Part shown: one piece after another, positions 1-64,000 of the stretch | How positions within the stretch are numbered: the stretch's first letter is position 1 | How the letters are laid out: every line of letters starts with the position of its first letter | Translations under genes and position numbers: made by a program | Assembly: GCA_963763745.1 (NCBI GenBank) | Contig: CAVXQJ010000001.1 | Location: 66,431 to 130,430 of the forward strand | Direction: 5' to 3' | DNA from: an uncultured delta proteobacterium | GTDB lineage: Bacteria > Myxococcota_A > Polyangia > Polyangiales > Polyangiaceae | Length of the DNA stretch: 64,000 nucleotides | The notes under the pieces: generated by a model | The model's input: the letters and a program-made list of their open reading frames with translations, nothing else | Told to the model about the DNA's origin: nothing | The model's database searches: none

Positions 1-443
1 GTACGGGGATCAGGCGACGATTCACGTCGAGCGAGTAGCGCGAGTGCTGCCACGTCGATCCGCAGAGGTCCCATTCGAGCCCCGTGCGGCGCAGGTTCCA
101 CACGTCGAGCCCGATGACGCGTCGGTTCACCGCTCGCAAGAACGTCGCGTCGGTGCCCTCTCGCTTGAGCATCATGTACACGCCCGTGGCGTCGAGGAGA
201 ACGATGCGAGTCTGCACGCACTTCCGCGGCGAGCGTCGCGATGGATTCCTCGATGCGCGCGCCCCTCGGGACGGGAACGAAGCGGAACGGCCTTCCCTTG
301 ACGAGGATCTCGAGCGACTCGTGAGCGAACACGACGATCGCGTCGCCGCGCGCGTGGAGATCGTCGGCGACGCGCATGCCGAGCACGGTCTCTCCGAACG
401 GCGCGCTCTGCGGTGCGACGAAGAGGTGCGTGCGACCGCTCAC

Positions 444-1258
444 TCACTGTCCTCGTGCGGTCGTCGCTTGATCGGGAACGAGGACACCGTGCGTGACGAG
501 CGCCGACAGCGCCGCGCGGAGCCCGCGCGGCGTACCGATGTCGAGGAAGCGACCCGAGGCGAACATCGTCGCGCGCACGTCGAGGCCCGCGGCGCGCGCC
601 GCTTCGAACGCGTGACCGAGCGCGCTCCTCGGAGCCTGTCGCGCGCTTCGCGTCCCAATCGCAGCAGAACGCCGTGAAGCGCGGCGTGACCAGCTCGCGA
701 CGCCCCACGTGTTCTTCTGCGGAGCGCGCGCGGGCTTGTCGTGGATGCGGACGATCGCGCCGGCGGCGTCGAGCTCGACGGGGCCGAGGCGTTCGGCTTC
801 GTCGGTCGGAAAAACGCCGAGCATCACGTCCGCGCCCGACGCGACGCGCTCTTCGTGAACGCGCGCGAGAGCGTCACTGGGCAAGAAGATCGTGTCCGGC
901 ATCGCGAAGACGACGTCGTCGTCCTCGAGCCACGGCCTCGCGCATCGGAGCGCGTGCGGAATGCCTCCGGGCTCGGGCTGCACGACGTACGCGAGAGCCA
1001 TTCCGTTTTCGGTCGCGCCGAGGACGCGCGCGACCTCGAGCTTCTCCGGCGAGATCACCGGTGACGCAGCGATCGGCGCCTGTCGTTTTGGATCGCTTGA
1101 AGCGCGAGCTTGCAGATCGGTCGCGGCTCGAGCTCGGCGCCTTCCGTTGTGGTCTCGAACAGCAAAGGAAAAAGCTCCTTCGCATAACCGGAGGCGCCGA
1201 AGCGTACGCCTCGCCCGGCCGCTGGTAAGAACCCGACCGGTTTCCGTGAGACGCTCAC
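444..1258 (-). CDS. Sugar-phosphate nucleotidyltransferase (NDP-sugar pyrophosphorylase family); interrupted by a frameshift near 1055-1080
   Basis: N-terminal fragment (ORF 1055..1258) MSVSRKPVGFLPAAGRGVRFG matches the G-x-G-x-R-x-G nucleotide-binding start of NTP_transferase enzymes. C-terminal part (ORF 444..1649 frame) has GMALAYVVQPEPGGIPHAL...DDVVFAMPDTIF typical of the same fold. The two pieces are in different frames. Confidence 0.6.
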
Positions 1259-1270
1259 GAATCCACACTA

Positions 1271-1809
1271 GCATGCGCACTCGCGTGGGCGACGTCTTCA
1301 TCAAGTTCCGGTACGAGGAACGCGACATCGCGAACGCGTTTCGCGCGCGCATGATCGCGACGTTTCGCAAGAGGCTCGAGGTCACGCTCGCCGCGGTCGT
1401 GTGCATCGCGGGCGGCATCCTGAGCTTTAGGTACGCGCCCATTCTCGTCGTCTCGCTCGCCGTGGCGATTGTCGCGCTCGTCATCGCGACGCTCGTGGTC
1501 GTGCCCAAGCTCGCGTTTCGACGACGCGCGAGCTTTCGCGTGCCGATGACGATCGACGCGTCGGACGACGGCATCACGGTGATCGCGGGCGCGAGCGCTC
1601 GCACGATCGCGTGGGCCGATTGCGCGCGCGTCGACGTCGATCGGCGCATGTGCGTGGTCCATCACGGAGACGAAATTCTGCTCGTCCCGCGCCGCGCGTT
1701 CCGCAACGCAGGGCGCGAGAAGGCGTTTTTGGATCTCGTGGATCGCTACGCGAGCCGCGACAAGCGACGCTTCGAGTCGGGAAAATCCACGCCAAGCGCG
1801 AACCAATAG
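1271..1809 (+). CDS. YcxB-like small membrane protein (two TM helices plus bPH-like C-terminal region), hypothetical
   Basis: ATG at 1271 (MRTRVGDVFIKF...) inside longer ORF 892..1809. Hydrophobic pair AAVVCIAGGILSF / LVVSLAVAIVALVIATLVVV followed by a soluble domain. Coding-like, unlike the arginine-rich N-terminal extension of the raw ORF. Confidence 0.45.
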
Positions 1810-2640
1810 ACCACGCCGAAAATCGCGGCGGCGATCGCGCCGGCGAGGTTGAACTGCGGCGTCGGCGCGGGGAAGCTCGATCCGAGCGCCGTGATGAGCG
1901 CGCCGACGATCACCTGAAGGAGCGCCACCCACTGATAGAGGCGAAGGCGCGCGATGATCGGCGTCTGCGGCTCGCCGCGATACGACTCTTCGCAGAAGCG
2001 ACCGAGGCCGTTCAAGATCAGATACACGCCGCCGATGAGATGTAGCGCTACGTGCAAGCTCCAGAGCCGCGCGACGACGACCAGCGTCACGACGTTCCAC
2101 AAGATCGAATAGAGCTGCGTCGCGTGGATGCGGGACGTCGTCCAGGTGCGCGAGTCGCACGACGCGCGAGCGCGGGTGGTGATAACGGATGCCGACGGCC
2201 TCCGAGGTTTCGCTGCCATGACAGCATCCCTGAACGAGGCAGCGAATCCGCCCCATGGCCTGGATGTACGGCCCGGCGACCGACGACGGCGCCGAGGAGC
2301 AACCAGATGGGCGTTCCGAGCCACGGCGCGATCGAACGCGGCCGCGCAGATGCCGAGGAGCCCGCCATAGAAACCGTACGGCCGCGAGAGCGCCGCGGAG
2401 CCTTCGATCGTTTGCGCCCAAAGCCCGGCGCCGATCAAGCCGCCGAGCGCGCCAAAGCGCGAGCGTCGCCGAAGTGTCCGGGACCGACGAGCGTGCCGAT
2501 GATGAGGATGCCGCCGCCGCTCGCGAGCAGCTGCCCAGATGCCGTGGTTGATGATGCGCACGGGACCGATTCGCGTCTCGTGCCACGAGTTCGCGATGCG
2601 CTCGGTGAGCGCGCGCAGCGCGCGCCACAGCGTGCCCGCG
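1746..2640 (-). CDS. lgt: Prolipoprotein diacylglyceryl transferase Lgt, frameshifted (at least two frame changes); 5' boundary approximate
   Basis: C-terminal region HATQLYSILWNVVTLVVVARLW...ILNGLGRFCEESYRGEP matches the Lgt HP(S/T)QLYE signature and C-terminal helices. The adjacent frame carries GRIRCLVQGCCHGSETSEAVGIRYHHPRSRV, resembling the Lgt GRIGNFINGELWG...PWG loop. An N-terminal IGPV-like motif lies further upstream in the first frame. Confidence 0.65.
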
Positions 2641-2649
2641 TTCGCCACG

Positions 2650-3316
2650 ATGGCGTACGCGAGACGCTCGCGAGCGATTCCCGCGATGCCTGGTCTCCGG
2701 CGCGAGATCCCGCGGCCACGGCGAGCGCGAGCGCGGGACCGAGCCACGACGAACGCGGCGCTCGCGACCGTCCACGCTCGGCGCGCGAGCGAGCGCGGCC
2801 GATCGCGAGCAGCGACGGCGTCGATCGACGGAACGAGCGCGTGAGAGCGGAATGACGAGCGGCATCGCGAGCAGCGAGCGCGAGCACGACGCGCGCAGAT
2901 CGCGCGGTGCGCGCACGACAGAACGGCGCGAGCGAGCGCGAGGCCGACGGCGCCAGCGTCTTCGGCGTGAAGCGTCGGCGCGCTGAGAGCGAGCCACGGA
3001 ACGAAGCGCGAACACGAGCGCCGAGATGCGCCGCGCGAACGACGGCGCAGATCGTCGCTCGCGGGAGGAAGGCCGAAGCCAGCGGCGCGCCGCGCGCCGA
3101 GCCGAAACGCTGCGTCGAGATCGTGACGCTCGTAACCGAGGACGAGCGCGATCGCGCCGAGCACGACCGCGGGTGAGACGAGCCAGAGGCCGCTCGCGGA
3201 GCCCGTCGCGATCGACACGCCGAAGCAGATCGCGCCGAAGCCCGACGTAGATCGGGTGCGCGAACGAGCGCGTAGACGCCACGCGTGACGAGGCGCGGCG
3301 GCGGGAACGCGTTCAT
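2650..3316 (-). CDS. Possible hypothetical membrane protein (very uncertain; frames unclear)
   Basis: Minus-strand frames between lgt and the next gene contain hydrophobic stretches (FGAICFGVSIATGSASGLWLVSPAVVLGAIALVLGY; FVPWLALSAPTL) but no recognisable domain. High GC makes all six frames open. Confidence 0.15.
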
Positions 3317-3331
3317 CGGGAGGCCGCCGCC

Positions 3332-4020
3332 CTAGCGCGAGAGCGCGAACCAACCCGCGAGCATGAGGAGCGCGCCCGCGCTCGCGAGGCCGATGCCCAA
3401 CGCGGGCGAGTGCCACGCGGGCGCGAGGACGACGGATTCCGTGCTGCGCGCCCAGAGAACGAGCAGCGCGGGGAGCACGGCGACGAAGAGGAGGCCGTAG
3501 AGGAGCTTGCCGAGCGCGTGACTCTTCGCGCGCGCGGGCTCTTGCTCGGGCCAGCGCACGACTTCGTGGATCACCCAGCCTTCGTCGCGGCCCTTCTCGT
3601 CTTCGAGCGTTCCGCGCGCGCACCACTTGTGCTCGTCGACCGCGAGGATGCGAATCGGAAAACGATCGAGACCCGGAACGCGCGCGAGCGCTGTCTTGCC
3701 GATCGCGCCGCTGCGAAGCGAGCCGCCGTCTTCGATCGCGAGTCGCACGTCGCCGCGCGCGCTAACGACGCCGTGATCGTCGATCGTGGCCTCGCCGATG
3801 TCCGCGCCGTCGAGCAGCACGAGTTGCTTCTTGTGACGCGCCGCGCCAGTCGACCCAGACGAGCGCGCTTCGCTCGCCGACGAAGCGTCCCCATCTGAGC
3901 TCGTCGATCGGCATTTGCCATGGCTCGACGGACAGCGTGAGGTGCTCGGCATAACCGAAGCCTCGAACGACGCGATCGCCGAGCGTGATCTCCGCGCGCG
4001 CGCGCGGCATCGATAGCATC
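3332..4020 (-). CDS. Hypothetical protein with C-terminal double TM segment; one apparent frameshift near 3850
   Basis: Two minus-strand frames join to give MLSMPRARAEITLGDRVVRGFGYAEHLTLSVEPWQMPIDELRWGRFVGERSALVWVDW... then ...LVLLDGADIGEATIDDHGVVSARGDVRLAIEDGG...WVIHEVVRWPEQEP, followed by hydrophobic LLYGLLFVAVLPALLVLW / LGIGLASAGALLMLAGWFAL. Composition is protein-like; no family recognised. Confidence 0.35.
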
Positions 4021-4374
4021 GCCACTCCACTTCGCCTTCGGGCGATTCGAAAATCGTCGGCGGTCGCCGGCGGCGCGAGCGACGGTCCATCGCCGCCGAA
4101 ACTCCGAGCGCCGGCGAGACCACGAGAGCGCGTCGCCGTCGAGCTCGGGCTCGGTCGACGCGCGCATCGACGTCTCGGTGCGCGCCTCTTCGCCCGGCGC
4201 GCGCACGAGGACGCTCGCGTAGTGGAGCGTGATCGCGTCGCCAGCGCAGCTGCGCCGCATACGCGATGATCACCTCCCCGTCGTCCGCTGACGCAGTCCA
4301 TGTACCACTTCGACAGCAGGAACGCGCCCATGCGGGAATGGCGATCTTCAGCGAAGAGCGCTTCCTTGACAACG

Positions 4375-5021
4375 ATGCGATCGGTCGGTCTGTTTGATCC
4401 CGTGACCGCAACCGCGATTTTGGCGGCGGAGGACGTGCACAAGAGCTACGGGCGAAGGCACGTTCTGCGCGGCGCGAGCTTCGAAGCGAATGCGGGAGAG
4501 CTCGTCGCGATTCTCGGCGAGAACGGCTCTGGCAAGAGCACGCTCCTGCGCATCCTTGCCGGCATGCGACGATCTCGATCGCGGGCGCGCCACATGCCGC
4601 GGTCGCGTCGGGTACTGCCCGCAGGAGCAAGTGCTCTATCCGTATCTGACGATCGACGAGCACCTCGAGCTCTTCGCGTGCGCGTACGGTCTCTCGCCCG
4701 AGGTCGCGCGCGCGAGCGGCGATCGCCTCGCCGAGCGCTTCCATTTCGCGCGCCACCTCCGTCAACCCGTCGAGCAGCTCAGCGGTGGGACGAAGCAGAA
4801 GCTCAACCTCGCGCTCGCGCTGCTTCACGATCCTGCGGTCGTGCTGCTCGACGAGCCGTACGCGGGTTTGGACATCGAGTCGTATCGCGAGTTCGTGAAG
4901 TGGGCCGACGAGGCGAAGCGCGAAGGGCAGCTGCATCGTGATCATCACGCACCTCGTCCTCGAGGAAGAGCGCTTCGACTCGATCTTCCACCTGCGCGAC
5001 GGGACGATTCACCATGCGTGA
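4375..5021 (+). CDS. ABC transporter ATP-binding protein (ABC-2 exporter type); frameshifted in mid-gene
   Basis: Walker A GENGSGKST at the N-terminus. ABC signature LSGGTKQKL, Walker B VVLLDEPYAGLD and H-loop IITH in the adjacent frame. The reading frame shifts around 4560-4620. Confidence 0.8.
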
Positions 5022-5800
5022 GCGCGCGCGTCGCGTCGGCACGGCCGCGCGGCTGTTGCTCAAGGATCTGCTTGCGCCGGCGCATCGCGCTCATCTTGCT
5101 GTTCGTCGTGCCCGCGCTGTTCGACGCGGTCGTGCTCGCGACGACGTCGTCGCGCGACATCGACGTCACCGTGGGCTCGCTCGCCGAGGACGCCCTCGAA
5201 AAAACCTCGGTGCCCGCGCTCGACAAGTTCGCAGTCATGTTCGTCGACGACGGAACGCGCACGCTCGACGAGCGCCGCTTGTCGCTCGTCTTCCTCGGCA
5301 CCGCAGCCGTCTCTTTTCTCGCGTGCTTTCTCGCGTTCAACCTCGTGCACAAGCGACGCGACGTCGATGCGCGCCTCGTCCACGCGGGGTATCGCGCGCA
5401 CGAAGTCCTCTTGGCGAAGCTCATCGTGCTCCTCGTCATGGTTTCGCTCCTCGCGACCTACGAGACGGCGATCTTGTGGCCGTGGCTCAGACCGCACCAA
5501 GTCGCGCTCGTCGTCCTTGGGCTCTTCTTCGGCGGTCTCATCTACGGATGTCTGGGGATGCTCGTCGGCGCGATCGTGAAGGGCGAGCTCGAAGGCATCT
5601 TCGGCATCGTGCTCTTGACGAACATCGACGCGGGCTGGCTTCAAAACCCGATCTATTACGCGCATAGCCAGCGGCGCGAGCTGATCCGCGCGCTACCCGG
5701 TTATGGTCCCGCGCAGCTCGCGGTCGTCGGCGCGTTCACCGACGAGACGCCTCGTGGAGCGCTCTCGCGCGCGGTGATCTGGGCGGCCTGCTGCGCTCGT
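5014..5800 (+). CDS. ABC-2 family transporter permease (partner of the preceding ATPase); frameshifted near 5085, 3' end approximate
   Basis: ATG overlaps the ATPase stop (ATGCGTGA). Six hydrophobic segments follow (ALILLFVVPALFDAVVLA; LVFLGTAAVSFLACFLAF; LAKLIVLLVMVSLLATY; VALVVLGLFFGGLIYGCLGMLVGAIV; FGIVLLTNI) in the layout typical of ABC-2 permeases. Confidence 0.6.
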
Positions 5801-5822
5801 CGTCGCGCTCATCGCGTTCGGC

Positions 5823-6487
5823 ATGCGCATCCGGCCGCTCAAAGGGCGGAGCGAAAAGTGGCATTACGCGAAGGTGCTCTTCATCGCGTACGCGATTTGG
5901 TTCGCGTCGTTCGAGATCGTCGGGCCGCTACGCCGCGACGCTCCACACCGTGGATCTCTCGAGCGCGTGGGATCGCGCGACGCCGGTCATACCCGCGTTC
6001 GTTTGGCCTTACGAGGCGTGTTACGTGCTCCCGCTCTTTTCGCTCGTCGTGATGAAGGATTGGAATCGCTTCAACATCGCGCTCGTCGCGTTCGTCGTCG
6101 CGAACCTCACGGCGTTCGTCGTCTACTTGAGCGTGCCCATCGCGTATGCGCGCCCCGAGCTCGGGTCGAGCCTCGCCGAGCGAGTCCTTGTCGATGGAGT
6201 ACGCGGCGGATTTCCATCCCGGAGCCAACAAGCTGCCGAGCATGCACGTCGCAATGAGCTGGATCATGCTCTGCGCGATGTGGCGCCAGTCGAAGCGTCG
6301 CATCGTCGACCTCGGGCTCGCCGCGCTCGTCGTGCTCATCTCGGTCGCGGCCGTCTTCGTGAAGCAGCACTTGATCATCGACGTCGCCGTCGGCGTGCCG
6401 TGGGGGCTCGCGTCGTATTGGCTCGCGAAGCGAATCTACGATTGGCGGATCAACGCAGGACTGACTGGAACGGATCGAGTCTTGTGA
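5823..6487 (+). CDS. PAP2-family (type 2 phosphatidic acid phosphatase-like) membrane phosphatase; two frameshifts
   Basis: Three consecutive plus-strand ORF fragments (5823.., 5950.., 6146..) each carry TM helices. The last contains PSMHVAMSW and KQHLIIDVAVG, matching PAP2 motifs 2 and 3 (PSGH; SRxxxxxHxxxD). Confidence 0.65.
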
Positions 6488-6685
6488 GGCCGTGGCTTTC
6501 GACAGGCAGCAGCGAGACTGCGCGGCCGGGCCGCAGTTGGACCTTCGCCAGTCGACTTTGGCGGCCAAAGCCTGGCGTCCTCGAAGTCTGGTGAATGTCC
6601 TGCGCCGGCCTCGCCGGTTCTTCACGCTGCCGCACGTTGACGTCCGAGCTTGGACGAGACAATCAGTTCGAGTGATCTTCGGAGC

Positions 6686-9992
<3,307 letters not shown>

Positions 9993-10003
9993 AATCAGAA
10001 GAA

Positions 10004-10066
10004 ATTGACAGGGAGAGGGGGAGGTTGGGAGAAAGTTTTTTTTAGAAAAATCTCCCATTCTCCCTC
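10004..10066 (+). terminator. GC-rich/poly-purine element with T8 run between dnaK and the next gene (possible terminator or other structured element)
   Basis: gggagagggggaggttgggagaaagTTTTTTTTagaaaaatctcccattctccctcgctccc. GGGAGA/TCTCCC form a short inverted repeat around an unusual (for 70% GC DNA) T8/A5 tract. Confidence 0.2.
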
Positions 10067-10090
10067 GCTCCCTGTTCACTTCTTCTTCTG

Positions 10091-11131
10091 GTGGTTCGAA
10101 AAGTCGTAGTCGTCGCCAATGTGGTGGCGGTCGCTGGGTTCGCGGCGATCCTTGCGCATGGTGGCGTCACGCCGAAGCTGTATGGGTGGGATCTCGAGAT
10201 CGTGCGCGCGGGATCGCGCGCGATCTTCGCGGGGGCGGATCCGTATGCGCAATTGTTCGCGGATGATCACGCGGCGCTCGCGCGGTTTCCGTTTGCGTAT
10301 CCGCCCATCGTCGCAGTGGACGTCGCGCCGCTCGTCGCGCTTCCGAATCTCGTCGCGCTCGCGCTCCTCTGCGCGTTCGGCGCGGTGGTGCTCGCGCTCT
10401 CGGCGAAGAAGCGCGCGCTCTGGGTGACGGCGACGTTCCCCGGGCTCGCCGCGATGTTCGCTGGGCAGCTCGTGTGGATCGCGATCGCGGTGTTCGCGGG
10501 GGCGCATGCGCTCTTGAAGCGCGATCGTGCGTTCGCCGCGGGTCTCGCTTGTTCGCTCCTCGCGTTCAAACCGACGCTGCTCGTGCTCGTGCCGTTCGCG
10601 CTCCTCGTGATGCCGTCGCGCGTTCGCTCGCTCGGAGGTCTGCTCGCGGGTCTCGCCGCGCAAATCGCGCTGTGCTTCGCGATCGCACCGGGCGCGCTGC
10701 GCGCGTATCCGCGCGCGGCGTCCGACTTCTCGAAGTACGTCGCCGAGCATCCCGGTCTCTTCGACAGCGTCACGTGGCGCTCCACGTTCTCGAGCGACGC
10801 GCTCGGCGCGATCGCGATCGCAGCGTGCGGCATCACGGCGTGCGCGTGGATGTGGCGCGAGCGGCGCGATCTCGACGTGGTGATGTCGACGTGCGTGATG
10901 GGAACGCTCGCGTGCGCATGGCACTGTCTGCCGTACGACTACGCGCTCCTCGTTTTGCCGTTCGTGTGGCTCGAACTGCGCGCGCCGCGCGTTGCCGCCG
11001 CGCTCGCTGCGTCGTCGTGGCTCGTCCTCTTGCCGAAGAGCGCACACTACGTCGTCCTCGCGCTCTATCCCGTCGCGCTCGTCGTTCTCGGCGTTTGGAT
11101 GATGCGCCGCGTGGTAGCGTCGAGGCGATGA
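10091..11131 (+). CDS. Integral membrane glycosyltransferase-like protein, DUF2029/GT87 family (GT-C fold)
   Basis: Multi-pass membrane protein containing the PFAYPP motif (ARFPFAYPPIVAV) characteristic of DUF2029/GT87 mannosyltransferase-like proteins; about ten hydrophobic helices. Confidence 0.55.
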   Translation: MVRKVVVVANVVAVAGFAAILAHGGVTPKLYGWDLEIVRAGSRAIFAGADPYAQLFADDHAALARFPFAYPPIVAVDVAPLVALPNLVALALLCAFGAVVLALSAKKRALWVTATFPGLAAMFAGQLVWIAIAVFAGAHALLKRDRAFAAGLACSLLAFKPTLLVLVPFALLVMPSRVRSLGGLLAGLAAQIALCFAIAPGALRAYPRAASDFSKYVAEHPGLFDSVTWRSTFSSDALGAIAIAACGITACAWMWRERRDLDVVMSTCVMGTLACAWHCLPYDYALLVLPFVWLELRAPRVAAALAASSWLVLLPKSAHYVVLALYPVALVVLGVWMMRRVVASRR

Positions 11132-12679
11132 CGGACGCGCGTCCGCTCAAGTGGGGTTTCATCGCGAGCGCGGCGGTGGCTGCGTGCGTGATCCTCATCG
11201 CGCCATGGCGCCTCTTGCCAACGGACGCGTGGCTCGCGCTCGTGTGCGGCCGCGAAATCGCGCATCACGGTCTCCCACACGTCGACACGCTCGGTGTCGT
11301 GACGGCGGGTCACGTGTGGACGGATCAGCAGTGGCTCGGCCAGCTCTTCGTCTACGAAGTGGAGCACGCGTTCGGGCTTCGCAGCGCGCTCGTCGTGTAT
11401 GCGATCGTCACGGCGTGCGCGTTCGGAATTTGCGCGCGCTATGCGCTCGCGCGCGGCGCGACTCCCGCGGCGACGCTCGTGTGCAGCATCGCGGGCTTCG
11501 GTCTCGGCGCGACGTTCTTCACGCTGCGCCCGCAAATGTTTTCCATTCTCGGCTTCGCGATTCTGCTCGAGCTCCTCGGTCGTGACGTGCGCGAGCCATC
11601 TTCTCGACGGGGGCTCGGCCCCCGAGCCCCCGAAGAAGGCTCGGCCCGCTCCGCTTCGCTCCTCGGTCCTCGACGCGTCTGGTGGGTCCTTCCCGTTCTC
11701 GCGATTTCGGGCGAACCTCCATGGCGTCGTCGTCGTCGGCGCGATGCTCGTCGGCTTGCGCGCGCTCTTCGACGTATTCCAGAAACGCTTCGTGCGCGGC
11801 ATCGCGCTCGGTGGGCTCGCCGCGCTCACGCCGTTCGCGACGCCGTACGCGCTCGAGCTCCCGCGCTACTTCCGCGAGATCGGTCACCTCCAAGATCCCG
11901 TGCGCCAGCTCCCGATCTTCGAGTGGAACCGCGTCGAGTTCCCGTCGGATTGGCCGTTCTTCTCCATCTTCGCTGCGATGCTCGTGCTCCTCGTCGTCGT
12001 GTACTGGAAGAAGTTGGGAACGCGCGGCCAGGACCGCGCTTCCCAGCAAGAGTCGCTGAACCGTGCCGGCGGCACGCTTCAGCTCGCGCGTCCCGTGCCG
12101 TTCGAGACGGTGGTGATCGCGATCATGGGGCTCGCGGCGTGGCAGGCGAGCCGGCACTTGCAGTGGTTCGGTCTCGCGGTTGCCGCGTACGCACCTGTCG
12201 CGCTCGATGCGCTCCCGCCGGTGCGCGAAGGACACGTCCTCGCGCGCGTCGCGTCGCTCGCGCGTATCGTCGCGCCGATCGCGTTCCTAGGTCTCGTCGT
12301 GCGTCTCTATGCGATGAAAGACACGACGCTCCAGCGCGAATATCCGCTCGCGGTGCTTCCGGTGATTTCGCGCGCGATGGCCGAGCACCCCGAGACACAC
12401 GTTGCGGCGAGCGACCTCTACGCCGACTGGCTCCTCTGGTACGCGCCCGAAGTCGCAGGACGCATCGAGTGGGACGTGCGCTTCGAGCTCCTCGACGACG
12501 CGCAAGCGCGCGCGATGGGAATTTTTCTCTACACGCGCCCCGGCTGGGAGTCGCTCTATCCCGATGCGCGCATCGTCCTCGTGGCGCACAAGGCGCACAA
12601 GACGCTCAACGAGCACCTCGCTGCGTCGCACGCGCAAGTCTTATGGGAGAACGACTTCGCGCGCCTCTATTTGCGGTAG
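11128..12679 (+). CDS. Large polytopic membrane protein (possible second GT-C-type glycosyltransferase/accessory protein), frameshift around 11580-11700
   Basis: ATG overlaps the previous stop (ATGA). N-terminal half has TM helices (ORF 10474 frame from 11128). C-terminal half continues in ORF 11399..12679 with further helices and a soluble C-terminal domain. No specific family recognised. Confidence 0.45.
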
Positions 12680-12749
12680 CAGCGCTTCGTGGCGCGATTT
12701 TGTCAGCCGATGCACCTCCGCGAGCGTCGGTGTATGGTGAGCCCTTCAC

Positions 12750-12823
12750 GCGCCACTAGCTCAGTTGGATAGAGCGACGGCCTCCGGAGCCGTAGGTCAG
12801 AGGTTCGAATCCTCTGTGGCGCG
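12750..12823 (+). tRNA. tRNA-Arg (anticodon CCG)
   Basis: Cloverleaf: acceptor GCGCCAC/GTGGCGC, D-arm TAGCTCAGTTGGATAGAGC, anticodon stem ACGGC/GCCGT with loop CTCCGGA (anticodon CCG), T-arm CAGAGGTTCGAATCCTCTG, discriminator G. Followed by CCC (CCA not encoded). Confidence 0.9.
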
Positions 12824-12929
12824 CCCCGAAAAACACCGGCGATCCGTGATCTGCGAAATCGGCGTGGCAGTTTCGTGGAAGTTGCACAGAGCTTGCTGCA
12901 AGCGCTCGCAGAGGCGTGGACGAGGATCT

Positions 12930-13547
12930 TCAGCGCAAACCGAGAACGTTCCAAGCGAACACTGCGCCACGTTGGTGTATGGGATGGATGAGACCGTCGA
13001 ACGCGGCGACCTCTCTCGCTCCGAGTTGAACGACGCGATTCGCGAGCAATTCGAACGCGTCGATGACGAGAGCCATCGGAAAATCGACGAAGTCCCAAGC
13101 GTAGATCAGGATCGCTCGTTTCTTCGCAGTCGTGAACGACACGATCTTCGAACAGTCAGTAAGGGCGCTGTGTTGGCTCGGGTGCCCATGGCCTCCAGTG
13201 TACGGCGAGAGGATCTTGCTCACGTCGTCGCGACCAATTGCCGGCTGACCGTTGTCGCCGAGCATACGAAGCGCCTTGACCTCGATCGCCCACTCGATCG
13301 TCGGATCTCCAAAGCAGAGATCGCAATCACGATCGCCACTCGGATACGCGACCTCGAATCGATGCTTCGCGTACGTCGCATCCGTGTGAGCCATCTCCTT
13401 AATAACCAACCGAATGAGGTCCTTCTCGTCATGCGGTCCAAGCCCTGGCTGCCATCGCTTCGAGCGCGGCCGAGCGGCATCGGCTCGAACCATAGCGGCG
13501 GCAAAGTCTCGGACGATGCTTCCGAGTTCGATCGTCATGCTCATTCC
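12930..13547 (-). CDS. Hypothetical protein with PD-(D/E)xK nuclease-like motif, translationally coupled to the giant helicase-nuclease gene
   Basis: ATG 13547 preceded by GGAG, 9 nt after the upstream stop. Sequence ...YPSGDRDCDLCFGDPTIEWAIEVKALR has the D...(D/E)-x-K arrangement of restriction-endonuclease-like folds. Lower GC than the flanking chromosome. Confidence 0.5.
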   Translation of the reverse strand, partial: GMSMTIELGSIVRDFAAAMVRADAARPRSKRWQPGLGPHDEKDLIRLVIKEMAHTDATYAKHRFEVAYPSGDRDCDLCFGDPTIEWAIEVKALRMLGDNGQPAIGRDDVSKILSPYTGGHGHPSQHSALTDCSKIVSFTTAKKRAILIYAWDFVDFPMALVIDAFELLANRVVQLGAREVAAFDGLIHPIHQRGAVFAWNVLGLR

Positions 13548-13555
13548 TGCTCCAA

Positions 13556-16500
13556 CTACGACCACATCTTCCAGAGATTCTCCGGCAACGGCTGCTCGAG
13601 CTCGAAGCGAACGCGCATCGGTTCTTCGCCCTCGTGGCTTCGATACTTCACCGTCCCGAGGTACGTGAAGTCCTGATGCGAGTCGTATTGCACGAAGAGA
13701 TGAACTGTTCGTCGCTCCGTCGCATGGCCGACGATCCGGCGGCCCTTGAGGGACTTGAGTTTTGTGGATGCTTGGGACTCCCATTGCAGCTCGGTTCGCG
13801 ACAGGAATCGATCGGCATATCGATGCTCCACTTTCTTTTGGTCGCCCTTACGAAGCGTGACCATCAAAATGGTGTGTGGTGCTCCCATCACGTCGATGTC
13901 GCGGTGACCAACACGCCACGATGGATCGTTCTTGCTGCCAAACGCCTTTGCGATCGCATCGCGGTCGTACTCGCCCCACAGCACGAGACCACGCACCCGC
14001 TCGACGACTTCGATCACTCTCGCGACTGGTTCGAGACGTGCGGTTAGTGGGAGCTTCTGTGGCGCGACATTCGGGTTCCAGCTCTCGAGCGCCCAACCGT
14101 CATGCGTTCGCCGCGGCACCTTCATCACGGCGAAGGTCGTGTCGGCCTCGTCGTGACCGACGAGCAGAAACGGTTTGCCTTCGACGGTCTCTGGCGCGAC
14201 GCCATGCGCCCACTCGCAAAGCACGAGGCTCCCATCGACGATCGGCGTGTTGCCGCCATTCATAGAGTCGCCGCTCGCCGTTACGACGAAGTGTCTCTTC
14301 GGATCCAAAGTGACTGTTGCTTGGACGCCGATCTGCTCTGGCGGAGCTTCGTTTTGCTGGACCGGATCGAACGTGCCGCAAGCCGCTTTGACGTCCGGAT
14401 AGAACGGCAACTGCGGAAACGGAATCACGTCCGCTGCGTGCGTTGTCACGGGCTCAGACAACGGCGCCAAGTGCCATCCATCTTCGGTCTTCGTCAGCTG
14501 AACGTAGTGTCGAATCCCAGGCTGACCGGTGCTCGGTCCGAGCAATCGACGGAGCAAATCGGGAAGCGCATTTCCCGGTGTGGTCTCGCGCGTCGCGACG
14601 TTGACCGCGATCTTCTGGAACGAGAAGGTGTAGGGCTCGCCGTTCACATCGACGAGCGTGTCCCCCACCGGAATGTCCGAGCGGCGTGTTCGATCGAAAC
14701 GCAAGATCGGTCGGTGACTCGCATGCGACACAGCTAGGACGATCGGCGCCTGGCTCGCATCGATGGTCGACTTCCTCAACAAGCGATCACGGTGTTGTTT
14801 GAGCCGAAGCTCAACGAGCTCCGCCGTCATCGCTTCGAAGATCGCCTCGTCTTCTGCGGCGACCATGAACGTCGGAGCGAACCGATCACCATCGATCCTA
14901 AACCACTTCGTCGACGTCGACTCGCCGCGTGCCCACACCATGAGCGGCATGTCGCGCCAACTTCTGACGAACGCGGTGTCCATCTTTCTACGGTCTTCGT
15001 CTTCGCGCATCTCTCGAGCGAACAAGAGATCCGCTGTCACAGCATCGAACGCGTGTCTCGCGTTCTCTGCGATCTCCATGCCCGTGAAGAGCGCGCCGAC
15101 GTCGATGAGCGCTTGCAACGCGAGCATCTTGTACGCCTTGCTCATCGACGTTCGAAGCAGATCGCCGAACCATGCAGGGTGCCGCTCGAGCGCACGTTGT
15201 TCGTCCCCGCTCAGATCACCTTGCGCCTTCACGAAGTGAAACCACGACTCGTAGGCGTCCTTGATGTGCGCGAAGGTGACACCCGCCGCGAACAATTCGG
15301 CCGCGCTCGGTCGACGCCCGTTCGCGTCGCGAAAGCTCACATACTCGTAGACGAGGATGTCGGAAGGGCGAGCGCGGACCATCGCTTGAAGCAGATTGAT
15401 CGCCGCGAGCTCGATGTCGATCGAGCAGCCGTCGGGAAGACTGAGCGCGTGATCGCGGATCTTGTCGAGAGCGACCTGCGCCGGAAGATCTTGTCCGAGC
15501 AGAAAGAGTAGCGACTGGGGCTTCGTCAGAAAGCTCCGATGATTGCCGATGAAGTCGACGACGACGAGCGCGGTCTTCCCATCGGCGAGTCGGAGACCAC
15601 GCCCCAGTTGCTGAAGGAAGATCACGGGTGACTCGGTTGGCCGCAGCATGAGCACGTTGTTCACTTGGGGGACGTCGAGGCCCTCGTTGAAGACGTCTAC
15701 TGCGCACACAATCTCGAGCGCGCCGCTCGCGAGATCGCGCAGGCACGTCGCGCGAGGCGCCGACGTTGGTTCGCTGTGTACGGCTTGCGCGGTCTTTCCG
15801 TGCCGACGAAAGAACGCAGCCATGTAGTCCGCATGCTCGACCGTGCAGCAAAAGCACAGCGTGCGCCTCGTACCTGCGCCCGCGTGCTTCTCGTATTCGG
15901 CGAGCGCGAGCGCCGCACGCTCTTCCGTTGCAACCGCGGTCGTGAGCGCCGTCGCGTCGAACTTCCCGAACGCCACGGGATGGGTTCGAAGTCGACGCTG
16001 TCCTTAACACCGAAGTAGTGAAATGGGACGAGGAGCCGTTGGCTAATGCCGTGAACCAAATCACGCCGATAGACGAGGTTGTCTCCGCATAAGTCTAGAA
16101 GTGAACGCCCATCCATGCGCTCCGGAGTCGCAGTGAGCGCGAGGAGGAAGCGCGGTCGAAAGTGTGCGAGCAGTTTTCGATACGTCGATGCGGCGGCGTG
16201 ATGAAACTCGTCGATGACGACGTAGTCGAAGCGCTCGGGCGCGAACTGCGAGAGGTGACTCGCGCGCGACAGTGTCTGCACGGATGCGAACAGCAGATCG
16301 ACATCGCGATCGTGGAGGCCACCTTGATACGTACCGACGACCTTGTCGGGAAAAACCTTCTGCCAATTGTCCTTGGCCTGACCCAAGATCTCTTCGCGGT
16401 GCGCGATGAAGAGAACGCGTTCGCTTCCCATCGCCTTCGCGTCGAACGCTGCAAGCAGCGTCTTGCCGACGCCGGTAGCGAGCACGACGAGACCTTTGGT

Positions 16501-17541
16501 GTGCCCGTCGCGTCGCGTCTTCTTCAACGCGTCGAGCGCCTCGAGCTGGATCGCGTTCGGGGTGGGCGCAGGCACGCGTGGCTCGGGCGTCGGCGGGAGC
16601 GGGATTGGAGCGCGCGCTTCATACGCATCGACGAGCGCGCGCGTCAGCGGCTTCGTTCGAGGACTCGCGAGCAGCGCCTCGAAGCGACGCGCGATTGCAT
16701 CGAAGGTTGCCGCGTCATCAGAGGAGATGAGTCGAAGATTCCACTCGACGGCTTCTTGCAACGCCGAACGACTGAGGTTGCTGCTGCCGACATAAGCGAC
16801 GCCGTACTCTCCGCGGAAAAAAATGTAGCTCTTCGGATGAAACGACGTGCCGTTCTCCGTCTCGTAGAAGAACGGCGAGAAATTCGGATGCTCGTCCGCG
16901 AGACGGAGGAGTTTGCGTAACGCGTCGGCGCTCGAGATGCCGAGGTAGTCACCAGCTAGTAAACGAACGCGGGTGCCGCGGCGGAGCGCATCGTCGAGAT
17001 CATGAAACACGAGGTCGACGCCCGAATTCATCAAGAACGCGGAGACCATGTCGGCGCGTTCGGCTATCTGCAAAGCGTTGCGCAGTGCGTGCTCGAAATG
17101 GCGATCGTCGCCATGCACGAACGACGGCAGCGAGGCGAACGAGTCTCCTTTCGCGGGCGTGAGCGACAAATATTTCTGCTTGCTCGGAATGACGCCGCGC
17201 ACGCCGCCGCGAGGATCGTCCATGTCACCGCGAAAGCGTGGGATGACGTGCACGTGCAGGTGCATGACGGTTTGGCCGGCTGCTTCACCAGCGTTGAAGC
17301 CAACGTTGTAGCCATGCGGAGAGAGCTCCTTGTCGAGCGCCCGCTTGACGTCGTCGACGAGGGCGAAGATCGCGCTGCGTTCAGCGAGCGTGGCTTCGAA
17401 CCACGTGGCGATAAGACGCTTCGGGATCACGAGCGTGTGGCCTGCGCTGACGGGAAAGCGATCGCGCAAAGCGAACGCGAGTTTGTTGAAGCCGACCCAC
17501 TCGCTCGGCGGGACGAGAAGAAACGGTGATGACTTCGTCAT
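13556..17541 (-). CDS. Giant multidomain protein (~1330 aa): HIT domain, PLD-family (HKD) nuclease, SF2 ResIII-type helicase, S24/LexA-like peptidase fold, C-terminal uncharacterized domain; one frameshift near 15975
   Basis: - HIT: HLHVHVIPR histidine triad.
- PLD: FHPKSYIFF...GSSNLS HKD motif.
- Helicase: VLATGVGKT (motif I), DEFHH (II), LTATP (III), FHYFG; after the frame change Helicase_C motifs FNEGLDVPQV and QQLGRGLR.
- S24-like: VVTASGDSMNGG...IVDGSLVL...VMKV. C-terminal ~180 aa unassigned.
- Lower-GC codon usage than neighbours. Confidence 0.8.
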
Positions 17542-17694
17542 CGGGAGCCATCACGGGCGCGAGCGGTCATGAAAGCGTGAGGATACCCAGTCATGTAGAT
17601 GACGAACGTCTCGTCTTCGGGTCGGAGAAAACTCCCATGTTGGGGAAACCGATCAAAGCTCTAGAAATCGCGAAAATAAACGGTGTTGTTTGGG

Positions 17695-17735
17695 GTGCGA
17701 CAGAGGATTCGAACCTCTGAGGGCGATCCTGCCCG
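17695..17735 (-). other. Partial tRNA 3' end (T-arm plus acceptor-like tail, CCA encoded) in inverted orientation relative to tRNA-Arg; likely island boundary remnant
   Basis: Minus strand reads TCAGAGGTTCGAATCCTCTGTCGCACCCCA. The 21 nt TCAGAGGTTCGAATCCTCTGT are identical to 12799-12819 of tRNA-Arg. No matching 5' acceptor/D/anticodon arms upstream, so not a complete tRNA. Confidence 0.55.
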
Positions 17736-17739
17736 CGTG

Positions 17740-18102
17740 TCAGCGGCAACTCCCGGTGGTGGCGCCGCCGTCATCGCTCACGAGCGTGCAGGTCGTCGGG
17801 CAGCCGCCGCAGTCCGCGCGAGAATCCGAGCACTCGTACGCGCCGACATTCGGCGCGGCGCAGAACGCTGGAACGCAGCTCGTGATTGCGCAGGTCCAAT
17901 CGCTCCACCCTCCATCGGCACCGCACGCGCGTGTTCGTCGACCGCACGATTCGATCGGTCCTGCGCACTCGACAGCGCCGGCCTCGCACGGCTCGCTGCC
18001 GAGCGCAGCATCGCGAGCATCGCCGGCGTCGGCATCCGGCGAAGCCACCTCGCCACCGCATGCCGTCGCCAACACGAACATTCCCACGAGTGATCGTTGC
18101 AT
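17740..18102 (-). CDS. Small secreted cysteine-rich protein (120 aa, 11 Cys), hypothetical
   Basis: N-terminal signal-like MQRSLVGMFVLATACGG, then Cys-rich acidic sequence (CEAGAVECAGPIESCG...CSDSRADCGGCPTTC). A second Cys-rich ORF fragment lies at 18263..18466 on the same strand. Low certainty because of GC-driven open frames. Confidence 0.3.
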   Translation of the reverse strand: MQRSLVGMFVLATACGGEVASPDADAGDARDAALGSEPCEAGAVECAGPIESCGRRTRACGADGGWSDWTCAITSCVPAFCAAPNVGAYECSDSRADCGGCPTTCTLVSDDGGATTGSCR

Positions 18103-18510
18103 TGTGCACCCTCTCTCTGATCACCTCGCAATTGCACGGGGTATGCCGTGTCGAGATTCGCGTCGTTCGCTCAGAGCGATGCGCCGGCACGTGAATCGCG
18201 TTGCACGCGTGTGTTTCGACGTGCTCATCGCGAACCTGCCGCAAGCGGTGGCGCTGAAACGGTCAGGGGCACACTTGGCAGGCCACGTGTCCAGATGCGA
18301 TCAACACACAGCTTGCGTCGCGACCACAAAGCGCGCGACACGTTTCGGGCAGTCCCGACATGCCGCTCGCGTACGGCGGACCGCCCTCGAATCGGCAGCC
18401 CGGATTGTCCTGCATGTCGAAGAGGGCGCCGTAGGAGGTGCATGCGGTGCCAGCGTCCTCGATCACCGCAGCAGTGCACGCGTCGTTACAGCCGAGGAGC
18501 GCGGCGAGAC

Positions 18511-18626
18511 CCGTACCACGGCGATTCCGAAATGGGCTATCGCGTGAACCTCGGCTGCGTCATCGGACTCGACGTGCTCGCGCTCGAGATTGGAGTCATC
18601 GACGGACGCTCGATGCCAGTCGCCGA
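18511..18626 (+). repeat. 116-nt direct repeat, copy 1 (115/116 identical to 41292..41407); overlaps the 3' end of Kelch paralog 1
   Basis: cgtaccacggcgattccgaaatgggctatcgcgtgaacctcggctgcgtcatcggactcgacgtgctcgcgctcgagattggagtcatcgacggacgctcgatgccagtc[g/a]ccgac occurs twice in the same orientation. Contains internal inverted repeats (CATCGAcggacgcTCGATG; CTCGAcgtgctcgcgcTCGAG). Confidence 0.85.
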
Positions 18627-21013
18627 CGGCACGGACGTCTTCTAGCGCCGAGCAACATCAAGGTCACCAAGGTCCATGCGCCACCATCGGAACGACTGCC
18701 CGTAGCCATCGAGCACCCCGAGCTGTTGTTCGCCAGCGTGCGACAGATGCCAGTCGAGTCGCATACCGCCGGCGAAACACAATCACTCACGGAAGCGCAT
18801 TTGTCTTTGCAAGCTCCGTTCGTGTCGCATTTGAACGGCGTGCAATCTTGTGAAGCGCCTGCATCGTTCGACGCCGTGTACTCATTGATGCACCCGCCGC
18901 CAACGACACACGCGCCGTTTTCACACACGTATCCAGAGGCACAGTCGACGTTCAACGTGCATGTGGTCTTGCACGCTGTCGGCCCAGCACACGCAAAGTG
19001 ATTTGGACATCCCGTCGCGACTCCGGTCGCGCAGTGGCCCTGTCCGTCGCAGGTATTGCTGCTCTCGGTTGCGTTCGAGCACGAGCTTCCACATGGCGTG
19101 CCGGATGTCGTGTATGTGCATTGCAATGGATCATTTTGCGCGCACGACCCGCCGCACGTCGTTCCGCTACCTGCGCAGGGAGCGCGCACTCCATGAGGCA
19201 CGCCCGTGATCGGCGTGCACGTACCCATCGATGTGGTTACGTCACACGCCTCGCATTGCCCGGTGCATTGGGTGTTGCAGCACACGCCATCGACGCAAAA
19301 CGAGCCGTTGGTGCACTCCGCATCGCTGCCACACTGACCGCCTTGAGTCTGGTCACTGAAGATCAGCGCGGTCGTCAATGACTGATAGATGTATTGTGAG
19401 AGTTGCGTCGAGCCACCCGCGACGAGGACATTGCCCGTTGCAAGCGATGTCGCGGTTTGCTGGCTCGCATTGGCCGGAAGTGGCGACATCGTGCTGAACG
19501 TTCCAGCAGCCGGGTCGTACAACTCGGTCGTGATGAGATAGCCGTTCGCGATCGTGTAGCCGCCGCTGACGATCACTTTCCCGGACGAAAGCAATCCCGC
19601 GACCGCCTGGGAACGCGCGCTCGTCATCGAGCCGGTTGGCGCAAACGTACCCAAGCTTGGGTCGTAAAGCTCGGCGGTCGTGTCCGACGTGCCACCGGCG
19701 ATAAGCACTTTACCCGATTGGAGCCGTGTTGCGGTGTGCATCGAGCGGCCCTCTGACATCGCACCGCTCGTTGCGAACGTACCGAGTGATGGGTCGTAGA
19801 CCTCGCTCACCGCAGAAGAAGAACCACCCGCGACCAGCACCTTGCCGTTTGCGAGAAGCGTTGCAGTTTGACCCAAGCGAGCAACGTTGGCCGACCCGGT
19901 CGCTGCGAACGTGCCTTGATTGGGATCGTAGAGCTCCGCCGTCGTGCTGTTGTTCGTTCCCCCAACGATGAGGACCTTGCCGGTGCTGAGCGTCATCGCA
20001 CTCGGTTGATAACGTCCTACGACAAGGTCTCCCGTTGATGTAAACGTGCCGGCGACGGGATCAAAAAGGAGAGCGGTCGTCACTCCACCGACGACAAGCA
20101 CTTTGCCCGAGGGAAGGAGTGCGGCCGCAACTGCTGTACGATTGTCGGGCATCGAACCCGTCGTGGCGAAGGTTCCGCTCACGGGATCGTAAATTTCAGC
20201 GGTGGCATTTCCGCCGGAAACGACGACGACGCGACCGTTTTGAAGAAGAGCAGCGGCATGTCCGTAACGCGCAAACGTCATTCCACCGGTAGCGCTCCAC
20301 AGAGGGTCGAGCACTGCTGGATAGCGGACCGAGCTCCACGTGAGATGAAGTTGACACGTTGACGACGCCGGTGGCGTTGGAGCGCGATCCCACGGCGGCG
20401 TCGCTGACTCGTCGAAGGCACAACCCGTCAAAGACGCTCGCGCAGTCGTCTTCGCGCCATCAGCACTCAGCACGAAAGGGGCCGCAACGCGGAGTCGCGG
20501 CGCTCCGTGCGCATCCAAAAGCTCGAGCGTGTTCGAAACGAGCCGGAGCCCGGAGACCCGCGAGACGTCGATGTCATAGACGACCTCCTCGCGCTCTGGC
20601 TTGGACTCGAACAACACATCGTCCTCGGTGCCGTCTGGCCGAGCGTGGTGAACCACGTCAGCACCGTGCAGTGCTCGGCGATAGATCACGACGTCATGGA
20701 AAACCTGCGCAGTGGAATCGGACGCGTCGTGCAGCGCAAATTCGATTGCGACGTTCGATGTCGCGTCCTCGACCAGCGCGTTCGAGCGCGCGTCGTGTGG
20801 CAGTGCGACGATTGTTTGGGGGACGCCGCGCGATTCGTCCGCGGTAATCCGCAAGCGCTCTCCATCATCGACGAAGCCCAACGACGATGTCGCGCTCCAA
20901 CCCAACCTCGCGCGAAGAGCGGAGACATTCGTGACGCCGCCGTCGACGTCAATCGATGCGTCATGACCGCATGCGAAGAGCGCGACGACGACAAGAACGG
21001 CGTTACGCGACAT
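18596..21013 (-). CDS. Secreted Kelch-repeat beta-propeller protein with C-terminal Cys-rich module and MYXO-CTERM sorting tag (paralog 1 of 7)
   Basis: - Start MSRNAVLVVVALFACG (signal).
- Conserved N-domain (GTEDDVLF...PRLRVAAPFV...YPAVLDPLWS).
- ~8 repeats of GKVLVxGG...AELYDPxxGTFxxTGSM (Kelch-like).
- Cys-rich block CVDGVCCNTQCTGQCEACDV...DCTPFKCD.
- C-terminal GCSMATGSRSDGGAWTLVTLMLLGARRR (Gly-Cys, TM, Arg tail). Confidence 0.75.
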   Translation of the reverse strand: MSRNAVLVVVALFACGHDASIDVDGGVTNVSALRARLGWSATSSLGFVDDGERLRITADESRGVPQTIVALPHDARSNALVEDATSNVAIEFALHDASDSTAQVFHDVVIYRRALHGADVVHHARPDGTEDDVLFESKPEREEVVYDIDVSRVSGLRLVSNTLELLDAHGAPRLRVAAPFVLSADGAKTTARASLTGCAFDESATPPWDRAPTPPASSTCQLHLTWSSVRYPAVLDPLWSATGGMTFARYGHAAALLQNGRVVVVSGGNATAEIYDPVSGTFATTGSMPDNRTAVAAALLPSGKVLVVGGVTTALLFDPVAGTFTSTGDLVVGRYQPSAMTLSTGKVLIVGGTNNSTTAELYDPNQGTFAATGSANVARLGQTATLLANGKVLVAGGSSSAVSEVYDPSLGTFATSGAMSEGRSMHTATRLQSGKVLIAGGTSDTTAELYDPSLGTFAPTGSMTSARSQAVAGLLSSGKVIVSGGYTIANGYLITTELYDPAAGTFSTMSPLPANASQQTATSLATGNVLVAGGSTQLSQYIYQSLTTALIFSDQTQGGQCGSDAECTNGSFCVDGVCCNTQCTGQCEACDVTTSMGTCTPITGVPHGVRAPCAGSGTTCGGSCAQNDPLQCTYTTSGTPCGSSCSNATESSNTCDGQGHCATGVATGCPNHFACAGPTACKTTCTLNVDCASGYVCENGACVVGGGCINEYTASNDAGASQDCTPFKCDTNGACKDKCASVSDCVSPAVCDSTGICRTLANNSSGCSMATGSRSDGGAWTLVTLMLLGARRRPCRRRLASSVRR

Positions 21014-23549
21014 CGGCACGCACTCGTTTCCTGCGGAGACCGATGACGAGGCCGAGAACAGCGAGACCGATCGCGGCGTCCGGCGGACCGTCGGATGCTG
21101 CACACCCACCGCCGTCTCCATTCGTGGGCGGCACGCAATTCCCTGCGGTGTTGCAGATGTTCGGCGAGACGCAATCGTTAACCGACTGACACGTTGTCTT
21201 GCAAGCGCCCGAACCTTGGTCGCACTCGTAGGGCGTACAATCTTGTGCGGGCCCGGTCGGACCCTGCGAGGTGTGATCGCCCGAGCAAACTGCGCTCGTG
21301 CTTGGTGTGCAAGCGCCACCCGAGCAGGTGAAGCCTACAACGCAGTCGGTCTTTGCGACGCAAGTCGTCTTGCACGTGTTTGCGTCTGCGCACGTCAAGC
21401 TGCCAGTGCATTGATGCGGCGGAGCGACGATACAAGCCCCTTGCCCGTCGCACAGGCTATCCGTTTCGGTGGCGTTGGCGCACGTGCTTCCGCAAAGCGT
21501 CGTCGCGGGTGGATAGGTGCAGGCCGTCATGCTCAGCGTCGTGCATGAAAGGCCACAAACACCGCCAGCGTCCGCGCCGCAGCTCGGACGCGTGCCATGT
21601 GGCGCTCCTTGAACTTGGGTGCAGGTACCAAGTGATCCTTGCACGTCGCACGCTTCACATTGTCCCGTGCAGGTCGATTTGCAACATACGCCATCCACGC
21701 ACGCGAGCCCCGTGGCGCAATCGTTCGTTACATTACATACGTCGCCGGCACCGGATATCGCGAGGATCTCCGCGGCAGCATAGCCGCCCGAAAACTGATA
21801 CGTGTACGATGCGCCTCCCGTGACGAGTATTCTTCCAGGCGCAAATAGCGTTGCGGTGTGCCCACCGCGACCGAGGTTCATGGACACCGTTGCGCCGAAG
21901 GTGTTGTTCGACGCGTTGTAGATCTCCGCGCTTGCGACCGAGTTGGCGTCGACCGCGGCGACTCCACCCGTCACGACGACGTCTCCCGAGGCCAGCAGCG
22001 TGGCCCCTGCAAATCCGCGAGCAAGCGCCATGGGGTTCGTTGCGGAGAACGTGGCGTTCACGGGATCGTAGAGCTCCGCGCTCGTGAGGTCGGCACCGAC
22101 GGTCTGCGTCGATCCGCCGGCGACGAGTACCTTGCCGTTCGACAGCACGACACCGATGTGATCGCCCCGGGCGGTCGCGAGCGATCCCGTTGGTGCGAAG
22201 CTCGTCGTGTAGAGCTCCGCGCTCGTGAGCGCGCTGCCTCCGGAGAATCCACCGGCGATCAGCAAACCCGTAGTGACGATTGATGCCGTGTGATCGGAGC
22301 GCGCGGTTCCGAGCGAGCCTGCGTTCGAGAACGTCCCGGCCGTTGGATCGTAGAGCTCGCAACTGGTGAGTTGCCCGCCGCCATTTTTGGCTCCGCCGAC
22401 GACGAGCACTTTGTTGGACGCGAGCATCGTCGCGGTATGTCGTGAGCGCGCCGTTGCTAACGAGCCAGTCGATGAAAATGTGCCGCTGTTGGGATCGTAC
22501 GTGTCCGCGCTTGCGCTCAGGGTTCCACCGCCGTTGTCACCACCCACGACGAGCACTTTCCCCGTCGCAAGAAGCGTCGCTGTATGGGCTATACGCGGTG
22601 TCGTCATCGATCCCGTTGCTGCAAACGTTGTCGTCTGCGGATCAAAGAGCTCCGCATTCGCGAGCCCATCACCTCCCGCGATGAGCACCTTTCCGGACGC
22701 GAGCAATGTCGCCGTGTGCAACATGCGCGGAGTCGTCAATGAATTCGTCGTGGTCCACTGTGGGTCGAGCAACGCCGGATATTGCACGTCGTGCCACGTC
22801 ACGTGAATTTCGCAGACGCCCGCTCCAGGCTCGGTGACCGGGCGGCCCCATGGAGGCAGCGGATTGTCGTCGTATGCGCATCCAGCAACGTGCGTCGAGG
22901 CCGACGTCACGACACCATGCTCGTCTACGAGTCTTGGTGGCGACATCCGCAAACGCGGTGTGCCGCTCGCATCGACGAGCTCGAGGACGTTACCGACGAG
23001 CCTCACTCCGCGAACGTGTGAAACGTCTAGGTGATAGACGACCTCTTCGCGCTCGGGCGCAAAGTCGAAAGCGATGAAGTCTTCGACGCCCTCAGCGTGC
23101 ACGCGTTCGACGAGATCAAAACCCGCAAACGCGGAAGGGTAGATCGCAATCCCGCCCGCAACTGCGATTGGCGTCGGCGCGGTGTGGTCGAGCGTGAGCT
23201 CGACTTGGATCTTCGACAGTGGGTCTTGTAAGCGCACGGCGCCATTCGCCCGGAGCGGCAGCTGCACTGCGCCTGCGTGCGGCGAGCTTCGTTCAGCGGG
23301 AATGATCGGGATCGCCGTCGAACCGAGCTCGAAGCGCGTCGCGACGCTTTGGCCGAGAATCGGAGTGCGCTCGAAGTTTGCACCGTGAGTTGCGTATGCG
23401 AAGCGCTGGCGGATCTCGCCGATTCGCACGGCCGCTTCCGCGGGCTTCGCAGGGGTATTCGAAACACCAGACGAGACCTCGCTGCAACCCCAAGGCCCCG
23501 CGATGAATGCGGCGGCGATCGCGTAACAAGCACACCGAACTACGTTCAC
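21003..23549 (-). CDS. Secreted Kelch-repeat / Cys-rich / MYXO-CTERM protein (paralog 2)
   Basis: Probable GTG start (VNVVRCACYAIAAAFIAGPWGCS signal). Same N-domain (GVEDFIAFDFAPEREEVVYHLDVSHVRGVRLVGNVLELVDASGTPRLRMSPPRLVD). Kelch-like repeats (GKVLVVGG...ELYDPxxGTF). Cys-rich block CVDGVCCKSTCTGQCEACDV. C-terminal GGCAASDGPPDAAIGLAVLGLVIGLRRKR. Confidence 0.75.
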   Translation of the reverse strand: MNVVRCACYAIAAAFIAGPWGCSEVSSGVSNTPAKPAEAAVRIGEIRQRFAYATHGANFERTPILGQSVATRFELGSTAIPIIPAERSSPHAGAVQLPLRANGAVRLQDPLSKIQVELTLDHTAPTPIAVAGGIAIYPSAFAGFDLVERVHAEGVEDFIAFDFAPEREEVVYHLDVSHVRGVRLVGNVLELVDASGTPRLRMSPPRLVDEHGVVTSASTHVAGCAYDDNPLPPWGRPVTEPGAGVCEIHVTWHDVQYPALLDPQWTTTNSLTTPRMLHTATLLASGKVLIAGGDGLANAELFDPQTTTFAATGSMTTPRIAHTATLLATGKVLVVGGDNGGGTLSASADTYDPNSGTFSSTGSLATARSRHTATMLASNKVLVVGGAKNGGGQLTSCELYDPTAGTFSNAGSLGTARSDHTASIVTTGLLIAGGFSGGSALTSAELYTTSFAPTGSLATARGDHIGVVLSNGKVLVAGGSTQTVGADLTSAELYDPVNATFSATNPMALARGFAGATLLASGDVVVTGGVAAVDANSVASAEIYNASNNTFGATVSMNLGRGGHTATLFAPGRILVTGGASYTYQFSGGYAAAEILAISGAGDVCNVTNDCATGLACVDGVCCKSTCTGQCEACDVQGSLGTCTQVQGAPHGTRPSCGADAGGVCGLSCTTLSMTACTYPPATTLCGSTCANATETDSLCDGQGACIVAPPHQCTGSLTCADANTCKTTCVAKTDCVVGFTCSGGACTPSTSAVCSGDHTSQGPTGPAQDCTPYECDQGSGACKTTCQSVNDCVSPNICNTAGNCVPPTNGDGGGCAASDGPPDAAIGLAVLGLVIGLRRKRVRADVA

Positions 23550-23661
23550 CAACCCCTCCGTTTCCGTTCGATTCCATCTTGGGAGGTCGATCGACGCAAG
23601 GAAAAAGGTGCCTCGTCCGCCGCCTATTGCCGCCGCCAAGCACCGCTGGCAGAGTAGCGTG

Positions 23662-24705
23662 ATGGATCGCGATCTCGAACGCGCGCAGTTGCGAGTCGGC
23701 GCATCCTTGCGCGGAAAATACCTACTCCAACGTGTGCTGGGCGTGGGTGCGATGGCAGCGGTCTACGAGGCGACGCACCGAAACGGAACGCGCGTCGCGG
23801 TCAAAGTGCTTCACACCGAGGTCGCTGCGATCCCCGACATCAAGAAGCGTTTCCAGCGCGAGGGGTACATCGCGAATCGCATCGAGCATCCGAGCGTCGT
23901 CCGCATCACCGACGACGACGAGGATGTCGACGGAACGGTCTTCGTCGTGATGGAGCTTCTGCAAGGCCACACGCTCGAGACCGAGCTGAAAACGTGTGGC
24001 GGTCGGCTTCCTCCGTCGCGGGTCATCGCGATGGGTGATGCCGTGCTCGACGCGCTCGAAGTGGCTCACGCAGCAGGCGTCATTCATCGCGACATCAAAC
24101 CCGACAACGTGTTTCTCACGCTCGGTGGAATCAAGATCCTCGATTTCGGAATCGCGCGCTTGATGGACATCTCCAGCGTCACGAAGAGCGGGCAGATGAT
24201 GGGCACTCCGGAGTTCGTTGCGCCGGAGCAAGCGGGTGGACGCATTCACGAAATCGACGGCCGCACCGATCTCTTCTCCGTCGGTGCGATGATGTTCACG
24301 ATGCTGACGGGAGACTTCGTGCAGCACGCGCGCACGCCAATCGAATACATGGTCTTCGCCGCGACGAAACCCGCACCGCCCATTCGCTCCGTCATGCCCG
24401 AGCTCGACCGCAGCTTGGCCGAGGTCATCGACGTTGCACTGGCGTTCGAAAAAGAAAAACGCTGGGCTTCCGCACGTCAAATGCAAGCAGCGTTGCGAGG
24501 CGCATCCTTTGGGTTGGAGGAGACCGTGGCAACGACGGGAGCCTACGAGCGATTGCAAGCGATGCGCGCTGGGCGGGAGAGGCGAACCACCGACCCGATG
24601 CCGCCACGAGCGAATCAGCAGAGACTGCCTGAGGTGTCGAGCACGCGCACTGTTCCGATGATGAGTCCTGCGTCTGAGCAGCCTATTCCGTTGAAGCGGA
24701 AATAG
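23662..24705 (+). CDS. Ser/Thr protein kinase (Hanks-type), divergent from paralog 2 and upstream of paralog 3
   Basis: Glycine loop GVGAMAAVYEA, VAVK, HRDIKPDN catalytic loop, DFG, GTPEFVAPE activation segment. ~348 aa, no TM. Confidence 0.85.
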   Translation: MDRDLERAQLRVGASLRGKYLLQRVLGVGAMAAVYEATHRNGTRVAVKVLHTEVAAIPDIKKRFQREGYIANRIEHPSVVRITDDDEDVDGTVFVVMELLQGHTLETELKTCGGRLPPSRVIAMGDAVLDALEVAHAAGVIHRDIKPDNVFLTLGGIKILDFGIARLMDISSVTKSGQMMGTPEFVAPEQAGGRIHEIDGRTDLFSVGAMMFTMLTGDFVQHARTPIEYMVFAATKPAPPIRSVMPELDRSLAEVIDVALAFEKEKRWASARQMQAALRGASFGLEETVATTGAYERLQAMRAGRERRTTDPMPPRANQQRLPEVSSTRTVPMMSPASEQPIPLKRK

Positions 24706-24773
24706 ACGAAACAATAACAACTAACTCCGCTCGTCGCGTTCTCGAGTCGCGCGCGGACAACAGAAGGGGGTGC

Positions 24774-27590
24774 GTGTTGAACGGTCTACGTATTTTCGCG
24801 GTGGGAGCGGCGGTGCTCATGGCGTCGCGGCTCGTGGGCGACGTGCCAGGGAATGCCGCTGCAGTAGTTTCGGCACCGCTGATGCCTGTCGCAAAGACCG
24901 CGCGGATATCGAAGCTGCCGCTGCGTTTCGAGGCGAACGCGGGGCAGTGGGGTCCGCACGTTCGGTTCCGAGCGCGTCAGGGTGGAGCGTCGCTGTTCAT
25001 CACGGACGATGGGATGACGATTGAGCTCAGGGACATGAAGCAAAAGGCGAAGAGCGCCGCAGTGACGCTCAAACTCGTCGGCGCAAAACCGAGCGGGCCG
25101 TATGGGGAGCAAGAGATCGTCACGAAGAGCAACTTCTTCCTGGGCAACGATCCGAAAAAGTGGCGGACGAACGTGCCGAACTACGCCGTAGTGCGCGCGA
25201 AGAACTGGCTAACCGGCGTCGACATCGTGTGGCACGGAGGGCCGAACGGGCTTGAGTACGACCTCGACGTGGCCGCTGGAGTCGACGCGCGCGAGATCGC
25301 GTTCGACGTGGAAGGTGCAAGCACCCTGCGCGTGAACGCGGACGGCGCGCTGGAGATCGCGACGGCAGCAGGGACGCTGGCGCAGAAGCCACCGCACGTG
25401 GTGCAGAGCGGCCGCGAGCTCGTGGCCGGATATCGGATAAGCGGACCTCACCGCATTACGCTCGATATTCACGGTTACGACCCGTCGCGCGCGGTCCTCG
25501 TCGACCCCGTGTTCCTCACGTATTCGACGTACCTCGGTGGCACCGGCGGCGACGTCGGTATCGGCATCACGGTGGACTCGAGCGGAAGCGCATACGTCAT
25601 TGGACGGACGACAGGAAGCTTCCCCACGACCGGGGGAGCGTACCAAACCAGCTACGGCGGTGGCAGCTACGACGTATTCGTTGCAAAGCTCAACGCTGCG
25701 GGGTCGGCGCTCATCTATTCGACCTACCTCGGCGGCAGCAGTGACGACTATGGCGCGGCCATCACGATCGACGCGAGCGGCAATGCCTACGTCACTGGCT
25801 ACACGTCTGGCACCTTTCCCACGACGTTAGGGGCCTATCAGACCACCCCCGGCGGCGGCTTTGATACGTTCGTTACAAAACTGAACACCACGGGATCAGC
25901 ACTCGTCTATTCGACTTACCTCGGCGGTAACACCGACGACGATGGCAATTGCATCGCGGTCGACTCGAACGGCAACGCCTACGTCACCGGAATCACTCAG
26001 GGTGGCTTTCCCACGTCGAATGGTGCGTACCAGACCACTTACGGTGGCGGCAGGGACGCCTTCGTCAGCACGTTGAACGCTTCGGGCTCGGCACTCGTAT
26101 ACTCCACTTACCTCGGCGGCAGCGGCGACGACTACGGCCGTGGCATTGCGCTCGACGCGAGCGGCAACGCCTACGTTACTGGAAACACCTACGGCAGCTT
26201 TCCGACGACGCCGGGCGCTTACCAGACTGCATTCGGCGGCACCAACGATGCTTTCATCACCAAGCTCAACGTCGGAGGTTCGGCTCTCACCTATTCCACC
26301 TACCTCGGTGGCATCTATGGGGACCAGGGATTGGCCATCGCGGTCGACTCGAGCGGCAACGCCTACGTCACCGGAAACACCAGCGGCAGCTTCCCCACCA
26401 CGACTGGCGCCTACCAGACCACGTTTGGCGGTGCCGGCGACGCTTTCGTCACGAAGCTGAACGCCGCAGGTTCGGCAGTCGACTATTCCACTTACCTCGG
26501 CGGCAGCTCGATCGATCAGGGATCGGCCATCGCGGTCGACTCGAGCGGCAATGCCTACGTCACCGGATACACGTTGGGAAACTTCCCCGTCACTGCGGGC
26601 GTCTTCCAAACCACCTACGGTGGTGGCAATAGCGATGCTTTCGCCACCAAGCTCAACGCCATGGGCTCGGCCTTGTCATATTCGTCGTACCTCGGCGGCA
26701 GCTCCGTCGACATAGGCGGACACATCGCGGTCGACTCGAACGACAATGCCTACGTCGTCGGATACACGTACGGCTTCCCCACGACGAATGGGGCCTACCA
26801 GACGACCTTCGGCGGAACGGAGGACGCCTTCATTGCGAAGATCTCCGACCCCGAGCTCGCGAACGGGACACCGTGCGCGCAGGCCGCGGAGTGCGTATCG
26901 GATCTATGCGTCGATGGCGTGTGCTGCAACACCACGTGTAGTGGCCAATGCGAAGCATGCGACGTAACGGGGCACGTGGGGACTTGTTCACCGGCCAACG
27001 GCGCGCCACATGGCTCGCGCGCCGCGTGCATCGGCACGTCCACAGCGTGCGGCTTTTGCGATGGCACGAACACGACGGCTTGCACGTATCCTGGCTCGAC
27101 AACCAACTGTGGTACGTCGTGCAGCGGCGGTATCGAGACCGACAGCAACTGCAACGGACAAGGAGCGTGTGTTGGCACCGCTCATTCGTGCAACAACCTC
27201 GTCTGCACTGCGGACGGCACGAAGTGCAAGACAACGTGCACGTCCGACACCGACTGCCTGCAGGGTTTCGCGTGCACGGGCGGCAGCTGTCTCCCAGGCG
27301 CAACGTGCGTCAACGATCACACGGCGCAGCCCGTGAGCGGTCCATCGCAGGATTGCACGCCATACGAGTGTGCGGGCGGGTGCAAGCAGTCGTGCTCCTC
27401 GGTGGACGACTGCGTCGCGCCAAACATCTGCGACCCCAGCGGGCACTGTGTGCCGCCAGTGACGTCCGGAAACAGCGGATGCAGCTGCGACACCTCCGTG
27501 CGCGGATCGCCGCGGTGGGCAGGTGCGCTTCTCACTTTCGCGATGGCGTTACTGTTTGCTCGCAAGCGCCGCCGTCGAAGCGTCGCGTGA
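24774..27590 (+). CDS. Secreted SBBP-repeat beta-propeller protein with the same Cys-rich module and MYXO-CTERM tag (paralog 3, domain-swapped variant)
   Basis: GTG start. N-terminal region differs. Ten repeats of YSTYLGGxxDDxGxxIAVDSSGNAYVTGxTxGxFPTTxGAYQTxxGGxxDAFVTKLNAxGSAL (SBBP/PF06739-type) replace the Kelch repeats. Then the family Cys-rich block CVDGVCCNTTCSGQCEACDV...DCTPYEC and C-terminal GCSCDTSVRGSPRWAGALLTFAMALLFARKRRRR. Confidence 0.75.
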   Translation: MLNGLRIFAVGAAVLMASRLVGDVPGNAAAVVSAPLMPVAKTARISKLPLRFEANAGQWGPHVRFRARQGGASLFITDDGMTIELRDMKQKAKSAAVTLKLVGAKPSGPYGEQEIVTKSNFFLGNDPKKWRTNVPNYAVVRAKNWLTGVDIVWHGGPNGLEYDLDVAAGVDAREIAFDVEGASTLRVNADGALEIATAAGTLAQKPPHVVQSGRELVAGYRISGPHRITLDIHGYDPSRAVLVDPVFLTYSTYLGGTGGDVGIGITVDSSGSAYVIGRTTGSFPTTGGAYQTSYGGGSYDVFVAKLNAAGSALIYSTYLGGSSDDYGAAITIDASGNAYVTGYTSGTFPTTLGAYQTTPGGGFDTFVTKLNTTGSALVYSTYLGGNTDDDGNCIAVDSNGNAYVTGITQGGFPTSNGAYQTTYGGGRDAFVSTLNASGSALVYSTYLGGSGDDYGRGIALDASGNAYVTGNTYGSFPTTPGAYQTAFGGTNDAFITKLNVGGSALTYSTYLGGIYGDQGLAIAVDSSGNAYVTGNTSGSFPTTTGAYQTTFGGAGDAFVTKLNAAGSAVDYSTYLGGSSIDQGSAIAVDSSGNAYVTGYTLGNFPVTAGVFQTTYGGGNSDAFATKLNAMGSALSYSSYLGGSSVDIGGHIAVDSNDNAYVVGYTYGFPTTNGAYQTTFGGTEDAFIAKISDPELANGTPCAQAAECVSDLCVDGVCCNTTCSGQCEACDVTGHVGTCSPANGAPHGSRAACIGTSTACGFCDGTNTTACTYPGSTTNCGTSCSGGIETDSNCNGQGACVGTAHSCNNLVCTADGTKCKTTCTSDTDCLQGFACTGGSCLPGATCVNDHTAQPVSGPSQDCTPYECAGGCKQSCSSVDDCVAPNICDPSGHCVPPVTSGNSGCSCDTSVRGSPRWAGALLTFAMALLFARKRRRRSVA

Positions 27591-27726
27591 CGTCCCGCGA
27601 CTTTCTCATCGCCGCGGGCGGAACCCTCGCGCTCTTGTGGTGATCCCGCCTCCACAAAACCGAGAGCCCCAACACACCATCACAGCGGTGGCAAGTGGTA
27701 TCAGCCGAACATTTGGTCGCAAGTGG

Positions 27727-30090
27727 TCAATCGCGTTTGCGCTGACGCAACGCAACACCACCAATCCCAAGGACGAGCCACCACAGGTCGGCTGGCGATT
27801 CGCTGGTTGCACACCCAGTCGAGGCGCTAGGCGGCGCAACGCAGTGTCCGGACGAATCACACACCGCCGGTGACGCGCAATCATCAACAGACGCGCAAGT
27901 GACCTTACACGTACCGGAATTATCGGTGTCGCATTTGTACGGAAGACAGCTCTGTGTTTGGTTCGTGCCGCTGGTCGACGTCACATCATCGAGGCACGTC
28001 GAGGTTGCTGGCGCGCAGCTTCCGCCTCCGCACACGAAGCCTTTCGCGCAATCTGCGTTGGTGACGCATGATGTTTTGCATTGTGTCGGGTCAGCACAGG
28101 CGAAGTTACCGGCACACTTGTGAGGTAGTGCTGGCAGACACGTGCCGTTGCCGTCGCACGTGTCATCGGTCTCTTGTGCATCACCGGTACATGTTCGATT
28201 GCAGACCGTTGCTTGAGACGGAAACGAGCATTGCGTTCGATTGCTCGAATCACAAACGCCTCCGCACGTTGACGCCGCGGCGAAGCATGAGGTTCGGCCG
28301 CCGTGAGGTGCGCCTGCGAACCCTTTGCAGGTTCCCTCGAAGCCCGTGACGTCGCACGCTTCGCACTGCCCCGCGCACGCCGTGTCACAGCAATAACCAT
28401 CAACACAGTTGCCCGACTCGCAGTCGGCCGTTCCCGCGCAGGTCTTCCCGTCTGGGACTGCCTTGAGAATCTCTGCCGTGTTCGTTCCGATGTCTCCGTT
28501 GATGGTTCCACCTGCGGCGAGGACGCGACCATCGGGCAAGAGCACCAACGCCGTCAGTCTTGCTGTCGTCATGGATACGAACGTGTCGAAGGAGCCAGTG
28601 GCCGGGTCGTACAACTCTGAGCTCGACAGATAATTGCTACCTGTCGTCTCGCCACCCGCGACAAGCACGTGACCTGATGGCAACGTCAAGGCCGGCGCAG
28701 CGCGGACAGTCTGCATTTGTCCAGTAGGCGTAAAAGTATCAGTCGTCGGATCGTAGAGTTCCGCGGTGAGTGAGTACAAGAATATGTTTCCGTCAAAACC
28801 GCCCGCGATAAGTACTTTGCCGGATGGTAAGAGTGCTGCGCCTTGGTTCAAGCGAGTCGCCGCCATCGCACCCTTGGTGAACGTAAAGGTGCCGGCACTG
28901 GGATCATAAAGTTCCGCAGTACTCTCATAAGTCGACACGCTCGATGCGCCGCCGACCACGAGCACTTTCCCCGACGATAAAAGAGTAGCCGAGTGCGCAA
29001 AGCGCTTCGTCGACATCGTGCCGGTGGGAGAGAAGGTGGTAGTCGATGGGTCAAAAAGCTCGGCGCTCGCCGTGACGCCGCTCGTCCCCTGACCACCAAC
29101 GAACAACACCTTGCCGCTGGAAAGCAGCGTTGCAGACGCGCTTGAGCGCGCTACGCCGAGAGACCCTGTCGTGGCGGTGAAGTTTCCGCTGTTGGGGTCG
29201 TAAAGCTCGGCGGTCGCGAGCTCCGAACCATTGCTGCCACCGGCAATCAGAACTTCACCCGACTGAAGAATGGATGCGGTGTGAAAAGCGCGCCAAGTGG
29301 TCATGGAACCTGTCGTCGCAAATGTTCCACTGCCAGGATCGTAGAGCTCAGCCTGAGCTACGTTGAGCGCACCACCCGCGACAAGCACCTTGCCCGTGTT
29401 GAGCAGGGTCGAGGTCGGGTTGCGGGCGTTCGCCATCGAGCCGGTCGTAGTCCATGCGGGATCGACCCGCGCGGGATAGTCGACCTGCTCCCAAGTGACT
29501 CGCATACTGCACGCTGTTGCGTTGGGGGCCGTGATCGAACGATTCCACGGTGGCGCCGCGCTCTTGTCGAACGCGCAACCAAACACGGAGAGGTGCGCGG
29601 CGTGTTTCACCTCGTGAGCATCGACGACATAAGGTGGTGCGACGCGAAGGCGCGGCGTTCCCGCAACGTCGAGCATTTCGAGCGTGTTGCCGAGCAAGCG
29701 AAGTCCGGAGACCTGCGAGACGTCGATATCGTAAACCAGGGACTCTGCCGCCGGTCGCGAATCGAAGTAGACAAAGTCTTCAGTGCCGTCGAACCTCACG
29801 CGCTGCTCGACATCGACGCCTTTGCGCACGTTCGGATATCTCACGAACGAGCTCGACACGGTCGCCGGCACGTCGCCAACGTTCTGCAACCGGAAAGCAA
29901 TCGCGAGATGCGATGCGTCGTCTTCGACGCGCGTCGAGCCACTCGAACGGACCGGCAAAGTGACTGTCGCCGTGTGACCCGTGGTGGGTTTCGTAATTTG
30001 CAACTTGATGAACGAGGTCCGTTCGCTCGCCGCGTCCGGCGGGGTACATGCGAGCAGCAAAGCGAGTGCGGGTAGCGCAGCGGCCTTCAT
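27727..30090 (-). CDS. Secreted Kelch-repeat / Cys-rich / MYXO-CTERM protein (paralog 4)
   Basis: Start MKAAALPALALLLACTPP (lipoprotein-like signal), overlapping paralog 5 stop. Conserved N-domain (GTEDFVYFDSRPAAESLVYDIDVSQVSGLRLLGNTLEMLD...PRLRVAPPYV), Kelch-like repeats, Cys-rich CVDGYCCDTACAGQCEACDV...CLPYKCD, C-terminal GCATSESPADLWWLVLGIGGVALRQRKRD. Confidence 0.75.
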   Translation of the reverse strand: MKAAALPALALLLACTPPDAASERTSFIKLQITKPTTGHTATVTLPVRSSGSTRVEDDASHLAIAFRLQNVGDVPATVSSSFVRYPNVRKGVDVEQRVRFDGTEDFVYFDSRPAAESLVYDIDVSQVSGLRLLGNTLEMLDVAGTPRLRVAPPYVVDAHEVKHAAHLSVFGCAFDKSAAPPWNRSITAPNATACSMRVTWEQVDYPARVDPAWTTTGSMANARNPTSTLLNTGKVLVAGGALNVAQAELYDPGSGTFATTGSMTTWRAFHTASILQSGEVLIAGGSNGSELATAELYDPNSGNFTATTGSLGVARSSASATLLSSGKVLFVGGQGTSGVTASAELFDPSTTTFSPTGTMSTKRFAHSATLLSSGKVLVVGGASSVSTYESTAELYDPSAGTFTFTKGAMAATRLNQGAALLPSGKVLIAGGFDGNIFLYSLTAELYDPTTDTFTPTGQMQTVRAAPALTLPSGHVLVAGGETTGSNYLSSSELYDPATGSFDTFVSMTTARLTALVLLPDGRVLAAGGTINGDIGTNTAEILKAVPDGKTCAGTADCESGNCVDGYCCDTACAGQCEACDVTGFEGTCKGFAGAPHGGRTSCFAAASTCGGVCDSSNRTQCSFPSQATVCNRTCTGDAQETDDTCDGNGTCLPALPHKCAGNFACADPTQCKTSCVTNADCAKGFVCGGGSCAPATSTCLDDVTSTSGTNQTQSCLPYKCDTDNSGTCKVTCASVDDCASPAVCDSSGHCVAPPSASTGCATSESPADLWWLVLGIGGVALRQRKRD

Positions 30091-32555
30091 CGGAGCACCT
30101 CCGGCAAGACCGTGCTCGCTTTGCGCCTGCGTCGTGCTGCAAGGATGAGAAGACCGACCAAGCTCCATTCCTCGGGCGACTCTCCTGTTGCTGAGCACCC
30201 ACCTGAGCTTGGTGGAAGAGCAACGCAATGATCGGTCGAGTCACAAACGTTTGGTGAAGTGCAATCCGCCACGCTAACGCATGTGTTTTTGCACGTACCA
30301 TTCGTGTCACACGTGTAGCGTCCGCAGTCGTCGCCATTCGCGGCTGTGTGAGCGTCAATACACGATCCTCCCGCGATACATTGACCACTGTTGCAGACGA
30401 ATCCACCAGCACAATCCGTATCGGTTTTGCATGTAACGAGGCAAGCAGCGCCCGTGGTATCGCAGCCGTAGTTGCCCGGGCATTGCGCGGGTGCCGCCGT
30501 CGCGCAGTGCCCTTGTCCGTCACATGCGCTCGTCGTCTCTTTCGCGTCGACACACACGGCGGCGCAACTTGTCGAGGAGCTCGGATACGTGCACGTGTTG
30601 CGAGTTGCTGCGACGCATACTCCGCCGCATATTCCGTTTCCTTCACACCCGACCCTCGCTCCGTGCGGAACGCCATCCACCCCGGTACAGGTTCCCACCG
30701 AGCCCTGCACGTCGCAGGCTTCGCACTCACCGACGCATGCGGTGTCGCAGCAAACGCCATCGACGCAATTCGTGGAGACACAGTCGTTCGACGTCTGGCA
30801 TGCCCCGCTGTTCGTCACACGAAAAATCTCCGAGCTCGCAAGGATCGATAGCGTGTTTCCGTTCGTCGATTGACCTCCAGTGACGAGAACTTTCCCCGAC
30901 GGAAGTAACGTAGCGGTCGCGAGGTATCGCGAGATGGTCATCGTTCCGCTCGCCGCAAACGTTCCCTTCGCTTCATCGAACAGATCCGCGGCGTCCGTGC
31001 TCGTACCCGTGCCTCCTGGACCGAGACCGCCAGCGACTAACACGGGCCCGGTCGGAAGCGCGATGGCGACGTGACGCATGCGTGGAGTATTCATGTCGCC
31101 GGTCGGCGAGAAGGTTCCGTTATCGAAGATTTCCGCTGATGAAAGATACTGCTCCACAGTGCTTACAACGATATATCCGCCAGCGACCAGCACTTTGCCC
31201 GATGGAAGTAGTGTGGACGTGTGTGCATATCGAGCCGTTTCCATCGACGGACCCGCGGAAAAAGTGCCCGCGAGAGGATCGTAGATTTCAGAGGTCGCGA
31301 GGTAGTTCGTTGGTGTCGAGCGCCCACCAGTAACCAGGACTTTGCCCCCACCAAGCAGCGCCGCACTAGCGCTCGACCGGGCGATCGACATTCCGCCGGT
31401 CGATGTGAAGCTGCCAGAAGAATAGACTTCCGCACTCGAGAGATAGGCACCATTGTAACCACCAGCAAAAAGGACGGACCCGCCAGCGAGCAAACTCGCA
31501 ACATGCCGATAGCGACCGTTCACCATCGTACCTGTCGTGGTGAACGTTCCTGCGTTGGGATCGTACAGTTCTGCCGATGCGACGTAGGTTCCATTGTAGC
31601 CACCGGCGACAAGAACCTCGCCCGACGGAAGCACAGTCGCCGATGGTTCTTGACGCGCGAACGACATCGTACCGGTCGTCGCAAACGTTCCGCTGGCTGG
31701 ATCGTAGATCTCCGCAGTGTTGATAAAACCTACTCCGCCGTTGTACCCACCGAGGACTAAAACCTTGCCCGACCCCAACAGCGCGGCAGCGTGATACTCG
31801 CGCTCCGCGTGCAACGAACCCGTCGCGGACCATGCAGGGTCAACGATCGCAGGATATGCGACTTCACTCCAAGCGATGCTTATGACACAGCTCGATGCAC
31901 CGGCTCGTGTCACTGGGCGACCCCAAGGGGCGGCAGGATTCGTGTCATAGGCGCAGCCCGCGATCGAGAGCCTGGCTTCATGTCGCTTATGACTCGCATC
32001 GTCGACGTAGGGTGGAGCGACGCGCAACCTGGGGGCGCCGTTCTCATCGAGGAACTCAATCACGTTGGCGACAAGGCGCAGCCCAGCGATGTCGTTGACG
32101 TCGACATCGTAATCGAGCTGTTCGCGAGTGGGCTTCGAGTTGAAGAGCACAAAGTCTTCCGTGCCTTCGGCGCTCACACGGTGCACGACATCTGCTCCGG
32201 CAACAGCGCCTCTGTAAAGCGCTAGCCCGTCGACGATCGTTACTCGCGAGTCACTCGCGTTCTGCGAGCTGAAGCGGATGCTTCTATGTGATGTGTCGTC
32301 TTCGAGCATCACCGCGTCGTCCGCACGTGTGGGAAGCACGACGCTCGCTGTGCGCGAGATGCCATGTTGCTGGTCCAGCGGCACGACCGCATGCATCCCC
32401 GTGCTTCCAATAGGCTCGAACGACAACCTCAACGTGGTGGGTGAATCTGCGGGCGCTTGCACGGGGCGACTCGTTGATGATGGCGACGACTCGGCGCTAC
32501 AGCTCGCGAGGATGACGAAACCAACCATCAGCGTGATCGATCGAGTGAAATACAT
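30087..32555 (-). CDS. Secreted Kelch-repeat / Cys-rich / MYXO-CTERM protein (paralog 5)
   Basis: Start MYFTRSITLMVGFVILASCS, 12 nt after the OMP stop. Conserved N-domain, Kelch-like repeats (GEVLVAGGYNG...AELYDPNAGTF), Cys-rich CVDGVCCDTACVGECEACDV...DCGRYTCD, C-terminal GGCSATGESPEEWSLVGLLILAARRRRK. Confidence 0.75.
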   Translation of the reverse strand: MYFTRSITLMVGFVILASCSAESSPSSTSRPVQAPADSPTTLRLSFEPIGSTGMHAVVPLDQQHGISRTASVVLPTRADDAVMLEDDTSHRSIRFSSQNASDSRVTIVDGLALYRGAVAGADVVHRVSAEGTEDFVLFNSKPTREQLDYDVDVNDIAGLRLVANVIEFLDENGAPRLRVAPPYVDDASHKRHEARLSIAGCAYDTNPAAPWGRPVTRAGASSCVISIAWSEVAYPAIVDPAWSATGSLHAEREYHAAALLGSGKVLVLGGYNGGVGFINTAEIYDPASGTFATTGTMSFARQEPSATVLPSGEVLVAGGYNGTYVASAELYDPNAGTFTTTGTMVNGRYRHVASLLAGGSVLFAGGYNGAYLSSAEVYSSGSFTSTGGMSIARSSASAALLGGGKVLVTGGRSTPTNYLATSEIYDPLAGTFSAGPSMETARYAHTSTLLPSGKVLVAGGYIVVSTVEQYLSSAEIFDNGTFSPTGDMNTPRMRHVAIALPTGPVLVAGGLGPGGTGTSTDAADLFDEAKGTFAASGTMTISRYLATATLLPSGKVLVTGGQSTNGNTLSILASSEIFRVTNSGACQTSNDCVSTNCVDGVCCDTACVGECEACDVQGSVGTCTGVDGVPHGARVGCEGNGICGGVCVAATRNTCTYPSSSTSCAAVCVDAKETTSACDGQGHCATAAPAQCPGNYGCDTTGAACLVTCKTDTDCAGGFVCNSGQCIAGGSCIDAHTAANGDDCGRYTCDTNGTCKNTCVSVADCTSPNVCDSTDHCVALPPSSGGCSATGESPEEWSLVGLLILAARRRRKASTVLPEVLR

Positions 32556-32567
32556 TTTCCCCCCAAA

Positions 32568-34265
32568 CTAAAATTCGTACTTGAACCCAAGACTCGGAAC
32601 GAGCGCGATCACCACGGTGCTCGTGAGCCGGTCGTTTGCAAACGATCCCGCGCCGTCAGTCCCCGTGAGCACCTGCGTTGTTTGATTCCACCGCGGCGGG
32701 CTGAGCGCGGGCATCACGAGGAGCTCGGCGCCCAAGCTCACCTCGACGTGATCGCCAAACTTGCGACCGAGTCTCACTTCGGGCGCCACGAACAAATAGA
32801 TGGCACTTGGCGCTTGCGTGGTGTCGACCGAGTACGTCCCACCCTTCGCCGCGGTGAAGGAACCGGTTCGATGATCTCGTGTCGAACCGAAAAACACACC
32901 GACCCCGAGGCGCACCGTGAACGGCCAGTCGCCGCGCGTGCGATATTGCCCGTCGATGCCGGCAATCACACCGCCGAATAGCAAGCTATCGTTCGCCGTG
33001 CCTTGGCTAACCAGCGCTCCGGGCGATGTTATCGTCGTAGCTCGATTGGAGATGGTATTCGTCAATAGTACGTAGCCGGCGCGCAAACCGACGCCGATAC
33101 CCGATCCGAATATGTACGTACCGTGGAGCACGCCCTCGAATCCAATCGGAAGGCCAGCGCTGCATCCAGCGGTGCATTCCGAGCTGCTCTGCATGTCGCT
33201 CGCCGCGAGAAGACCGAGCGGCGCGCCGAGATCGACCTCGAGCGCGATTCCGCTGTGGCCCGCAGGCGGCGCGATGACGTCGAGTTTTGCGTCGACGATC
33301 GCGTGATCGCCGGAGTCGAGCTTGATGTCGCGCGTGAACGCTCCATAACCTTCGAGCGTCGCCGCGATCTTGTGGGTGCCCACTGTGAGGCGACCGTCCC
33401 AGACACCGCGGCCAACAGGCACTTCATCGATCGTCACCGCAGCAGACGCAGGATTCGGCGTGACGCGCAACGTGGCGGCGAGCTCTTGCATCGTGAGATC
33501 GAGCGACGCAACGTCATTGAGCTTGATGTTGACCAATGAAGGCGGTGTCCCGTCGGTTCCCTCGCCACGGAGAAATACCGTGTGGGCTCCCGGAGCGAGC
33601 GCGCCTTCCCACGGAACGTGCCCAACGACTGCGCCATCGACGACGAGCTCCGCTGTTTTTCCCTGGTGCTCGACTACACGCAAACGCCCGGCTTGCGTGA
33701 GCGCGGCGAGTTGCGCGTGAACGACTGCGGCTTGTCTGCCTGCGAGATCGATGCGCGTCTCGAAGGGTAAGGCGCCGTCTTTGGTGACGCGTACGAAGTG
33801 ACTGCCCGCCGAAAGACGAATCGGCCCTTTGAGTGGCGTCTTGCCGCGTTCGACGGAATCGATCGTGACGGTCGCGCCATCCGACGCGCCTTGAATGTCG
33901 ATGGTGCCGACGGACGCTTGCAGCTCCGTGATCTCGCGTTGTGCGAGCGCCCGATCCGCTGGAGACAAATCCTGAAACTCGTGGACGAGCTTTTCGAACA
34001 TGTCGAGCGCTTCGTCGAAGCGACCGACTTTGCGCAAACAGATCGCCGCGTTCTTCGTGTTGCCGCGCGATGGAAAGAGCTCACGCGACTTCAAGAACTC
34101 GACGAGCGCCGCCTGCCATTCTTCGCGGTCGAAATGGGATAGGCCGAGATCGAAGTGGCTGCGCGCCTCTTCCTTCTGCTGGTCGCTCACCTGTCCCCAC
34201 GCATTGATCGACAGGAGTATGGATATGACTATTACTGCAAGAGTAACTGGTCGTCGGATCATCAC
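32568..34265 (-). CDS. Outer-membrane protein: signal peptide, TPR-like N-terminus, PEGA-type Ig-like domains and C-terminal beta-barrel
   Basis: MMIRRPVTLAVIVISILLSINAWGQ signal. TPR-like helical segment (EARSHFDLGLSHFDREEWQAALVEFLKSRELFP...). Repeated PEGA-like beta segments (ATVTIDSVERGKTP; AELVVDGAVVGHVP; AAVTIDEVPVGRG). C-terminal alternating-hydrophobic strands ending ...LGFKYEF (terminal Phe, classic OMP barrel signature). ATGA overlap with the upstream kinase. Confidence 0.6.
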   Translation of the reverse strand: MMIRRPVTLAVIVISILLSINAWGQVSDQQKEEARSHFDLGLSHFDREEWQAALVEFLKSRELFPSRGNTKNAAICLRKVGRFDEALDMFEKLVHEFQDLSPADRALAQREITELQASVGTIDIQGASDGATVTIDSVERGKTPLKGPIRLSAGSHFVRVTKDGALPFETRIDLAGRQAAVVHAQLAALTQAGRLRVVEHQGKTAELVVDGAVVGHVPWEGALAPGAHTVFLRGEGTDGTPPSLVNIKLNDVASLDLTMQELAATLRVTPNPASAAVTIDEVPVGRGVWDGRLTVGTHKIAATLEGYGAFTRDIKLDSGDHAIVDAKLDVIAPPAGHSGIALEVDLGAPLGLLAASDMQSSSECTAGCSAGLPIGFEGVLHGTYIFGSGIGVGLRAGYVLLTNTISNRATTITSPGALVSQGTANDSLLFGGVIAGIDGQYRTRGDWPFTVRLGVGVFFGSTRDHRTGSFTAAKGGTYSVDTTQAPSAIYLFVAPEVRLGRKFGDHVEVSLGAELLVMPALSPPRWNQTTQVLTGTDGAGSFANDRLTSTVVIALVPSLGFKYEF

Positions 34266-35920
34266 ATGCTTCGATCAATGGCCGGTGTAGTGGAGGGCTT
34301 TGTGGTTTTGGTCGTCTGCGGTGCGGCGGTGACCGTCGGCGCAGTGACCGGGGCGCTCGATGCTGCAGCAGTCGGCGTGACGACGGTCACGCCGCCGTGC
34401 TGAGTTTGACGTGTGGGAGTGGGCGTGACCGCGACGGTATCTTTCAGCGCGCTGACCAAGTTTGGACGCGCGCCAGTCTCCGCGATGACGACGTCATCCC
34501 ACTTCTCGTTGCCGTTCTGCACCACATGGACGCGGTGCACGCTTCCGATGTCGCCCGTGACGTCGATCTTTCCGTCGTGCACGACCGCCACCACACCATC
34601 GACGTCGACGCGTGCGTCGCTGGGCGTGATCGTCACTTGGACCGTCCGGCGCGAGCTCGGTAGCGCTTGTTGCGAGGATGACGGCAACGCCGCTGTCGAC
34701 TCCGAGGCGACGGGCGTGATCGCTGCCGCCTTTTGTCTGGATAACGCGGCATACGTTCCAAGCGTACCCAGAACCGCGACACCGCCGACGAGCGGCAACG
34801 CCCACCGTAGCGCCGACTTGCGCGGAACCCCGGCAGGCGCCTGACTCGCGCCGAAACCACCGGTCGTAGACTGCACATTAGCGGATGCGATGTTTGGCGA
34901 CGATGTACCGGGAGATGATATCGCGATGGATGCAGCGAGAGGAGACTGCGGCCCGCTGCGATCCGCGCCGGACACCGTCGGCGTGATTCGCGGCGCGACC
35001 GTCGCGCGCATCGCATCCGGCATCGGAGCGAGCGACGCCTGCGAGATCACTGCGCCATTCGGCAAGAGCGCGAAGATCGCAGCGTGCATTTCGGCAGCTG
35101 TCTGGAATCGATCGCCCGGCTCGTGCGACATCGCCTTGTGGACGATGCTCGCAACCTCGGCGGGGACCCACGGCGCGAGATCTTGCACGGGCTTGAACTT
35201 GCCCGAGTTGATCGCAATGAGCAGCTGGCCGATCGTCTCGCACTCGGCGTGCGGCGTCCGACCGCACAACGTCTCATAAAGGACGACGCCGAGAGACCAG
35301 ATGTCGCCGCGACCGTCCAGCGTCTTGAGACCCAAAGCTTGCTCAGGCGACATGTAAAGCGGTGAACCGATCATCGAGCCCGTGCGCGTGAGCCCGTGAT
35401 CGCCCGCTTGCGCGAGTTGATCCGCCCGCACCTTCGCGATTCCGAAATCGAGAATCTTCACGATGGCGTCGCCCGAGTCGCGCTTGGAGATGAACAGGTT
35501 CGCCGACTTGATGTCGCGGTGAATGATCCCCGCGTCATGTGCGCGCTTCAAACCGAGACACGCGTGAGACAAGAGACGCAATGCGAGATCGGGAGCAATT
35601 GGACCGACGCGGCGAATGAGCTGCTGGATGTCTTCTCCGGAGAGAAGCTCCATCACCATGTACGGATTGCCCGTCGACCCATCGACGCCCGTGTCGAGCA
35701 CTTGAACGACGTGTTCTGACTCGATGGCACCGCTCGCGCGCGCCTCGCGCTGAAAGCGCGTGATGATGTCCGCGCCTTGCGCGAGCGCCTGCGCGACGAT
35801 CACCTTGAGCGCGACGCGCCGTCCCGTGCCCGTGTGGCGTGCTTCATAGACCGCACCCATCCCGCCTTCGCCGAGTTGGCGAATGACTTGGTATTTGTTG
35901 TCGATGATTTGGCCTTGCAT
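34262..35920 (-). CDS. Ser/Thr protein kinase with C-terminal Pro/Ala-rich linker, TM segment and periplasmic/extracellular domain
   Basis: GEGGMGAVYEA, VALK, HRDIKSAN, DFG, SPLYMSPEQ, then SRKSALRWALPLVGGVAVLGTLGTYAAL TM and a ~170-aa C-terminal domain. First gene of a minus-strand four-gene run (kinase-OMP-paralog5-paralog4). Confidence 0.85.
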   Translation of the reverse strand: MQGQIIDNKYQVIRQLGEGGMGAVYEARHTGTGRRVALKVIVAQALAQGADIITRFQREARASGAIESEHVVQVLDTGVDGSTGNPYMVMELLSGEDIQQLIRRVGPIAPDLALRLLSHACLGLKRAHDAGIIHRDIKSANLFISKRDSGDAIVKILDFGIAKVRADQLAQAGDHGLTRTGSMIGSPLYMSPEQALGLKTLDGRGDIWSLGVVLYETLCGRTPHAECETIGQLLIAINSGKFKPVQDLAPWVPAEVASIVHKAMSHEPGDRFQTAAEMHAAIFALLPNGAVISQASLAPMPDAMRATVAPRITPTVSGADRSGPQSPLAASIAISSPGTSSPNIASANVQSTTGGFGASQAPAGVPRKSALRWALPLVGGVAVLGTLGTYAALSRQKAAAITPVASESTAALPSSSQQALPSSRRTVQVTITPSDARVDVDGVVAVVHDGKIDVTGDIGSVHRVHVVQNGNEKWDDVVIAETGARPNLVSALKDTVAVTPTPTRQTQHGGVTVVTPTAAASSAPVTAPTVTAAPQTTKTTKPSTTPAIDRSM

Positions 35921-36030
35921 GTGGGGTTAGCCATTCGAGCATACACGCTTGCCGCGTCGAAGGAATGGCCGACCGTTGACACCGTGTGCGTTGACCTGAG
36001 AAGCTGCGATTCGAAGAGGGAGGCGGGGAG

Positions 36031-36444
36031 ATGCTCGCGAGGTGTCTGGTCATTCTTTCGTTCGGAGTCTGCGGGTGTGGCTCCATGGTCTACACGAACG
36101 TCTTCATTCCAACGCCGGTCATGCTCGGGCCGATCGATCGAATCGGCGGCAAACCGACGCAATCCTCCGGACCCACCACCATCGACGCCGTGATGTACAC
36201 CGACCGTGGGTGGAGCACGGGCGCAGACACTTTGGCGTTGAGTAACGCCGTGCGAGCGAGCCTGCTTGCAGAAGGGATTGGTCCGAAGCAAGTAGGTGAC
36301 GCAACGGTGCGCATCGATGAAATCGCCGCAGGTGAGTACCTGATGTGGACGATTCCTTACCTCACGCCAATCGTCTTAATCCGACATTCGCGCGTCAATC
36401 CACATGGACGCCTGCAGCGCGAAACAGCGCAGGTGTCGCAATGA
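36031..36444 (+). CDS. Small lipoprotein (137 aa), hypothetical
   Basis: MLARCLVILSFGVCGCGS lipoprotein-type signal. Stop overlaps the next start (ATGA). Confidence 0.45.
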   Translation: MLARCLVILSFGVCGCGSMVYTNVFIPTPVMLGPIDRIGGKPTQSSGPTTIDAVMYTDRGWSTGADTLALSNAVRASLLAEGIGPKQVGDATVRIDEIAAGEYLMWTIPYLTPIVLIRHSRVNPHGRLQRETAQVSQ

Positions 36445-36860
36445 AGCGCTTGTTGGCCATGCTCTTGGTGATCTGTTGCGCAGGGTGCGCGGGCGGTCGT
36501 GGTTGGATCAGCGCTCCGACTGCGCAATATCCAGTTTCGCTTTCACATGGCATTCGCGCCGCTGACGGGCATCTGCTCGGTCCGAAAGAAAGAAAAAGAG
36601 TTGGTGGCTTTGACACGTCGAAGACGTTCGTCGCGTTATTCTACGATGCGATCCCGCTGAATGGTTCGTTCGACCTTTCCGATGATATCAATCAGCAGGT
36701 GAAAGCGGTTGGCGGGGAAGCCATCACCGATCTGACCTTCCAAACGAGCCTGTGTGCGCTCGACGCCATACCGGTTCTTCACATCCTCCCGTTCTGGCCC
36801 GGTTGTGCCACGGTTCGTGTCACGGGAAACATCATTCAGTCCCAGCCACCAGCGCAATAA
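36441..36860 (+). CDS. Small lipoprotein (139 aa), possible paralog of the preceding one
   Basis: MKRLLAMLLVICCAGCAGG signal/lipobox. Similar size and weak similarity to 36031..36444. Directly precedes paralog 6 (2-nt gap). Confidence 0.45.
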   Translation: MKRLLAMLLVICCAGCAGGRGWISAPTAQYPVSLSHGIRAADGHLLGPKERKRVGGFDTSKTFVALFYDAIPLNGSFDLSDDINQQVKAVGGEAITDLTFQTSLCALDAIPVLHILPFWPGCATVRVTGNIIQSQPPAQ

Positions 36861-36861
36861 A

Positions 36862-38958
36862 ATGAAACGCAGTATCGTAGTTGGTTTTGTAGTCATCGGA
36901 ATTGCGTGCAACACGAGCCAGAACGAAGCTCGTGGAGTTCCCGCGACCGGAGCGGCGGCGATGGGGACATCTGCGCGCGTGAGCTTGCCGGCTTACGCGA
37001 GCGATGCCGTGACGGTCGAAGATCTCCCGACCCACACCCTGGTGCGTTTTGCGCTGCGTGGTGCGGATCGGGTGCCGTCGACGCTGGCGGGCAAGTCCAT
37101 CGCGTATCGAGGGGCCGTGAGCGGTGCGGATGTCATTCATCGTGTGAGCGAAAACGGAACCGAAGACTCCGTCGTGTTCGCTTCGCGGCCGAACGCTGAG
37201 GAGATTGTTTACGACCTCGACGTTTCGACCATCGCTGGCTTGCGGCTCGTCAGCAACACACTCGAGTTTCTCGACGCGAGCGGCACACCCCGTTTGCGTG
37301 TGGCCCCACCGTTCGTGATCGACCACGATGGCGCGCGCCACGATGCGGCCATGCGTGTCGAAGGATGTGCATATGACGACAACCCCGCGGCGCCTTGGGG
37401 TCGAAGCGTCACGCCACACGCGCAGACTTGCGCGCTACACGTCTCCTGGACTTCACCGTCCTATCCGGCCACGCTCGACCCACAGTGGACCACGACGGGC
37501 GCGATGGCGACGGCGCGCGCGTACCACACGGCAACTCTCCTCTCGACGGGCAAAGTTCTCGTCGCGGGAGGGAACAACGGTTCTGTGCTCTCGAGCGCAG
37601 AGCTCTACGATCTCGGCACGCACACGTTCGCGGCGACGGGTGCACTCGGAACGGCGCGGTGGGAGCACGCCGCCGCAGCATTGACGACAGGAAAAGTGCT
37701 CGTCGCCGGCGGCACTGGTTCGGCCGCTCTCGCCAGCGCGGAGCTCTACGATCCATCCGCTGGGAAATTCTCGGCGACGGGTTCGCTCGTGTCCGCGCGC
37801 TCAGGTCACACGGCAACGGTCCTCTCGTCCGGCAAAGTGCTCATCGTCGGAGGCACGCCATCGACGGCGGAGATCTACAACAACGGCACGTTCACGACGA
37901 CGGGTACGCCAGCAGCGAGCCCAATTGCCGGGCACTCGGCAACGTTGCTTCAATCGGGCGACGTGCTCGTCGCCGGCGGTTACAATCCAAGTGCATTCCC
38001 GGGGTACGCAACTACCATAAGCCAGGTCTATAGCGTAGCGAGTGGCACCTTCTCGAAATCGGGATCGATGACCAACGGGCGTCATGGTCACGCAGCAGCT
38101 CTGCTTCCGTCGGGGAAAGTGCTCGTCGTTGGTGGCTCGAACGTTACTGGCGACACATCGAACCTTGTGTACTTCGATGTTGCCCCTGCCGAGCTGTGGA
38201 GCGCTGGCTCGTTCACAACAACGGCGTCGCTTGCAACCGGACGCGACGCGCCAACAGCCGCGCTCCTCCCGTCGAATCAAGTCCTCGTGGTGGGTGGAGC
38301 GACCAGCACATCGACGGAGCTATACGACCTTGCGGCCGGCACGTTTGGCTCGGGTGGATCGTTGAACGTCGCACGTGATCACAATGCGGCAACGCTCTTC
38401 GCGACCGGAGAAGTGCTAGTGACGGGCGGCAAGAACGCATCGAACGGCTACGAGGCGAGCGCAGAGGTTTATGGGCTCCCCAACGCTTCGACGTGCACGA
38501 ACGACCAAGACTGTGCGTCGGGATTCTGCACGGATGGTTATTGCTGTACGACGGCGTGTACCGCGCAGTGTGAAGCGTGCGACATCGCGGGCTCGCTTGG
38601 CACGTGTTCGCCGGTGATGTCTGGACCCTCACATGGCACTCGCCAAGCATGTACGTGCAATGGTGGTGAATGCGCATCCGGTGCGACGTGCGTGGATGAG
38701 CACACGTCGAATGGTGTTGGCGGCCAGCACGATTGCGCGCCCTACGTCTGCGACGTCAGCGGATCTGGTGCGTGCAAGACGACGTGCGCATCCGTCAGCG
38801 ATTGCTATGCGCCCAACGTGTGCGACTCGACGGGTGCTTGTGTACCACCACAGCAAAGCAATTCCGGTGGGTGCGCCATGGGCGGCTCCGACGGGCGCGA
38901 CGGATCTGTGGTCGCGCTCATCCTCGCGGCGTTGTGCGTGCGCCGGAGACGTCGATGA
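36862..38958 (+). CDS. Secreted Kelch-repeat / Cys-rich / MYXO-CTERM protein (paralog 6)
   Basis: Start MKRSIVVGFVVIGIACN. N-domain (GTEDSVVFASRPNAEEIVYDLDVSTIAGLRLVSNTLEFLDASGTPRLRVAPPFVID), Kelch-like repeats (GKVLVAGG...AELYDLGTHTF), shorter Cys-rich block CTDGYCCTTACTAQCEACDI...DCAPYVCD, C-terminal GGCAMGGSDGRDGSVVALILAALCVRRRRR. Confidence 0.75.
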   Translation: MKRSIVVGFVVIGIACNTSQNEARGVPATGAAAMGTSARVSLPAYASDAVTVEDLPTHTLVRFALRGADRVPSTLAGKSIAYRGAVSGADVIHRVSENGTEDSVVFASRPNAEEIVYDLDVSTIAGLRLVSNTLEFLDASGTPRLRVAPPFVIDHDGARHDAAMRVEGCAYDDNPAAPWGRSVTPHAQTCALHVSWTSPSYPATLDPQWTTTGAMATARAYHTATLLSTGKVLVAGGNNGSVLSSAELYDLGTHTFAATGALGTARWEHAAAALTTGKVLVAGGTGSAALASAELYDPSAGKFSATGSLVSARSGHTATVLSSGKVLIVGGTPSTAEIYNNGTFTTTGTPAASPIAGHSATLLQSGDVLVAGGYNPSAFPGYATTISQVYSVASGTFSKSGSMTNGRHGHAAALLPSGKVLVVGGSNVTGDTSNLVYFDVAPAELWSAGSFTTTASLATGRDAPTAALLPSNQVLVVGGATSTSTELYDLAAGTFGSGGSLNVARDHNAATLFATGEVLVTGGKNASNGYEASAEVYGLPNASTCTNDQDCASGFCTDGYCCTTACTAQCEACDIAGSLGTCSPVMSGPSHGTRQACTCNGGECASGATCVDEHTSNGVGGQHDCAPYVCDVSGSGACKTTCASVSDCYAPNVCDSTGACVPPQQSNSGGCAMGGSDGRDGSVVALILAALCVRRRRR

Positions 38959-41150
38959 ACCTTTGGCGTGCGCTCATCGGCTCGGCGTGTGTCGTCGTCG
39001 TTGTGAAATGCAACGTTGAACCAGACCACGCTCGCACGTCGGCATCGCTACTGGCGGACGTGAATGCACGCGCGTCCGATCTGTACACACGCTACCCGAT
39101 CCTCAACACACGAGAGCCGCACGCCGTATCCGGCAAAGCAGCAACTGACCTACCCAATGTTGCAAGCGGGACCGTGACGGTAGCAGACGTTGCCTCCGAC
39201 GTAGTGATCGCGTTTTCGCTTTGCGGAACCAACGACGCGAACCGCGTCGACATCAACGGCATGTCGATCTATCCCGCCGCACTGAGCGGTGCGGATCGCC
39301 TTCAGCGCGTTGGCGAAAACGGGACGGAAGACTTCGTTGCCTTCGAATCTCGTCCGACGACCGAGGAGCTCCGTTACGACGTGGACGTCTCACGAGTTGC
39401 GGGAGTACGCAGCATATCGAACGTGGTCGAATTTCTCGACGCCTCCGGCACGCCGCGATTGCGCGTAGCGCCCCCATTCGTCATCCAAGCAAACGGTTCG
39501 CGCACGTCCGCGACGCTCGCGCTCGAAGGGTGTGCATTCGACACGGGCCCAGCCCCGTCATGGGGAAGGCCGGTAACGAAACCGGGAACGACGTGCGTCA
39601 TGCGTGTGACGTGGCGTGACGTTGTTTATCCGGCGCTCGTCGATCCACATTGGCAGACGACCGGCAACCTCATTGGAACCAAGACCGGTGGTGCGACGCT
39701 GTTGCAAGACGGACGCGTTCTCATCACGGGCGGTACATCACAGATCTACGATCCAACGACGGCAACGTTTGGTGCCACGGGTGCGATGGGCACAGCGCGC
39801 ACCGATGCAACGGCAACGCTGCTTCCGACGAACCGAGTCCTCGTTGCTGGTGGGGATGGCTCGACGACCGCGCTCGCGAGCGCGGAACTCTTCGATCCGA
39901 CCGCCGGAACGTTCTCTGCCACCGGCGCCATGACGTCACCGCGCGCGCTTCACACCGCAACGCTGCTCAACACGGGAAAGGTTCTCGTTGTGGGAGGGAT
40001 GACGACCGACGCGTACGCCATGCCCGCGCTCACGAACGCGACGGAGCTCGCGACCGCCGAGCTATACGATCCATCGACGGGCAAGTTCACCACGACAGGC
40101 TCGATGAAGGCGGCGCGCGCCTGGCACACGGCGACCCTTCTACCCGACAATACTGTCCTCATCGCTGGTGGATTTTATGAGACGTCGGGCGGCTCTCCGA
40201 ATTTTCCGCAGACTGCAGAGCTCTATGGCAATGGAACGTTCACATCCACGGGCACGATGGCGGCCGCACACGTTCACCACATTGCGATTGCGCTTTCGCC
40301 AGGCGTGCTCATCGCCGGCGGTGGCTACGTATATGAAGGACAGGAAGGAACATCCTACAACTATATCAACGCTGCTGAGATGTACGTTGGTGGCTCCTTC
40401 GTCACGGTTGGCAACATGCTTGCCCAACGCGGCTCTGCAGCCGCGGCGACGCTCCCGTCCGGCGATGCAATCATCATCGGTGGAGGCGCTGGCAACAGCA
40501 CCGAAGTACAATATTCGACGACGGAGATCTTCGACCAGAACAAGAAGACATTTTCGCAAGGCGAGTCGCTGGCGACTCCCTGCGGCGACCCTTTCACCGC
40601 GGCTGTCACGGCGACTGTGCTCCAATCGCACATCGTACTAACCACGTGTGAGGGCGGCGCTGCTTTCCTCTACACGCTCGACAATGGACAGCCTTGCACG
40701 AAGACGTCCGCGTGTGCGTCCGGTTTTTGTGTGGATGGGGTGTGTTGCGACACGGCATGCACTGGTCAGTGTCAAGCGTGTGATGTCGCTGGCGATGTTG
40801 GCACTTGTAGCGCAGTGAATAGCGGCCCTTCTCACGGAGCGCGCCCGTCGTGCACGTGTGACAACGGGCAGTGTTCCAATCACCAATGCTCCGACCCACA
40901 CACGTCGCAATCCACCGATGGTGGCACCGAAGATTGCACTCCATACGTTTGCGCGACGACCGGCTTCTGCTCCACCTCGTGCGCCTCGGTCACCGATTGC
41001 GTCTCGCCGAATGTTTGTGATTCCACTGGGCGCTGCGTGGCACCCCCGAGCGGGTCGGGTGGATGCAACACGTCGAATGGGGCGACAGACGCGTGGTGGT
41101 TGATCGCGCTCGTCGTCGCTTCGCGGCGGCTGAAGCGACGCTTGGATTGA
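38955..41150 (+). CDS. Secreted Kelch-repeat / Cys-rich / MYXO-CTERM protein (paralog 7)
   Basis: ATG overlaps paralog 6 stop (ATGA). Signal MNLWRALIGSACVVVVVKC. N-domain (GTEDFVAFESRPTTEELRYDVDVSRVAGVRSISNVVEFLDASGTPRLRVAPPFVIQ), Kelch-like repeats, Cys-rich CVDGVCCDTACTGQCQACDV...DCTPYVCA, C-terminal GGCNTSNGATDAWWLIALVVASRRLKRR. Confidence 0.75.
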   Translation: MNLWRALIGSACVVVVVKCNVEPDHARTSASLLADVNARASDLYTRYPILNTREPHAVSGKAATDLPNVASGTVTVADVASDVVIAFSLCGTNDANRVDINGMSIYPAALSGADRLQRVGENGTEDFVAFESRPTTEELRYDVDVSRVAGVRSISNVVEFLDASGTPRLRVAPPFVIQANGSRTSATLALEGCAFDTGPAPSWGRPVTKPGTTCVMRVTWRDVVYPALVDPHWQTTGNLIGTKTGGATLLQDGRVLITGGTSQIYDPTTATFGATGAMGTARTDATATLLPTNRVLVAGGDGSTTALASAELFDPTAGTFSATGAMTSPRALHTATLLNTGKVLVVGGMTTDAYAMPALTNATELATAELYDPSTGKFTTTGSMKAARAWHTATLLPDNTVLIAGGFYETSGGSPNFPQTAELYGNGTFTSTGTMAAAHVHHIAIALSPGVLIAGGGYVYEGQEGTSYNYINAAEMYVGGSFVTVGNMLAQRGSAAAATLPSGDAIIIGGGAGNSTEVQYSTTEIFDQNKKTFSQGESLATPCGDPFTAAVTATVLQSHIVLTTCEGGAAFLYTLDNGQPCTKTSACASGFCVDGVCCDTACTGQCQACDVAGDVGTCSAVNSGPSHGARPSCTCDNGQCSNHQCSDPHTSQSTDGGTEDCTPYVCATTGFCSTSCASVTDCVSPNVCDSTGRCVAPPSGSGGCNTSNGATDAWWLIALVVASRRLKRRLD

Positions 41151-41291
41151 TCATCATCGCAACTGATCGCCTCTCATGCGCGTTTGCGTCGGTTGCGGGC
41201 GAAGAGAGCGGCGATCGTGTGCAGTCTTGGGAGGGTTCCGTCTGCACCCTTCGAGGTGTGATCGTCGGTGCAAGTCACATCTTCTGCAGGA

Positions 41292-41407
41292 CGTACCACG
41301 GCGATTCCGAAATGGGCTATCGCGTGAACCTCGGCTGCGTCATCGGACTCGACGTGCTCGCGCTCGAGATTGGAGTCATCGACGGACGCTCGATGCCAGT
41401 CACCGAC
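41292..41407 (+). repeat. 116-nt direct repeat, copy 2 (115/116 identical to 18511..18626); intergenic, immediately upstream of the DUF998-like membrane protein gene
   Basis: Same sequence as copy 1 in the same orientation. Lies 140 nt after the paralog 7 stop and ends 3 nt before a GTG start at 41410. Both long ORFs that include it read identically (…VPRRFRNGLSREPRLRHRTRRARARDWSHRRTLDAS…), so the repeat is longer than any selective coding explanation would require. Confidence 0.85.
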
Positions 41408-41409
41408 CA

Positions 41410-42027
41410 GTGACGGGTCGTCGTTGGCCCATCAGTACGATCGCCGGCGCACTGACGATTGTCGTCTACGTCGGGTGCACCCTCGGAGCATTCGTCCTCT
41501 ATCCATTGCCGTTCGGCGTCACGACGAATTATCTCAGCGACCTCGGTAACTCGATATCGAGCCCGCGCGGCGCGATCGTCTACAACGTCGGAACGATCCT
41601 CGCGGGCGTTTCGCTCTTTCCTTTCTTTGCCGGCCTCGTCGCGTGGCACTCGAAGAGCAGAGTGCGAACGCGGCTCATGATTGCGACGCAGACGCTCGGG
41701 TTCGTCGAAGCGTTCGCGCTCGTCATGATCGGCGTGCATCCCGCGCATGCTGGTCATGCGCACGTCGTGTGGTCCAACATCCAGTTCTTGGTGAACCTCT
41801 TCGTCTTGATTCTGGCGACGGCAGCGCTCCGCGGCGACCCGAGGTTCATCGCAGCGATTGGCAACTACGGCATCGTCGCGATCGCGAGCCAGCTCGCTGC
41901 GCTCGTGACGATCGTCATCGGTCACAGCAGTCCATTCGTCGAGTGGCTCGCGGTGATCACGACGCTTCTCTTCGTCGGGCTCGTGGCGTGGAACATGTCG
42001 AAGCCGATCTTTCGCAGCGCGGCTTGA
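41410..42027 (+). CDS. Small polytopic membrane protein, DUF998-like (YLSDLGN motif), hypothetical
   Basis: GTG start. ISTIAGALTIVVYVGCTLGAFVLYPLPFG, then YLSDLGN, and five more hydrophobic helices; ~205 aa. Confidence 0.4.
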   Translation: MTGRRWPISTIAGALTIVVYVGCTLGAFVLYPLPFGVTTNYLSDLGNSISSPRGAIVYNVGTILAGVSLFPFFAGLVAWHSKSRVRTRLMIATQTLGFVEAFALVMIGVHPAHAGHAHVVWSNIQFLVNLFVLILATAALRGDPRFIAAIGNYGIVAIASQLAALVTIVIGHSSPFVEWLAVITTLLFVGLVAWNMSKPIFRSAA

Positions 42028-42122
42028 GCGCGCGGTTTGCGGTCATGTGCGTCGATTGCGCCGCCGGGCTCTGTTTCGCTCGCAAAATGCGCAGGTGCGC
42101 GCCTTGCAACATTTGACGACCG

Positions 42123-43451
42123 ATGGCTCGATCGTGGGCGTTCAATCGTGCAGACGTGACGAAGACGCTGCTCCTCAGCGCGTGGTTCTTCCTCACCGTC
42201 AGCGCCTTCTGGATGATCAAATCGGTGCGCGTCGCCGCGCTCGTCGTCTACCTCGGCGCAGCCGAGACTCCCTACGTTCGCCTCGCGGGCGTCGCCGCCG
42301 TCGGCGTCGCCGTCATCGCGTATTCATTTTCCGCCAACAGGCTCTCGCGCGTTCAGCTCGTGCGCGCGACGAGCGCGGCGTTCGCCGTCGTGCTCTTCGT
42401 GTTCTGGCTCGTTGCGTGGCTGCGCCCGGAGCTCGCGGATCAAAGACCTTACATTTGGTCCATCTACATCCTCGTCGACGTCTACGCCGTCGTGATGATC
42501 GAGCTCTTCTGGACGTACAGCAACGACGTCGTGACCGAAGACGAATCCAAACGTCTTTATGGCCTAATCGGTTTGGGCGGAATTTTGGGCGGCATCGCGG
42601 GTGGTGGGTTCGTCGATTTGTTCACGCGTCGAATCGGCGCGCTCAACTTGCTTCTCGTCGCGGTGCTCGTCGTCGTTGCGTGCGCGGGCGTTGGCTCGTT
42701 CACCGAGTACGTCCTCAAACCGCCGCCGCGAAAGCGCAGCGCGCGCGCAGAGTCCGCGTTCGATGGCGTGTACGAAGTCGGCAAGAGCCGTTACCTGATG
42801 TTGCTCGTCGGCGTCGTCGTCGCGTACGAGATCACGGCGACGCTCTGCGACTTCGGCGTCAACGTGCTCTTCGAGCGCGCGCACTTGAACGAAGCGGAGC
42901 TCACGCGAATTTACGGGCGCCTCGGTTGGATCTCGAGCTCGATCGCGATTGTCGCGCAGGTCGCGCTCGTCCCGGTCCTCTTGCCGGCGAAGAGAGCCGC
43001 GCTTCTCTTGCCGCCGATCGCGATGGCCGCGAGCGTCGTCGGCGTCGTCATGCTGCCCATACTTGCGACGGCGTTCGTCATGGCGAGCGTCGATCGCGGT
43101 CTCAATTATTCGATTCAACAGTCCATGCGCGAATCGCTCTACGTGCCGCTGACGGATGCGCAGAAGTACAAAGCCAAAGCGTTCATCGACATGTTCGTCG
43201 ACCGCGCGGCGAAAGCGTTCGCGTCGGTCGCGCTCCTCGTGATGATGGCGATCTCGGGTGAGACGGCGCGCGGCGCGCTGCTTTTGAGCTTTGGATCCCT
43301 CGCGCTTTGGATTGGCTCGGCGAGGCGACTTGCCCGGGCACGCGCGAGAAAAGCGGAGGAATCGAACGCGCTCGCGATGGGTCGCGAGCCGCTCGCGAAA
43401 TCGCGCGAGCAACACGACGGCAAATTTCCTCGTCATTTACCGACGAAATAA
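42123..43451 (+). CDS. TLC-family (ATP/ADP translocase, Npt-like) nucleotide transporter or related MFS-like transporter
   Basis: N-terminal KTLLLSAWFFLTVSAFWMIKSVR matches the K-x-L-x-L-x3-FF-x-Y-x3-(K/R) opening of TLC/AAA-family nucleotide transporters. Twelve predicted TM helices, 442 aa. Confidence 0.5.
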   Translation: MARSWAFNRADVTKTLLLSAWFFLTVSAFWMIKSVRVAALVVYLGAAETPYVRLAGVAAVGVAVIAYSFSANRLSRVQLVRATSAAFAVVLFVFWLVAWLRPELADQRPYIWSIYILVDVYAVVMIELFWTYSNDVVTEDESKRLYGLIGLGGILGGIAGGGFVDLFTRRIGALNLLLVAVLVVVACAGVGSFTEYVLKPPPRKRSARAESAFDGVYEVGKSRYLMLLVGVVVAYEITATLCDFGVNVLFERAHLNEAELTRIYGRLGWISSSIAIVAQVALVPVLLPAKRAALLLPPIAMAASVVGVVMLPILATAFVMASVDRGLNYSIQQSMRESLYVPLTDAQKYKAKAFIDMFVDRAAKAFASVALLVMMAISGETARGALLLSFGSLALWIGSARRLARARARKAEESNALAMGREPLAKSREQHDGKFPRHLPTK

Positions 43452-43469
43452 TCGCTTTATCCTTTAGGC

Positions 43470-44441
43470 ATGAAGCTTCGTTTTCATGCGCTCGCTCTCG
43501 TCGGGTTGTTCACCGTCGCGTGCTCGTCGGCGAACGAAGATCTCGGTTCGTCCGAATCGCAAGTCACCGTCTGCGGACAGACGACGATCAAAGGCATCGA
43601 CGTCTATCACGGCGACAACGGCGGTAACGCGATCAACTGGACGAAGGTGAAAGCAGCGGGCATCACGTTCGCGTTTGCCAAAGCAACCGAGAGCACGAAC
43701 TTCACCGACTCGGCGTTCGCCACGAACTGGGCTGGAATGAAGTCGGCGGGGATCGTGCGCGGCGCGTATCACTTCTTCCACGCGGACGTCGATCCGACGC
43801 AGCAAGCGACGTTCTTCTTGTCGACGGTCGGCAAGGTCTCGCAAGGCGACATGCTCGTGCTCGATCTCGAGACGACGAACGGTCAGACGCAAGCGACGAT
43901 CGAAGCGCACGCGGCGACGTTCATGGCCGCGGTGAAATCGCAGAGCGGCGTCACGCCGATTCTCTACACGAGCCCGGCGTTCCTCTCGAGCTTCAGCTCG
44001 CTCGGCGCGTATCCGCTTTGGGTCGCGAACTACGGCGTGAATTGTCCGACGGTGCCGAGCGCGTGGAAGACGTACGAGTTCTGGCAAAGCACGGGGACCG
44101 GATCGCTGTCGGCGCTGAGCGGCGCGGTCGATCTCGATACGTTCAACGGAACGCTCTCCGATTTACTCGCGTTCGTCGGCGAGACACAAACCGATGGCGG
44201 GACCGGCCCGGGCGACGCGAGCACGAACGACGGAGCCGTGGCGAACGACGCGAGCACCGCGAAGGACGCGAACGGCGATGCGCAATCGATCAGCGCGGAC
44301 GCGAGCGGCGATGCGGCCGAGCCGCCGAACTGGGGAAACGCGAGCGGCGGATGCACCGCTGCGCCATCGCGAACGCCGCGCGACATGTCGTTCATCGCGT
44401 TGCTTTTCGCGGCCGTCGTGCTCATGATCCGCAGACGATGA
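43470..44441 (+). CDS. GH25-family lysozyme (muramidase) lipoprotein with C-terminal MYXO-CTERM tag
   Basis: Signal MKLRFHALALVGLFTVACSS. GIDVYHGDNGGNAINWTKVKAAGITFAFAKATES...GAYHFF matches GH25 catalytic-domain blocks (GIDVSxxQG; Y-H-F). C-terminal GGCTAAPSRTPRDMSFIALLFAAVVLMIRRR tag. Confidence 0.75.
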   Translation: MKLRFHALALVGLFTVACSSANEDLGSSESQVTVCGQTTIKGIDVYHGDNGGNAINWTKVKAAGITFAFAKATESTNFTDSAFATNWAGMKSAGIVRGAYHFFHADVDPTQQATFFLSTVGKVSQGDMLVLDLETTNGQTQATIEAHAATFMAAVKSQSGVTPILYTSPAFLSSFSSLGAYPLWVANYGVNCPTVPSAWKTYEFWQSTGTGSLSALSGAVDLDTFNGTLSDLLAFVGETQTDGGTGPGDASTNDGAVANDASTAKDANGDAQSISADASGDAAEPPNWGNASGGCTAAPSRTPRDMSFIALLFAAVVLMIRRR

Positions 44442-45457
44442 GCCTTCTCGGTGTTGCGGCCGCAGCGTTCGATCGCGCGGCAACGATCGCGGCGCGCGCG
44501 AGCAACCGGAAATCACGCTCCGAGCGTTTGTCGCACGACGAGCGAATGGACAAGCTCCGCGCGATTCGCGAGCTCTACACGACGGACGATTTCTTCCCCG
44601 AGCCTTCGCCGATCTCGCCGAAGCTCGAGCGTGTGCGCGGCATGCGCGGTGGCATCACCGTGTGGGACGCAGCGTGGCCGAGTGAGTTCGAGACGTTCCT
44701 GCCCGAGCTGCGCGAGAAGTACGCGTCGCACGTCGAGAACCAAACGGCGCGCGCGCGGCTCTACCTCGGCCGAACGCCGCGTCCCGCGATCGTCTTGATT
44801 CACGGTTACATGGCGGGGCAATGGAGCGTCGAAGAGCGCGCGTGGCCGATCGCGTGGCTCGGCGAGCGATACGATCTCGCGATCGCCGTGCTTCCGTTTC
44901 ACGCGGTGCGTGGGAAGAAGGACCGGCTCGCGCCGCCGCCGTTTCCGGGGCCCGATCCGCGCGTGACGAACGAAGGGTTTAGGCAAGCGATGCTCGATCT
45001 CCGCGCGCTCGCGCGGTGGCTTCGCGCGCGCGGCGCGCCGAGCGTCGGCGTGATGGGCATGAGCCTCGGCGGGTACACGACGTCGCTCCTCGCGACCGTC
45101 GAGAGAGGACTCGCGTTCGCCGCGCCGATGATTCCGCTCGCGTCGCTCGCGGACTTCGCGCGCGATCAAGGTCGCCTCGGAGAAGGGCCCGAGTCCGATC
45201 AGCAACACGCGGCGCTCGAGGGCGCGTATCGCGTCGTGAGCCCGCTCGCGCGGCCGAGCCTCGTTGCGCCCGAGCGCGTGCTCATCGTCGCCGCGGAGTC
45301 CGATCGCATCACGCCTGTCTCGCACGCCGAGCGACTCGCGGCGCACTTCAAAGCGCGCGTCGTCCGCTTCGAGGGCGGGCACCTTCTTCAATTCGGACGC
45401 GGCGACGCGTTTCGTTCCATCGGACGTTTTCTCACGTCGACACGAACGCACGCGTGA
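44439..45457 (+). CDS. Alpha/beta-hydrolase fold protein (serine hydrolase)
   Basis: ATG overlaps the previous stop. AIVLIHGY then nucleophile elbow GMSLGG, with later acid/His positions (AAESDRITP; GGHLLQF). Confidence 0.7.
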
Positions 45458-46830
45458 CGTTGAAGCGCGCGCGCTGTGGGTCGACAATCCGCGCGATGCG
45501 CGGCGCGCCTTCGTCGCCGAGGTCGATCGTGCGGAGATTCTCGAGCGCGGCGCCGCGCGCATCGGTGACGAGACGCACGACGCACGCGTGTGGCCCGTGA
45601 CGCGACGAGCCCATCACGACGGCCCACTCGCCCTTCTCGAGCTCGACGACGGAGCCCGTCGGTGCGAGCCCGATCGCGGAGACGAGAAGACGAACGAGCG
45701 TGCGATCGCTCCGCGCGCTCGCCATGACTTCGAGCGCATCGTGCGCGGACATCGCGTTGCCCGCATCGCGCGGCGCGATGCGCTCGAGGAGCTCGCGCAC
45801 GAGCGCGAGGATTTGCGACGCGAGCATCGGCGGGATGTCGCCGTTCCAGAGCGGCCCGATGACGTCGGCGCGCTCGATCCAGCTCGTCTCCGAGACGATC
45901 ACCGCGCGGTTCGCGCTCGTTGGGTTGATGCCGCCGGTGACGACGCACGCATACGACGCGCTCGCGGGAACGCGTTTGTCATCGACGTGGCGCGCGCGGC
46001 CGACGTCCGACATGAGCGCCGCCATCGCGAGCTGCGCGAGCGTGACGCGATCGCGCGTGATCGTGCGCGCGACGGCGAGCGCGAGGATGGCGCTCTGGAG
46101 CGCGCGACCCGCGTCGTCGCGGTGCGCTTTGGCCATCGCCGTCATGCCGAGCACCGCGGGGTCTTCCGTTTCGGCGACGACAACGAGCCGCTGCGCGAGG
46201 CGCTTCACGCGGTGCGGAAGGATCGTCTTGCCGGCGGCGATGTCCTCGTAGAAGGTGCGCATCACGACGAGCGCGTTCGCGTAGAGGCGCAAGACGCGCT
46301 CGGCGGGCGGCAGATCGTCCTCGCGCACGCGGCGCGTGAGCTGCGGATCGACCTTGCGCACGACGATGTTCGAGAGCTTCGACGTCGCGAACTGCTCGCG
46401 CGCGGCTGCGTCGCGCATCGCGTGAGCGAACGCACGCGCGAGCGCGACGACGTCCGCCGCGGTGACCGCGCCATCGAACGCGCACTCCGAGACGCCGACC
46501 TTCGCGAGGAGCTCGCCGAGCTCCTCCGCCGATTCGTACACGCTGCGCGAGGCGCGAAGGAGCTGGCCGCAGATGAACGCGGAGTCATCGACGAACGTGA
46601 GCGTCGCCGCCGAGCCGACCTCCGCCGAGAACGTTCGCAAGATGTCGGCTGACTGCGCCGCCGCGTCGCGCACGGCGTCGTTCTCCGACGTGTGCACGAG
46701 CGAGATCTTCAGCAGGCGATAGACCGCGAGCAAAACCTCCGCGCTGCGATCGCGGATTTGCTCGAGCAGCGGATTGCCGACGGTGCCAGCGACGCAGCGC
46801 GCGAGAAAATCGGTGTCGCGCGCGGTCATG
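45432..46830 (-). CDS. Hypothetical protein, degenerate HD-GYP-like C-terminal region; translationally coupled (ATGA) downstream of the kinase at 46826..49594
   Basis: MTARDTDFLARCV... start overlaps kinase stop. C-terminal ...IPPMLASQILALVRELLERIAPRDAGNAMSAHDALEVMASARSDR...IGLAPTGSVVELEKGEWAVV resembles the C-terminal segment of HD-GYP phosphohydrolases, but no HD or GYP residues were recognised. Confidence 0.35.
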
Positions 46831-49594
46831 ACTTCGCTCCCTTCGACGTGGGCGGTTGCGAGAGGCGCACGACGACGAGATCGCGCGCGCGGCCCGCCGA
46901 CTCGCGCACGCGCTCGCTGCTCTTCCAGCGCGCGCCCGCGGCGGCCTCGAGCGCCTTCATCGTCTCGTCGGTCGTCGCGATGCGACCGAGAACGCTCGCG
47001 GCGAGCGCGCGCGTCTCTTCGTGCGCGTCCGTCGTGATGACGCGCGTCTCTTGAAGGAGCTCGACGCACACGTCCTCCGCGCGCGTCGGCGCGAGCGCCT
47101 CGAGCGTCTCGAGCGACAGGCGCCGCTCGTCGATCGGAAGCGAATCGAACTCGGCGGACTTGATCCGCAAGACGAGACCGGGACCCGCGACGCGCACGCG
47201 GTTTCGTTGAATCGATCGCAGCGTTCCCATGCGTACGCTCGGCTCGTTGTCCTCGAGGAGCGCTTTGAGCTCGAGGCGCAATCGCTCGCTCGCGACGCCT
47301 TCGACGTGTCCGAGCGCTTCGAGTCGGACGATCGCGTGCGGCGACGACGAAGCGCGCATGATCGCCGTGCGCGCGTCCTGCGTGTTGATCTTCGAGAGGA
47401 CGCGAATGATCGCGAGCGCGTGCTCGACGCTCGCTTCGGCGAACGCACCGGCGAGCCGCTGCTCGTGACCTTTGCCGACGCGAATGAGGTAGTCGAGGAG
47501 CGCGTCCTTCGCGGGGCCGTCGGGAAAGGTCGCGACCGCGGCGAGCGCGACGCCGACGTGCGAGTCGTCGAGGAAACCGAGCATGTCGGCGAGATCGATC
47601 GCGCGCGTCGCGTCGGCGGCGCACGCTTCGAGGACGCGCTCGCTCGTCTTCGGCGAGACGATCGCAGAGACGAACGCGACGCGCGCGTCGCCGTCGAGAC
47701 CCGCGCGGCACACCGACGTGACGATCGCGATGACCATCGCGGGAGAGGAAGCCGCGAGACCCTCGACGGCCGCGCGCAACGGGACGATGAGCGCGTTCTG
47801 CGTTCCCATGCGCACCGCTTCGTTCCATGCGAGCGCGATGGCGCGCGCGAAACGCGGCGTGATGGCGCTCGTATCGAGCGCGATGCGTGCGCCGAGCGTG
47901 GTGCGGAGCTCCGGCTCCACCGTGAGCGCGGCCGCGGCTGCCTGCGACGCGCTCGCGCCGTGCATGCCCTCGGCGCGCACCATCGCCTCCGCGTCGGCGC
48001 GATCGCCGCCGCGCAACATCGCAACGAGTCGCGCGTTCGGCGGCGCTCCCGATCCGTGCGCGTCGCTCCAGCAATCTTCGAGTTGGAAGCTCGTGTCGAA
48101 GTGTGCGAGCGCGACGACTGCGCGCGTCTGCTCCTCGAACGCCGCGCGCTGCTGCTGGTCGCTCTCGGTGAACGTGTCGATCGCTTGATACGCGACGTGC
48201 TCGAAGCCGGCGTCCCACAAGAGCGTGACGAAGTCGTCCTCGGGCGCGACCTCGCGCGCGCGATCCATCAAGAGAATGTCGATGAAGCGCCGGAGCTCCG
48301 CGGCGTCGATGCCGGGGAGGAGCGTCATCGAGCGGACGCCGTCGGCGAAGAGCTGATACGGGATTCGATCGTGCGGGGCGCGTGGCTCCCAAATCGTATT
48401 GCCGCGCGCGATGAAGCCGTATGCGGTCACGTTCCAAGCGAGCCCCTCGTCCGTTTTCGCGAGGGCGGCGATCGTGCGATCGACGACGAGCACGAGCTTC
48501 TTCTCCGCTTCTGGATGACCATGCCCGTATTGCAAGCCCGCAAAGAGCGCGCGCTCGAGCAGCGTGAACATCTCCGTGAGCGCGGCGACGTCTTCGTTCG
48601 TCGCGAACGCGGGGTCGTACACGTCGGACTCGTCGCGCACGCGCTCGGGCGGCGGCTTGGATGGAGCCGGTGGAGGCCCCGCGAGCGTCGCTTGCGTCGA
48701 CGCGCTGCGCACGGCGACGATCGCCGCATCGACCGCGGCGCGCATCGACGCCGCGTCCGGAAAGCGCTCCGCCTTGTCGAACGCGAGCGCGCGATCGACG
48801 ACGCGGACGACCTCGAGCGGCACTTGAATCGATCGCGCGATCGACGGCACCGGCTTCGTCGCCGCGTACACGATCACTTCGTTCGCCGTCTCGCCCGCAT
48901 GAACTGGTTTCCCGGTGAGCGCCACGTACATGATCGCGCCGACCGCCCACAAATCCGTGCGCGCGTCGACCTCGCTCCACCGCGCGCGTGCTTGCTCCGG
49001 CGCCATGAACGCTGGGGTCCCCATCAGCATGCCCGTGCGCGTTCGCTTGTGACTCTCGCTCCCGTCGGTGCGGAGGCGCGCGATGCCGAAGTCGAGGAGC
49101 TTCAGCGTCCCCTCGCGCGTGAGGAACAAATTCTCCGGCTTGAGATCGCGATGCACGATCCCCTTCGCGTGCGTCGCCTCGAGCACGTCGAGCATGTGGT
49201 GCGCGCACGTGAGCGCTTCGAGGAGCGGAAGGCGCCCGCCGAGGCGCGTGACGCGTTGATCGATCGACTCGCCCTCGAGGAGCTCCATCACGATGTACGG
49301 CTCGCCCTCGGGTGTCACGTCGTCGTCGATGACGCTCACGATGCCGCGGTGCTGAACGCTGTTCGCGATGTATGCCTCTTGTTTGAATCGCTCGCGCGCG
49401 TCCGTGTTCGTCGCGAAGAAACCGTGAAGCACCTTCACCGCGGCGATTTTTCCGTTGCGATGCACGGCGGCGTACACGGCGCCCATTCCACCAACACCGA
49501 GCACGCGATCGAGGCGCCACTTGCCAGAGAGAACGGTGCCGACTCGCCGAGCAGCGGCGACTTGGAGCTCGTCGGTCTCCTCGAGATGTTCCAC
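46826..49594 (-). CDS. Ser/Thr protein kinase with ~630-aa C-terminal alpha-helical (HEAT/ARM-like) repeat domain
   Basis: GVGGMGAVYAA, AAVKVL, HRDLKPEN, DFGIA, GTPAFMAPEQ. Long helical C-terminus with repeated Ala/Leu-rich segments. Confidence 0.85.
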   Translation of the reverse strand: MEHLEETDELQVAAARRVGTVLSGKWRLDRVLGVGGMGAVYAAVHRNGKIAAVKVLHGFFATNTDARERFKQEAYIANSVQHRGIVSVIDDDVTPEGEPYIVMELLEGESIDQRVTRLGGRLPLLEALTCAHHMLDVLEATHAKGIVHRDLKPENLFLTREGTLKLLDFGIARLRTDGSESHKRTRTGMLMGTPAFMAPEQARARWSEVDARTDLWAVGAIMYVALTGKPVHAGETANEVIVYAATKPVPSIARSIQVPLEVVRVVDRALAFDKAERFPDAASMRAAVDAAIVAVRSASTQATLAGPPPAPSKPPPERVRDESDVYDPAFATNEDVAALTEMFTLLERALFAGLQYGHGHPEAEKKLVLVVDRTIAALAKTDEGLAWNVTAYGFIARGNTIWEPRAPHDRIPYQLFADGVRSMTLLPGIDAAELRRFIDILLMDRAREVAPEDDFVTLLWDAGFEHVAYQAIDTFTESDQQQRAAFEEQTRAVVALAHFDTSFQLEDCWSDAHGSGAPPNARLVAMLRGGDRADAEAMVRAEGMHGASASQAAAAALTVEPELRTTLGARIALDTSAITPRFARAIALAWNEAVRMGTQNALIVPLRAAVEGLAASSPAMVIAIVTSVCRAGLDGDARVAFVSAIVSPKTSERVLEACAADATRAIDLADMLGFLDDSHVGVALAAVATFPDGPAKDALLDYLIRVGKGHEQRLAGAFAEASVEHALAIIRVLSKINTQDARTAIMRASSSPHAIVRLEALGHVEGVASERLRLELKALLEDNEPSVRMGTLRSIQRNRVRVAGPGLVLRIKSAEFDSLPIDERRLSLETLEALAPTRAEDVCVELLQETRVITTDAHEETRALAASVLGRIATTDETMKALEAAAGARWKSSERVRESAGRARDLVVVRLSQPPTSKGAKS

Positions 49595-49707
49595 CCCACG
49601 TCCAACGTAGCCTTGGCGACGTAAATGGCCAAGCGCAGGTGTGCAGCGCTTTGCACACGATGCGTGAATGAGGATCGCGAAACCCTGCTAATTTCAGCTC
49701 TGGCGCA

Positions 49708-51033
49708 GTGTTCGCAATGAGGGCGTTCATGAGAAAAGCGATTTGGATTTTGGGGCCGATCGTTACGGCGATCGTAGGGGGATGCTCGTCGGGACCCGCG
49801 TGTCCGGCAGGGGTGACGGGAGCGCAGTGCGTGTCGATCGGCTCAGGGACTTCCGCCGACGACATCGAAGCGAAGTTCGCGTCGCTGACGGACGGGCAGA
49901 CCGTCGTCTTTGGCGCGGGCACATTCATGATGAAGGACACGATCATCATCGCGGCCAACAACGTCACCGTCATCGGCGCCGGGATGGGTCAGACGATTTT
50001 CGACTTCAGCGGCGCGAAGGGCGGCGACGGCGAGGGCTTCTTCGCGCAGTCCGTTCAGAACATCGTGCTGAAGGGCTTCACCGTGAAAGACACGACCGGC
50101 AACGCGGTGAAGGTGCTCGGCAGCACCGGCGTTCGCTTCGACGGCATCGAGACGAAGTGGACGGCGGATGATCCGTCGACGCACGGCGCCTACGGGCTCT
50201 ATCCCGTGCAGTCGAAGAACATCGTGATCGAAAATTGTCTCGCGACGGGCGCTTCGGACTCGGGCATCTACCTCGGGCAATCCGATCACGCGATCATTCG
50301 CAACAACGAAGTCCACGACAACGTCGCGGGCATCGAGGTCGAGAACACGTTCTTCGCCGAGGTCTCCGGCAACAACGTCCACGACAACACCGGCGGCATC
50401 ATGGTGTTCGACTTGCCAGGCCTTCAGCAGCTCGGCGGACACGACGTGTTCGTTCACGACAACAAAGTCATGAACAACAACACGCCGAACTTCGCCGCGT
50501 CCGGCGACATCGTCCACATCGTTCCGCGCGGAACCGGCTTGCTCGTGATGGCGAACTCCAACGTGCTGTTCCAGAACAACGACGTCGAGAACAACCTCAC
50601 GGGCAACAGCGCAGCGATCAGCTACTACGCCTCGCAACAACCGATTCAGGATCCGAACTACTACCCGTTTCCGAAGAACGTTTGCTTCGACAGCAACACG
50701 TTCGTCGGTGGCGGCGCGACCCCCGATCTCACGGCGCCCATCGGACTATTGCTCTCGACGGCGCAATCGGCCTTTGCAGGCGGGGCGGTCCCGAGCTTGA
50801 TGTGGGACGGATTCGCGGATCCCGCGGTCGTGCAAGCCGACCCGAACAACACGAACCCGATGGCGATTTGGTTCCACAACAACGGCTCGGCGACGTTCGT
50901 CGATCTCCACCTCGACCAGTTCGACCAGAACAACCCGAACTTGCCGACGATCATCACGCAGGACATGACGCCGTATAGCGGCCCATGCACGACGACGGTT
51001 GCGCCCATCACGTTCCCCGGCTCCGACCAGTGA
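49708..51033 (+). CDS. Right-handed parallel beta-helix repeat lipoprotein (pectate-lyase/NosD-like fold)
   Basis: Signal/lipobox ILGPIVTAIVGGCSS. Repeated beta-helix rungs (NIVLKGFTVKDTTGNAV; NIVIENCLATGASDSGI; IIRNNEVHDNVAGI; VSGNNVHDNTGGI; VHDNKVMNN...). Confidence 0.7.
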   Translation: MFAMRAFMRKAIWILGPIVTAIVGGCSSGPACPAGVTGAQCVSIGSGTSADDIEAKFASLTDGQTVVFGAGTFMMKDTIIIAANNVTVIGAGMGQTIFDFSGAKGGDGEGFFAQSVQNIVLKGFTVKDTTGNAVKVLGSTGVRFDGIETKWTADDPSTHGAYGLYPVQSKNIVIENCLATGASDSGIYLGQSDHAIIRNNEVHDNVAGIEVENTFFAEVSGNNVHDNTGGIMVFDLPGLQQLGGHDVFVHDNKVMNNNTPNFAASGDIVHIVPRGTGLLVMANSNVLFQNNDVENNLTGNSAAISYYASQQPIQDPNYYPFPKNVCFDSNTFVGGGATPDLTAPIGLLLSTAQSAFAGGAVPSLMWDGFADPAVVQADPNNTNPMAIWFHNNGSATFVDLHLDQFDQNNPNLPTIITQDMTPYSGPCTTTVAPITFPGSDQ

Positions 51034-52088
51034 AGCTCGGGCTCATCGCGATCGCGTCCGCGTTCGCGCTGACGCTCACGGCGGAGGCGACGATCGGCTG
51101 CGGCGGATCGTGCACACCCGGCGGTGACGGGAAGTACGTGAACGGGCTTTATCCGAAGCTCTCGCAGTACTGCATGGTGAGCATCGAAAACGGCGACGTC
51201 GTCGCGGAGGCGGGAGTAACGCCTTACGATCAAACGACGCCGCTGTTTTCGGATTACGCCACGAAGCGTCGCACGGTGTGGATGCCGCCCGGCACGTCGG
51301 CGACGTACAACGCGGATGGGCCGTTCGATTTTCCGACGGGCACGATCGTGACGAAGTCGTTCGGTTGGAACAGCAAGTGGATCGAGACGCGCGTGCTCGT
51401 GCGCACGAGCTCCGGTTGGACGGGCGCGTCGTATTTGTGGAACGACGATCAGAGCGAAGCGGTCTATCAACCCGGCGGAACCTTCGTGACGCTCTCGTTC
51501 AACGAGCCCGACGGCACGCCCGTGACGACCGATTATCTCGTGCCCAGCAAGAACGAGTGCATCAAGTGTCACGAGAACATGGAGACGATCGTCCCGATCG
51601 GTTTGCGCGCGGAGACGCTCAATCACGATTTCGCGTACGGGACAGGCTCGGAGAACCAACTCACGCACTGGACGAACGCGGGTTTGCTCACAAACGCGCC
51701 CTCGCCGGATCAAGCGCCCGCGCTCGCCGCCTACGCGGACACGACGCTGCCGACGGAGACGCGCGCGCGCGCGTACCTCGCGGCGAACTGCGCGCACTGC
51801 CACTCGACGACGGGTGAGGCGCGCACGACGGGAACGCACTTCGGGTCATCGGTCACGAACCCGTACGAATTCGGCGCGTGCAAATCGCCCGTCGCGGCGG
51901 GGCAAGCCGCGGGCGGGCTCTCTTACGACCTCGTACCCGGGCAGCCCTCGCAATCGATCATGATCTACCGAATGAAAGCGACGACACCGAGCATCGCGAT
52001 GCCGGAGATCGGGCGCAGCGTGGTCGACACGGAGGGCGTCCAAGTCGTCAGCGATTGGATCACGGGCCTCTCCGGCACGTGTCAGTGA
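51030..52088 (+). CDS. Diheme c-type cytochrome (SO_2930-like family), partner of the beta-helix protein
   Basis: GTG start overlapping the upstream stop. Signal VKLGLIAIASAFALTL. Two CxxCH heme-binding motifs (CIKCHE, CAHCHS). This pair with a parallel beta-helix protein is a recurring gene-neighbourhood association. Confidence 0.55.
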   Translation: MKLGLIAIASAFALTLTAEATIGCGGSCTPGGDGKYVNGLYPKLSQYCMVSIENGDVVAEAGVTPYDQTTPLFSDYATKRRTVWMPPGTSATYNADGPFDFPTGTIVTKSFGWNSKWIETRVLVRTSSGWTGASYLWNDDQSEAVYQPGGTFVTLSFNEPDGTPVTTDYLVPSKNECIKCHENMETIVPIGLRAETLNHDFAYGTGSENQLTHWTNAGLLTNAPSPDQAPALAAYADTTLPTETRARAYLAANCAHCHSTTGEARTTGTHFGSSVTNPYEFGACKSPVAAGQAAGGLSYDLVPGQPSQSIMIYRMKATTPSIAMPEIGRSVVDTEGVQVVSDWITGLSGTCQ

Positions 52089-52122
52089 TCACCATCGGCG
52101 CCGGAGGCGCCGGAGCATGTGA

Positions 52123-53631
52123 TCAAGGCGGAATCGTCACGTTCTTCGTGTCGCGCCCGAGCGTGTGATCGAGTCGCACGCGCGAGGTGCGCGCGTCGAT
52201 GCGCGCGTTGAGCATCGTGAGACGCGCGCGCGTGAGCTCGGTCTCCGCGTCGGTGAGCGTCGTCGACGTCACGCGACCGGCGTTGAAGAGCTCGCGCGCG
52301 ACGCGCACCGCTTCGCGCGCGGACTTCAGCTGCGTCGCCGTGCTCTGGACCGCGAAGTCCGCTTCTTGAACGGCTTGGAACGCGCGCACGACCTCGATGC
52401 CGAGCTGATCGATCAGGACTTGCTTCTGCGCTTCGAGCCCCGCCGCGCGGCTGCTGATGTCGGCCGATTGCGCGAGCGCGAGGGGAATGTCGTTTGGGCT
52501 CCACGTGATGCGCGCGCCGAGGTCCCACGTCGGAAACCACAAATTCGCCGCCGGAAACACGCGCGGATTCGGATTCGCCTCGATCACGTCGCCGAACCCG
52601 GACACGACGGGCCACACGCCTGCTTTCGCCACGCGCGCTTGCGCTTTCAACGACGCGACGTTCGCTTCCATGCTGCGCAGCTCGAACCGCTGCGACTTCG
52701 CCTCGTCGATCAGCGCAGCGAGGTTGCCGGGGACCGGCGGCAACGCGGTGCCGCCAATCGCTTCGCCCGACTCGATCGGTGTTGCGTCGTCGAGGTGCAT
52801 CGCCGTGCGCAGCTGCTTCTCGGCGAGGTCCGCGAGGTTCTTCGTCTGAACGACGACGAGCTCCGACGCCGCGACCGCCGTCTCTCCGCGAAGCACGTCG
52901 ACCTGCGATGCGTTGCCGACGGTGAAGAGATTCCGTGTGTCGTTGAGGTGCGTCTTTTGATCCGAGTTCGCGAGCTCGGCGACGACCACCGCGCCCTTCG
53001 CGCGGAGCCAGTTGTAGAATGCAACCATTGCGTCGGAGCCCGCCTTGGCGCGCGTCGCCGCGAGATCGTACTTGGCGGCCGTGCGCGCGTGCGTCGCCGC
53101 CGAATAGTTCTCGTTGATGCGCAAGAAATAATCGCTGATCGGGACGTTGATCGACGCTTCGAGGAGCCACTGATTGAGCACGAGCGGGAACGCGAACGCC
53201 GTCGAAGGAATCGCGATGAGCGAATTCGGATCCACCGGGCCGGGCGTCGTTTGCAGGGAGCCGACGAGCGAGCCGGATGACGAGAAGATCGACGGCGGCG
53301 TGAAGTCGCTGAGACGCGTGTAGCTCGCGACCGTCGAGAGGCGCGGCAGGAACGCGAACCACGCAGCATCGACGCGCGCCGCTGCACCACGGAGCGCTTG
53401 CCGCGCGGCCTCCGCGTCGTAGCTCGTCTCCGCCGCGCGCTTGCCGACGCCGTCCGACGTGAACCCGCCGGGCTTCGGTTTGTTGAGCACTTCGTCGAAC
53501 GCGGCGTCTTCCTTCGCCGCGTTCTCGCGCTCCGCCGTTTCCCGATCGCGCCTCTCCTGACCGAAGGCGAACGTCGGCAAAAGCAACACGACCCCCGTGG
53601 CCCAAACCCAAGTCCTTCGCATGGGGCGCAA
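52123..53631 (-). CDS. TolC-family outer-membrane efflux protein
   Basis: Signal MRPMRRTWVWATGVVLLLPTFAFGQE. Two halves each with the TolC/OEP pattern of long helical segments separated by beta-strand regions; ~500 aa. Confidence 0.8.
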   Translation of the reverse strand: MRPMRRTWVWATGVVLLLPTFAFGQERRDRETAERENAAKEDAAFDEVLNKPKPGGFTSDGVGKRAAETSYDAEAARQALRGAAARVDAAWFAFLPRLSTVASYTRLSDFTPPSIFSSSGSLVGSLQTTPGPVDPNSLIAIPSTAFAFPLVLNQWLLEASINVPISDYFLRINENYSAATHARTAAKYDLAATRAKAGSDAMVAFYNWLRAKGAVVVAELANSDQKTHLNDTRNLFTVGNASQVDVLRGETAVAASELVVVQTKNLADLAEKQLRTAMHLDDATPIESGEAIGGTALPPVPGNLAALIDEAKSQRFELRSMEANVASLKAQARVAKAGVWPVVSGFGDVIEANPNPRVFPAANLWFPTWDLGARITWSPNDIPLALAQSADISSRAAGLEAQKQVLIDQLGIEVVRAFQAVQEADFAVQSTATQLKSAREAVRVARELFNAGRVTSTTLTDAETELTRARLTMLNARIDARTSRVRLDHTLGRDTKNVTIPP

Positions 53632-53890
53632 CTTAGGGCCGTTCGGTCGGGTTCACCATGGTCTTGAATTCAGCCGAAACAATTCTTCACACCGAAGCGA
53701 AGGCGAGCGACTCGTGCGATCGAACACCACGACACGGACGCCACACCCGCGCGCGGACGCGACGCGAAATCGACCCAAAATTACGGCATGGCGCACACCT
53801 TGCGAACATCCGCGCTGCGTCCTTCTTCCTTGGCTTTGCTTGGTCTCTCTCGGTTCGTTGGGTTCGTGTCGCGGGTGCTAGCATCGGCGC

Positions 53891-55627
53891 GTGGACAACG
53901 AGGTCATCGCGCGAACTTTTCTCGAGCTCGCCGACGTGCTCGAGCTCCTCGATGAAGTGCCGTTCAAGGTGCGGGCGTTCCGCGCCGCGGCGCGCGCGAT
54001 CGAAGGAATCGGCGAGCCCATCGCGCCGAAGATCAAGAACGACACGCTCGGCAAAGTTCACGGCATCGGCGACGGCGTCGTGCGTCGCATCAAAGAGCTC
54101 GTCGAGACGGGCAAGCTCCAAGAGCTCATCGACAACAAGAAGAAGCTGCCGCCCGGGTTGATGGAGCTGCTCAACGTCCCCGGCATCGGAATCAAAACGG
54201 CGCAAGAGGTGTGGAAGCAGCGAAAGATCACGACGCTCGATCAGCTCGAAGCCGCCGCCAAAGCGCAGAAGCTCCGGGACCTGCCGCGTTTCGGAGAGAA
54301 GCGCGAAGTGAAGCTCCTCGCGTCGATCGAGGCGTACCGAAAGCGCGCGTCGGGGCCGAAGCGGTGGCTCATGGCGGAAGCGCTCGATCTCGCCGAGGCG
54401 CTCTGCGCGAAGATGCGCGCGGTGCCCGGCGTGCTCCAGTGCGAGTTCGCCGGGAGCTTGCGTCGCCGGCGCGAGACGATCGGCGACATCGACATGCTCG
54501 TCGCGGCAACGCCGGAGTACGCGCCGAAGATCATGGACACGTTCGCGAAGGACGATCAGGTCAGCGAGGTCCTCGCGCACGGCGACACGAAGACGACCGT
54601 CATTCTCAAGAACGGGATTCAGTGCGATTTGCGCGTCGTCGAGAAGAAATGTTTCGGCGCCGCGCTCCAGTACTTCACCGGTTCGAAAGAGCACAACGTC
54701 GCGATGCGCACGATCGCCGTGAAGAAGAAGCTCAAGGTGAGCGAGTACGGCGTGTTCGACGAAAAGGAAAAATCGATCGCAGGCGAAACGGAAGAAGACG
54801 TCTACGAAGCGATCGGCCTCGCGTGGATGCCGCCGGAATTGAGGGAAAATCGCGGCGAAATCGAGGCGGCGAAGAACGACGCGCTTCCCGAGCTCGTCGA
54901 GCTCCGCGATCTCATCGGCGATCTCCACATGCACACGAAGGAGACGGACGGCAAAGCGTCGATCGAAGAGATGGCCGAGGCGGCGATGGCGGCAGGTCGC
55001 AAGTACATCGCGATCACCGATCACTCGCAGTCGCTCACGATCGCGAACGGCGTCGACCGCGAGCGCCTCCGCGAGCACGTGAAGCGCATCCGCGCCGTCG
55101 ACAAGAAGATGAAAGGGAAGATCCGCGTGCTCGCGGGTCTCGAGACGGACATCCTCGCCGATGGCTCGCTCGATCTCGAAGACGATCTCGACGAGCTCGA
55201 TTGGGTCGTCGGCAGCGTGCACTCGAAGCTCGGCATGCCGCGCGCGGAGATGACGAAGCGCATCGTGCGCGCGATCGAGTCGGGCCACATCGACGCGCTC
55301 GGTCATCCCTTCGGGCGTCAGATCGGCCAGCGCGATCCGAGCGATCTCGATCTCGAAGAGGTGCTCAAGGCGCTCGCGAAGACGGGCGTCGCGATCGAGC
55401 TCAATTCGTCGCCGCTCCGGCTCGATGTTCCCGAGAACGGCGCGCGCATGGCGCGAGAGCTCGGCGTGCCCGTCGTGATCGACTCCGACGCGCACTCGAT
55501 TCGCGAGCTTCAATTCTTGAAATACGGCATCGGCATCGCGCGGCGCGCGTGGCTCGGAAAAGAGCACGTGCTCACCGCGCAGCCGGTCGAAACGATCCGC
55601 CAGCACCGCGCCGCGCGCTTGAGTTAG
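53891..55627 (+). CDS. DNA polymerase X family protein with C-terminal PHP (polymerase/histidinol phosphatase) domain
   Basis: N-terminal HhH (ELLNVPGIGIKTAQEV), Pol beta-like nucleotidyltransferase GS...GDIDMLV, then PHP motifs GDLHMHTKETDG, ITDHS, VIDSDAHS. Confidence 0.85.
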   Translation: MDNEVIARTFLELADVLELLDEVPFKVRAFRAAARAIEGIGEPIAPKIKNDTLGKVHGIGDGVVRRIKELVETGKLQELIDNKKKLPPGLMELLNVPGIGIKTAQEVWKQRKITTLDQLEAAAKAQKLRDLPRFGEKREVKLLASIEAYRKRASGPKRWLMAEALDLAEALCAKMRAVPGVLQCEFAGSLRRRRETIGDIDMLVAATPEYAPKIMDTFAKDDQVSEVLAHGDTKTTVILKNGIQCDLRVVEKKCFGAALQYFTGSKEHNVAMRTIAVKKKLKVSEYGVFDEKEKSIAGETEEDVYEAIGLAWMPPELRENRGEIEAAKNDALPELVELRDLIGDLHMHTKETDGKASIEEMAEAAMAAGRKYIAITDHSQSLTIANGVDRERLREHVKRIRAVDKKMKGKIRVLAGLETDILADGSLDLEDDLDELDWVVGSVHSKLGMPRAEMTKRIVRAIESGHIDALGHPFGRQIGQRDPSDLDLEEVLKALAKTGVAIELNSSPLRLDVPENGARMARELGVPVVIDSDAHSIRELQFLKYGIGIARRAWLGKEHVLTAQPVETIRQHRAARLS

Positions 55628-55636
55628 GATGGTCCC

Positions 55637-56008
55637 ATGAGCTTGATCGGCTGCCCGGCGTGTCGTCGTTTGGTTCGCACGAACGAGACGGCGTGTCCGT
55701 TCTGCGGCGTGGGCCTCACACGCGCGCGCATGAAGAAGACGGCGGCGAAGATCGTCGTCGGTGCGGCGGCGGGCGCGGCGGCGCTCTTCAGCGGAATCGG
55801 ATGCGCCTACGGCTGTCCCGACTGCTACCCTCCGGACGCGAGCAACAACGACGCGAACGTGATGGACGCGACGTTCGACGTGAAGTCCGATGCGCCGACC
55901 GACGCGAAGGCGGACGTGATCGATGCGGGCATCGACGCGAAGACGGACGCATCCGACGCAGCAACGGACGCGCCGACCGACGCACAGCTCGACGCCGACG
56001 CGGACTAG
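55637..56008 (+). CDS. Small protein: N-terminal zinc ribbon, one TM helix, short Cys-containing segment and acidic Asp/Ala/Thr-rich repeats; possible substrate/partner of the adjacent radical SAM enzyme
   Basis: CPACRR...CPFCG zinc-ribbon pair. AAKIVVGAAAGAAALFSGIG hydrophobic segment. GCAYGCPDCYPPD, then DAKADVIDAGIDAKTDASDAATDAPTDAQLDADAD. Stop is 2 nt before the radical SAM start. Confidence 0.5.
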   Translation: MSLIGCPACRRLVRTNETACPFCGVGLTRARMKKTAAKIVVGAAAGAAALFSGIGCAYGCPDCYPPDASNNDANVMDATFDVKSDAPTDAKADVIDAGIDAKTDASDAATDAPTDAQLDADAD

Positions 56009-56010
56009 TC

Positions 56011-57231
56011 GTGAGCGCGGAGCGCATCGCCGCGTCCACGCAAGCGAGCACAGGTCTCGTCTACGTCGTGTGGGAGCTCACGCTTCGATGCGATCACGCG
56101 TGCGGCCACTGCGGGAGTCGCGCGGGTCGCGCGCGCGAAGACGAGCTCTCGACGGACGAAGCGCTCGACGTCGTGAAGCAGCTCGCGGAGATGGGCGCGT
56201 TCGAGATCACGCTCATCGGCGGTGAAGCGTATTTGCGCGACGACTGGACGACCATCGCACGCGCCATCGTCGCCGCCGGAATGCGCTGCACGATGACGAC
56301 CGGCGGACGCGGCATCACGCGCGAGCGCGCGCGCGCCGCAAAAGACGCCGGAATCGCGAGCGTCTCCGTTTCGATCGACGGCCTCCGCGAGGCGCACGAC
56401 ACGCTCCGCGGGATTGATGGAAGCTTCGACTCCGCGATGAACGCGATTCGCGAATTGCGCGCCGCGGGGATCGACACGAGCGCGAACACGCAGCTCAATC
56501 GTTTGTCGTGGCGCGATCTCGACGCGCTGCTCGATCGGTTCATCGAGCTCGGTGTGTCGGGTTGGCAGATGCAGCTCACCGTTCCGATGGGCCGCGCAGC
56601 GGACAGACCCGAGTGGCTCCTCCAGCCGTACGAATTGCTCGAGCTCTATCCGCGCATCGCGAGCGTCGCCGAGCGCGGCGCGAAGCACGGCGTGCTCTTC
56701 TGGCCCGCGAACAACATCGGTTACTTCGGTCCACACGAGACGACGCTCCGCGGTCGCGCCGTGCGCGACGATCGCGCGTGGAGTGGATGCGTCGCGGGCA
56801 AGCACGCGCTCGGTCTCGAGTCGAACGGCGATCTCAAAGGTTGCCCGTCGCTCCCGACGACGTCGTACGTGGGCGGCAACGTGCGCGAGCGATCCATTCG
56901 CGAGATGTGGGATCGCGCGCCGGAGATTCGCTTCGTGCGCGACCGCACGACGGACGAGATGTGGGGATTCTGCAAGGATTGTTACTACGCGGACGAGTGC
57001 CGCGCGGGCTGCAGTTGGACGTCGCACGTGTTCTTCGCGAAGCGCGGGAACAATCCGTATTGTCATCATCGTGCGATCGAGCACGACGCGCGCGGTCTTC
57101 GCGAGCGTGTCGTTCGCGTGGAGGCCGCGCCGGGCGCGCCGTTCGATCACGGACGCTTCGAGATCGTCGTCGAGCCCAAAGACGCGCCGCTCCCGGATGA
57201 AAAGCGCAGGCTCCCGATCAGTGCGACGTGA
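56011..57231 (+). CDS. Radical SAM enzyme with C-terminal SPASM domain (peptide/protein-modifying radical SAM maturase family)
   Basis: GTG start. CDHACGHC (CxxxCxxC radical SAM cluster). Glycine-rich SAM motif region ITLIGGEAY. C-terminal auxiliary-cluster cysteines GCVAGKHAL...CPSLP...WGFCKDCYYADECRAGCSW (SPASM-type). ~406 aa with a ~60-aa C-terminal extension. Confidence 0.8.
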   Translation: MSAERIAASTQASTGLVYVVWELTLRCDHACGHCGSRAGRAREDELSTDEALDVVKQLAEMGAFEITLIGGEAYLRDDWTTIARAIVAAGMRCTMTTGGRGITRERARAAKDAGIASVSVSIDGLREAHDTLRGIDGSFDSAMNAIRELRAAGIDTSANTQLNRLSWRDLDALLDRFIELGVSGWQMQLTVPMGRAADRPEWLLQPYELLELYPRIASVAERGAKHGVLFWPANNIGYFGPHETTLRGRAVRDDRAWSGCVAGKHALGLESNGDLKGCPSLPTTSYVGGNVRERSIREMWDRAPEIRFVRDRTTDEMWGFCKDCYYADECRAGCSWTSHVFFAKRGNNPYCHHRAIEHDARGLRERVVRVEAAPGAPFDHGRFEIVVEPKDAPLPDEKRRLPISAT

Positions 57232-58644
57232 CTGTGAGTGAGACGGATGCCGCGCCTTGGTCGGGTTGGATGAAGAGCTGACCGGGCGAGCTCGTCGCGT
57301 CGTAGCAGCCGCCCGTGAGACCGACGTCGTACCCGTTCGGATACGCGCGCGTCGGAAACGAAACCACCGTGACGTTCGTCGCGCCCGAGCCCGGCGCATA
57401 CGAGAGCGTGAACGTCGACGTCGTCGTGTCGAACCCCGTGACGATCGACGCGCCCGCGACCGCGCGCGCGAACGGACGAACGAGCGCCTGCGCGACGGGC
57501 AGCTCGTTGCCGCTCGCGTCGACGACCCAGTCGGACTCGCTGTTCCACAAATCCGCCGACACGCTGTACTCCCACTCCGTGCCGTTCATCCCGAGCGCGT
57601 CGAATGCGTCGAAGTGCGCCTGCATGTACGGCAGCGTCGACGCGAGTTGATTGAACGCGCCGAACTCGCCGACGAACGTCGGCACGTTCCACTGCGCACC
57701 GACGGCTTGCCACTTCTGCATGTTGGGAAGGACGGTCTCCGGATTGCTCGTGAGCGGATAGAAGTGCGGCGCGAAGACGACGCCGTCGCCGGGGGGACGC
57801 GTGAGCGCAGTCGCGAGGTTCACGCCGGCGAGCCCGGTCGGGTCGACGAACACGAGCGACGTCGGCGCCAGCCCGCGCGCGTGCGCGACGAACTTCGCCA
57901 TGAACGTCGCTGAGCGTCGTCGACGAGAACGTCGCGTCGTCCAGCGATCCCGACGACGGCTCGTTGAACGGCTCGAACCCGAGCACGCCCGGCTTGTCCT
58001 TGTATCTTGCAATCATCACGTCCCACGCCGTGAAATACGAGTCCTGCACGCCGTTCGTGTTCGCCCAGAACGCGTCGAACGCGGCGACCACGTCCTGATC
58101 GTTGAAGTACTCGAACGACCACTGCGGGCAGTCGTGATGCGGCGCGGGCGGATTCGTCAGCGTCCAAGCGGGGAAGCCGTCGCCGCACAAAATTCTCCGC
58201 GTACACGTCTTGGTGAAAATCGACGACGGTCCAAATCCCGCGCGCCCATGCGGCGTCGAGGATCGCGTCGTAGTGCGCGAGCCAAGTCGAATCGTTTTGT
58301 CCCTGCGTTGGCTCGAGCGCGGCCCACGTGAACGGAACGCGCATCGCGTCGATCCCCCACGACGCCGCGCGACCCATGTAGCTCGCGAGCGCGCCGTCGA
58401 AGTCGTCGCCGAAATCGAACGGCACGTATGGCGCGAACTTGCTGCGACCGCCCGCGTCGACGCCGCGCAAGAACACGGTGCGCCCGAGGCTGTCGGTGAA
58501 CATCGTCCCGTTCGTCGTGAGCCTGTAGTCCGCTTGCGGCGCGGCGATCGTGCATGCGCGCGCCGTGGGCTTCGGCGGCGAGGAGTCACAACGTGGAACG
58601 AACGCGAGGAGCGCGATCGACGCGGCAAAGAGAAGCGGGCGCAT
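57218..58644 (-). CDS. Glycoside hydrolase family 5 protein (secreted), split by at least two frameshifts
   Basis: Signal MRPLLFAASIALLAFVPRC. GH5 blocks RVPFTWAALEP and GIWTVVDFHQDVY in the first frame, GFEPFNEP (catalytic acid region) in the second, GEFG plus a C-terminal beta-rich domain in the third. Confidence 0.65.
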
Positions 58645-58659
58645 GTCCCGATCGTACTA

Positions 58660-59090
58660 CTAACCCATCGGAGGAATCACCCCGAGCTGCGTGAACCAGC
58701 CGAAGATGTCCACGTCGACCCAATGCTCGACGACTTTTCCGTTCGCGATGCGGAAGAACTGAATCTCCGTCCACGTCGCGCGCTTGCCCGTCGCGGGGAT
58801 CTTCAAGAACTCGCCCTTGTGCGTGCCCGACTCCGTCGCGCGGTACGAGACGACGTCGCCCTCGGCGACGATGAGCTCGATGACGAGTCGATCGTCCGGA
58901 AAGGCGGAAAATAGGTGCCCGAGGAAGTTTTGGTACCCGGTCGTTCCGGGTCCGAACGATGCGACGGTCTCGTTGTGCTCCTTGTAATCGGCCGCGAAGA
59001 ACTCTCCGAGCGTATCCAGGCGCCGCTCGTTCTTCACTTGTTCGACGAATCGGCGCACGAGCGCCTTGTTGGCTTCGAGCTTGTCCATGC
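58660..59090 (-). CDS. SnoaL-like / ester cyclase family protein (NTF2-like fold)
   Basis: MDKLEANKALVRRFVEQV... with the characteristic ester-cyclase layout (…DYKEHNE…GHLFSAFPD…VAEGDVVSYRATESGTHKGEF…TGKRATWTEIQFFRIANGKVVEHWVDVD). Only the C-terminal 143 aa of the raw 493-aa ORF are coding-like. Confidence 0.6.
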
Positions 59091-59163
59091 GCGTCTCCTT
59101 TGGTGAGGTAGACGGCACGGCAGTCGAAAACTCATCGGTCAATGTGCGGTAGCATCGCGCGCC

Positions 59164-60243
59164 GTGAAGCTTCCGTTTCAGCCGCCCGTCGCGCCGATGC
59201 TCGCCAAGCTCACGAGCGGGATCCCCGAAGGCGAGAACTTCATCTTCGAGCCCAAGTGGGACGGGTTTCGCGCGCTCGTCTTTCGCGACGGCGACAACGT
59301 CCAAATCCAGAGCCGCGATCTCAAACCGCTCCAACGATATTTTCCCGAGCTCGCCGCGCCGCTTCGCGCGGAGCTCCCCGAGCGCTCCGTCTTCGATGGC
59401 GAGATCGTCATCGCGCATGGCGGCGTTCTCGATTTCGAAGCGCTCCTTCAACGGATTCACCCGGCCGAGTCGCGCATCAAGATGCTCGCCGCGCAGTGGC
59501 CCGCGTCGTACGTCGCGTTCGACATGCTCGCGCTCGGCGACGAAGACCTCCGCGAGAAACCGCAAAAGGAACGGCGCGCGAAGCTCGAAGCCGCGCTCGG
59601 TCACGCGAAGCCACCGATCTACATGACGCCCGCGACGCGCGACCGTGCGCTCGCGACGGATTGGTTCAATCGCTTCGAAGGCGCGGGCCTCGATGGCGTC
59701 GTCGCGAAGGACGAGAACCTCGTCTACTCGCCCGGCAAGCGCACGATGATCAAGATCAAGCACGAGCGCACCATCGACTGCGCCGTCGCGGGATTCCGCT
59801 GGTACAAAGACTCGAAGGACGTGGCGATCGGATCGCTCTTGCTCGGTCTCTACGACGACGAAGGGCGTTTGCAGCACGTCGGCATTTGCGCGTCGTTCAA
59901 CGCCGCGCGTCGCAAGGAGCTCCTCGCCGAGCTCGCGCCGCTTCGTGAGAACGCGACGGAGCATCATCCGTGGAAGGAGTGGGCCGAGCACGACGCGGCG
60001 AATGCGAAGGCGCGCAGGCCCGGCATGAAGAGCCGATGGAACGCGAACAAAGATCTCTCGTGGGAGCCGCTCCGCGTCGAGCGCTCGTGCGAGGTCACGT
60101 TCGATCACATGCAAGGCCGCCGCTTCCGCCACTCGTCGCACTTCAAACGATGGCGCCCCGACAAACCGCCGAAGGATTGCACCTACGCGCAGCTCGACGT
60201 CACGCCCGCGTACGAGGTCGCGAAGATCTTCGGCGGAGCGTGA
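59164..60243 (+). CDS. ATP-dependent DNA ligase, LigD-type stand-alone ligase domain
   Basis: Motif I EPKWDGFR (KxDG), adenylation and OB-fold blocks (DGEIV; GLDGVVAKD; IKIK); 359 aa. Confidence 0.8.
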   Translation: MKLPFQPPVAPMLAKLTSGIPEGENFIFEPKWDGFRALVFRDGDNVQIQSRDLKPLQRYFPELAAPLRAELPERSVFDGEIVIAHGGVLDFEALLQRIHPAESRIKMLAAQWPASYVAFDMLALGDEDLREKPQKERRAKLEAALGHAKPPIYMTPATRDRALATDWFNRFEGAGLDGVVAKDENLVYSPGKRTMIKIKHERTIDCAVAGFRWYKDSKDVAIGSLLLGLYDDEGRLQHVGICASFNAARRKELLAELAPLRENATEHHPWKEWAEHDAANAKARRPGMKSRWNANKDLSWEPLRVERSCEVTFDHMQGRRFRHSSHFKRWRPDKPPKDCTYAQLDVTPAYEVAKIFGGA

Positions 60244-60912
60244 TCACTTGGGCGGCGCGACGTGGAACGTCGTGCCTTTGATCATGCAGTCGCTTCCGAC
60301 GTTGATCCACGCGTTGAGCACGTCTGGTGTCTCGCAGTGGAAGATGTATGCGGTGCCGTGATTCACGGTGAGCTCGCGCATCTCGTAACGCCCGGGGAGC
60401 TGCACGACGAAGCGCTGCGCGTGCGAGTTGTCCATCGTGCCCGCGGTCTTCATCATCGCGGGTGAGAGCGACTCGGTGATTTTTCCGCCCGCGGACGTCG
60501 CGTCTTTCGTTTCGCGCGCGGCGAGCGCTTTGACGTCGCCCGCGAACGGTTCCTTCGTGACCCACATCGTGAGCGTCGCGTCGCCGATCATGCCGCTGAC
60601 TTTTCCCGTGTACTTCGTCCCCGAAGCGGCGAGCGTCGGCGGAATCTGAAACCGGTAACCGTCGCCCATGACGACGAGCGACTCCCCGGAAACTTCGCCG
60701 GCCGGAAGAACGTCCTTCGCGCGCGGCAAGCCGCTGCCGACCGCGCTCGACGGCGTCGCTGTGGCCGTCGCGCTCGCGGTCGCAGTCGCAGTCGCGGTCG
60801 CGGCCGCGGTCGTCGTTTCGGTCGTTGCAGAGGATGTCGTCGTGGTCGTTGCCGAATCCTTGTTGCATGCAGCGATGGTGACGACGAGAGCGGCGAGCAG
60901 TTTCTTCATCAT
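60244..60912 (-). CDS. Lipoprotein with Thr/Ala-rich low-complexity linker, hypothetical
   Basis: MKKLLAALVVTIAAC lipobox, then TTTTTSSATTETTTAAATATATATASATATAT linker and a ~150-aa globular domain. ATGA coupling with the upstream lipoprotein gene. Confidence 0.45.
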   Translation of the reverse strand: MMKKLLAALVVTIAACNKDSATTTTTSSATTETTTAAATATATATASATATATPSSAVGSGLPRAKDVLPAGEVSGESLVVMGDGYRFQIPPTLAASGTKYTGKVSGMIGDATLTMWVTKEPFAGDVKALAARETKDATSAGGKITESLSPAMMKTAGTMDNSHAQRFVVQLPGRYEMRELTVNHGTAYIFHCETPDVLNAWINVGSDCMIKGTTFHVAPPK

Positions 60913-61955
60913 GGCCTCACGTGACATCGCTTCGCGGTGAACGCGCCAGCGATCATCGACTTCGACGCATCGCTAAACCACGCAAACACCCGCCCGCGCA
61001 ACTCGCCCGGCGTGGCCGCATCGATGACCGCGCTCACCCAGCCGTTTCCTTCCATCCCGAGCACGCCACCCGGCTCGTTCCACAGCGCGACCGCGAACGC
61101 GTGGCCCGCCCCTGTCACGGTCGTCACCTTCGTCTTGATCGTGCTGCCGGATTTGATGTCGCCGGGAAATCCGATTTTGAAACCGGGCGACATCTGATCG
61201 AACGCACACGCTTGCGCGGGCTTCGTCGTGAAGAAATGGATCTCGTGCTGGCCGAGGCTCGCGTCTTGCCATTCGATGGCTTCGACCGCGAGCGGCGCCG
61301 TAGTCGCGCCGAGGAGCCATGTCGAAACCGCGTTCGACGAGATCGCAGAAGGCTCGACGCCTTCGGTGCCCCACATCAGCCCTTGGAGCGTGGGCGTCGA
61401 TGATGGAGCGTGCTGCTCGCTCGCGCACACGGCGGCGTCGAACGCGCCGGAGATGCGCGTTCCGTCGGGCGCCGTGAGGAGCACGCGGCCCGTCGCGCGC
61501 GTGGTCGAAAAATCGTCGATGACGAGCGTCGCTTGCGTCGCGATCGGATCGAACGTCGGTCGCTTGTACGTCACGACCACGCCGACGTCCGCGGACCGGA
61601 TCGTCGCGTGCGCCTGCGCGCTCGCGCTCGGAAATGCCATCGACACATAGAGCTGATCCGGGCCCGGCGCGAATTGCGGCGCGCACGCGCCGCCCTCCGA
61701 CCACGCGTAGAGATCGAGCGTCGCGCCGTTCGGCGTCACGCGGAGCGCGGCCTTCGCAACCGTGAAGCGTTTGCCTGCGAGATTACCCGCGATCTTCGCG
61801 CTGCCCGCCGCGGGAAAATCCGCGGGCACCGAAGCGGCTGCTGCCACGGCGGGAGCGGACGACGCAGTCGATGGGCTCGCCGCGATCGGCAATGGCGCCT
61901 CCCGCGATTTGCAGCTCGCCATCACGAAGAGAATCGAGATCGCGCGCAGGTTCAT
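60909..61955 (-). CDS. Lipoprotein (348 aa), hypothetical
   Basis: MNLRAISILFVMASCK lipobox. ATG overlaps the stop of the LigD polymerase-domain gene. Beta-rich sequence, no recognised family. Confidence 0.45.
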   Translation of the reverse strand: MNLRAISILFVMASCKSREAPLPIAASPSTASSAPAVAAAASVPADFPAAGSAKIAGNLAGKRFTVAKAALRVTPNGATLDLYAWSEGGACAPQFAPGPDQLYVSMAFPSASAQAHATIRSADVGVVVTYKRPTFDPIATQATLVIDDFSTTRATGRVLLTAPDGTRISGAFDAAVCASEQHAPSSTPTLQGLMWGTEGVEPSAISSNAVSTWLLGATTAPLAVEAIEWQDASLGQHEIHFFTTKPAQACAFDQMSPGFKIGFPGDIKSGSTIKTKVTTVTGAGHAFAVALWNEPGGVLGMEGNGWVSAVIDAATPGELRGRVFAWFSDASKSMIAGAFTAKRCHVRP

Positions 61956-63286
61956 TCGTGGTGCTCTCCTGTCCACTCGACGGTCGCATCGTAATCCGGA
62001 TCGGGCGTCTCTTCCTTCGGCCGCTCTTCTTCCGGAATGTTGTGCAGGTTGATGCGAATGCGCGTCCACGTCGTGTGCCTGCCGCGCATCGCGTCGACGA
62101 GGATGTCCGCGGGCGCGAGCTTGTAGGCGACCGCGGGATATTTCTTCTTCCATCGCTCGAGCCCTGCGAGCGCGTCGTCTTTTTCCTTTGCGCGCGCGAT
62201 GACGATGAGCGGATGCTTCGCGCGACGCTTCGCCGTCTTCGTCGGTTCGCCCTCTTTGCGCGCCTTCGACGGTTGAACGCGCCGCGGCTCGCCGGGTTGC
62301 TTCGGGAAATGCGGCGGCCATGGCGCGTCGCCTTGACCGTCGTGCTCTTGCTTCGCCGAGAGCTCGAGGATCGATTCGAGCGAGTCGGACACGTCATCGA
62401 TGTGCGCGTGTGCGTCGCCGCGCTGCGCGAACAATTTCGGAACCGTCCCGAGCGTGAAGTCGCCCGGCTCGCAGGATCGGAGCGCGTCCCACTCGAGCGG
62501 CATCGACACGCGCGCGTCCTTCGTCGGCCTCACGGAGTACGCGCTCGCGACCGTGCGATCTTTCGCGTTCTGGTTGTAGTCGAGGAAGACGCCGTGCCGC
62601 TCTTCCTTCCACCATTTGCTCGTCGCGATCTTCGGCGCGCGCCGCTCGACCTCGCGCGCGATCGCGAGCGCCGCGCGGCGCACCTCGCCGAATCCCCACT
62701 TCGGCTGAATGCGCACGTAGATGTGGATGCCGCGCGATCCGCTCGTTTTCAGCCACGCCGAGCACTTCATGTCCGTCAGCACTTCGCGCACGACGAACGC
62801 GACGTCGACGATCTGCTTCCACTCGATGCCCGGCACCGGATCGAGATCGACGCGAAGCTCGTCGGGATGATCGAGATCCGTCGCGCGCGTCGGATGCGGA
62901 TTCAGATCGAGACAACCGAGGTTCGCGATCCACGCGAGCTGCGCCGCGTTGGTGATCACGATCTCGTCGGCCGTGCGCCCCGAGGGAAACGAGAGCGTCA
63001 CCGTCTTCACCCAATCGGGCCGACCCTCCGGCGCGCGCTTCTGAAAAAACGCGGGCCGCGACGCGCCGTTCACGAAGCGCTTCAGCGCCATCGGTCGATT
63101 GAACACGCCGCGCACCGCACCGTCCGCGACGGCGACGAAGTACTTCACGAGATCGCGCTTCGTATACTTCGCCTCCGGAAAATAAATCTTCGACGGATTC
63201 GTGATGACGACTTCGCGCCCCGCGACGTTGACCACCTCGCGCTCGCTCTCTTTTTTGGGCGCCTTGGGTTTCTTCTCCGCGGCCAT
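61952..63286 (-). CDS. LigD-type polymerase/primase domain protein (NHEJ polymerase, archaeo-eukaryotic primase fold)
   Basis: Blocks typical of LigD Pol domains (KIYFPEAKYTKRDLVKYF; LDLNPHP; DELRVDLDP; TSGSRGIHIYVRI; HGVFLDYNQNAKDRTVASAYSVRP). 444 aa with a basic C-terminal tail. Confidence 0.8.
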   Translation of the reverse strand: MAAEKKPKAPKKESEREVVNVAGREVVITNPSKIYFPEAKYTKRDLVKYFVAVADGAVRGVFNRPMALKRFVNGASRPAFFQKRAPEGRPDWVKTVTLSFPSGRTADEIVITNAAQLAWIANLGCLDLNPHPTRATDLDHPDELRVDLDPVPGIEWKQIVDVAFVVREVLTDMKCSAWLKTSGSRGIHIYVRIQPKWGFGEVRRAALAIAREVERRAPKIATSKWWKEERHGVFLDYNQNAKDRTVASAYSVRPTKDARVSMPLEWDALRSCEPGDFTLGTVPKLFAQRGDAHAHIDDVSDSLESILELSAKQEHDGQGDAPWPPHFPKQPGEPRRVQPSKARKEGEPTKTAKRRAKHPLIVIARAKEKDDALAGLERWKKKYPAVAYKLAPADILVDAMRGRHTTWTRIRINLHNIPEEERPKEETPDPDYDATVEWTGEHHE

Positions 63287-63307
63287 CGCGAGCCGATGTT
63301 AGCCAAC

Positions 63308-64000
63308 TCACTTGAGCGTGCGCGACAAGAACGCATCGATGCGCACCCACGCATCCTTCGCGGCGGCCTCGTCGTACGCCGCCTTGTTGTCCGAGTTCAT
63401 GAACGCGTGCTGCGCGCCGTCGTAGACCTTCACGTCGACGTCCTTGTTCTTCTCTTTGAGCTTCGCCTCGAAGGCGTGCACGTCGGCTGGTGCGATGCCG
63501 CGATCGGCGCCGGCGAAGTTTCCGAGAAACGCGGCGTGCACCGCGCTGATCTTTTCGTCCGACGTGACGAGGTGACCGTAGTTGACGACGACGGCGCGGA
63601 GCTTCGGCTCGATCATCGCGAGCGTGAGCGACCATCCGCCGCCCATGCACCAACCGATGCTTCCGATGCGCGCGGCGTCGACGTCGGGGCGCGCGGCGAG
63701 CCACGCGAATCCCGCTTCCAAATCGGCCGCGGCGCGATCCTCCGGCAAGCCGCGACTGAGCTCGTGCGCTTCGCCTGGATCGTGCGTCGCGCGTCCGCGA
63801 TACAAATCGACGGCGAGCGCATCGTAGCCTTGCGACGCGAATCGCTCGGTGTTGCGCTTCAACCAATCGGTGACGCCCCACCACTCTTGAATCACGATCA
63901 GCGCGGGATGTTTCCCTTCGCCCTTCGCCGCGACGAAATATCCGCGACCGCCGCCCGCGAGATCGATCCACGTCCCGGCGTCGGCCGATTGCGGCCGCGT
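63308..64000 (-). CDS. Dienelactone hydrolase family protein (partial; 5' end beyond window)
   Basis: ...IQEWWG..., nucleophile region IGSIGWCMGG, C-terminal YDGAQHAF; runs to the window edge. Confidence 0.7.
   Translation of the reverse strand, partial: TRPQSADAGTWIDLAGGGRGYFVAAKGEGKHPALIVIQEWWGVTDWLKRNTERFASQGYDALAVDLYRGRATHDPGEAHELSRGLPEDRAAADLEAGFAWLAARPDVDAARIGSIGWCMGGGWSLTLAMIEPKLRAVVVNYGHLVTSDEKISAVHAAFLGNFAGADRGIAPADVHAFEAKLKEKNKDVDVKVYDGAQHAFMNSDNKAAYDEAAAKDAWVRIDAFLSRTLK

Follow-up and report, generated by a model that had tools for sequence, protein, structure and literature searches.

A predicted SauUSI-family Type IV restriction enzyme with added HIT and LexA/UmuD-like S24 domains in a variable segment beside a tRNA-Arg gene

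SauUSI from Staphylococcus aureus cuts methylated foreign DNA and works as a single polypeptide by a mechanism that has been published (PMC7913695). In this 953-aa protein (PDB 7CLG), an N-terminal single-HKD PLD domain is followed by an SF2 ATPase and a C-terminal DUF3427/SRA-like domain, and no DNA methyltransferase adjoins it. DUF3427 also acts as reader of modified cytosine in the restriction enzymes McaZI and YenY4I, which restrict T4gt (Lutz et al. 2019, PMC6765204). These two have neither a helicase motor nor a PLD nuclease; instead, a PD-(D/E)xK nuclease is fused to the reader.

We analysed a DNA stretch of 64,000 nt (the window) from an uncultured delta proteobacterium, in which two genes on the minus strand occupy 4.9 kb next to a tRNA-Arg(CCG) gene (Table 1). 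Judged from its sequence, the product of the larger gene is a SauUSI-family Type IV modification-dependent restriction enzyme. It displays the order of domains known from SauUSI and likewise has no adjoining DNA methyltransferase, but differs in length (1328 aa), in an additional N-terminal HIT domain and in the spacing between motor and recognition domain, which amounts to about 510 residues compared to about 230 in SauUSI and is filled by a middle region of a different type and an S24 domain resembling those of LexA and UmuD. With a probability of about 0.7, the product of the large gene is an ATP-dependent SauUSI-type Type IV enzyme that consists of one polypeptide and is extended by HIT and S24 modules, the second gene is unrelated to it and the frameshift in the large gene is an artefact.

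Table 1. Features of the tRNA-Arg-flanked segment (window coordinates; aa numbering of the repaired large protein).
Feature	Position	Strand	Evidence
tRNA-Arg(CCG)	12749..12826	+	ARAGORN; Rfam tRNA 68.6 bits
Inverted repeat, left arm (T-arm and 3' acceptor strand of tRNA-Arg)	12797..12825	+	repeat search
Gene 2, 204-aa protein of uncharacterised family, candidate PD-(D/E)xK nuclease	12930..13544	-	ORF; motif; AF2
3' part of the large gene, behind the frameshift (Helicase_C, middle region, S24 and DUF3427; aa 527-1328)	13556..15964	-	ORFs; repair; Pfam
DUF3427/SRA-like target-recognition domain, aa 1184-1325	13568..13993	-	DUF3427 1e-21
LexA/UmuD-like S24 domain, aa 1052-1177	14012..14389	-	Pfam Peptidase_S24
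Middle region, aa 675-1045: helical part with winged-helix-like elements, then beta-rich subdomain	14408..15520	-	
SF2 helicase-like ATPase (ResIII and Helicase_C), aa 328-652	15587..16560	-	Pfam; SauUSI alignment
5' part of the large gene, ahead of the frameshift (HIT, PLD and ResIII; aa 1-526)	15964..17541	-	ORFs; repair
PLD-family single-HKD nuclease domain, aa 158-283	16693..17070	-	Pfam PLDc_2 2e-7; aligned to SauUSI nuclease domain
HIT domain, aa 12-104	17230..17508	-	Pfam HIT 1e-22
Inverted repeat, right arm (degenerate copy of the 3' end of tRNA-Arg)	17692..17720	-	repeat search

In the window sequence the large gene is split into a 614-aa ORF (15697-17541) and an 806-aa ORF (13556-15976), in line with the sequence-only reading, which had described an ORF of about 1330 aa broken by one frameshift. 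The break corresponds to one base missing in the run TCGGGAAG at 15964, and both possible repairs lead to the sequence ...IPWRSG-KFDATAL... and a protein of 1328 aa. A decaying pseudogene with a real frameshift and no current function is an unlikely explanation. Such decay would fit the premature end of the protein behind the ResIII domain caused by the 1-nt deletion, and the exact repaired 1328-aa sequence was not found in the protein collection. In contrast, the ORF is otherwise unbroken with every catalytic motif intact, the deletion falls into a short homopolymer context, and the orthologue in the sister assembly L085, presumably a long-read assembly given its 'contig_' naming, is in three pieces. 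Furthermore, at this locus a Logan assembly of run ERR11594405 contains an unbroken gene of 1328 aa, followed by an identical gene 2, and the frameshift is thus probably an assembly error.

All six domains of the repaired protein were detected by Pfam, which confirmed the proposed HIT, PLD, helicase (ResIII aa 328-475, 1e-36; Helicase_C aa 558-652, 2e-12) and S24 domains. The C-terminus of about 180 aa, initially left unassigned, turned out to be the DUF3427/SRA-like recognition domain of SauUSI. A comparison with PDB structures matched SauUSI (7clg) with E=2.5e-92 over aa 156-674 and in a second stretch over aa 1184-1302, and PADLOC assigned the protein to mREase_IV (9.4e-113 and 3e-92). The core consisting of PLD nuclease, SF2 motor and DUF3427/SRA domain is therefore already known as SauUSI and does not represent an undescribed defence system, and the suggested likeness to Mokosh and DISARM came down to weak matches of the PLD domain (MkoB 5.8e-6, DrmC 3.7e-6). 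Catalytic residues were invariant or nearly so in 41 aligned homologues of 41-80% identity. The PLD residues H235, K237 and G252-S-S-N255 (16777-16839) and the helicase motifs ATGVGKT (Walker A), DEFHH and QQLGRGLR were invariant. The middle region takes the position of the SauUSI coupler domain without sequence similarity to it; an AF2 model of aa 675-1328 reached a pLDDT of 83.6.

The HIT motif HLHVHVI is located at 17242-17262. H94 is invariant and H96 and H98 are kept in at least 90% of the 41 sequences. PDB matches of this domain were Ap4A phosphorylase and Fhit, and PADLOC reported a ThsC match (3.8e-10). ThsC, an accessory of the Thoeris type II defence system, likewise belongs to the HIT family and has been hypothesised to process a nucleotide signal (PMC8565338); the similarity is confined to the domain level, as Thoeris is a different system without helicase or nuclease. 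In a survey of accessory modules at 80 genome loci, HIT was fused to the helicase protein in 15, and a further 10 had it in an ORF of its own next to the gene. In about 18 loci a SAM-methyltransferase-like module was adjacent, and in about 25 it was fused N-terminally; Pfam confirmed the methyltransferase domain in all nine examples scanned. One locus (L015) contained a confirmed NUDIX domain, and about 11 had adjacent PRA-PH/MazG-like ORFs with weak Pfam support. This helicase paralogue is thus recurrently tied to small-molecule enzymes, a linkage that looks new. HIT may be an accessory for nucleotide processing or sensing, but any single functional reading is weakened because the accessories are enzymatically mixed, with a hydrolase in some relatives and a methyltransferase in others.

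The S24 domain exceeded the Pfam cut-off (1.7e-6; 28.1 bits versus 23.3). Its putative cleavage site lies between C1055 and G1056 (A1054-C1055-G1056, 14375-14383), the GDSM motif with S1093 at 14261-14272 and K1141 at 14120-14122. A1054, C1055, G1056, G1091, S1093, M1094 and K1141 are invariant or nearly so in the 41 homologues. The window clade and a proteobacterial clade exhibit the C-G cleavage dipeptide of UmuD type, the Sorangium/Planctomycetota clade the A-G dipeptide of LexA type. As in LexA and UmuD, the dipeptide precedes the serine by about 37 residues, and the putative catalytic lysine is one residue off LexA K156 in naive alignments. In LexA, UmuD and lambda cI the S24 domain is joined to a DNA-binding repressor domain, whereas here it is embedded in a 1328-aa nuclease-helicase, and the predicted cleavage would split the enzyme from its own target-recognition domain. 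We propose that the module self-cleaves between C1055 and G1056, probably stimulated by RecA-ssDNA filaments. This role cannot be universal, since the S24 domain forms the C-terminal end of some relatives and is missing from others.

HIT and PLD superfamilies both contain DNA-end-cleaning enzymes, and LexA and UmuD, with their S24 domains, are part of the SOS response. The large protein might accordingly process or repair damaged DNA rather than act in defence: an aprataxin-like HIT domain would clean 5'-AMP ends, a Tdp1-like PLD domain strip end adducts and a base-flipping SRA domain read lesions, combined with a RadD-like helicase and a UmuD-like, SOS-controlled module. RadD was indeed the best NCBIfam match (3.6e-33, far below the cut-off) and was matched in the PDB (3.9e-26). 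However, the similarity to SauUSI is far stronger and covers nuclease, motor and recognition domains, and the HIT domain matched the Fhit/Ap4A-phosphorylase branch with no aprataxin among the PDB matches. The patchy distribution, movement between contexts and variable locus also argue against repair, as do Firmicutes relatives adjoining canonical SauUSI-type genes and the HNH, Fic, HipA or DUF4007 genes near some relatives. We regard a repair function as very unlikely.

Over 100 protein clusters from Myxococcota, Planctomycetota and mycobacteria, at 41-80% identity, showed the complete HIT-PLD-helicase-S24-DUF3427 layout, and databases annotate them only as "DUF3427 domain-containing protein". 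Our literature search found no paper describing HIT or S24 fused to SauUSI-family enzymes, in line with the earlier suspicion that these fusions would be new; the architecture is not rare. Besides the linkage to small-molecule enzymes, the LexA/UmuD-like domain with its conserved cleavage site, Ser and Lys is what looks novel. Homologues at L081 and L085 showed 74% and 86% identity, respectively. The L085 gene is 81% identical at the nucleotide level; this similarity is confined to the gene body (13560-17513 of the window), and the flanks are unrelated.

Gene 2 had been described as a 205-aa gene starting 9 nt downstream. A close gene on the same strand does exist, but it encodes 204 aa, or 202 aa if translation begins at the second ATG, and starts 11 nt (or 17 nt) past the large-gene stop, preceded by GGAG. 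Across 54 homologues, D75, E88 and K90 show little or no variation, and the AF2 model (pLDDT 93.5) displays an alpha-beta-beta-beta-alpha-beta core. Motif (D...ExK) and topology agree with the proposed PD-(D/E)xK nuclease, whereas structural comparison gave no significant match, and Pfam, PADLOC and NCBIfam gave no match. A genuine two-gene defence system in which the helicase-nuclease depends on this protein as its effector or partner would be consistent with the spacing, strand and GGAG, with the adjacency of the pair in the independent Logan assembly, with the conserved residues and with one homologue located in an integrase-bearing island together with other nucleases. Yet no gene 2 homologue occurred within 10 kb of the large-gene relatives in the 80 genome loci, L081 or L085, five gene 2 homologues examined resided in unrelated contexts without a SauUSI-like neighbour, defence databases gave no match, and SauUSI itself acts as one polypeptide (PMC7913695). 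We therefore consider such a system very unlikely, and the idea of two coupled genes is not borne out by conservation. Gene 2 probably shares a transcript with the large gene, but its distribution is independent of it; it may encode a small nuclease and lies outside any conserved system. Unlike in McaZI and YenY4I, the putative PD-(D/E)xK protein here comes from a gene of its own that is not linked to the DUF3427 reader.

The segment is flanked by the tRNA-Arg gene and an inverted copy of its 3' end, both of which had been noticed beforehand. The repeat has an exact core of 21 nt, is 90% complementary over 29 nt, leaves 4866 nt between its arms and reaches into the trailer of the tRNA by about 4 nt. 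Its right arm had no Rfam match and was not called by ARAGORN at default settings; it is not a tRNA gene. A relative, L086, is syntenic with the window up to position 12829 and diverges exactly at the tRNA 3' end, where the variable segment begins on its left side. A low-GC islet had been postulated, and the dip is real (0.604 across 12827-17690 versus 0.668 upstream) but not unique, as the following 22 kb (18.6-41 kb) have a GC content of 0.617 and a similarly low GC3. The large gene is best read as defence cargo in this tRNA-flanked variable segment, in line with the tRNA-linked spot suggested earlier.

By homology to SauUSI, two chains would dimerise via their single-HKD PLD domains to form one composite nuclease site. 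In foreign DNA the DUF3427/SRA-like domain would read a modified base, most likely a cytosine, and thereby turn on the SF2 motor, which would translocate on the DNA so that the PLD site cuts away from the recognition site. For the added modules we infer that the Fhit-like HIT hydrolase may process or sense nucleotides, in a position held by other small-molecule enzymes in relatives, most often by a SAM-methyltransferase, and that S24 self-cleavage, probably stimulated by RecA-ssDNA, would detach the recognition domain upon damage to the cell's own DNA as a built-in 'restriction alleviation' switch. An analogous precedent is EcoKI, a translocating restriction enzyme shut off when the cell's own DNA is targeted or damaged, by ClpXP proteolysis of HsdR (PMC11109961). 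There ClpXP acts in trans on a Type I enzyme, whereas the protease proposed here would act in cis. If the predicted S24 cleavage holds true, this would be a restriction enzyme with its own shut-off switch during host DNA damage.

The large gene is interrupted by one change of reading frame, which lies within the run TCGGGAAG at 15964. Addition of either one G or one A at this position gave the same junction (...IPWRSG-KFDATAL...), in agreement with the family consensus IPWRSGRFD, and a protein of 1328 aa. In a Logan assembly of run ERR11594405, a contig of 4852 bp carries a gene for 1328 aa in which Pfam detected the same domains, and the protein encoded after it is identical to gene 2. Because an intact gene is present in this assembly, the frameshift is probably an assembly artefact. 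A real pseudogene in this genome, as might be suggested by the absence of the exact repaired 1328-aa sequence from the protein collection, is unlikely next to the intact Logan gene. The window copy is possibly a mis-assembled member of its family. The orthologue at L085, a homologue locus from a sister ENA assembly, is likewise fragmented and consists of three ORFs.

All four domains named in the sequence-only reading (HIT, PLD, SF2 helicase and S24) were recovered by Pfam in the repaired protein, while the C-terminus left unassigned there is a DUF3427 domain. With 9.4e-113 and 3e-92, PADLOC classified the protein as mREase_IV, a methyl-directed restriction enzyme of Type IV, and its best match among PDB sequences was SauUSI (7clg, E=2.5e-92). 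The alignment with SauUSI extends over the nuclease-motor part (aa 156-674) and, separately, over the recognition domain (aa 1184-1302 versus SauUSI 801-918). Residues H235, K237 and G252-S-S-N255 of the single HKD motif are invariant in the PLD domain, which aligns with the SauUSI nuclease. Motifs I, II and VI of the SF2 ATPase (GVGKT, DEFHH and QQLGRGLR) are intact and invariant, and a C-terminal DUF3427/SRA-like target-recognition domain is present. The region from aa 676 to 925 is helical in the AF2 model and has no sequence similarity to the SauUSI coupler; the whole stretch between motor and recognition domain is much larger than in SauUSI and includes extra domains. Furthermore, a cognate DNA methyltransferase is absent from the locus, as expected for a SauUSI-family Type IV enzyme; according to Pfam, PADLOC and NCBIfam, neither of the two genes in 12827-17690 encodes one. 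Judged by these alignments, the core of the large protein is a SauUSI-family Type IV restriction enzyme, and the HIT domain, the enlarged middle region and the S24 domain are additions to it.

[quoted passage not shown] Its SRA-like DUF3427 domain reads 5mC or 5hmC and turns on the ATPase, and the subsequent translocation leads to cutting at a distance, by which the DNA is shredded (PMC7913695; see also PMC3141236 and PMC6765204). The likeness to Mokosh and DISARM proposed earlier came down to weak matches of the PLD domain (around 1e-6). MkoA was not matched and MkoB matched only in the PLD domain with 5.8e-6, compared to 9e-113 for mREase_IV. The DrmC match of DISARM was likewise at PLD level (3.7e-6 in PADLOC, 0.022 in NCBIfam), and DrmA, DrmB and the methyltransferase gene are missing.

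The six-domain layout was recovered in over 100 protein clusters, whose members are about 1320-1360 aa long, at 41-80% identity. They were found in Myxococcota, Planctomycetota, Mycobacterium, Mycolicibacterium and many metagenomes, and are named 'DUF3427 domain-containing protein' at NCBI, while JGI lists the component COGs. Among 41 aligned members, the HIT histidines, the PLD residues H, K and GSSN, all helicase motifs and the S24 residues A1054-C1055-G1056, G1091, S1093, M1094 and K1141 are either invariant or at least 90% conserved. No publication was found in which a SauUSI or Type IV enzyme carries a fused HIT or S24 domain. An undescribed defence system had been proposed; its core is known, as it belongs to the SauUSI family (PADLOC mREase_IV), whereas the widespread clade with HIT and LexA/UmuD-like domains was not found described in the literature.

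Features of the islet and its surroundings (nucleotide positions in the window; aa, residues of the repaired protein)
Feature	Position	Strand	Support or value
761-aa arginine-rich ORF	10474-12759	plus	
tRNA-Arg(CCG)	12749-12826	plus	ARAGORN and Rfam
Repeat, left arm	12797-12825		
Gene 2, 204 aa	12930-13544	minus	
Large gene, first ORF	15697-17541	minus	
Large gene, second ORF	13556-15976	minus	
Repeat, right arm	17692-17720		
HIT	aa 12-104		Pfam 1e-22
PLDc_2	aa 158-283		Pfam 2e-7
ResIII	aa 328-475		Pfam 1e-36
Helicase_C	aa 558-652		Pfam 1.6e-12
Peptidase_S24	aa 1052-1177		Pfam 1.7e-6, above gathering score
DUF3427	aa 1184-1325		Pfam 1e-21
Upstream of tRNA-Arg			GC 0.668
Islet	12827-17690		GC 0.604
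Next 0.9 kb	17691-18595		GC 0.661
Following region	18.6-41 kb		GC 0.617, GC3 as low as islet
Kelch pair 1	18596-21334 / 21003-23762	minus	
Ser/Thr kinase	23527-24705		
SBBP beta-propeller protein	24678-27590		
Kelch pair 2	27727-30240 / 30087-32567	minus	
PEGA/TPR protein	32568-34274		
Ser/Thr kinase	34262-35926		
Kelch pair 3	36736-38958 / 38700-41150	plus	

Gene 2 starts 11 nt past the TAG stop codon of the large gene and is preceded by GGAG. It belongs to a family of about 1000 clusters at 50% identity, for which no Pfam, PADLOC or NCBIfam model was found. Across 54 members D75 never varies and conservation of E88 and K90 is at least 90%; in the AF2 model (pLDDT 93.5) these three residues would be carried by an alpha-beta-beta-beta-alpha-beta core. 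Gene 2 may on this basis encode a PD-(D/E)xK nuclease, for which a D...(D/E)xK motif on such a core is expected. The two genes had been taken as a coupled system. However, tblastn of 85 homologue loci revealed no gene 2 homologue near relatives of the large gene, so that gene 2 is a neighbour here and not a conserved partner. Five gene 2 homologues reside in unrelated contexts without a common partner, one of them in an integrase island and one next to a predicted PIN/Mut7-C-domain gene; a role as conserved partner was therefore ruled out. The gene 2 homologue at L088 lies in an integrase-bearing island (901-10362) with EcoRV-like endonuclease, reverse transcriptase, NOV_C and HSDR_N-like genes. 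The observations of the sequence-only reading (tRNA, repeat, domains and genes) were confirmed, and its interpretation holds in part: the islet codes for a SauUSI-family enzyme with an unrelated small neighbour gene rather than for a wholly undescribed two-gene system.

The tRNA-Arg(CCG) gene is the only tRNA gene in the window. To its right, 4.9 kb accommodate the large gene and gene 2, which are encoded on the minus strand; neither a third gene nor an integrase was found in 12827-17690. The 761-aa ORF running into the tRNA overlies a GT87-like gene and a 426-aa gene in another frame and is a spurious high-GC open frame. In GC content the islet lies below the upstream region, as had been noticed, but the 22 kb beyond it are similar in GC and GC3. 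Composition thus sets the left border only, and the GC dip was discarded as a mark of the right border.

The inverted tRNA copy at the end of the islet proved to be real. The tRNA-Arg-derived repeat matches exactly over 21 nt, extends to 29 nt at 90% and continues for about 4 nt into the tRNA-Arg trailer. Its arms are inverted, so that both tRNA-like 3′ ends face into the islet. The right arm was considered as a second tRNA gene; it had no Rfam match, only a relaxed ARAGORN run returned 'tRNA-???', and it was kept as a repeat. Both an integrase and direct tRNA 3′-end repeats, as in a tRNA-integrated island, are missing. Since att repeats made by integrases are direct, the inverted arms of the islet could instead have arisen through an inversion, through two events or as a recombination scar.

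Comparison with related loci showed that the gene behaves as single-gene cargo in a variable spot. The large protein and its L085 counterpart are 86% identical, and nucleotide identity (81%) is restricted to 13560-17513 with unrelated flanks. The surroundings of L085, the closest homologue with genomic context, are defence-island-like and include a WYL-type regulator (HTH_11/WCX; 14309-15331) and a HepT-like toxin gene (19399-19878). The syntenic locus L086 is collinear with window positions 1285-12829 including the tRNA (77-87% nucleotide identity) and then continues with unrelated, high-GC3 genes. This one syntenic relative thus lacks the islet at the same tRNA and shares nothing downstream, but it carries other genes there, and no empty tRNA-Arg site that would fix the right border was found. 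A tRNA lies within 1 kb in 4 of 60 homologue loci. Viral contigs held helicase-core relatives only and no member of the gene 2 family.

The roughly 0.9 kb that separate the repeat from the first Kelch gene contain no convincing ORF, with GC flat across codon positions, and a 120-aa minus-strand ORF in this interval had no Pfam match. The adjoining 18596-41150 region harbors three tandem pairs of 740-970-aa Kelch-repeat proteins. GC3 is 0.66-0.76 here compared to 0.80-0.86 in flanking core genes, and this stretch may represent a further variable or expanded-paralogue region, larger than the islet.

The HIT domain of the large protein is of the Fhit/Ap4A-phosphorylase type. It contains HLHVHVI in a HIT fold with conserved histidines, and PDB matches were Ap4A phosphorylase (9.6e-15) and Fhit (1.9e-10). 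Scanning of 80 genome loci with HMMs made from sub-alignments of the family revealed that the enzymes sharing the middle region form a paralogue clade apart from canonical SauUSI. In these loci the N-terminal or upstream position is taken by one of several modules. HIT is fused there in 15 loci and is a separate adjoining ORF in 10. A class-I SAM-methyltransferase-like module of about 200 aa, mostly in Proteobacteria, adjoins the enzyme in about 18 loci and is fused N-terminally in about 25; all nine scanned modules were confirmed by Pfam (Methyltransf_25/11/23 or TehB-like). A small PRA-PH/MazG-like ORF with weak Pfam support adjoins about 11 loci. The idea that a nucleotide hydrolase is always adjacent, with the neighbours read as NUDIX, was abandoned: Pfam returned mostly SAM-methyltransferase-like domains and confirmed NUDIX in one locus, L015. 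The mix of accessory enzymes points to a small-molecule or nucleotide-linked function, without specifying which one.

Among the proteobacterial loci L011-L060, those without HIT have the methyltransferase module in its place, fused or immediately upstream. Examples are L017 (9341-10000) and L015 (8979-9968, fused to NUDIX). The module does not resemble a standard DNA methyltransferase. In Firmicutes, a paralogue without its own DUF3427 adjoins a canonical PLD-helicase-DUF3427 gene. Seven Bacillota loci (L048, L066, L068, L069, L077, L078 and L079) show such PLD-helicase paralogues side by side, one canonical SauUSI-type with DUF3427 and one of the middle-region clade without it, adjoined by a small HIT ORF and/or a PRA-PH/MazG-like ORF. 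This suggests a multi-gene form of the single fused window protein. In the Planctomycetota MAG locus L004, a HIT-PLD-helicase-S24 gene without DUF3427 (6555-9767, minus strand) is divergent to a canonical PLD-helicase-DUF3427 gene (9851-14281, plus strand), with a tRNA-Asn some 500 bp downstream.

LexA and UmuD of E. coli served as references for an alignment of the S24 fold of the large protein. S1093 in the G-x-S-M motif aligns with LexA S119 and UmuD S60, and G1091, S1093 and M1094 are invariant. K1141 (at least 90% conserved) is one position off LexA K156 in the MAFFT and HMM alignments, and a one-residue shift restores the register. The A-C-G sequence falls on the scissile bonds Ala84-Gly85 of LexA and Cys24-Gly25 of UmuD. 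A1054 and C1055 are invariant, G1056 is at least 90% conserved, and the putative site is located 37 residues before S1093, as in LexA/UmuD. A sister clade (Sorangium, Planctomycetota, Polyangiaceae, Holophagales) has the dipeptide A-G instead of C-G, which are the LexA-type (Ala-Gly) and UmuD-type (Cys-Gly) variants of the cleavage site. From this sequence pattern the S24 module is probably a functional autoprotease.

Cleavage would part the HIT-PLD-helicase-middle region (1055 aa) from S24-DUF3427 (273 aa). An autoprotease sensing RecA-ssDNA filaments would cut between the motor-nuclease and the modified-base reader, and the cut would act in cis as an SOS-coupled on/off switch of the restriction enzyme. 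The N-terminal module (HIT, SAM-methyltransferase, NUDIX in one locus, possibly MazG-like) would tie restriction of modified DNA to the processing or sensing of a nucleotide, for example a phage-specific modified dNTP or an Ap4A-type alarmone. For both parts together, a RecA-ssDNA-triggered autoprotease switch and a coupling of restriction to nucleotide processing or sensing, we estimate a probability of roughly 0.3, so this reading is put forward tentatively. No paper describing such a self-cleaving module in a restriction enzyme was found, and the nearest functional precedent is the ClpXP-mediated restriction alleviation of EcoKI (PMC11109961).

The worth of these findings lies at the family level, in a likely autoproteolytic switch within a restriction enzyme and in a recurrent link to small-molecule enzymes. 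Type IV enzymes attack modified DNA and become harmful to the host once a foreign methyltransferase enters, and little is understood about what keeps them in check. If motor and reader are separated by a conserved self-cleaving module like that of LexA, this would represent a new regulatory principle, namely damage-tied autoproteolytic restriction alleviation. Moreover, the recurrence of small-molecule and nucleotide enzymes on this helicase paralogue suggests that nucleotide chemistry and restriction are linked in a way yet to be explored. The window copy is one member of a large family with more than 100 clusters including mycobacteria, and a result obtained with one member would therefore generalise.

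Follow-up and report, generated by a model that had tools for sequence, protein, structure and literature searches.

Of the MYXO-CTERM surface proteins of myxobacteria, which number in the dozens, and of their eukaryote-like kinases, which can reach into the hundreds, only a very small number have, to our knowledge, been assigned a partner or a ligand. The exported proteins TraA (MXAN_6895) of Myxococcus xanthus and its paralog MXAN_4924 consist of a head, a Cys-rich stalk and a MYXO-CTERM tail. TraA carries a type I signal, followed by an N-terminal beta-rich, lectin-like head and a long Cys-rich region that has been proposed to act as a rigid stalk (PMC3325183), and its C-terminal MYXO-CTERM tag leads to anchoring at the surface via myxosortase and the type II secretion system (PMC11980579). 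Three elements define this tag: a short motif containing an invariant Cys, then a hydrophobic helix, and finally a cluster rich in Arg where the protein ends (PMC11980579). The head of TraA is a PA14 domain, its Cys repeats belong to TIGR04201, and its partner is the OmpA-type protein TraB. PulA, which has no C-terminal sorting tag, is N-terminally lipidated and reaches the cell surface via a type II secretion system. In addition, the secreted enzymes of the galactose oxidase/GlxA and NanM/YjhT types carry a seven-blade Kelch-type propeller after a beta-sandwich domain and have neither a Cys stalk nor a sorting tail.

The locus described here was found in a window of 64 kb, which is the whole stretch of DNA that was analysed. 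ORF calls revealed that positions 18596-41150 contain 12 genes, all of them intact, in four tight blocks (P2-P1, K1-P3, K2-OMP-P5-P4 and lipoA-lipoB-P6-P7; Table 1). A preliminary description of the same DNA had spoken of three operon-like blocks; the tight grouping is correct, but the blocks number four, as the list given in that description itself shows. GC3 is lower across 12.8 to 41.15 kb of the window. A scan for promoters and terminators gave counts that were not above those of shuffled controls. For lipoA and lipoB, no match was found in Pfam or NCBIfam and no homolog was found in 88 related loci. The idea that the array is an island bounded by tRNA repeats found no support: the only candidate was a single inverted partial copy (21/24) of a tRNA-Arg 3' end at 17692-17715, and the region near 41-44 kb had none.

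Table 1. Genes of the array, with positions in the 64-kb window and spacing within the blocks
Gene	Position	Strand	Length (aa)	Features	Place in block
P1	18596..21013	-	805	Lipobox signal, N-terminal supersandwich (predicted), ~7 Kelch blades, Cys-rich module, Cys/TM/Arg tail	
P2	21003..23549	-	848	P1-like architecture; start codon and signal-peptide type tentative	Overlaps P1 start by 11 nt
K1	23662..24705	+	347	Soluble Hanks-type Ser/Thr kinase	68 nt upstream of P3
P3	24774..27590	+	938	DUF7948, 7 SBBP propeller repeats, Cys module, tail	
P4	27727..30090	-	787	Kelch family member	Overlaps P5 stop by 4 nt
P5	30087..32555	-	822	Kelch family member	
OMP	32568..34265	-	565	Signal peptide, TPR, PEGA repeats, ~230-aa C-terminal region ending YEF	12-nt gap to P5
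K2	34262..35920	-	552	Ser/Thr kinase	First gene of K2-OMP-P5-P4 block; 4-nt overlap with OMP
lipoA	36031..36444	+	137	Small putative lipoprotein, N-terminus ...FGVCGCGS	4-nt overlap with lipoB
lipoB	36441..36860	+	139	Small putative lipoprotein, MKRLLAMLLVICCAGCAG...	1-nt gap to P6
P6	36862..38958	+	698	Kelch family member, Cys module shortened	
P7	38955..41150	+	731	Kelch family member, shortened Cys module as in P6	4-nt overlap with P6

The array had been presented as a set of seven paralogs. A Cys module and a tail are common to all seven proteins, but an N-terminal domain (N-domain) and Kelch repeats were found together in six only (P1, P2, P4, P5, P6 and P7, hereafter the Kelch family), and P3 has neither of the two. 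A tblastn search of the whole window located the N-domain and the Kelch region exactly six times each, the Cys module seven times and the SBBP region once, with E values of 1e-43 to 1e-58 for the N-domain and long Cys-module matches and of about 1e-13 for the shortened Cys modules of P6 and P7. In P3, Pfam identified SBBP repeats (210 bits in 7 stretches, cutoff 20.5) and DUF7948 (139.7 bits, cutoff 27), which groups this protein with the DUF7948 plus SBBP-repeat surface proteins, of which the Leptospira LipL53-type SBBP lipoprotein family is one example. These proteins follow a plan like that of the array, with an N-terminal beta domain and then a propeller, although their propeller is of the SBBP type whereas that of the six copies is Kelch, and their Polyangia versions add a Cys stalk and a MYXO-CTERM tail. 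The Cys module of P3 is 44% identical to that of P5, and an hhalign comparison between the N-domain and the DUF7948 of P3 gave a weak, colinear match (E 0.003-0.004, probability 9-10%). Judged from its sequence, P3 is a cousin of the Kelch family that bears the same stalk and tail under another head.

The N-domain consensus quoted in the preliminary description was recovered by alignment (GTEDFV..F.S.P..E..VYD.DVS.V.GLRLV.N.LE.LDA.GTPRLRVAPP.V). The domain covers about 190 aa, is preceded by a poorly conserved tether of 40-60 aa and has no model in Pfam or NCBIfam. Structure prediction was applied to the N-domain and the Cys module of P5, whose N-domain is the closest of the array copies to members in other genomes. 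The resulting N-domain model (pLDDT 92) is a galactose-mutarotase-like beta supersandwich and superposes on members of that fold, and its nearest folds occur in lyases, hydrolases and aldose epimerases, whose domains share 3-13% sequence identity with it. Because of these relatives, a glycan is our best guess for the ligand of the head, a suggestion drawn from fold resemblance at that low level of identity. The N-domain also contains strongly conserved acidic and basic residues (in GTEDF, LEFLD and PRLRV), which may just as well belong to a binding site or to an interface between domains, and supersandwich domains of this type can also be purely structural.

About 30 conserved cysteines had been assigned to the Cys module. 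Counted together, the module and the tail contain 33-34 Cys in five proteins but 21-22 in P6 and P7, which have one common deletion of about 85 aa in the module, and 21 Cys are invariant in all seven. The model of the P5 module (pLDDT 88) shows little regular secondary structure and has no counterpart among solved structures; the module itself had no Pfam match at E<=10 and has no NCBIfam model. Polyangia proteins carry it beneath other heads or as tandem repeats, and some have it as their only module, with a signal peptide before it and a MYXO-CTERM tail after it. We infer that it is a disulfide-rich stalk.

At the C terminus of all seven proteins, 5-15 residues separate a Gly-Cys pair from a hydrophobic stretch, which spans about 10-15 residues and leads into an R/K cluster, as in P4 (STGC..WWLVLGIGGVALRQRKRD) and P7 (SGGC..WWLIALVVASRRLKRRLD), and both the tail Cys (C210) and the preceding Gly are invariant in the seven-sequence alignment. 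The designation of these ends as MYXO-CTERM tails is supported by this tripartite layout in seven of seven proteins, whereas the curated cutoff of TIGR03901 (20 bits) was passed by P2 (23.3 bits) and P5 (24.2 bits) but not by P1 (14.8), P3 (15.0) or P6 (15.6), and P4 and P7 gave no match at E<=1. The tripartite tail is present in 86 of 142 representatives of the family. At the other end, a lipobox pattern, which was called by a regular expression rather than by a trained predictor, was detected in P1, P4 (LLAC), P5 and P6 (GIAC) and in 93 of the 142 representatives, and no match was found in P2 or P7. A lipobox on a client of the MYXO-CTERM pathway is plausible, because PulA is N-terminally lipidated and delivered to the surface by type II secretion; lipidation at two ends is a prediction for the Kelch proteins and sets them apart from PulA. 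Neither a myxosortase (CPBP protease) nor a type II secretion gene was found among the scanned ORFs of the window. The proteins are exported and carry their head on a disulfide-rich stalk that is followed by a MYXO-CTERM-type tail, and therefore display at the cell surface, as the preliminary description had proposed, is the natural reading of their architecture; both this location and the presence of lipid at both ends of the Kelch proteins are deduced from these signals.

The six copies share 40-47% amino-acid and 50-55% nucleotide identity, synonymous change (dS) between them is saturated and a rough estimate of dN/dS is about 0.3. These values rule out a recent duplication or an assembly duplication, in agreement with the view that the paralogs are clearly diverged. 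Because an identity of 40-47% is accompanied by saturated synonymous change, the copies must be old; on this sequence evidence they are ancient paralogs under purifying selection and not alleles. Furthermore, each copy is nearer to many members outside the array than to its neighbours within it, and the N-domain of P5, for example, shows 52-64% identity to outside members versus 39-51% to the neighbouring copies.

The family itself is large. A profile search with the N-domain yielded 1,529 clusters at 50% identity with E<=1e-3, and 1,048 with E<=1e-30; wherever a source was named, it was an uncultured Myxococcales or Polyangiaceae MAG. A word-indexed search had returned 66 matches, all shorter than 430 aa, and the idea of a rare family was abandoned when the exhaustive profile search gave the 1,529 clusters, full-length proteins included. 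Proteins that appeared to consist of the N-domain only, at related loci L002, L003 and L004, were likewise rejected, since Kelch ORFs follow at once in another frame and the neighbouring genes are fragmented, which indicates frameshifted assemblies. Members often occur as tandem pairs, and even as pairs fused in frame. A scan of reference genomes with patterns derived from one sequence, P5, found one distant Kelch-only locus, and a literature search found no paper that combines 'kelch' with 'MYXO-CTERM' or 'PEGA domain' with 'kinase' and 'Myxococc'. The family is unstudied, and two of its domains, the supersandwich N-domain and the disulfide-rich stalk, are new to Pfam and NCBIfam.

The parallel with TraA, together with a variable N-domain and a polymorphic recognition family, had been suggested for this locus. 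If the array encoded polymorphic kin-recognition receptors of the TraA kind, each head would recognise its identical counterpart on a neighbouring cell, and the copies would represent distinct specificities. In favour are the plan of head, Cys-rich stalk and MYXO-CTERM tail, which does match TraA as described (PMC3325183), the myxobacterial host and the presence of several diverged copies. However, the head of the Kelch family is a predicted supersandwich with a Kelch propeller and not PA14, which had no match in the full proteins at Pfam E<=0.01 or in the N-domains at E<=10, and its Cys module is not the TIGR04201 repeat, for which no NCBIfam match was obtained at E<=1. Instead of the type I signal of TraA, four of the six copies carry a lipobox pattern. 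No OmpA domain or TraB partner is encoded in the cluster, where the neighbours are Ser/Thr kinases (STKs), a TPR/PEGA protein and two orphan lipoproteins. The N-domain is not hypervariable either: the mean identity between the copies of this one genome is 45% for the N-domain, about the same as for the Kelch region (44%), versus 53% for the Cys module, and across 49 homologs the most strongly conserved polar motifs sit in the N-domain. With an N-domain no more variable than the rest, and with neither PA14 nor TraA-type Cys repeats nor TraB found, the parallel is one of architecture only, and for proteins that are old paralogs under purifying selection we regard a kin-recognition role of this kind as highly improbable. 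Catalysis deserves somewhat more weight, in which case the heads would be surface-anchored carbohydrate-active enzymes, for instance polysaccharide lyases of the propeller type, radical copper oxidases or mutarotases, in which the supersandwich would play either a catalytic or an accessory part. The enzyme domains among the nearest folds of the N-domain, its conserved charged residues and weak Kelch-level matches to the GlxA, glyoxal oxidase and NanM models speak for this idea. The Kelch assignment is firm: Kelch_1, Kelch_3, Kelch_4 and Kelch_6 scored 45-98 bits in the six proteins versus Pfam cutoffs of 20-25 and had no match in P3, the double-glycine blade motif occurs 5-8 times per copy (seven times in P1, P4 and P6), and the alignment consensus of the six copies has seven repeats. 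Nevertheless, the enzyme-specific scores fell far below their cutoffs (34-67 bits versus 800 for the GlxA model NF052501; 14-29 bits versus 256-416 for the NanM/YjhT models), and those positions of the Kelch region that are invariant in the six copies are occupied by G, D, A, T, L or F, never by His, Tyr or Cys, so that the copper ligands and Cys-Tyr cofactor residues of galactose oxidase/GlxA are not conserved. By its sequence, then, the propeller lacks conserved catalytic residues, and the identity of the N-domain to any enzyme domain is just 3-13%, with its conserved residues equally well explained by binding or domain packing. We consider enzymatic heads improbable.

The array had also been said to be wired to Ser/Thr kinases and to an outer-membrane PEGA barrel. 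Both kinases were confirmed by Pfam (Pkinase, cutoff 31.7 bits): K1 scored 132.3 bits and has no hydrophobic segment, while K2 scored 142.7 bits and has one membrane segment at about residues 375-393, followed by an extracytoplasmic tail of 160 aa. A PEGA domain in this tail, or in the middle gene of locus L035, was looked for and had no Pfam support at E<=10. In OMP, PEGA (69.2 bits, cutoff 20.8) and TPR matches are supported by Pfam; its C-terminal ~230 aa have no family match, and the barrel is a putative one, suggested by the terminal YEF and by composition. An ortholog of OMP with 42% identity over 534 aa is present in L010, and K2 is about 40% identical to the kinases that adjoin family genes in L004 and L010. 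The order of an STK and then a full-length TPR/PEGA ortholog recurs next to family genes in L010/L029, L030, L032 and probably L004, which is frameshifted, so the proposed connection with kinases does find support in other contigs; L060 has the OMP ortholog alone, and in L014, L018, L035, L042 and L055 the gene immediately upstream, in the same orientation, is an STK. Because the pair recurs in several unrelated metagenomic contigs, the link is probably functional, and K2 and OMP probably work together with the surface proteins. Kinases are very abundant in these genomes, and the array might instead be a tandemly duplicated structural or adhesin family with the kinases, the PEGA protein and the small lipoproteins as neighbours by chance in a kinase-rich genome. 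In about three quarters (~75%) of the related loci, neither a kinase nor a PEGA gene lies in the vicinity. Of 45 informative loci, 7 have an STK within 3.5 kb upstream, a share that does not stand out clearly from the 10% roughly expected by chance; lipoA and lipoB are not conserved elsewhere, and tandem and fused pairs are common in the family whatever the context. Chance does not readily account for the ordered pair in at least four independent contigs or for K2, OMP, P5 and P4, which overlap or nearly abut as one transcription unit, and we consider it a rather unlikely explanation, though a stronger competitor than enzymatic or TraA-like heads. The opposite extreme is a trans-envelope sensing device composed of the membrane STK, the TPR/PEGA protein and supersandwich-Kelch surface lipoproteins, in which ligand at the surface would act through OMP on the extracytoplasmic tail of the kinase and hence on cytoplasmic phosphorylation, and in which coupled or fused gene pairs would encode polyproteins cut by myxosortase and signal peptidase II into two surface proteins; so complete a scheme is speculative and, in our estimation, doubtful.

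Taken together, the reading that we prefer, with a probability of roughly one half, is that the six Kelch proteins belong, as diverged members, to a large exported Myxococcota family of lipid-anchored, non-enzymatic, possibly glycan-binding surface proteins. Such a protein would be exported by the Sec system and retained in the inner membrane by its C-terminal helix; by analogy with TraA (PMC11980579), the tail Cys would then be lipidated, the tail cleaved by myxosortase and the protein delivered to the surface by type II secretion. The stalk would keep the head of supersandwich and propeller off the membrane, and the head would bind its ligand, perhaps a glycan, without catalysis. Six paralogs of such age would probably differ in specificity. 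K2 and the TPR/PEGA protein may provide an outer-membrane partner or may relay information from the envelope to phosphorylation in the cytoplasm; the class of ligand and any signalling are conjectural.

If the Kelch proteins are plain adhesins, the array would be no more than a lineage-specific family that has expanded in the ordinary way. Lipid anchors predicted at two ends, together with the in-frame fused pairs seen elsewhere in the family, raise the question of how the MYXO-CTERM pathway processes such proteins, and the recurrent placement of a kinase and a TPR/PEGA gene beside them provides a concrete hypothesis that ties a surface protein to a specific kinase.

The array contained within the window is real, well delimited and unusually large. 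Its twelve intact genes lie close together in four blocks (see the table). When the individual domains of P5 and P3 were run by tblastn against the entire 64-kb window, the matches were exactly six N-domains, six Kelch regions, seven Cys modules and a single SBBP region, none of them outside the array. The preliminary description had proposed seven paralogs sharing an N-terminal domain and a Kelch propeller. This was true for six of them (P1, P2, P4, P5, P6 and P7), and the N-domain consensus given there was reproduced by our alignment, but the seventh protein, P3, has nothing beyond the Cys module and the tail in common with them. It is a genuine DUF7948/SBBP protein, with Pfam matches to DUF7948 (139.7 bits) and a seven-repeat SBBP region (210 bits); DUF7948 was matched colinearly to the N-domain by hhalign, but weakly (E about 0.003, probability about 10%).

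Features of the array and its surroundings in the window
Feature	Position	Strand	Detail
ORF with partial Lgt (prolipoprotein diacylglyceryl transferase) domain	1746-3626	minus	
Hsp70/DnaK gene, apparently split	6978-10045	plus	ORFs 6978-9008 and 8996-10045, different frames
tRNA-Arg(CCG)	12749-12826		
Low third-position GC	12800-41150		0.62-0.77; six Kelch genes 0.63-0.69
Defence-like helicase gene, split over overlapping ORFs	15697-17541 and 13556-15976	minus	HIT, PLD, ResIII, then Helicase_C, Peptidase_S24, DUF3427
Inverted partial copy of tRNA-Arg 3' end	17692-17715		21/24
120-aa ORF just before P1	17740-18102	minus	lipobox VLATAC, cysteine-rich
Array	18596-41150		
Block P2-P1		minus	11-nt overlap
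Block K1-P3		plus	68-nt gap
Block K2-OMP-P5-P4		minus	4-nt overlap, 12-nt gap, 4-nt overlap
Block lipoA-lipoB-P6-P7		plus	4-nt overlap, 1-nt gap, 4-nt overlap
lipoA, lipoB	36031-36860	plus	two small overlapping lipoprotein genes heading the P6-P7 block
Shortened Cys module, P6	38470-38955		
Shortened Cys module, P7	40671-41147		
GH25 lysozyme	43470-44441	plus	145.6 bits
SnoaL	58660-60141		third-position GC 0.72

The third-position GC of the array and of the stretch between it and the tRNA-Arg gene is below that of the flanks, where nearly all genes have values of 0.76-0.86 (the distal gene SnoaL being the exception), and the low values last precisely to where P7 ends. The stretch could be a foreign or variable region beside a tRNA, or could reflect weak codon bias. 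The helicase gene lies in it, following the tRNA; its splitting, together with that of the Hsp70/DnaK gene, suggests assembly frameshift errors or pseudogenes. The cysteine-rich ORF just before P1 matched no Pfam or NCBIfam family.

The six Kelch copies are ancient paralogs. In all 15 pairs, protein identity was 40-47% and DNA identity 50-55%, with synonymous change at saturation; dN/dS, roughly estimated at about 0.3 and unreliable at such depth, would point to purifying selection. Many family members from elsewhere are closer to each copy than the neighbouring copies are, and by its N-domain P5 comes nearest to these members (up to 64%), as would be expected had this copy evolved slowly. Among 88 related loci, many of them short, no more than two copies occurred together (L002, L010/L029, L031 and L033), and in this sample six copies at one site are exceptional. 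Pairing, in turn, is a habit of the family: the three family pairs of the window overlap by 4-11 nt, and two complete units are fused within one ORF, as at L010 (10001-16810), in about 17 of the 150 top-ranking representatives. In P0187, P0188 and P0191, unit 1 ends in its MYXO-CTERM tail (Cys, helix, RRRR) and the lipoprotein signal peptide of unit 2 starts right behind it, a layout that would be topologically compatible with polyprotein processing.

A first, word-indexed search returned 66 matches, all short, which suggested a rare family. This was rejected when 1.84 billion cluster representatives were searched exhaustively with a profile: 1,529 proteins, mostly of 600-2,800 residues, matched at E<=1e-3, and 1,048 did so at E<=1e-30; the library includes the window's own proteins, five as representatives and a sixth matching P6 with a later start. 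Source names were 'hypothetical protein', 'kelch repeat-containing protein [Polyangiaceae bacterium]' and 'MYXO-CTERM domain-containing protein', and wherever an organism was given it was an uncultured Myxococcales or Polyangiaceae genome. Our literature search found Kelch and MYXO-CTERM together in no paper. On the contig that L006 shares with L044 (NCBI MAG), a called N-domain gene is followed by a 2,662-residue ORF reaching the contig end (11185-19170), possibly a giant member whose Cys-rich region would be very long.

At E<=10 no Pfam model was matched by the N-domain or by the Cys module, nor did NCBIfam give a family for either. The most conserved N-domain residues are polar (GTEDF, LEFLD and PRLRV-PP motifs); D115, E148 and R159 are invariant in 49 of 49 sequences, in which two cysteines are nearly invariant. 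The Cys module and tail hold 33-34 cysteines in P1-P5 and 21-22 in P6 and P7, 21 being invariant across all seven. P6 and P7 both lack about 85 residues midway through the module, a shared deletion, and probably derive from a single ancestor already shortened there. In other Polyangia proteins the module follows SBBP propellers, forms tandem repeats, or is all that lies between a signal peptide and a MYXO-CTERM tail, contexts that would fit a general-purpose stalk. The Kelch regions of the six proteins scored 45-98 bits with Pfam models; the double-glycine blade motif matched 5-8 times per copy (seven in three copies), and the alignment consensus has seven repeats. Enzyme models scored far under their cutoffs (GlxA, 34-67 bits against 800; NanM/YjhT, 14-29 against 256-416), matches at the level of the repeats only, and no Cys, Tyr or His of the propeller is invariant in the alignment of the six copies. 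A catalytic role thus seems unlikely, and a binding platform would be the simpler reading.

The MYXO-CTERM tag is defined by a tripartite layout (PMC11980579). Read directly, all seven C-termini show Gly-Cys, followed after a short spacer by a hydrophobic stretch and then by clustered Arg/Lys. With TIGR03901 (curated cutoff 20 bits), P2 (23.3 bits) and P5 (24.2) pass, whereas P6 (15.6), P3 (15.0) and P1 (14.8) fall under the cutoff and P4 and P7 gave no match at E<=1. Tails that fail to score with this model had been named in the preliminary description as a refutation, and this has thus come about by half: the tails are borne out in layout for seven proteins and in formal model membership for two, and the tag is very likely real; a simple pattern found similar tails in 86 of 142 family representatives from other genomes. 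A PROSITE-style lipobox was matched by P1, P4, P5 and P6 and by 93 of the 142 representatives, the signal type of P2 and P7 being ambiguous. If both signals are used, these patterns would predict a lipid at each protein end. The GH25 lysozyme has its own Cys, hydrophobic and Arg tail (JDVT-CTERM 25.7 bits, slightly under the cutoff of 27) and is probably a further sorted surface protein. Lgt-like enzymes have been proposed to lipidate MYXO-CTERM proteins (PMC11980579); the Lgt ORF in the window is probably merely a housekeeping gene.

K1 is a soluble Hanks-type kinase, and K2 has a single membrane segment and a 160-residue outside tail. OMP has a signal peptide and contains TPR and PEGA repeats; its last 230 residues, which terminate in YEF, are a putative barrel. 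A Ser/Thr kinase (STK) lies directly upstream on the same strand at L014, L018, L035 (where a small protein, secreted or membrane-bound, intervenes), L042 and L055. Since kinases are abundant in these genomes, an STK as a plain neighbour, seen at 7 of 45 informative loci, is about as frequent as a rough estimate of chance would give. That an ordered STK-TPR/PEGA pair repeatedly adjoins family genes is less easily due to chance. The pair flanks the two-unit protein of L010, where the TPR/PEGA protein can be aligned with the whole of OMP (42% identity, E 8e-138), and recurs in L029 (a near-identical second copy of that locus), after the family gene in L030 and L032, and probably in L004, a frameshifted NCBI MAG locus where an STK and then TPR/PEGA-like sequence follow the family gene. 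This recurrence lends some support to the proposed kinase/PEGA link; L060 has the OMP ortholog alone, and about three quarters of related loci have neither gene. The putative lipoproteins lipoA and lipoB matched no family and had no homolog in the 88 loci.

The array had also been likened to surface recognition receptors such as TraA, the reference MYXO-CTERM client, with a type I signal (PMC3325183), and read as a possibly polymorphic family. The family shares with TraA the plan of head, stalk and tag, but each defining feature tested fails: the searches matched neither PA14 nor TIGR04201 repeats, the cluster has no TraB partner, and the head is not hypervariable. A TraA-like, polymorphic receptor is thus not supported. 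Mean identity among the six copies was 45% for the N-domain, 44% for the Kelch region, 53% for the Cys module and 14% for the signal peptide and tether; being comparable to the Kelch region, the N-domain, which had been called variable, is no hypervariable specificity module. By analogy with TraA and myxosortase (PMC11980579, PMC3325183), the proteins would be exported by Sec and held by the C-terminal helix, the tail cysteine would be lipidated, myxosortase would cleave the tail, and the type II secretion system would bring the protein to the surface. Judging from fold relatives, the head may bind a ligand, most plausibly a glycan; OMP as partner and K2 as relay are speculative. The family proteins are exported and multidomain; they combine a supersandwich and a Kelch propeller that looks non-catalytic with a disulfide-rich module and a tail of the MYXO-CTERM type. 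They are a variant of an already known kind, the MYXO-CTERM-sorted surface proteins, and form an abundant yet undescribed family of Myxococcota surface proteins.

Follow-up and report, generated by a model that had tools for sequence, protein, structure and literature searches.

Two near-identical copies of a 116-nt sequence bracket an array of seven paralogous genes in this genome, which raises the question of what the repeat is and how it came to lie at both borders of the array. The window is the whole 64,000-nt stretch of DNA that was analyzed, and all positions count from its first letter. The repeat pair and the block between its copies are as follows.

18512..18627, + strand: repeat copy A, 116 nt, identical to copy B at 115 of 116 positions
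41292..41407, + strand: repeat copy B, 116 nt, identical to copy A at 115 of 116 positions
18628..41291, no strand: bracketed 22.7-kb block, holding the seven paralogs, two Ser/Thr kinase genes, a PEGA/TPR gene, and a putative remnant of an eighth paralog

The copies lie in the same orientation with a spacing of 22,780 nt and match each other in blastn at an E value of 3e-55. Their sole mismatch is at repeat position 111 (G18622 in copy A, A41402 in copy B), and the longest perfect block between them is 110 nt. The chance expectation of such a pair is 0, as no match with three or fewer mismatches appeared in any of 100 dinucleotide-preserving shuffles of the window. There are two copies in the 64 kb, and no similarity between them extends past either repeat end. 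Thus, the earlier note was right to describe a 116-nt direct repeat with one mismatch and correctly gave the 22.8-kb spacing and the position of copy B (41292-41407); the position it gave for copy A (18511-18626) is one base off. Its statement that the repeats delimit the array also holds, in that all seven paralogs are located between the copies.

The base composition of the repeat points to a protein-coding origin. A three-base periodicity in GC content (0.73/0.40/0.83) is confined to the repeat interior, and the codon-usage log-odds of the plus-strand frame, in the frame of copy B, is +20.7 within the repeat (for comparison, true gene windows score 8.3 ± 11.9 and wrong frames −5 to −18). 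In this frame the peptide reads YHGDSEMGYRVNLGCVIGLDVLALEIGVIDGRSMPV[A/T]D, which matches the C-terminal end, the final ∼40 residues, of GFA-family proteins (PF04828). GFA denotes the glutathione-dependent formaldehyde-activating enzyme fold. The two remnant frames are as follows.

18514..18645, + strand: GFA remnant frame of copy A (…GRSMPVADGTDVF*), with a tail that diverges past the repeat end
41294..41413, + strand: GFA C-terminal remnant frame of copy B (YHGDSEMGYRVNLGCVIGLDVLALEIGVIDGRSMPVTDQ*), identified from codon log-odds, homologues, and alignments

A phmmer search of 1.84 billion representatives with the repeat peptide returned 44 homologues at an E value of ≤1e-3, the best non-self matches having E values of 1.4e-8 and 2.5e-8. 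Among the matches are full-length proteins of ∼100 to 130 amino acids with CxCG…CxCSxC…FCKxCG motifs and the C terminus GYRVNLGCVEGLDPLALEIxIIDGKSxP. For one homologue of full length, P0058, Pfam assigns membership in the GFA family (E = 8.6e-11; 42.4 bits against a gathering score of 24.3). In the reverse direction, five GFA homologues compared with the window by tblastn matched only the two repeat copies, with E values from 1e-10 to 6e-16. The source genome's own ORF call P0024 (64 amino acids) spans the remnant of copy B, and P0025 (67 amino acids, 97% identity) spans that of copy A; neither matched a Pfam family at an E value of ≤0.1, even below the gathering score. These two calls, both from this contig, were the only ones to match the repeat peptide in a word-indexed search of 5.8 billion proteins.

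Relative to bacterial members of the GFA/CENP-V family (PF04828), the plus-strand frame of the repeat is 57 to 79% identical to the C-terminal ∼34 to 40 residues. Members of this family also have a Cys-rich, zinc-binding N-terminal region of ∼85 residues, whereas the repeat retains only the last ∼38 codons. That N-terminal region, with its zinc-binding cysteines, is absent from the whole window in all frames, and none of the motifs CxCG, CxCSxC, and FCxxCG occurs upstream of either copy in any frame. A doubtful "FCRT" does precede copy B, and within the stretch SHIFCRT seven residues are possibly GFA-like (null P of about 0.02). Judged by codon usage and homology, then, the 116-nt repeat is the last ∼38 codons of a degraded GFA-family gene, present twice; on the same evidence it is a gene fragment and not a functional GFA member, and both copies appear to be dead-gene remnants because the N-terminal ∼85 residues are missing from the window.

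The features that adjoin the two copies are as follows.

18263..18511, − strand: small Cys-rich ORF, possibly a 5′-truncated gene, whose extent ends precisely where copy A begins
18596..21013, − strand: paralog 1, a Kelch-repeat, Cys-rich, Arg-tailed surface-protein-like gene
41174..41291, − strand: putative decayed C-terminal fragment of an eighth paralog (…PAEDVTCTDDHTSKGADGT…IAALFARNRRKRA*), stopping at the left edge of copy B
41410..42027, + strand: DUF998-family membrane-protein gene, directly downstream of copy B, with coding-score support

The immediate flanks are GAGACC|…|GGCACG for copy A and GCAGGA|…|CAGTGA for copy B, and each copy has a junction at its left end. To the left of copy A, the frame of the small Cys-rich ORF has a positive coding score from 18274 to 18490 and begins with a lipobox-like sequence (…GLAALLGC), with no start codon upstream. 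These features hint at a 5′-truncated gene, but it is uncertain whether the ORF is a gene at all because no homologues were found among 5.8 billion proteins. On the other side, copy A overlaps the 3′ end of paralog 1, as the earlier note had recognized, and it covers the last 32 nt of that gene. The minus-strand stop codon of paralog 1 (18596-18598) lies inside copy A, and the antisense strand of the repeat supplies the last 10 codons of the gene (RRRLASSVRR) together with this stop.

Copy B was described as lying just past paralog 7 and abutting a membrane-protein gene. The second part is accurate, as its right end is 2 nt before the GTG start (41410) of the DUF998 gene; the first is not, since the repeat begins 141 nt beyond paralog 7. 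This 141-nt gap probably holds a decayed eighth paralog, a proposal drawn mainly from one 55-nt DNA match (41219-41273 against 21235-21288 in paralog 2; blastn, 76% over 55 nt, E = 9e-5), the match at the protein level alone being weak (E = 1.6). The product of the DUF998 gene is represented by P0001, which is 100% identical at 205 amino acids, and its homologues carry PF06197. The TGA stop of the remnant frame in copy B (41411-41413) overlaps the GTG start of this gene (41410-41412).

An independent Logan contig (k = 31, run ERR11594405) begins at window position 41372, that is, at 41402 − 30. This is the first 31-mer containing the base specific to copy B, the point at which 31-mers stop being unique to that copy. 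In Logan assemblies, built with a k of 31, every 31-mer is by construction unique (PMC12424806). The repeat is thus real in the reads, the break being as expected for a second context with G at the mismatch site. That one copy is an assembly artefact absent from the organism therefore deserves scant credence: frameshifts seem to affect two genes of the window and may stem from errors of assembly, but the contig break falls where two contexts predict it, and both copies have distinct flanks on each side.

Several known kinds of element could place a short repeat at both ends of an array, and the sequence fits none of them well. The earlier note had suggested a MITE-like element. A MITE, or another short repeat of mobile or generic type, landing at both array ends would agree with the discrete unit, its sharp ends, and the junctions at both left ends. 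However, no inverted repeats involve the termini, neither copy has a target-site duplication, and the 64 kb hold only the two copies. Searches of genome, metagenome, viral, and plasmid collections yielded no true match; a codon-degenerate 29-nt pattern gave one chance match, in a Clostridia MAG, and 0 in the metagenome and viral collections, and blastn and tblastn against plasmids gave 0 matches. Together with the two self ORF calls as the only hits among 5.8 billion proteins and the clear protein-coding ancestry of the sequence, this makes a mobile or generic repeat highly improbable. The other suggestion, a structured RNA, terminator, or 5′ leader with a regulatory role common to the flanking genes, could draw on the placement of copy B directly upstream of the DUF998 gene and of copy A at the 3′ end of paralog 1, but the copies face their neighboring genes differently. 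Of the two hairpin-capable palindromes proposed within the repeat, short internal stems are indeed present, but an RNA-structure check found folds slightly less stable than those of shuffled sequences on both strands (z = +1.1 and +0.8), which is the chance level. No T-run terminator or sigma-70-like site was found inside the repeat, and Rfam gave no match at the gathering score or at an E value of ≤1. We consider a regulatory RNA scarcely credible.

An attachment-site origin, in which a circular element carrying the array integrated site-specifically into the 3′ end of a GFA gene and so duplicated a 116-nt attachment region as attL and attR of a genomic island, is a further candidate. The 3′ end of a protein-coding gene, which the repeat represents, is a classic type of target, and direct repeats of it bracket a 22.7-kb block, just as duplicated target-gene 3′ ends flank multigene blocks at the borders of integrative islands. 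Unlike such borders, the present locus lacks both an integrase and, upstream of the left copy, an intact target gene. The model needs an intact GFA 5′ part upstream of copy A, and none exists in any frame; indeed, neither copy is continuous with one. No integrase or excisionase was found in the block, beside it, or elsewhere in the window, nor were mobile-element genes found inside the block, and no integrase, transposase, or reverse transcriptase was among the ORFs scanned by Pfam across the window. The block has the same GC content as its immediate flanks (60 to 63% over the whole 12.8- to 44-kb stretch), without a GC step or codon discontinuity at the repeat boundaries, and both block ends cut through paralog genes. 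We therefore give an att origin very little weight. Integration at a tRNA was also rejected: the only tRNA (Arg-CCG, 12749-12826) lies 5.7 kb from copy A, and no integrase was found. A diversity-generating retroelement (DGR) would have a nearby reverse transcriptase, many differences between its template (TR) and variable (VR) repeats confined to template adenines, and a VR that lies in frame at the target gene's 3′ end. Here, no reverse transcriptase is among the scanned ORFs, the copies show a single difference (A in copy B, G in copy A), and the repeat is antisense to paralog 1, so a TR/VR pair was discarded as well.

A different question is whether the repeats, whatever their origin, can recombine. 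Quoted minimal processing segments for homologous recombination are 23 to 27 and 44 to 90 bp (PMC12074656), and the 110 perfect nucleotides shared by the copies exceed this range of uninterrupted direct identity (∼25 to 90 bp), so en bloc deletion or duplication is physically plausible. Through RecA, the direct repeats could let the 22.7-kb array be lost or amplified in tandem, which would be a passive by-product of the repeats rather than evidence of purpose. A close parallel is in Salmonella Typhimurium DT8/DT30, where 113-bp repeats in direct orientation, attL-wzy and attR-wzy, flank the wzy locus, a 2.6-kb interval for which excision and re-insertion have been demonstrated experimentally (PMC12074656). 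As there, near-identical direct repeats of similar length, in both cases long enough for RecA-dependent recombination, bracket a surface-structure locus without a dedicated recombinase nearby. Unlike the wzy repeats, those described here span 22.7 kb, consist of a visible pseudogene fragment, and are known from sequence only.

This parallel raises the possibility that the repeats are maintained as functional sites for reversible excision, loss, or amplification of the array en bloc, a population-level on/off or copy-number switch like that of wzy. Their length (116 nt, 110 of them perfect) is above the minimal processing segment and nearly that of the wzy repeats, they bracket the array exactly, and the products of the array are putative envelope or surface proteins. 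(A MYXO-CTERM label for the paralog tails was dropped, as NCBIfam detects none and the resemblance is by eye only.) Nevertheless, a piece of some unrelated dead gene is more readily explained as an accident than as a dedicated site, and one of the copies spoils the 3′ end of paralog 1. No recombinase lies nearby, and the 22.7-kb spacing would lower the efficiency of recombination. We consider maintained recombination sites unlikely, and it is very unlikely that the repeats are exploited in the manner of wzy for reversible excision or amplification of the seven envelope beta-propeller proteins. If they were, the population would have a switchable surface repertoire without a dedicated recombinase.

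We instead favor, with a probability of roughly 0.65, a recent copy-paste of a GFA pseudogene fragment during illegitimate repair of a break, the fragment having no function of its own. One copy would have been made from the other very recently, because the two differ at one position in 116 whereas the array paralogs are only ∼70 to 75% alike. Unrelated sequence, gene stumps included, borders both copies. We infer that the copying was illegitimate and took place when a break in a repeatedly rearranged region was repaired by end-joining or template switching. Any such account has to deal with the left junction shared by the copies, which means that simple copy-paste models need a coincidence. 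Two alternative histories, a tandem duplication followed by deletion and a staggered break giving a long target-site duplication, were set aside because, in either one, a coincidence at the left boundary would go unexplained. In the sequence of events that we propose, a break would expose the left end of a GFA remnant. A second broken end would then prime on the exposed end, copy 116 nt, and be ligated elsewhere, and the exposed remnant end itself would be joined to a resected paralog. Priming by a broken end might, by this reasoning, account for the same starting base in both copies.

End-joining is plausible here because three modules of the nonhomologous end-joining (NHEJ) type are encoded in the window: an ATP-dependent ligase, a LigD Prim-Pol, and a PolX. 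A gene for Ku was not identified there. In Sinorhizobium meliloti, bacterial NHEJ has been shown to capture fragments of DNA at chromosomal breaks (PMC6379672). As at this locus, fragment capture or templated patch insertion of this kind leaves short DNA at a junction without homology or target duplication, with truncated neighbors. The S. meliloti case is an experimental capture of exogenous cassettes, whereas here the event is deduced solely from sequence, and what was inserted would be a duplicate of a chromosomal segment nearby.

The evidence on the direction of copying points both ways. For copy B as the native site, the stop codon of the remnant overlaps the DUF998 start and the possible SHIFCRT lies upstream. 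For copy A, a Pro codon precedes the repeat and "ADG" follows it, which resembles the closest homologues (PYHGD…, …ASDPG). No GFA gene occurs within 2.5 kb of DUF998 in 84 related loci, so neither position is marked as native by this adjacency. Homology of the repeat to the 3′ end of a gene that precedes a DUF998 homologue, suggested by a DNA match seen by eye, was rejected, as alignment against shuffles put the similarity at the level of chance (97 of 500 shuffles for DNA and 483 of 1,000 for protein). Possibly, a third copy is present elsewhere in the genome, perhaps as the intact parent GFA gene.

The locus is cautionary, in that repeats "exactly delimiting" a paralog array would be the stump of an unrelated dead gene, present twice. 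We suggest that the 116-nt repeat not be annotated as a mobile element, an att site, or an RNA motif. Rather, the copies would mark the borders of the array as recent rearrangement breakpoints, which also carry the putative decayed eighth paralog. At one of these borders a surface-protein gene, paralog 1, appears to have gained a new C-terminal tail from antisense junk. The repeats nonetheless offer a concrete substrate on which loss or amplification of the array could be tested, in a window that itself encodes NHEJ-type enzymes.

The earlier note had described a 116-nt sequence occurring twice in the same orientation with one mismatch, and this was confirmed. The two copies are identical at 115 of 116 positions, with a longest common perfect block of 110 nt and a sole difference at repeat position 111 (G18622 versus A41402), and when the window was shuffled 100 times with dinucleotides preserved, no repeat match with three or fewer mismatches arose. 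The coordinates reported for copy B (the right copy) were right, while those of copy A (the left copy) were off by one base. The copies lie 22,780 nt apart, start to start, and their likeness ends sharply on both sides. They do bracket the paralog array, as all seven large paralogs fall between them.

Repeat copies, paralogs, and paralog remnant (window coordinates, strand or orientation, feature)
18512-18627, direct orientation with copy B, repeat copy A
18596-21013, minus strand, paralog 1
21003-23639, minus strand, paralog 2
24774-27590, plus strand, paralog 3
27727-30228, minus strand, paralog 4
30087-32555, minus strand, paralog 5
36754-38958, plus strand, paralog 6
38955-41150, plus strand, paralog 7
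41174-41291, minus strand, decayed C-terminal-domain fragment of an eighth paralog (DNA match and alignment collinearity)
41292-41407, direct orientation with copy A, repeat copy B

Common to paralogs 1 to 7 are Kelch or beta-propeller repeats, a Cys-rich C-terminal domain, and a hydrophobic Arg-rich tail; sharing is mainly in the N-terminal and Cys-rich C-terminal parts. Paralog 3 matched an SBBP beta-propeller lipoprotein model, not Kelch, and holds four 192-nt tandem units (25658-26533). Paralog 1 starts within the 3' end of paralog 2 (stop/start overlap at 21003-21013), and paralog 7 within that of paralog 6 (38955-38958, ATGA), which suggests that these pairs are co-transcribed and translationally coupled.

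The repeat carries a strong three-periodic GC signal (0.73/0.40/0.83) confined to its interior. Coding potential was scored in all six frames, the codon table having been trained on the window's confident genes; a single plus-strand frame reached +20 log2 units, compared with 8.3 ± 11.9 for true-gene windows of the same length and −5 to −18 for wrong frames. This frame encodes YHGDSEMGYRVNLGCVIGLDVLALEIGVIDGRSMPV[A/T]D, the substitution at position 111 being non-synonymous (Ala/Thr). A phmmer search of the peptide against 1.84 billion representative proteins gave 44 matches at E ≤ 1e-3, two of which are ORFs called over the copies in the source genome itself (P0024, 64 aa, and P0025, 67 aa; both on the 276,592-nt NCBI/ENA source contig). 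The remainder are mostly small proteins with the ending …GYRVNLGCVEGLDPLALEIxIIDGKSxP…. Full-length homologues (about 100 to 130 aa) have CHCG…CxCSLC…FCKxCG motifs N-terminal to this ending, and one of them, P0058, passes the Pfam model PF04828 of the glutathione-dependent formaldehyde-activating (GFA) fold (42.4 bits; cut-off, 24.3). When five GFA homologues were searched against the window with tblastn, they matched both repeat copies (57 to 79% identity; E = 1e-10 to 6e-16) and no further GFA piece in any frame. The coding frame, the GFA C-terminal homology, and the lack of any other GFA piece in that search together indicate a gene stump that is present twice; judged by homology, the repeat is what remains of the 3' end of a GFA-family gene, its last ∼38 codons; the ∼85 codons ahead of them, with the zinc-binding cysteines, have been lost. 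Many of the matching database proteins (P0030 to P0065) are short, an unrelated N terminus being fused to the GFA C terminus. These are probably a clustering artefact, aberrant fragments having been placed in clusters of their own, but could instead reflect frequent truncation in this GFA subfamily.

A codon-degenerate 29-nt pattern of the repeat had one chance match in the GTDB-representative collection, from which the source genome is absent, and zero matches in the JGI metagenome and viral collections; nothing in the plasmid collection matched the repeat. A Logan contig of run ERR11594405, assembled independently at k=31, covers window positions 41372 to 44184 (contig base 1 falls at 41372, as judged from the downstream TLC transporter gene at contig positions 752-2080). 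This position equals 41402 − 30, the start of the first 31-mer holding the copy-B-specific base. The assembly graph thus branches in the repeat at the point expected if a second copy with G truly exists, which is a sign at the level of reads that the sample contains both variants.

All four junctions were examined. The right edge of copy A cuts the last codons of paralog 1, so that …LLGARRRPC is followed by RRRLASSVRR* from the repeat antisense; the fragment has given paralog 1 its last 10 codons and its stop. At the left edge of copy A, a minus-strand ORF that scores positively as coding and has a lipobox-like GLAALLGC extends up to the repeat and lacks a start codon; because no homologues were found, it may be no gene at all. 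Beyond the right edge of copy B (41407), the TGA of the remnant frame (41411-41413) overlaps the GTG (41410) of a membrane-protein gene, which is directly preceded by a 33-codon remnant ORF (ATG 41312). The membrane protein (205 aa) is identical to P0001, and its homologues carry PF06197/DUF998. The nearest of these are 62 to 68% identical and have different neighbour genes; a GFA gene lay within 2.5 kb at 0 of 84 DUF998 loci. The 141-nt gap between paralog 7 and copy B contains, on the minus strand, the paralog 8 fragment, …PAEDVTCTDDHTSKGADGT…IAALFARNRRKRA*, which matches paralog 2 DNA (76% over 55 nt; E = 9e-5) and is collinear in the multiple alignment, the match at the protein level alone being weak. 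The fragment joins a CTDDHTSKG… motif to the …IAALFARNRRKRA* tail and converges on paralog 7. Either the array was formerly larger or its border has eroded. On the plus strand, the bases left of copy B read SHIFCRT, close to the GFA 'NHLFCKT' on the assumption that five codons have been lost right at the edge of the repeat; this extension scores above 97.7% of null windows and is only suggestive of a further GFA piece.

Other readings of the repeat fared poorly. A structured or terminator RNA, one of the ideas in the earlier note, is contradicted by folds less stable than shuffles on both strands (z = +1.1 and +0.8), by the absence of terminator-like or sigma-70-like sites within the repeat, and by the lack of an Rfam match at the gathering score or at E ≤ 1. 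The proposed MITE-like element does not agree with a repeat that has no terminal inverted repeats or target-site duplication and that occurs just twice in the window. No integrase, transposase, or reverse transcriptase turned up when ORFs across the window were scanned with Pfam. Island att sites were rejected given the missing integrase, the absence of the GFA 5' part that the model needs joined to copy A, and a GC content that is uniform (60 to 63%) between 12.8 and 44 kb and does not shift at either repeat. We judge the repeat to be neither a mobile element nor an att site nor an RNA motif. The lower-GC block itself (∼12749 to 44000; 64 to 70% outside) may be an old genomic island. It starts at tRNA-Arg(CCG) (12749-12826), beside which no integrase was found, and holds a helicase gene, small Cys-rich ORFs, the array, and DUF998, TLC-transporter, and GH25 genes. 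Frameshifts seem to affect two genes: an HSP70 gene (6978-10045) is spread over three frames, and a defence-like HIT-PLD-ResIII-helicase-S24-DUF3427 gene (13556-17541) breaks near 15.8 kb. Each is either a pseudogene or the product of indel errors in the assembly.

The earlier note had also suggested a recombination substrate. The 110 perfect nucleotides exceed minimal efficient processing segments of 23 to 27 and 44 to 90 bp (PMC12074656), and the direct repeat of RecA size that brackets the array may act as such a substrate as a passive consequence. Excision at the Salmonella wzy locus is mediated by 113-bp identical direct repeats (PMC12074656), a very similar case. Reversible excision of this kind for the 22.7-kb surface-protein array seems very unlikely.

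With 1 difference in 116 nt, compared with identities of ∼70 to 75% among paralogs, the duplication is far more recent than the array and cannot date from its formation. In both copies, the left end of the repeat is a junction. A tandem duplication followed by deletion, a staggered break, and random patch copying would each need one base to be struck twice independently. A plausible scenario that would remove this coincidence is priming by a broken end. A double-strand break would expose the remnant's left end. Another break would supply a 3' end that primes there, copies 116 nt, and is then ligated to the end from which it was originally parted; the remnant end itself would be joined to a resected paralog 8. 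The same scheme would hold with the roles of the sites swapped. Bearing on the direction of copying are the overlapping stop/start and possible upstream FCRT at copy B, and, at copy A, a Pro codon leading into the repeat and an ADG trailing it, as in the closest homologues. Bacterial nonhomologous end joining (NHEJ) is able to insert DNA fragments at chromosomal breaks (PMC6379672), which, together with three enzymes encoded in the window, makes the scenario plausible.

End-joining toolkit components in the window (coordinates, feature)
53891-55627, PolX+PHP polymerase
59197-60243, ATP-dependent DNA ligase
61952-63286, LigD-type Prim-Pol

No Ku was recognised among neighbouring ORFs without Pfam hits. 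These end-joining-type genes share the window with the rearrangement scars.

The paralog 1 tail, the remnant ORF before DUF998, and the bracketing repeat are not evidence of selected function. The feature is a real but ordinary one, a recently duplicated GFA-family pseudogene fragment at rearrangement breakpoints.

What the first reader, a model, noticed from the sequence alone, without database searches (positions are those of the whole stretch)
55637..57231. Radical SAM/SPASM enzyme tightly coupled to a small zinc-ribbon, TM, acidic-repeat protein: candidate peptide/protein modification pair
A 123-aa ORF (CPxC...CPxC zinc ribbon, one TM segment, GCAYGCPDCYPPD, then D/A/T-rich repeats) stops 2 nt before a 406-aa radical SAM protein with CDHACGHC and a SPASM-type auxiliary cysteine cluster. 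SPASM radical SAM enzymes are mostly peptide or protein maturases (thioether, Calpha-Cbeta or formylglycine chemistry) and are commonly adjacent to their substrates. A precursor-like partner with a zinc ribbon and membrane anchor would be atypical and possibly new.
Basis: partly seen in the sequence, partly recalled or inferred. Interest (0 to 1): 0.65.

Follow-up and report, generated by a model that had tools for sequence, protein, structure and literature searches.

The report
Tyramine-splicing enzyme with membrane-anchored substrate
A radical SAM enzyme closely related to the known "spliceases" (which cut a tyramine unit out of a Tyr-Gly site to leave a reactive keto-beta-amino acid in the protein backbone) sits next to its probable substrate, a small protein with a zinc ribbon, a membrane or lipoprotein anchor and one conserved Ala-Tyr-Gly site. 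The pairing is conserved in most of the related genomes examined, but the substrate family carries no annotation in the databases searched.

Summary
A 123-aa ORF (55637-56008) ends 2 nt before a 406-aa radical SAM/SPASM gene (56011-57231).

**Enzyme.** It is 49% identical over its full length (E 6e-119) to PlpX, an experimentally validated tyramine splicease. It scores 521 bits on TIGR04103 (the PlpX/PcpX family) and 456 bits on TIGR03913, below both curated cut-offs, so it belongs to a third, uncurated clade.

**Small ORF.** It is a real gene. A partner with the same zinc ribbon lies next to the enzyme in 67 of 79 related loci, almost always on the same strand. No other neighbouring gene is conserved. 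Invariant residues are the four ribbon cysteines, a lipobox-like Cys and Tyr-Gly. Across 76 partners, 200 of 215 tail tyrosines are followed by Gly. The consensus site P-L-Y-G-x-P matches the PlpA1 site RPLYGLPI.

**Zinc ribbon.** In the sister (DUF1843/"GDL") clade the same ribbon is fused to the enzyme's C-terminus, which suggests it is a docking module.

**Not supported.** Thioether, sulfatase-maturase and heme readings.

**Status.** The chemistry is inferred, not measured. Novelty: a new variant of a known kind.

The parts
55637..56008 (+). Small precursor-like protein (123 aa): zinc ribbon, hydrophobic anchor with a lipobox-like Cys, one AYG site, acidic disordered tail
   Evidence: The ORF is listed. 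It is called as a gene in an independent assembly. GC3 is 0.86. Homologues P0001-P0003 were found. Partners sit in the same position in L001-L005. The wider family has at least 1477 members.
55652..55705 (+). Zinc ribbon, residues C6-C23 (CPAC...CPFC)
   Evidence: C6, C9, C20, P21 and C23 are invariant in alignments A2, A3 and A4. AlphaFold2 gives pLDDT 86-94 for residues 1 to about 28, modelled as two beta hairpins. A profile built from this ribbon also hits the C-termini of the DUF1843-linked enzymes.
55742..55804 (+). Hydrophobic segment (residues about 36-55) ending in the lipobox-like S-G-I-G-C56, preceded by the basic stretch RARMKK
   Evidence: Read directly from the sequence. C56 is invariant. 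A lipobox-like x-x-[AGS]-C is present in 71 of 76 partners, with the Cys at median residue 61. Processing by signal peptidase II is inferred, not shown.
55805..55813 (+). A57-Y58-G59, the predicted tyramine-splice site (X-Y-G)
   Evidence: Y58 and G59 are invariant. Across partner tails 200 of 215 Tyr are followed by Gly. X-Y-G is the documented splicease target (PMC11414181; PMC11626197).
55832..56005 (+). D/A/T-rich low-complexity acidic tail (residues 66-123)
   Evidence: Its sequence is not conserved. It contains only one weak 21-nt x 2.1 repeat. AlphaFold2 pLDDT is about 50-63.
56011..57231 (+). Radical SAM/SPASM enzyme (406 aa), predicted tyramine splicease of a clade not covered by a curated family
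   Evidence: It is 49% identical to PlpX with E 6e-119. It scores 521 bits on TIGR04103 against a cut-off of 725, and 456 bits on TIGR03913 against a cut-off of 592. Thousands of homologues exist.
56089..56112 (+). Radical SAM cluster motif C27-x3-C31-x2-C34 (CDHACGHC)
   Evidence: Read from the sequence. C27, C31 and C34 are invariant in A1.
56788..57063 (+). SPASM region carrying seven invariant cysteines (C260, C278, C321, C324, C330, C334, C351)
   Evidence: Pfam SPASM matches residues 260-325. The invariant columns are listed. The cysteines align with those of PlpX.

Best explanation
This is a two-gene ('binary') spliceotide-type system.

**Proposed steps**
1. The 406-aa radical SAM/SPASM protein is a tyramine splicease.
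2. It acts in the cytoplasm on the 123-aa protein encoded just upstream. It excises a tyramine equivalent (C8H9NO, -135.07 Da) from Tyr58 of the A57-Y58-G59 site and rejoins the backbone. [quoted passage not shown]
3. The substrate's N-terminal zinc ribbon, perhaps together with the helix-forming segment after it, serves as the docking or activating element. Leader peptides or the separate PlpY protein supply this function in characterised systems.
4. The hydrophobic segment then takes the C-terminal part across the membrane. The conserved lipobox-like Cys56 suggests lipidation and cleavage by signal peptidase II. That would remove the ribbon like a leader and leave a membrane-tethered acidic protein with the ketoamide two residues from its lipidated N-terminus.
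5. Ketoamides are electrophilic protease-inhibitor warheads, so a cell-surface protease trap or shield is the most plausible role.

**Shown here**
- Gene structure.
- Homology of the enzyme to validated spliceases.
- Conserved enzyme-partner linkage.
- Near-exclusive Tyr-Gly usage in the partner tails.
- The zinc ribbon swapping between enzyme and substrate in different clades.

**Inferred**
- The splicing chemistry itself.
- The docking role of the ribbon.
- Export and lipidation.
- The biological function.
For: **1. Enzyme homology**
- 49% identity over 385 residues to PlpX, E 6e-119.
- The PlpX and PcpX sequences were taken from supplement file 14 of PMC9484694. They score 677 and 729 bits on TIGR04103.
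- The window enzyme scores 521 bits on that model. The next unrelated family scores only 159 bits.

**2. Literature**
- PlpX-type enzymes excise tyramine at X-Y-G.
- Binary systems without a Y protein exist in hundreds of pathways.
- Sources: PMC11414181, PMC11626197, PMC9811515, PMC11002830.

**3. Conserved linkage**
- Zinc-ribbon partners lie directly up- or downstream, on the same strand in all but two loci, often in tandem arrays of 2-4. They occur in 54 loci under strict criteria and in 67 of 79 loci under relaxed criteria.
- The 64-kb window contains exactly one such ORF, and it lies 2 nt from the enzyme.
- No other neighbouring gene is conserved.

**4. Motif**
- 200 of 215 tail Tyr are followed by Gly, against a Gly frequency of 0.18 (binomial P 2e-127).
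- The consensus is G-[IVPA]-x-[PA]-[LAVM]-Y-G-[AG]-P-P-x-D. The natural PlpA1 site is RPLYGLPI.
- Leu or Met precedes the Tyr in 42% of sites, as in the known LYG and MYG sites.

**5. Invariant residues**
- In the window's own subfamily: C6, C9, C20, P21, F22, C23, C56, Y58, G59.

**6. Sister clade**
- DUF1843-linked enzymes reach or approach the TIGR03913 cut-off (559-602 bits against 592; two of the three pass).
- The DUF1843 profile begins at 'PLYG'.
- Those enzymes carry the same zinc ribbon fused at their C-terminus: profile E 4e-5 to 2e-3 with the search space forced to 1e6, and no hit in the other 76 enzymes.
Against: - No mass spectrometry exists for this pair or this clade. The chemistry is transferred from enzymes that are about 49% identical.
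- The enzyme is below the curated cut-off of both related NCBIfam families.
- The window's partner has a single YG. Its second tyrosine, Y64, is followed by Pro.
- The YG lies immediately after a membrane-spanning segment, and the tail is predicted to end up outside the cytoplasm. Modification would therefore have to precede export.
- The lipobox Cys is at residue 56, far later than in canonical lipoprotein signal peptides.
- No PlpY-like gene is present, and the proposed substitute (ribbon or helix) is untested.
- The key survey paper (Scott et al. 2022, Chem 8:2659) could not be read here.
Confidence: 0.65

Rival explanations
1. The pair is a genuine maturase-substrate pair acting at the conserved Tyr-Gly. 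In this uncurated clade, however, the enzyme performs a different radical reaction, such as a Tyr cross-link, epimerisation or hydroxylation, rather than tyramine excision.
For: The clade lies below both curated family cut-offs. The flanking motif YG[AG]PP is more proline-rich than the characterised sites. No product data exist for this clade in the papers I could read.
Against: The enzyme shows full-length 49% identity to PlpX, including the C-terminal region after the SPASM domain. Tyr-Gly is invariant, which is exactly the pair of residues that splicing requires. The site consensus P-L-Y-G-x-P matches PlpA1. A review reports 27 validated splicease-substrate pairs from diverse bacteria (PMC10849128).
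Confidence: 0.18
2. The small protein is mainly an accessory or activator of the enzyme, a zinc-ribbon analogue of the PlpY protein. The true substrate would be encoded elsewhere.
For: In the sister clade the same ribbon is part of the enzyme itself, and the substrates (DUF1843 proteins) are separate genes. The window's partner has only one YG.
Against: YG is invariant in the window's subfamily. Across the family 93% of tail tyrosines are followed by Gly. An accessory protein would not need this. Partners also occur in tandem arrays of paralogues, as precursors do. The two roles can coexist, with the ribbon docking and the tail serving as substrate.
Confidence: 0.07
3. Thioether (sactipeptide or ranthipeptide-like) or other Cys-based maturation of the Cys-rich GCAYGCPDCY segment, in line with the first reader's example chemistries.
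For: Three cysteines lie within 8 residues. Many SPASM enzymes make thioethers.
Against: C60 and C63 are replaced by Met, Leu or other residues in close relatives, and most family members have no Cys in their repeats. Sactipeptide maturase models score only 79-95 bits, against 521 bits for the splicease family.
Confidence: 0.03
4. A non-RiPP housekeeping radical SAM enzyme, such as heme or heme d1 biosynthesis (AhbD/NirJ-like, as some database records name relatives) or a sulfatase maturase. The small ORF would then be incidental.
For: Some relatives are labelled 'heme biosynthesis protein' by their sources. There are weak matches to AhbD and NirJ models.
Against: AhbD scores 156 bits against a cut-off of 500, and the NirJ models score 107-138 bits against cut-offs of 500-650. 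No heme or sulfatase genes flank the pair. The only conserved neighbour is the zinc-ribbon YG protein.
Confidence: 0.02

Closest known systems
Type I spliceotide systems PlpXY/PlpA and PcpXY/PcpA (Pleurocapsa; NCBIfam TIGR04103 / InterPro IPR026482)
   Same: Both are radical SAM/SPASM enzymes homologous over their full length (49% identity to PlpX). The substrate carries X-Y-G, and the site context P-L-Y-G-x-P resembles PlpA1 RPLYGLPI.
   Different: The window enzyme scores 521 bits on TIGR04103, below the 725 cut-off. There is no PlpY-like gene. The substrate has no Nif11 or nitrile-hydratase-like leader but a zinc ribbon plus a membrane or lipobox anchor. The organism belongs to the Polyangia-type Myxococcota, not the cyanobacteria.
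Binary (type II) spliceotide systems such as RhaX/RhaA, RcsX/RcsA and RasX/RasA of Rheinheimera
   Same: Both have a two-component architecture without a Y protein. [quoted passage not shown]
   Different: Those precursors are short soluble leader-core peptides with an alpha-helical leader. Here the N-terminal element is a zinc ribbon followed by a membrane segment, and most family members carry 2-5 repeated sites. I could not compare sequences because RhaX and RhaA were not available to me.
[quoted passage not shown]
   Same: This is a sister clade at 55-57% identity. The partner domain DUF1843 begins with PLYG. The same CxxCxRHV...CP[FH]C zinc ribbon is present.
   Different: In that clade the ribbon is fused to the enzyme's C-terminus and the partners are soluble DUF1843 proteins. 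Here the ribbon is on the substrate. The window enzyme scores 456 bits against the 592 cut-off, and no DUF1843 gene is nearby. NCBI nevertheless gives the GDL name to one 67%-identical relative, P0033.
Bacterial lipoproteins (Lgt/LspA pathway)
   Same: The hydrophobic segment ends in a lipobox-like [x][x][AGS]-C and is preceded by basic residues. This holds in 71 of 76 partners.
   Different: A folded zinc ribbon of 25-45 residues precedes the signal-like segment, which puts the Cys at about residue 56-61. Cleavage and lipidation are untested.

Membership tests
Radical SAM superfamily (PF04055) | CxxxCxxC motif binding the SAM-cleaving 4Fe-4S cluster, plus a match to the family profile | tested here: met
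   C27-x3-C31-x2-C34 is read from the sequence and is invariant in 22 homologues. Pfam Radical_SAM scores E 3e-23, 83 bits, against a cut-off of 29.5.
SPASM-domain radical SAM enzymes (PF13186) | C-terminal domain with a seven-cysteine pattern for two auxiliary clusters | tested here: met
   Pfam SPASM scores 29.8 bits against a cut-off of 21.5. C260, C278, C321, C324, C330, C334 and C351 are invariant.
Tyramine spliceases / spliceotides | Enzyme homologous to PlpX/PcpX | tested here: met
   BLASTP against PlpX gives 49% identity over 385 aa, E 6e-119. The top NCBIfam hit is the PlpX/PcpX family.
Tyramine spliceases / spliceotides | Membership of the curated equivalog TIGR04103 (score at or above 725 bits) | tested here: not met
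   The window enzyme scores 521.5 bits. Seven other zinc-ribbon-linked enzymes score 500-524 bits.
Tyramine spliceases / spliceotides | Adjacent precursor carrying conserved X-Y-G site(s) | tested here: met
   A57-Y58-G59 is invariant in the subfamily. Across the family 200 of 215 tail Tyr are followed by Gly.
Tyramine spliceases / spliceotides | [quoted passage not shown] | not testable with these tools
   This needs co-expression and tandem mass spectrometry.
Tyramine spliceases / spliceotides | Activating element: a separate Y protein (type I) or a leader helix (binary types) | tested here: inconclusive
   No small Y-like ORF is present, since the two genes are only 2 nt apart. The ribbon and following segment are candidates because the ribbon is enzyme-fused in the sister clade. 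No model of the enzyme-substrate complex could be made.
GDL-motif trio system (TIGR03913 + DUF1842/DUF1843) | Enzyme score at or above 591.75 bits and adjacent DUF1843/DUF1842 proteins | tested here: not met
   The enzyme scores 456.4 bits. The small ORF has no Pfam match. True members L064 and L074 score 594-602 bits and have DUF1843 genes upstream.
Sactipeptide/ranthipeptide thioether synthases | Family-level homology and conserved acceptor/donor Cys in the substrate | tested here: not met
   StsB scores 95 bits against a cut-off of 625, and SkfB scores 79 bits against 300. C60 and C63 are not conserved.
Heme/heme d1 radical SAM enzymes (AhbD, AhbC, NirJ) | Score above the family cut-offs, plus pathway genes nearby | tested here: not met
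   Scores are 107-156 bits against cut-offs of 500-650. The flanking genes are PolX, GH5, an outer-membrane efflux protein and a DNA ligase.
Bacterial lipoprotein precursors | Lipobox [LVI][ASTVI][GAS]C at the end of an N-terminal signal peptide | tested here: inconclusive
   The window has S-G-I-G-C56 after a hydrophobic stretch, and 71 of 76 partners have a lipobox-like motif. The Cys lies at residue 56 behind a folded zinc ribbon, which is not canonical. Cleavage is untested.

The most novel reading that the evidence does not exclude
A large family, mainly from Polyangia-type Myxococcota with some Planctomycetota, makes membrane-anchored or lipidated surface proteins whose backbones carry one to five enzyme-installed ketoamide (alpha-keto-beta-amino acid) sites. 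Substrate recognition would use a zinc ribbon, a recognition module unlike the known PqqD-type elements or helical leaders. Evolution has placed this ribbon either on the substrate (this clade) or on the enzyme (the DUF1843/GDL clade). The latter is a natural counterpart of the engineered enzyme-leader fusions.
Probability: 0.35. Interest if true: 0.7.

Novelty: new variant of a known kind. Interest (0 to 1): 0.52.

Why it matters
Tyramine splicing is one of the few ways cells put beta-amino acids and electrophilic ketoamide groups into gene-encoded proteins. The products characterised so far are potent protease inhibitors and are useful handles for protein labelling.

If the prediction holds, three things follow:
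- **Scope.** The chemistry would extend from small secreted peptides to a large, unannotated family of membrane-tethered proteins. The family has at least 1477 members in metagenomes, and a partner lies next to the enzyme in most of the related Polyangia-type genomes sampled. This points to a cell-surface role, for example protection from proteases in predatory or social soil bacteria.
- **Engineering.** The zinc ribbon appears on the enzyme in one clade and on the substrate in another. This gives a concrete, testable hypothesis for how these enzymes recognise substrates, which matters for engineering leader-independent spliceases.
- **Annotation.** Relatives are currently named 'heme biosynthesis protein', 'GDL motif peptide-associated maturase' or simply 'radical SAM protein'. 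Their partners are named 'hypothetical protein'.

Tried and rejected
**Searches that gave nothing usable**
- Family searches of the small ORF: no Pfam or NCBIfam match at E <= 0.01; relaxing to E <= 1 gave only weak zinc-ribbon hits (E 0.06-0.1).
- Literature searches for GDL motif, TIGR03913/TIGR04103, YGAPP-type motifs, and radical SAM + zinc ribbon + Myxococc* gave nothing on this partner type.
- The key survey (Scott et al. 2022, doi 10.1016/j.chempr.2022.09.017) and the mechanism paper PMC11879070 are not held. I therefore cannot say whether this precursor type is already listed there.
- PDB sequence search: there is no solved splicease. The best hits are SkfB, a cytosylglucuronate decarboxylase and PqqE, matching only the radical SAM core.
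- No supplements are held for the two most relevant splicease papers.

**Ideas tested and dropped**
- Other conserved cassette genes (protease, exporter, Y protein): tblastn of the window's neighbours against 79 loci, and all-against-all clustering of locus ORFs, found none.
- Natural enzyme-ribbon fusions among the close homologues returned by the protein search: the long ones (434-464 aa) have only unstructured extensions. Fusions were found only in the DUF1843-linked loci, and those could not be submitted for structure prediction.
- AlphaFold2 of the small protein: only the ribbon is confident. The anchor and tail are not modelled, so I ran no fold search.
- Tandem-repeat reading of the acidic tail: only a weak 2-copy array.
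- Promoter and terminator scan: nothing above chance.

**Readings considered and rejected**
- Anti-sigma-factor-like reading of the zinc-ribbon plus membrane-segment architecture: rejected from the sequence alone. The HxxxCxxC motif is absent and no sigma factor gene is adjacent.
Full report
**1. The observation**

The window contains a + strand ORF at 55637-56008 (ATG, 123 aa). Its TAG stop is followed by two bases and then GTG at 56011. The frame from 56011 stays open to the stop at 57229-57231, giving a 406-aa product.

An independent public assembly carries the same two genes with the same spacing.

The small protein has these features:
- CPAC and CPFC at residues 6-9 and 20-23.
- A basic patch (RARMKK).
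- An uncharged hydrophobic stretch ending in S-G-I-G-C56.
- The segment AYGCPDCYPPD.
- A D/A/T-rich tail. Only one weak 21-nt x 2.1 tandem array is detectable, so 'acidic repeats' overstates it.

GC at the third codon position is 0.86, like the flanking genes.

The enzyme has:
- CDHACGHC at residues 27-34.
- Pfam Radical_SAM and SPASM matches.
- Seven cysteines invariant across 22 homologues.

**2. What the enzyme is**

[quoted passage not shown] The next family scores 159 bits. Heme, PQQ, mycofactocin and sactipeptide families score far lower.
- *Link to PlpX.* A review states that PlpX, the founding tyramine splicease, belongs to IPR026482 (PMC11002830). I recovered machine-read PlpX and PcpX sequences from a supplement of PMC9484694. 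They score 677 and 729 bits on TIGR04103. The window enzyme aligns to PlpX over 385 residues at 49% identity, E 6e-119, including the region after the SPASM domain. The supplement text has reading errors, so this identity is if anything an underestimate.
- *No solved structure.* No splicease structure exists in the PDB.

**3. The partner is a conserved gene family linked to the enzyme**

The small ORF has only three direct homologues in 5.8 billion proteins. All three share the ribbon, the hydrophobic segment and GCAYG.

I fetched 79 genomic loci encoding relatives of the enzyme. Most are from Polyangia/Myxococcota metagenome-assembled genomes, with a few from Planctomycetota and Acidobacteriota.

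Most loci have a protein of the same design next to the enzyme, on the same strand:
- It lies either immediately upstream or immediately downstream.
- It often occurs in tandem arrays of two to four paralogues.

The shared design is:
- an N-terminal ribbon (L-x-P-C-P-x-C-x-R-H-V-R-x-x-E-x-x-C-P-F-C);
- a basic R-L-x-R-A-A stretch and a hydrophobic segment ending in a lipobox-like A-[AG]-C-[GS];
- one to five copies of a Tyr-Gly motif separated by D/A/G/T/P-rich spacers.

*Census*

| Criterion | Result |
|---|---|
| Strict (ribbon, hydrophobic segment, at least one YG, same strand, within 1.5 kb) | 76 non-identical partners in 54 loci |
| Relaxed | 67 of 79 loci; of these, 2 lie on the opposite strand, 1 lacks YG and 4 are cut by contig ends |
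| DUF1843 gene instead of a ribbon partner | 3 loci |
| No partner found | 9 loci |

- *Controls.* In the 64-kb window the only ribbon-plus-anchor ORF in any of the six frames is the one beside the enzyme. Nothing else is conserved around the pair.
- *Family size.* A profile of the N-terminal part finds at least 1477 proteins. All are 'hypothetical' and none has a Pfam domain.

**4. The conserved site is Tyr-Gly**

- *Invariant residues.* In the window's subfamily they are the four ribbon cysteines with P21 and F22, C56, Y58 and G59. C60 and C63 vary. The same positions except F22 (nearly invariant) are invariant in a 27-sequence alignment of the wider family.
- *Tyr-Gly usage.* Over all partner tails, 200 of 215 tyrosines are followed by glycine, while glycine makes up 18% of residues (binomial P about 2e-127).
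- *Consensus.* It is G-[IVPA]-x-[PA]-[LAVM]-Y-G-[AG]-P-P-x-D.
- *Known substrates.* PlpA1 has RPLYGLPI and PlpA2 has AAMYGVV.
[quoted passage not shown] Natural sites are mostly MYG and LYG. Systems outside the cyanobacteria lack the accessory Y protein. The products inhibit serine and cysteine proteases (PMC11414181; PMC11626197; PMC10533398; PMC9811515). In the partner family Leu or Met precedes the Tyr in 42% of sites.

**5. The zinc ribbon moves between substrate and enzyme**

Three Acidobacteriota loci (L061, L064, L074) have no ribbon protein. Instead a small DUF1843 gene lies upstream, and the Pfam profile of that domain starts at 'PLYG'.

Their enzymes reach or approach the TIGR03913 cut-off (559-602 bits; two of the three pass it). 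Seven ribbon-linked enzymes score 420-484 bits on TIGR03913 and 500-524 bits on TIGR04103. Partner type therefore tracks enzyme clade.

The full ORFs of the three DUF1843-linked enzymes are 467-483 aa. Near the C-terminus (residues about 413-447) they carry a ribbon, E-L-I-I-C-[RH]-G-C-[DN]-R-H-V...C-P-[FH]-C, followed by a basic helix-like segment that ends the protein.

A 32-column profile built only from partner N-termini hits exactly these three:
- E-values are 4e-5 to 2e-3 with the search space forced to one million.
- It hits none of the other 76 enzymes.

This also explains the faint partner hits to positions 426-457 of the TIGR03913 profile. A domain found on the enzyme in one clade and on the substrate in the next argues that the ribbon contacts the enzyme.

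It parallels the engineered enzyme-leader fusion that made a binary splicease leader-independent (PMC11414181).

A neighbour-joining tree (no bootstrap) places the window with L001-L005, all of which have a single upstream GCAYG partner.

**6. Topology**

- *Structure prediction.* AlphaFold2 with a 37-sequence alignment models residues 1 to about 28 confidently (pLDDT 86-94) as two beta hairpins. The rest is left at low confidence.
- *Orientation.* Basic residues before the hydrophobic segment and an acidic tail after it fit an N-in, C-out orientation.
- *Lipobox.* A lipobox-like motif is present in 71 of 76 partners, with the Cys at median residue 61. Cleavage and lipidation are inferences.
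- *Timing.* Radical SAM enzymes are cytoplasmic, so modification would have to precede export.

**7. Most likely mechanism**

This is a binary spliceotide-type pair:
1. The enzyme docks on the ribbon, and perhaps on the following helix.
2. It splices tyramine out of A57-Y58-G59.
3. The protein is then inserted or exported, and possibly lipidated at C56, which would discard the ribbon like a leader.
4. This leaves a tethered acidic chain with a ketoamide near its N-terminus.

I put about 0.65 on the splicing chemistry, about 0.45 on lipoprotein processing and about 0.25 on a protease-trap function.

**8. Rivals**

- *Different radical reaction at the same YG.* It cannot be excluded without mass spectrometry (0.18).
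- *Small protein as a pure accessory.* The YG statistics and the tandem paralogues argue against it (0.07).
- *Thioether chemistry.* The cysteines are not conserved and the sactipeptide maturase models score low (0.03).
- *Heme or sulfatase-maturase roles.* Profile scores and gene context argue against them (0.02).

**9. Comparison with what is known, and novelty**

- *Known.* The kind of system (splicease plus YG substrate) is established. It is reported to be widespread, in 189 genera with 27 validated pairs (PMC10849128).
- *Outside curated knowledge accessible here.* The enzyme clade lies below both curated family cut-offs. The partner architecture (zinc ribbon, lipobox-like anchor, YG-P-P repeats) has no family model, and none of the listed best hits carries a name other than 'hypothetical protein'. 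The exchange of the ribbon between substrate and enzyme also falls here.
- *Caveat.* I could not read Scott et al. 2022, which classified splicease types by precursor. The Myxococcota type may already be listed there.
- *Rating.* I therefore rate it a new variant of a known kind, with moderate interest.

**10. Limits**

- All functional statements are sequence-based.
- The PlpX and PcpX sequences are machine-read text with errors.
- The tree has no support values.
It is inferred to be a Polyangia-type myxobacterium only from its nearest relatives.

Noticed in passing
L061:6001-7420, L064:6001-7405, L074:6001-7450 (+ strand): The DUF1843/'GDL'-linked enzymes carry, near their C-terminus, the same CxxCxRHV...CP[FH]C zinc ribbon that sits at the N-terminus of the partner proteins elsewhere. 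A basic helix-like segment follows it (KAYEALLNLL, QAYDQLLELI, KAYQRLLKLL).
   Followed up: yes
window 57147-58644, minus strand: The glycoside hydrolase family 5 gene convergent with the radical SAM gene (3' ends overlap by 14 nt) is split over reading frames. Pfam Cellulase positions 22-85 are in one frame. Positions 148-268 plus the GH5 C-terminal domain are in another. The middle part, with an FEPFNEP motif, appears to lie in a third frame, where Pfam reported no match. It is either a pseudogene or the assembly has indel errors.
   Followed up: partly
window 53891-55627 (+) and 59164-60243 (+): A family X DNA polymerase with a PHP domain ends 9 nt before the small ORF, and an ATP-dependent DNA ligase lies 2 kb downstream. 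Neither is conserved next to the cassette in relatives, so the adjacency looks incidental. The 9-nt gap could still mean co-transcription.
   Followed up: partly
L003 + L058 (JANYHY01), L004 + L071 (JAXLYN01), L006 + L024 (DAOMZH01), L070 + L077 (JADGRC01): Some genomes carry two cassettes. In two cases one is of the window's type (a single upstream GCAYG partner) and the other is of the multi-YG repeat type. This suggests paralogous systems with different substrates.
   Followed up: partly
L054:461-976 and L054:~2140-3195: This locus has an atypical arrangement. Upstream lies a protein with three exact-looking repeats, IVAHPMYGAPIRDPIFPPKNPGQPP, and no recognisable ribbon. Downstream lies a longer protein with a CPSCQQHV...CPNCG ribbon. 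In the tree this enzyme sits next to the DUF1843-linked clade.
   Followed up: no
L009:1613-2317 and L018:5300-6001: The partner proteins here (233-234 aa) have the ribbon, the anchor and a single VYGPAQPS site. They then continue into a conserved C-terminal domain of about 100 aa ending in ...TGKVTCK. The YG site can therefore be embedded in a larger protein.
   Followed up: no
P0033, P0039, P0053: [quoted passage not shown] The first two are probably misleading for this clade, which lacks DUF1843 partners and heme genes.
   Followed up: partly
window 12001-44000: G+C is steadily lower here (0.60-0.63) than in the flanking parts of the window (0.64-0.70), over about 32 kb. I did not examine the gene content.
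   Followed up: no
window 55814-55834 (residues 60-66, CPDCYPP): The extra cysteines and a second tyrosine (Y64, followed by Pro rather than Gly) are shared only with P0001. Their role (disulfide, metal binding or none) is unexplained.
   Followed up: no
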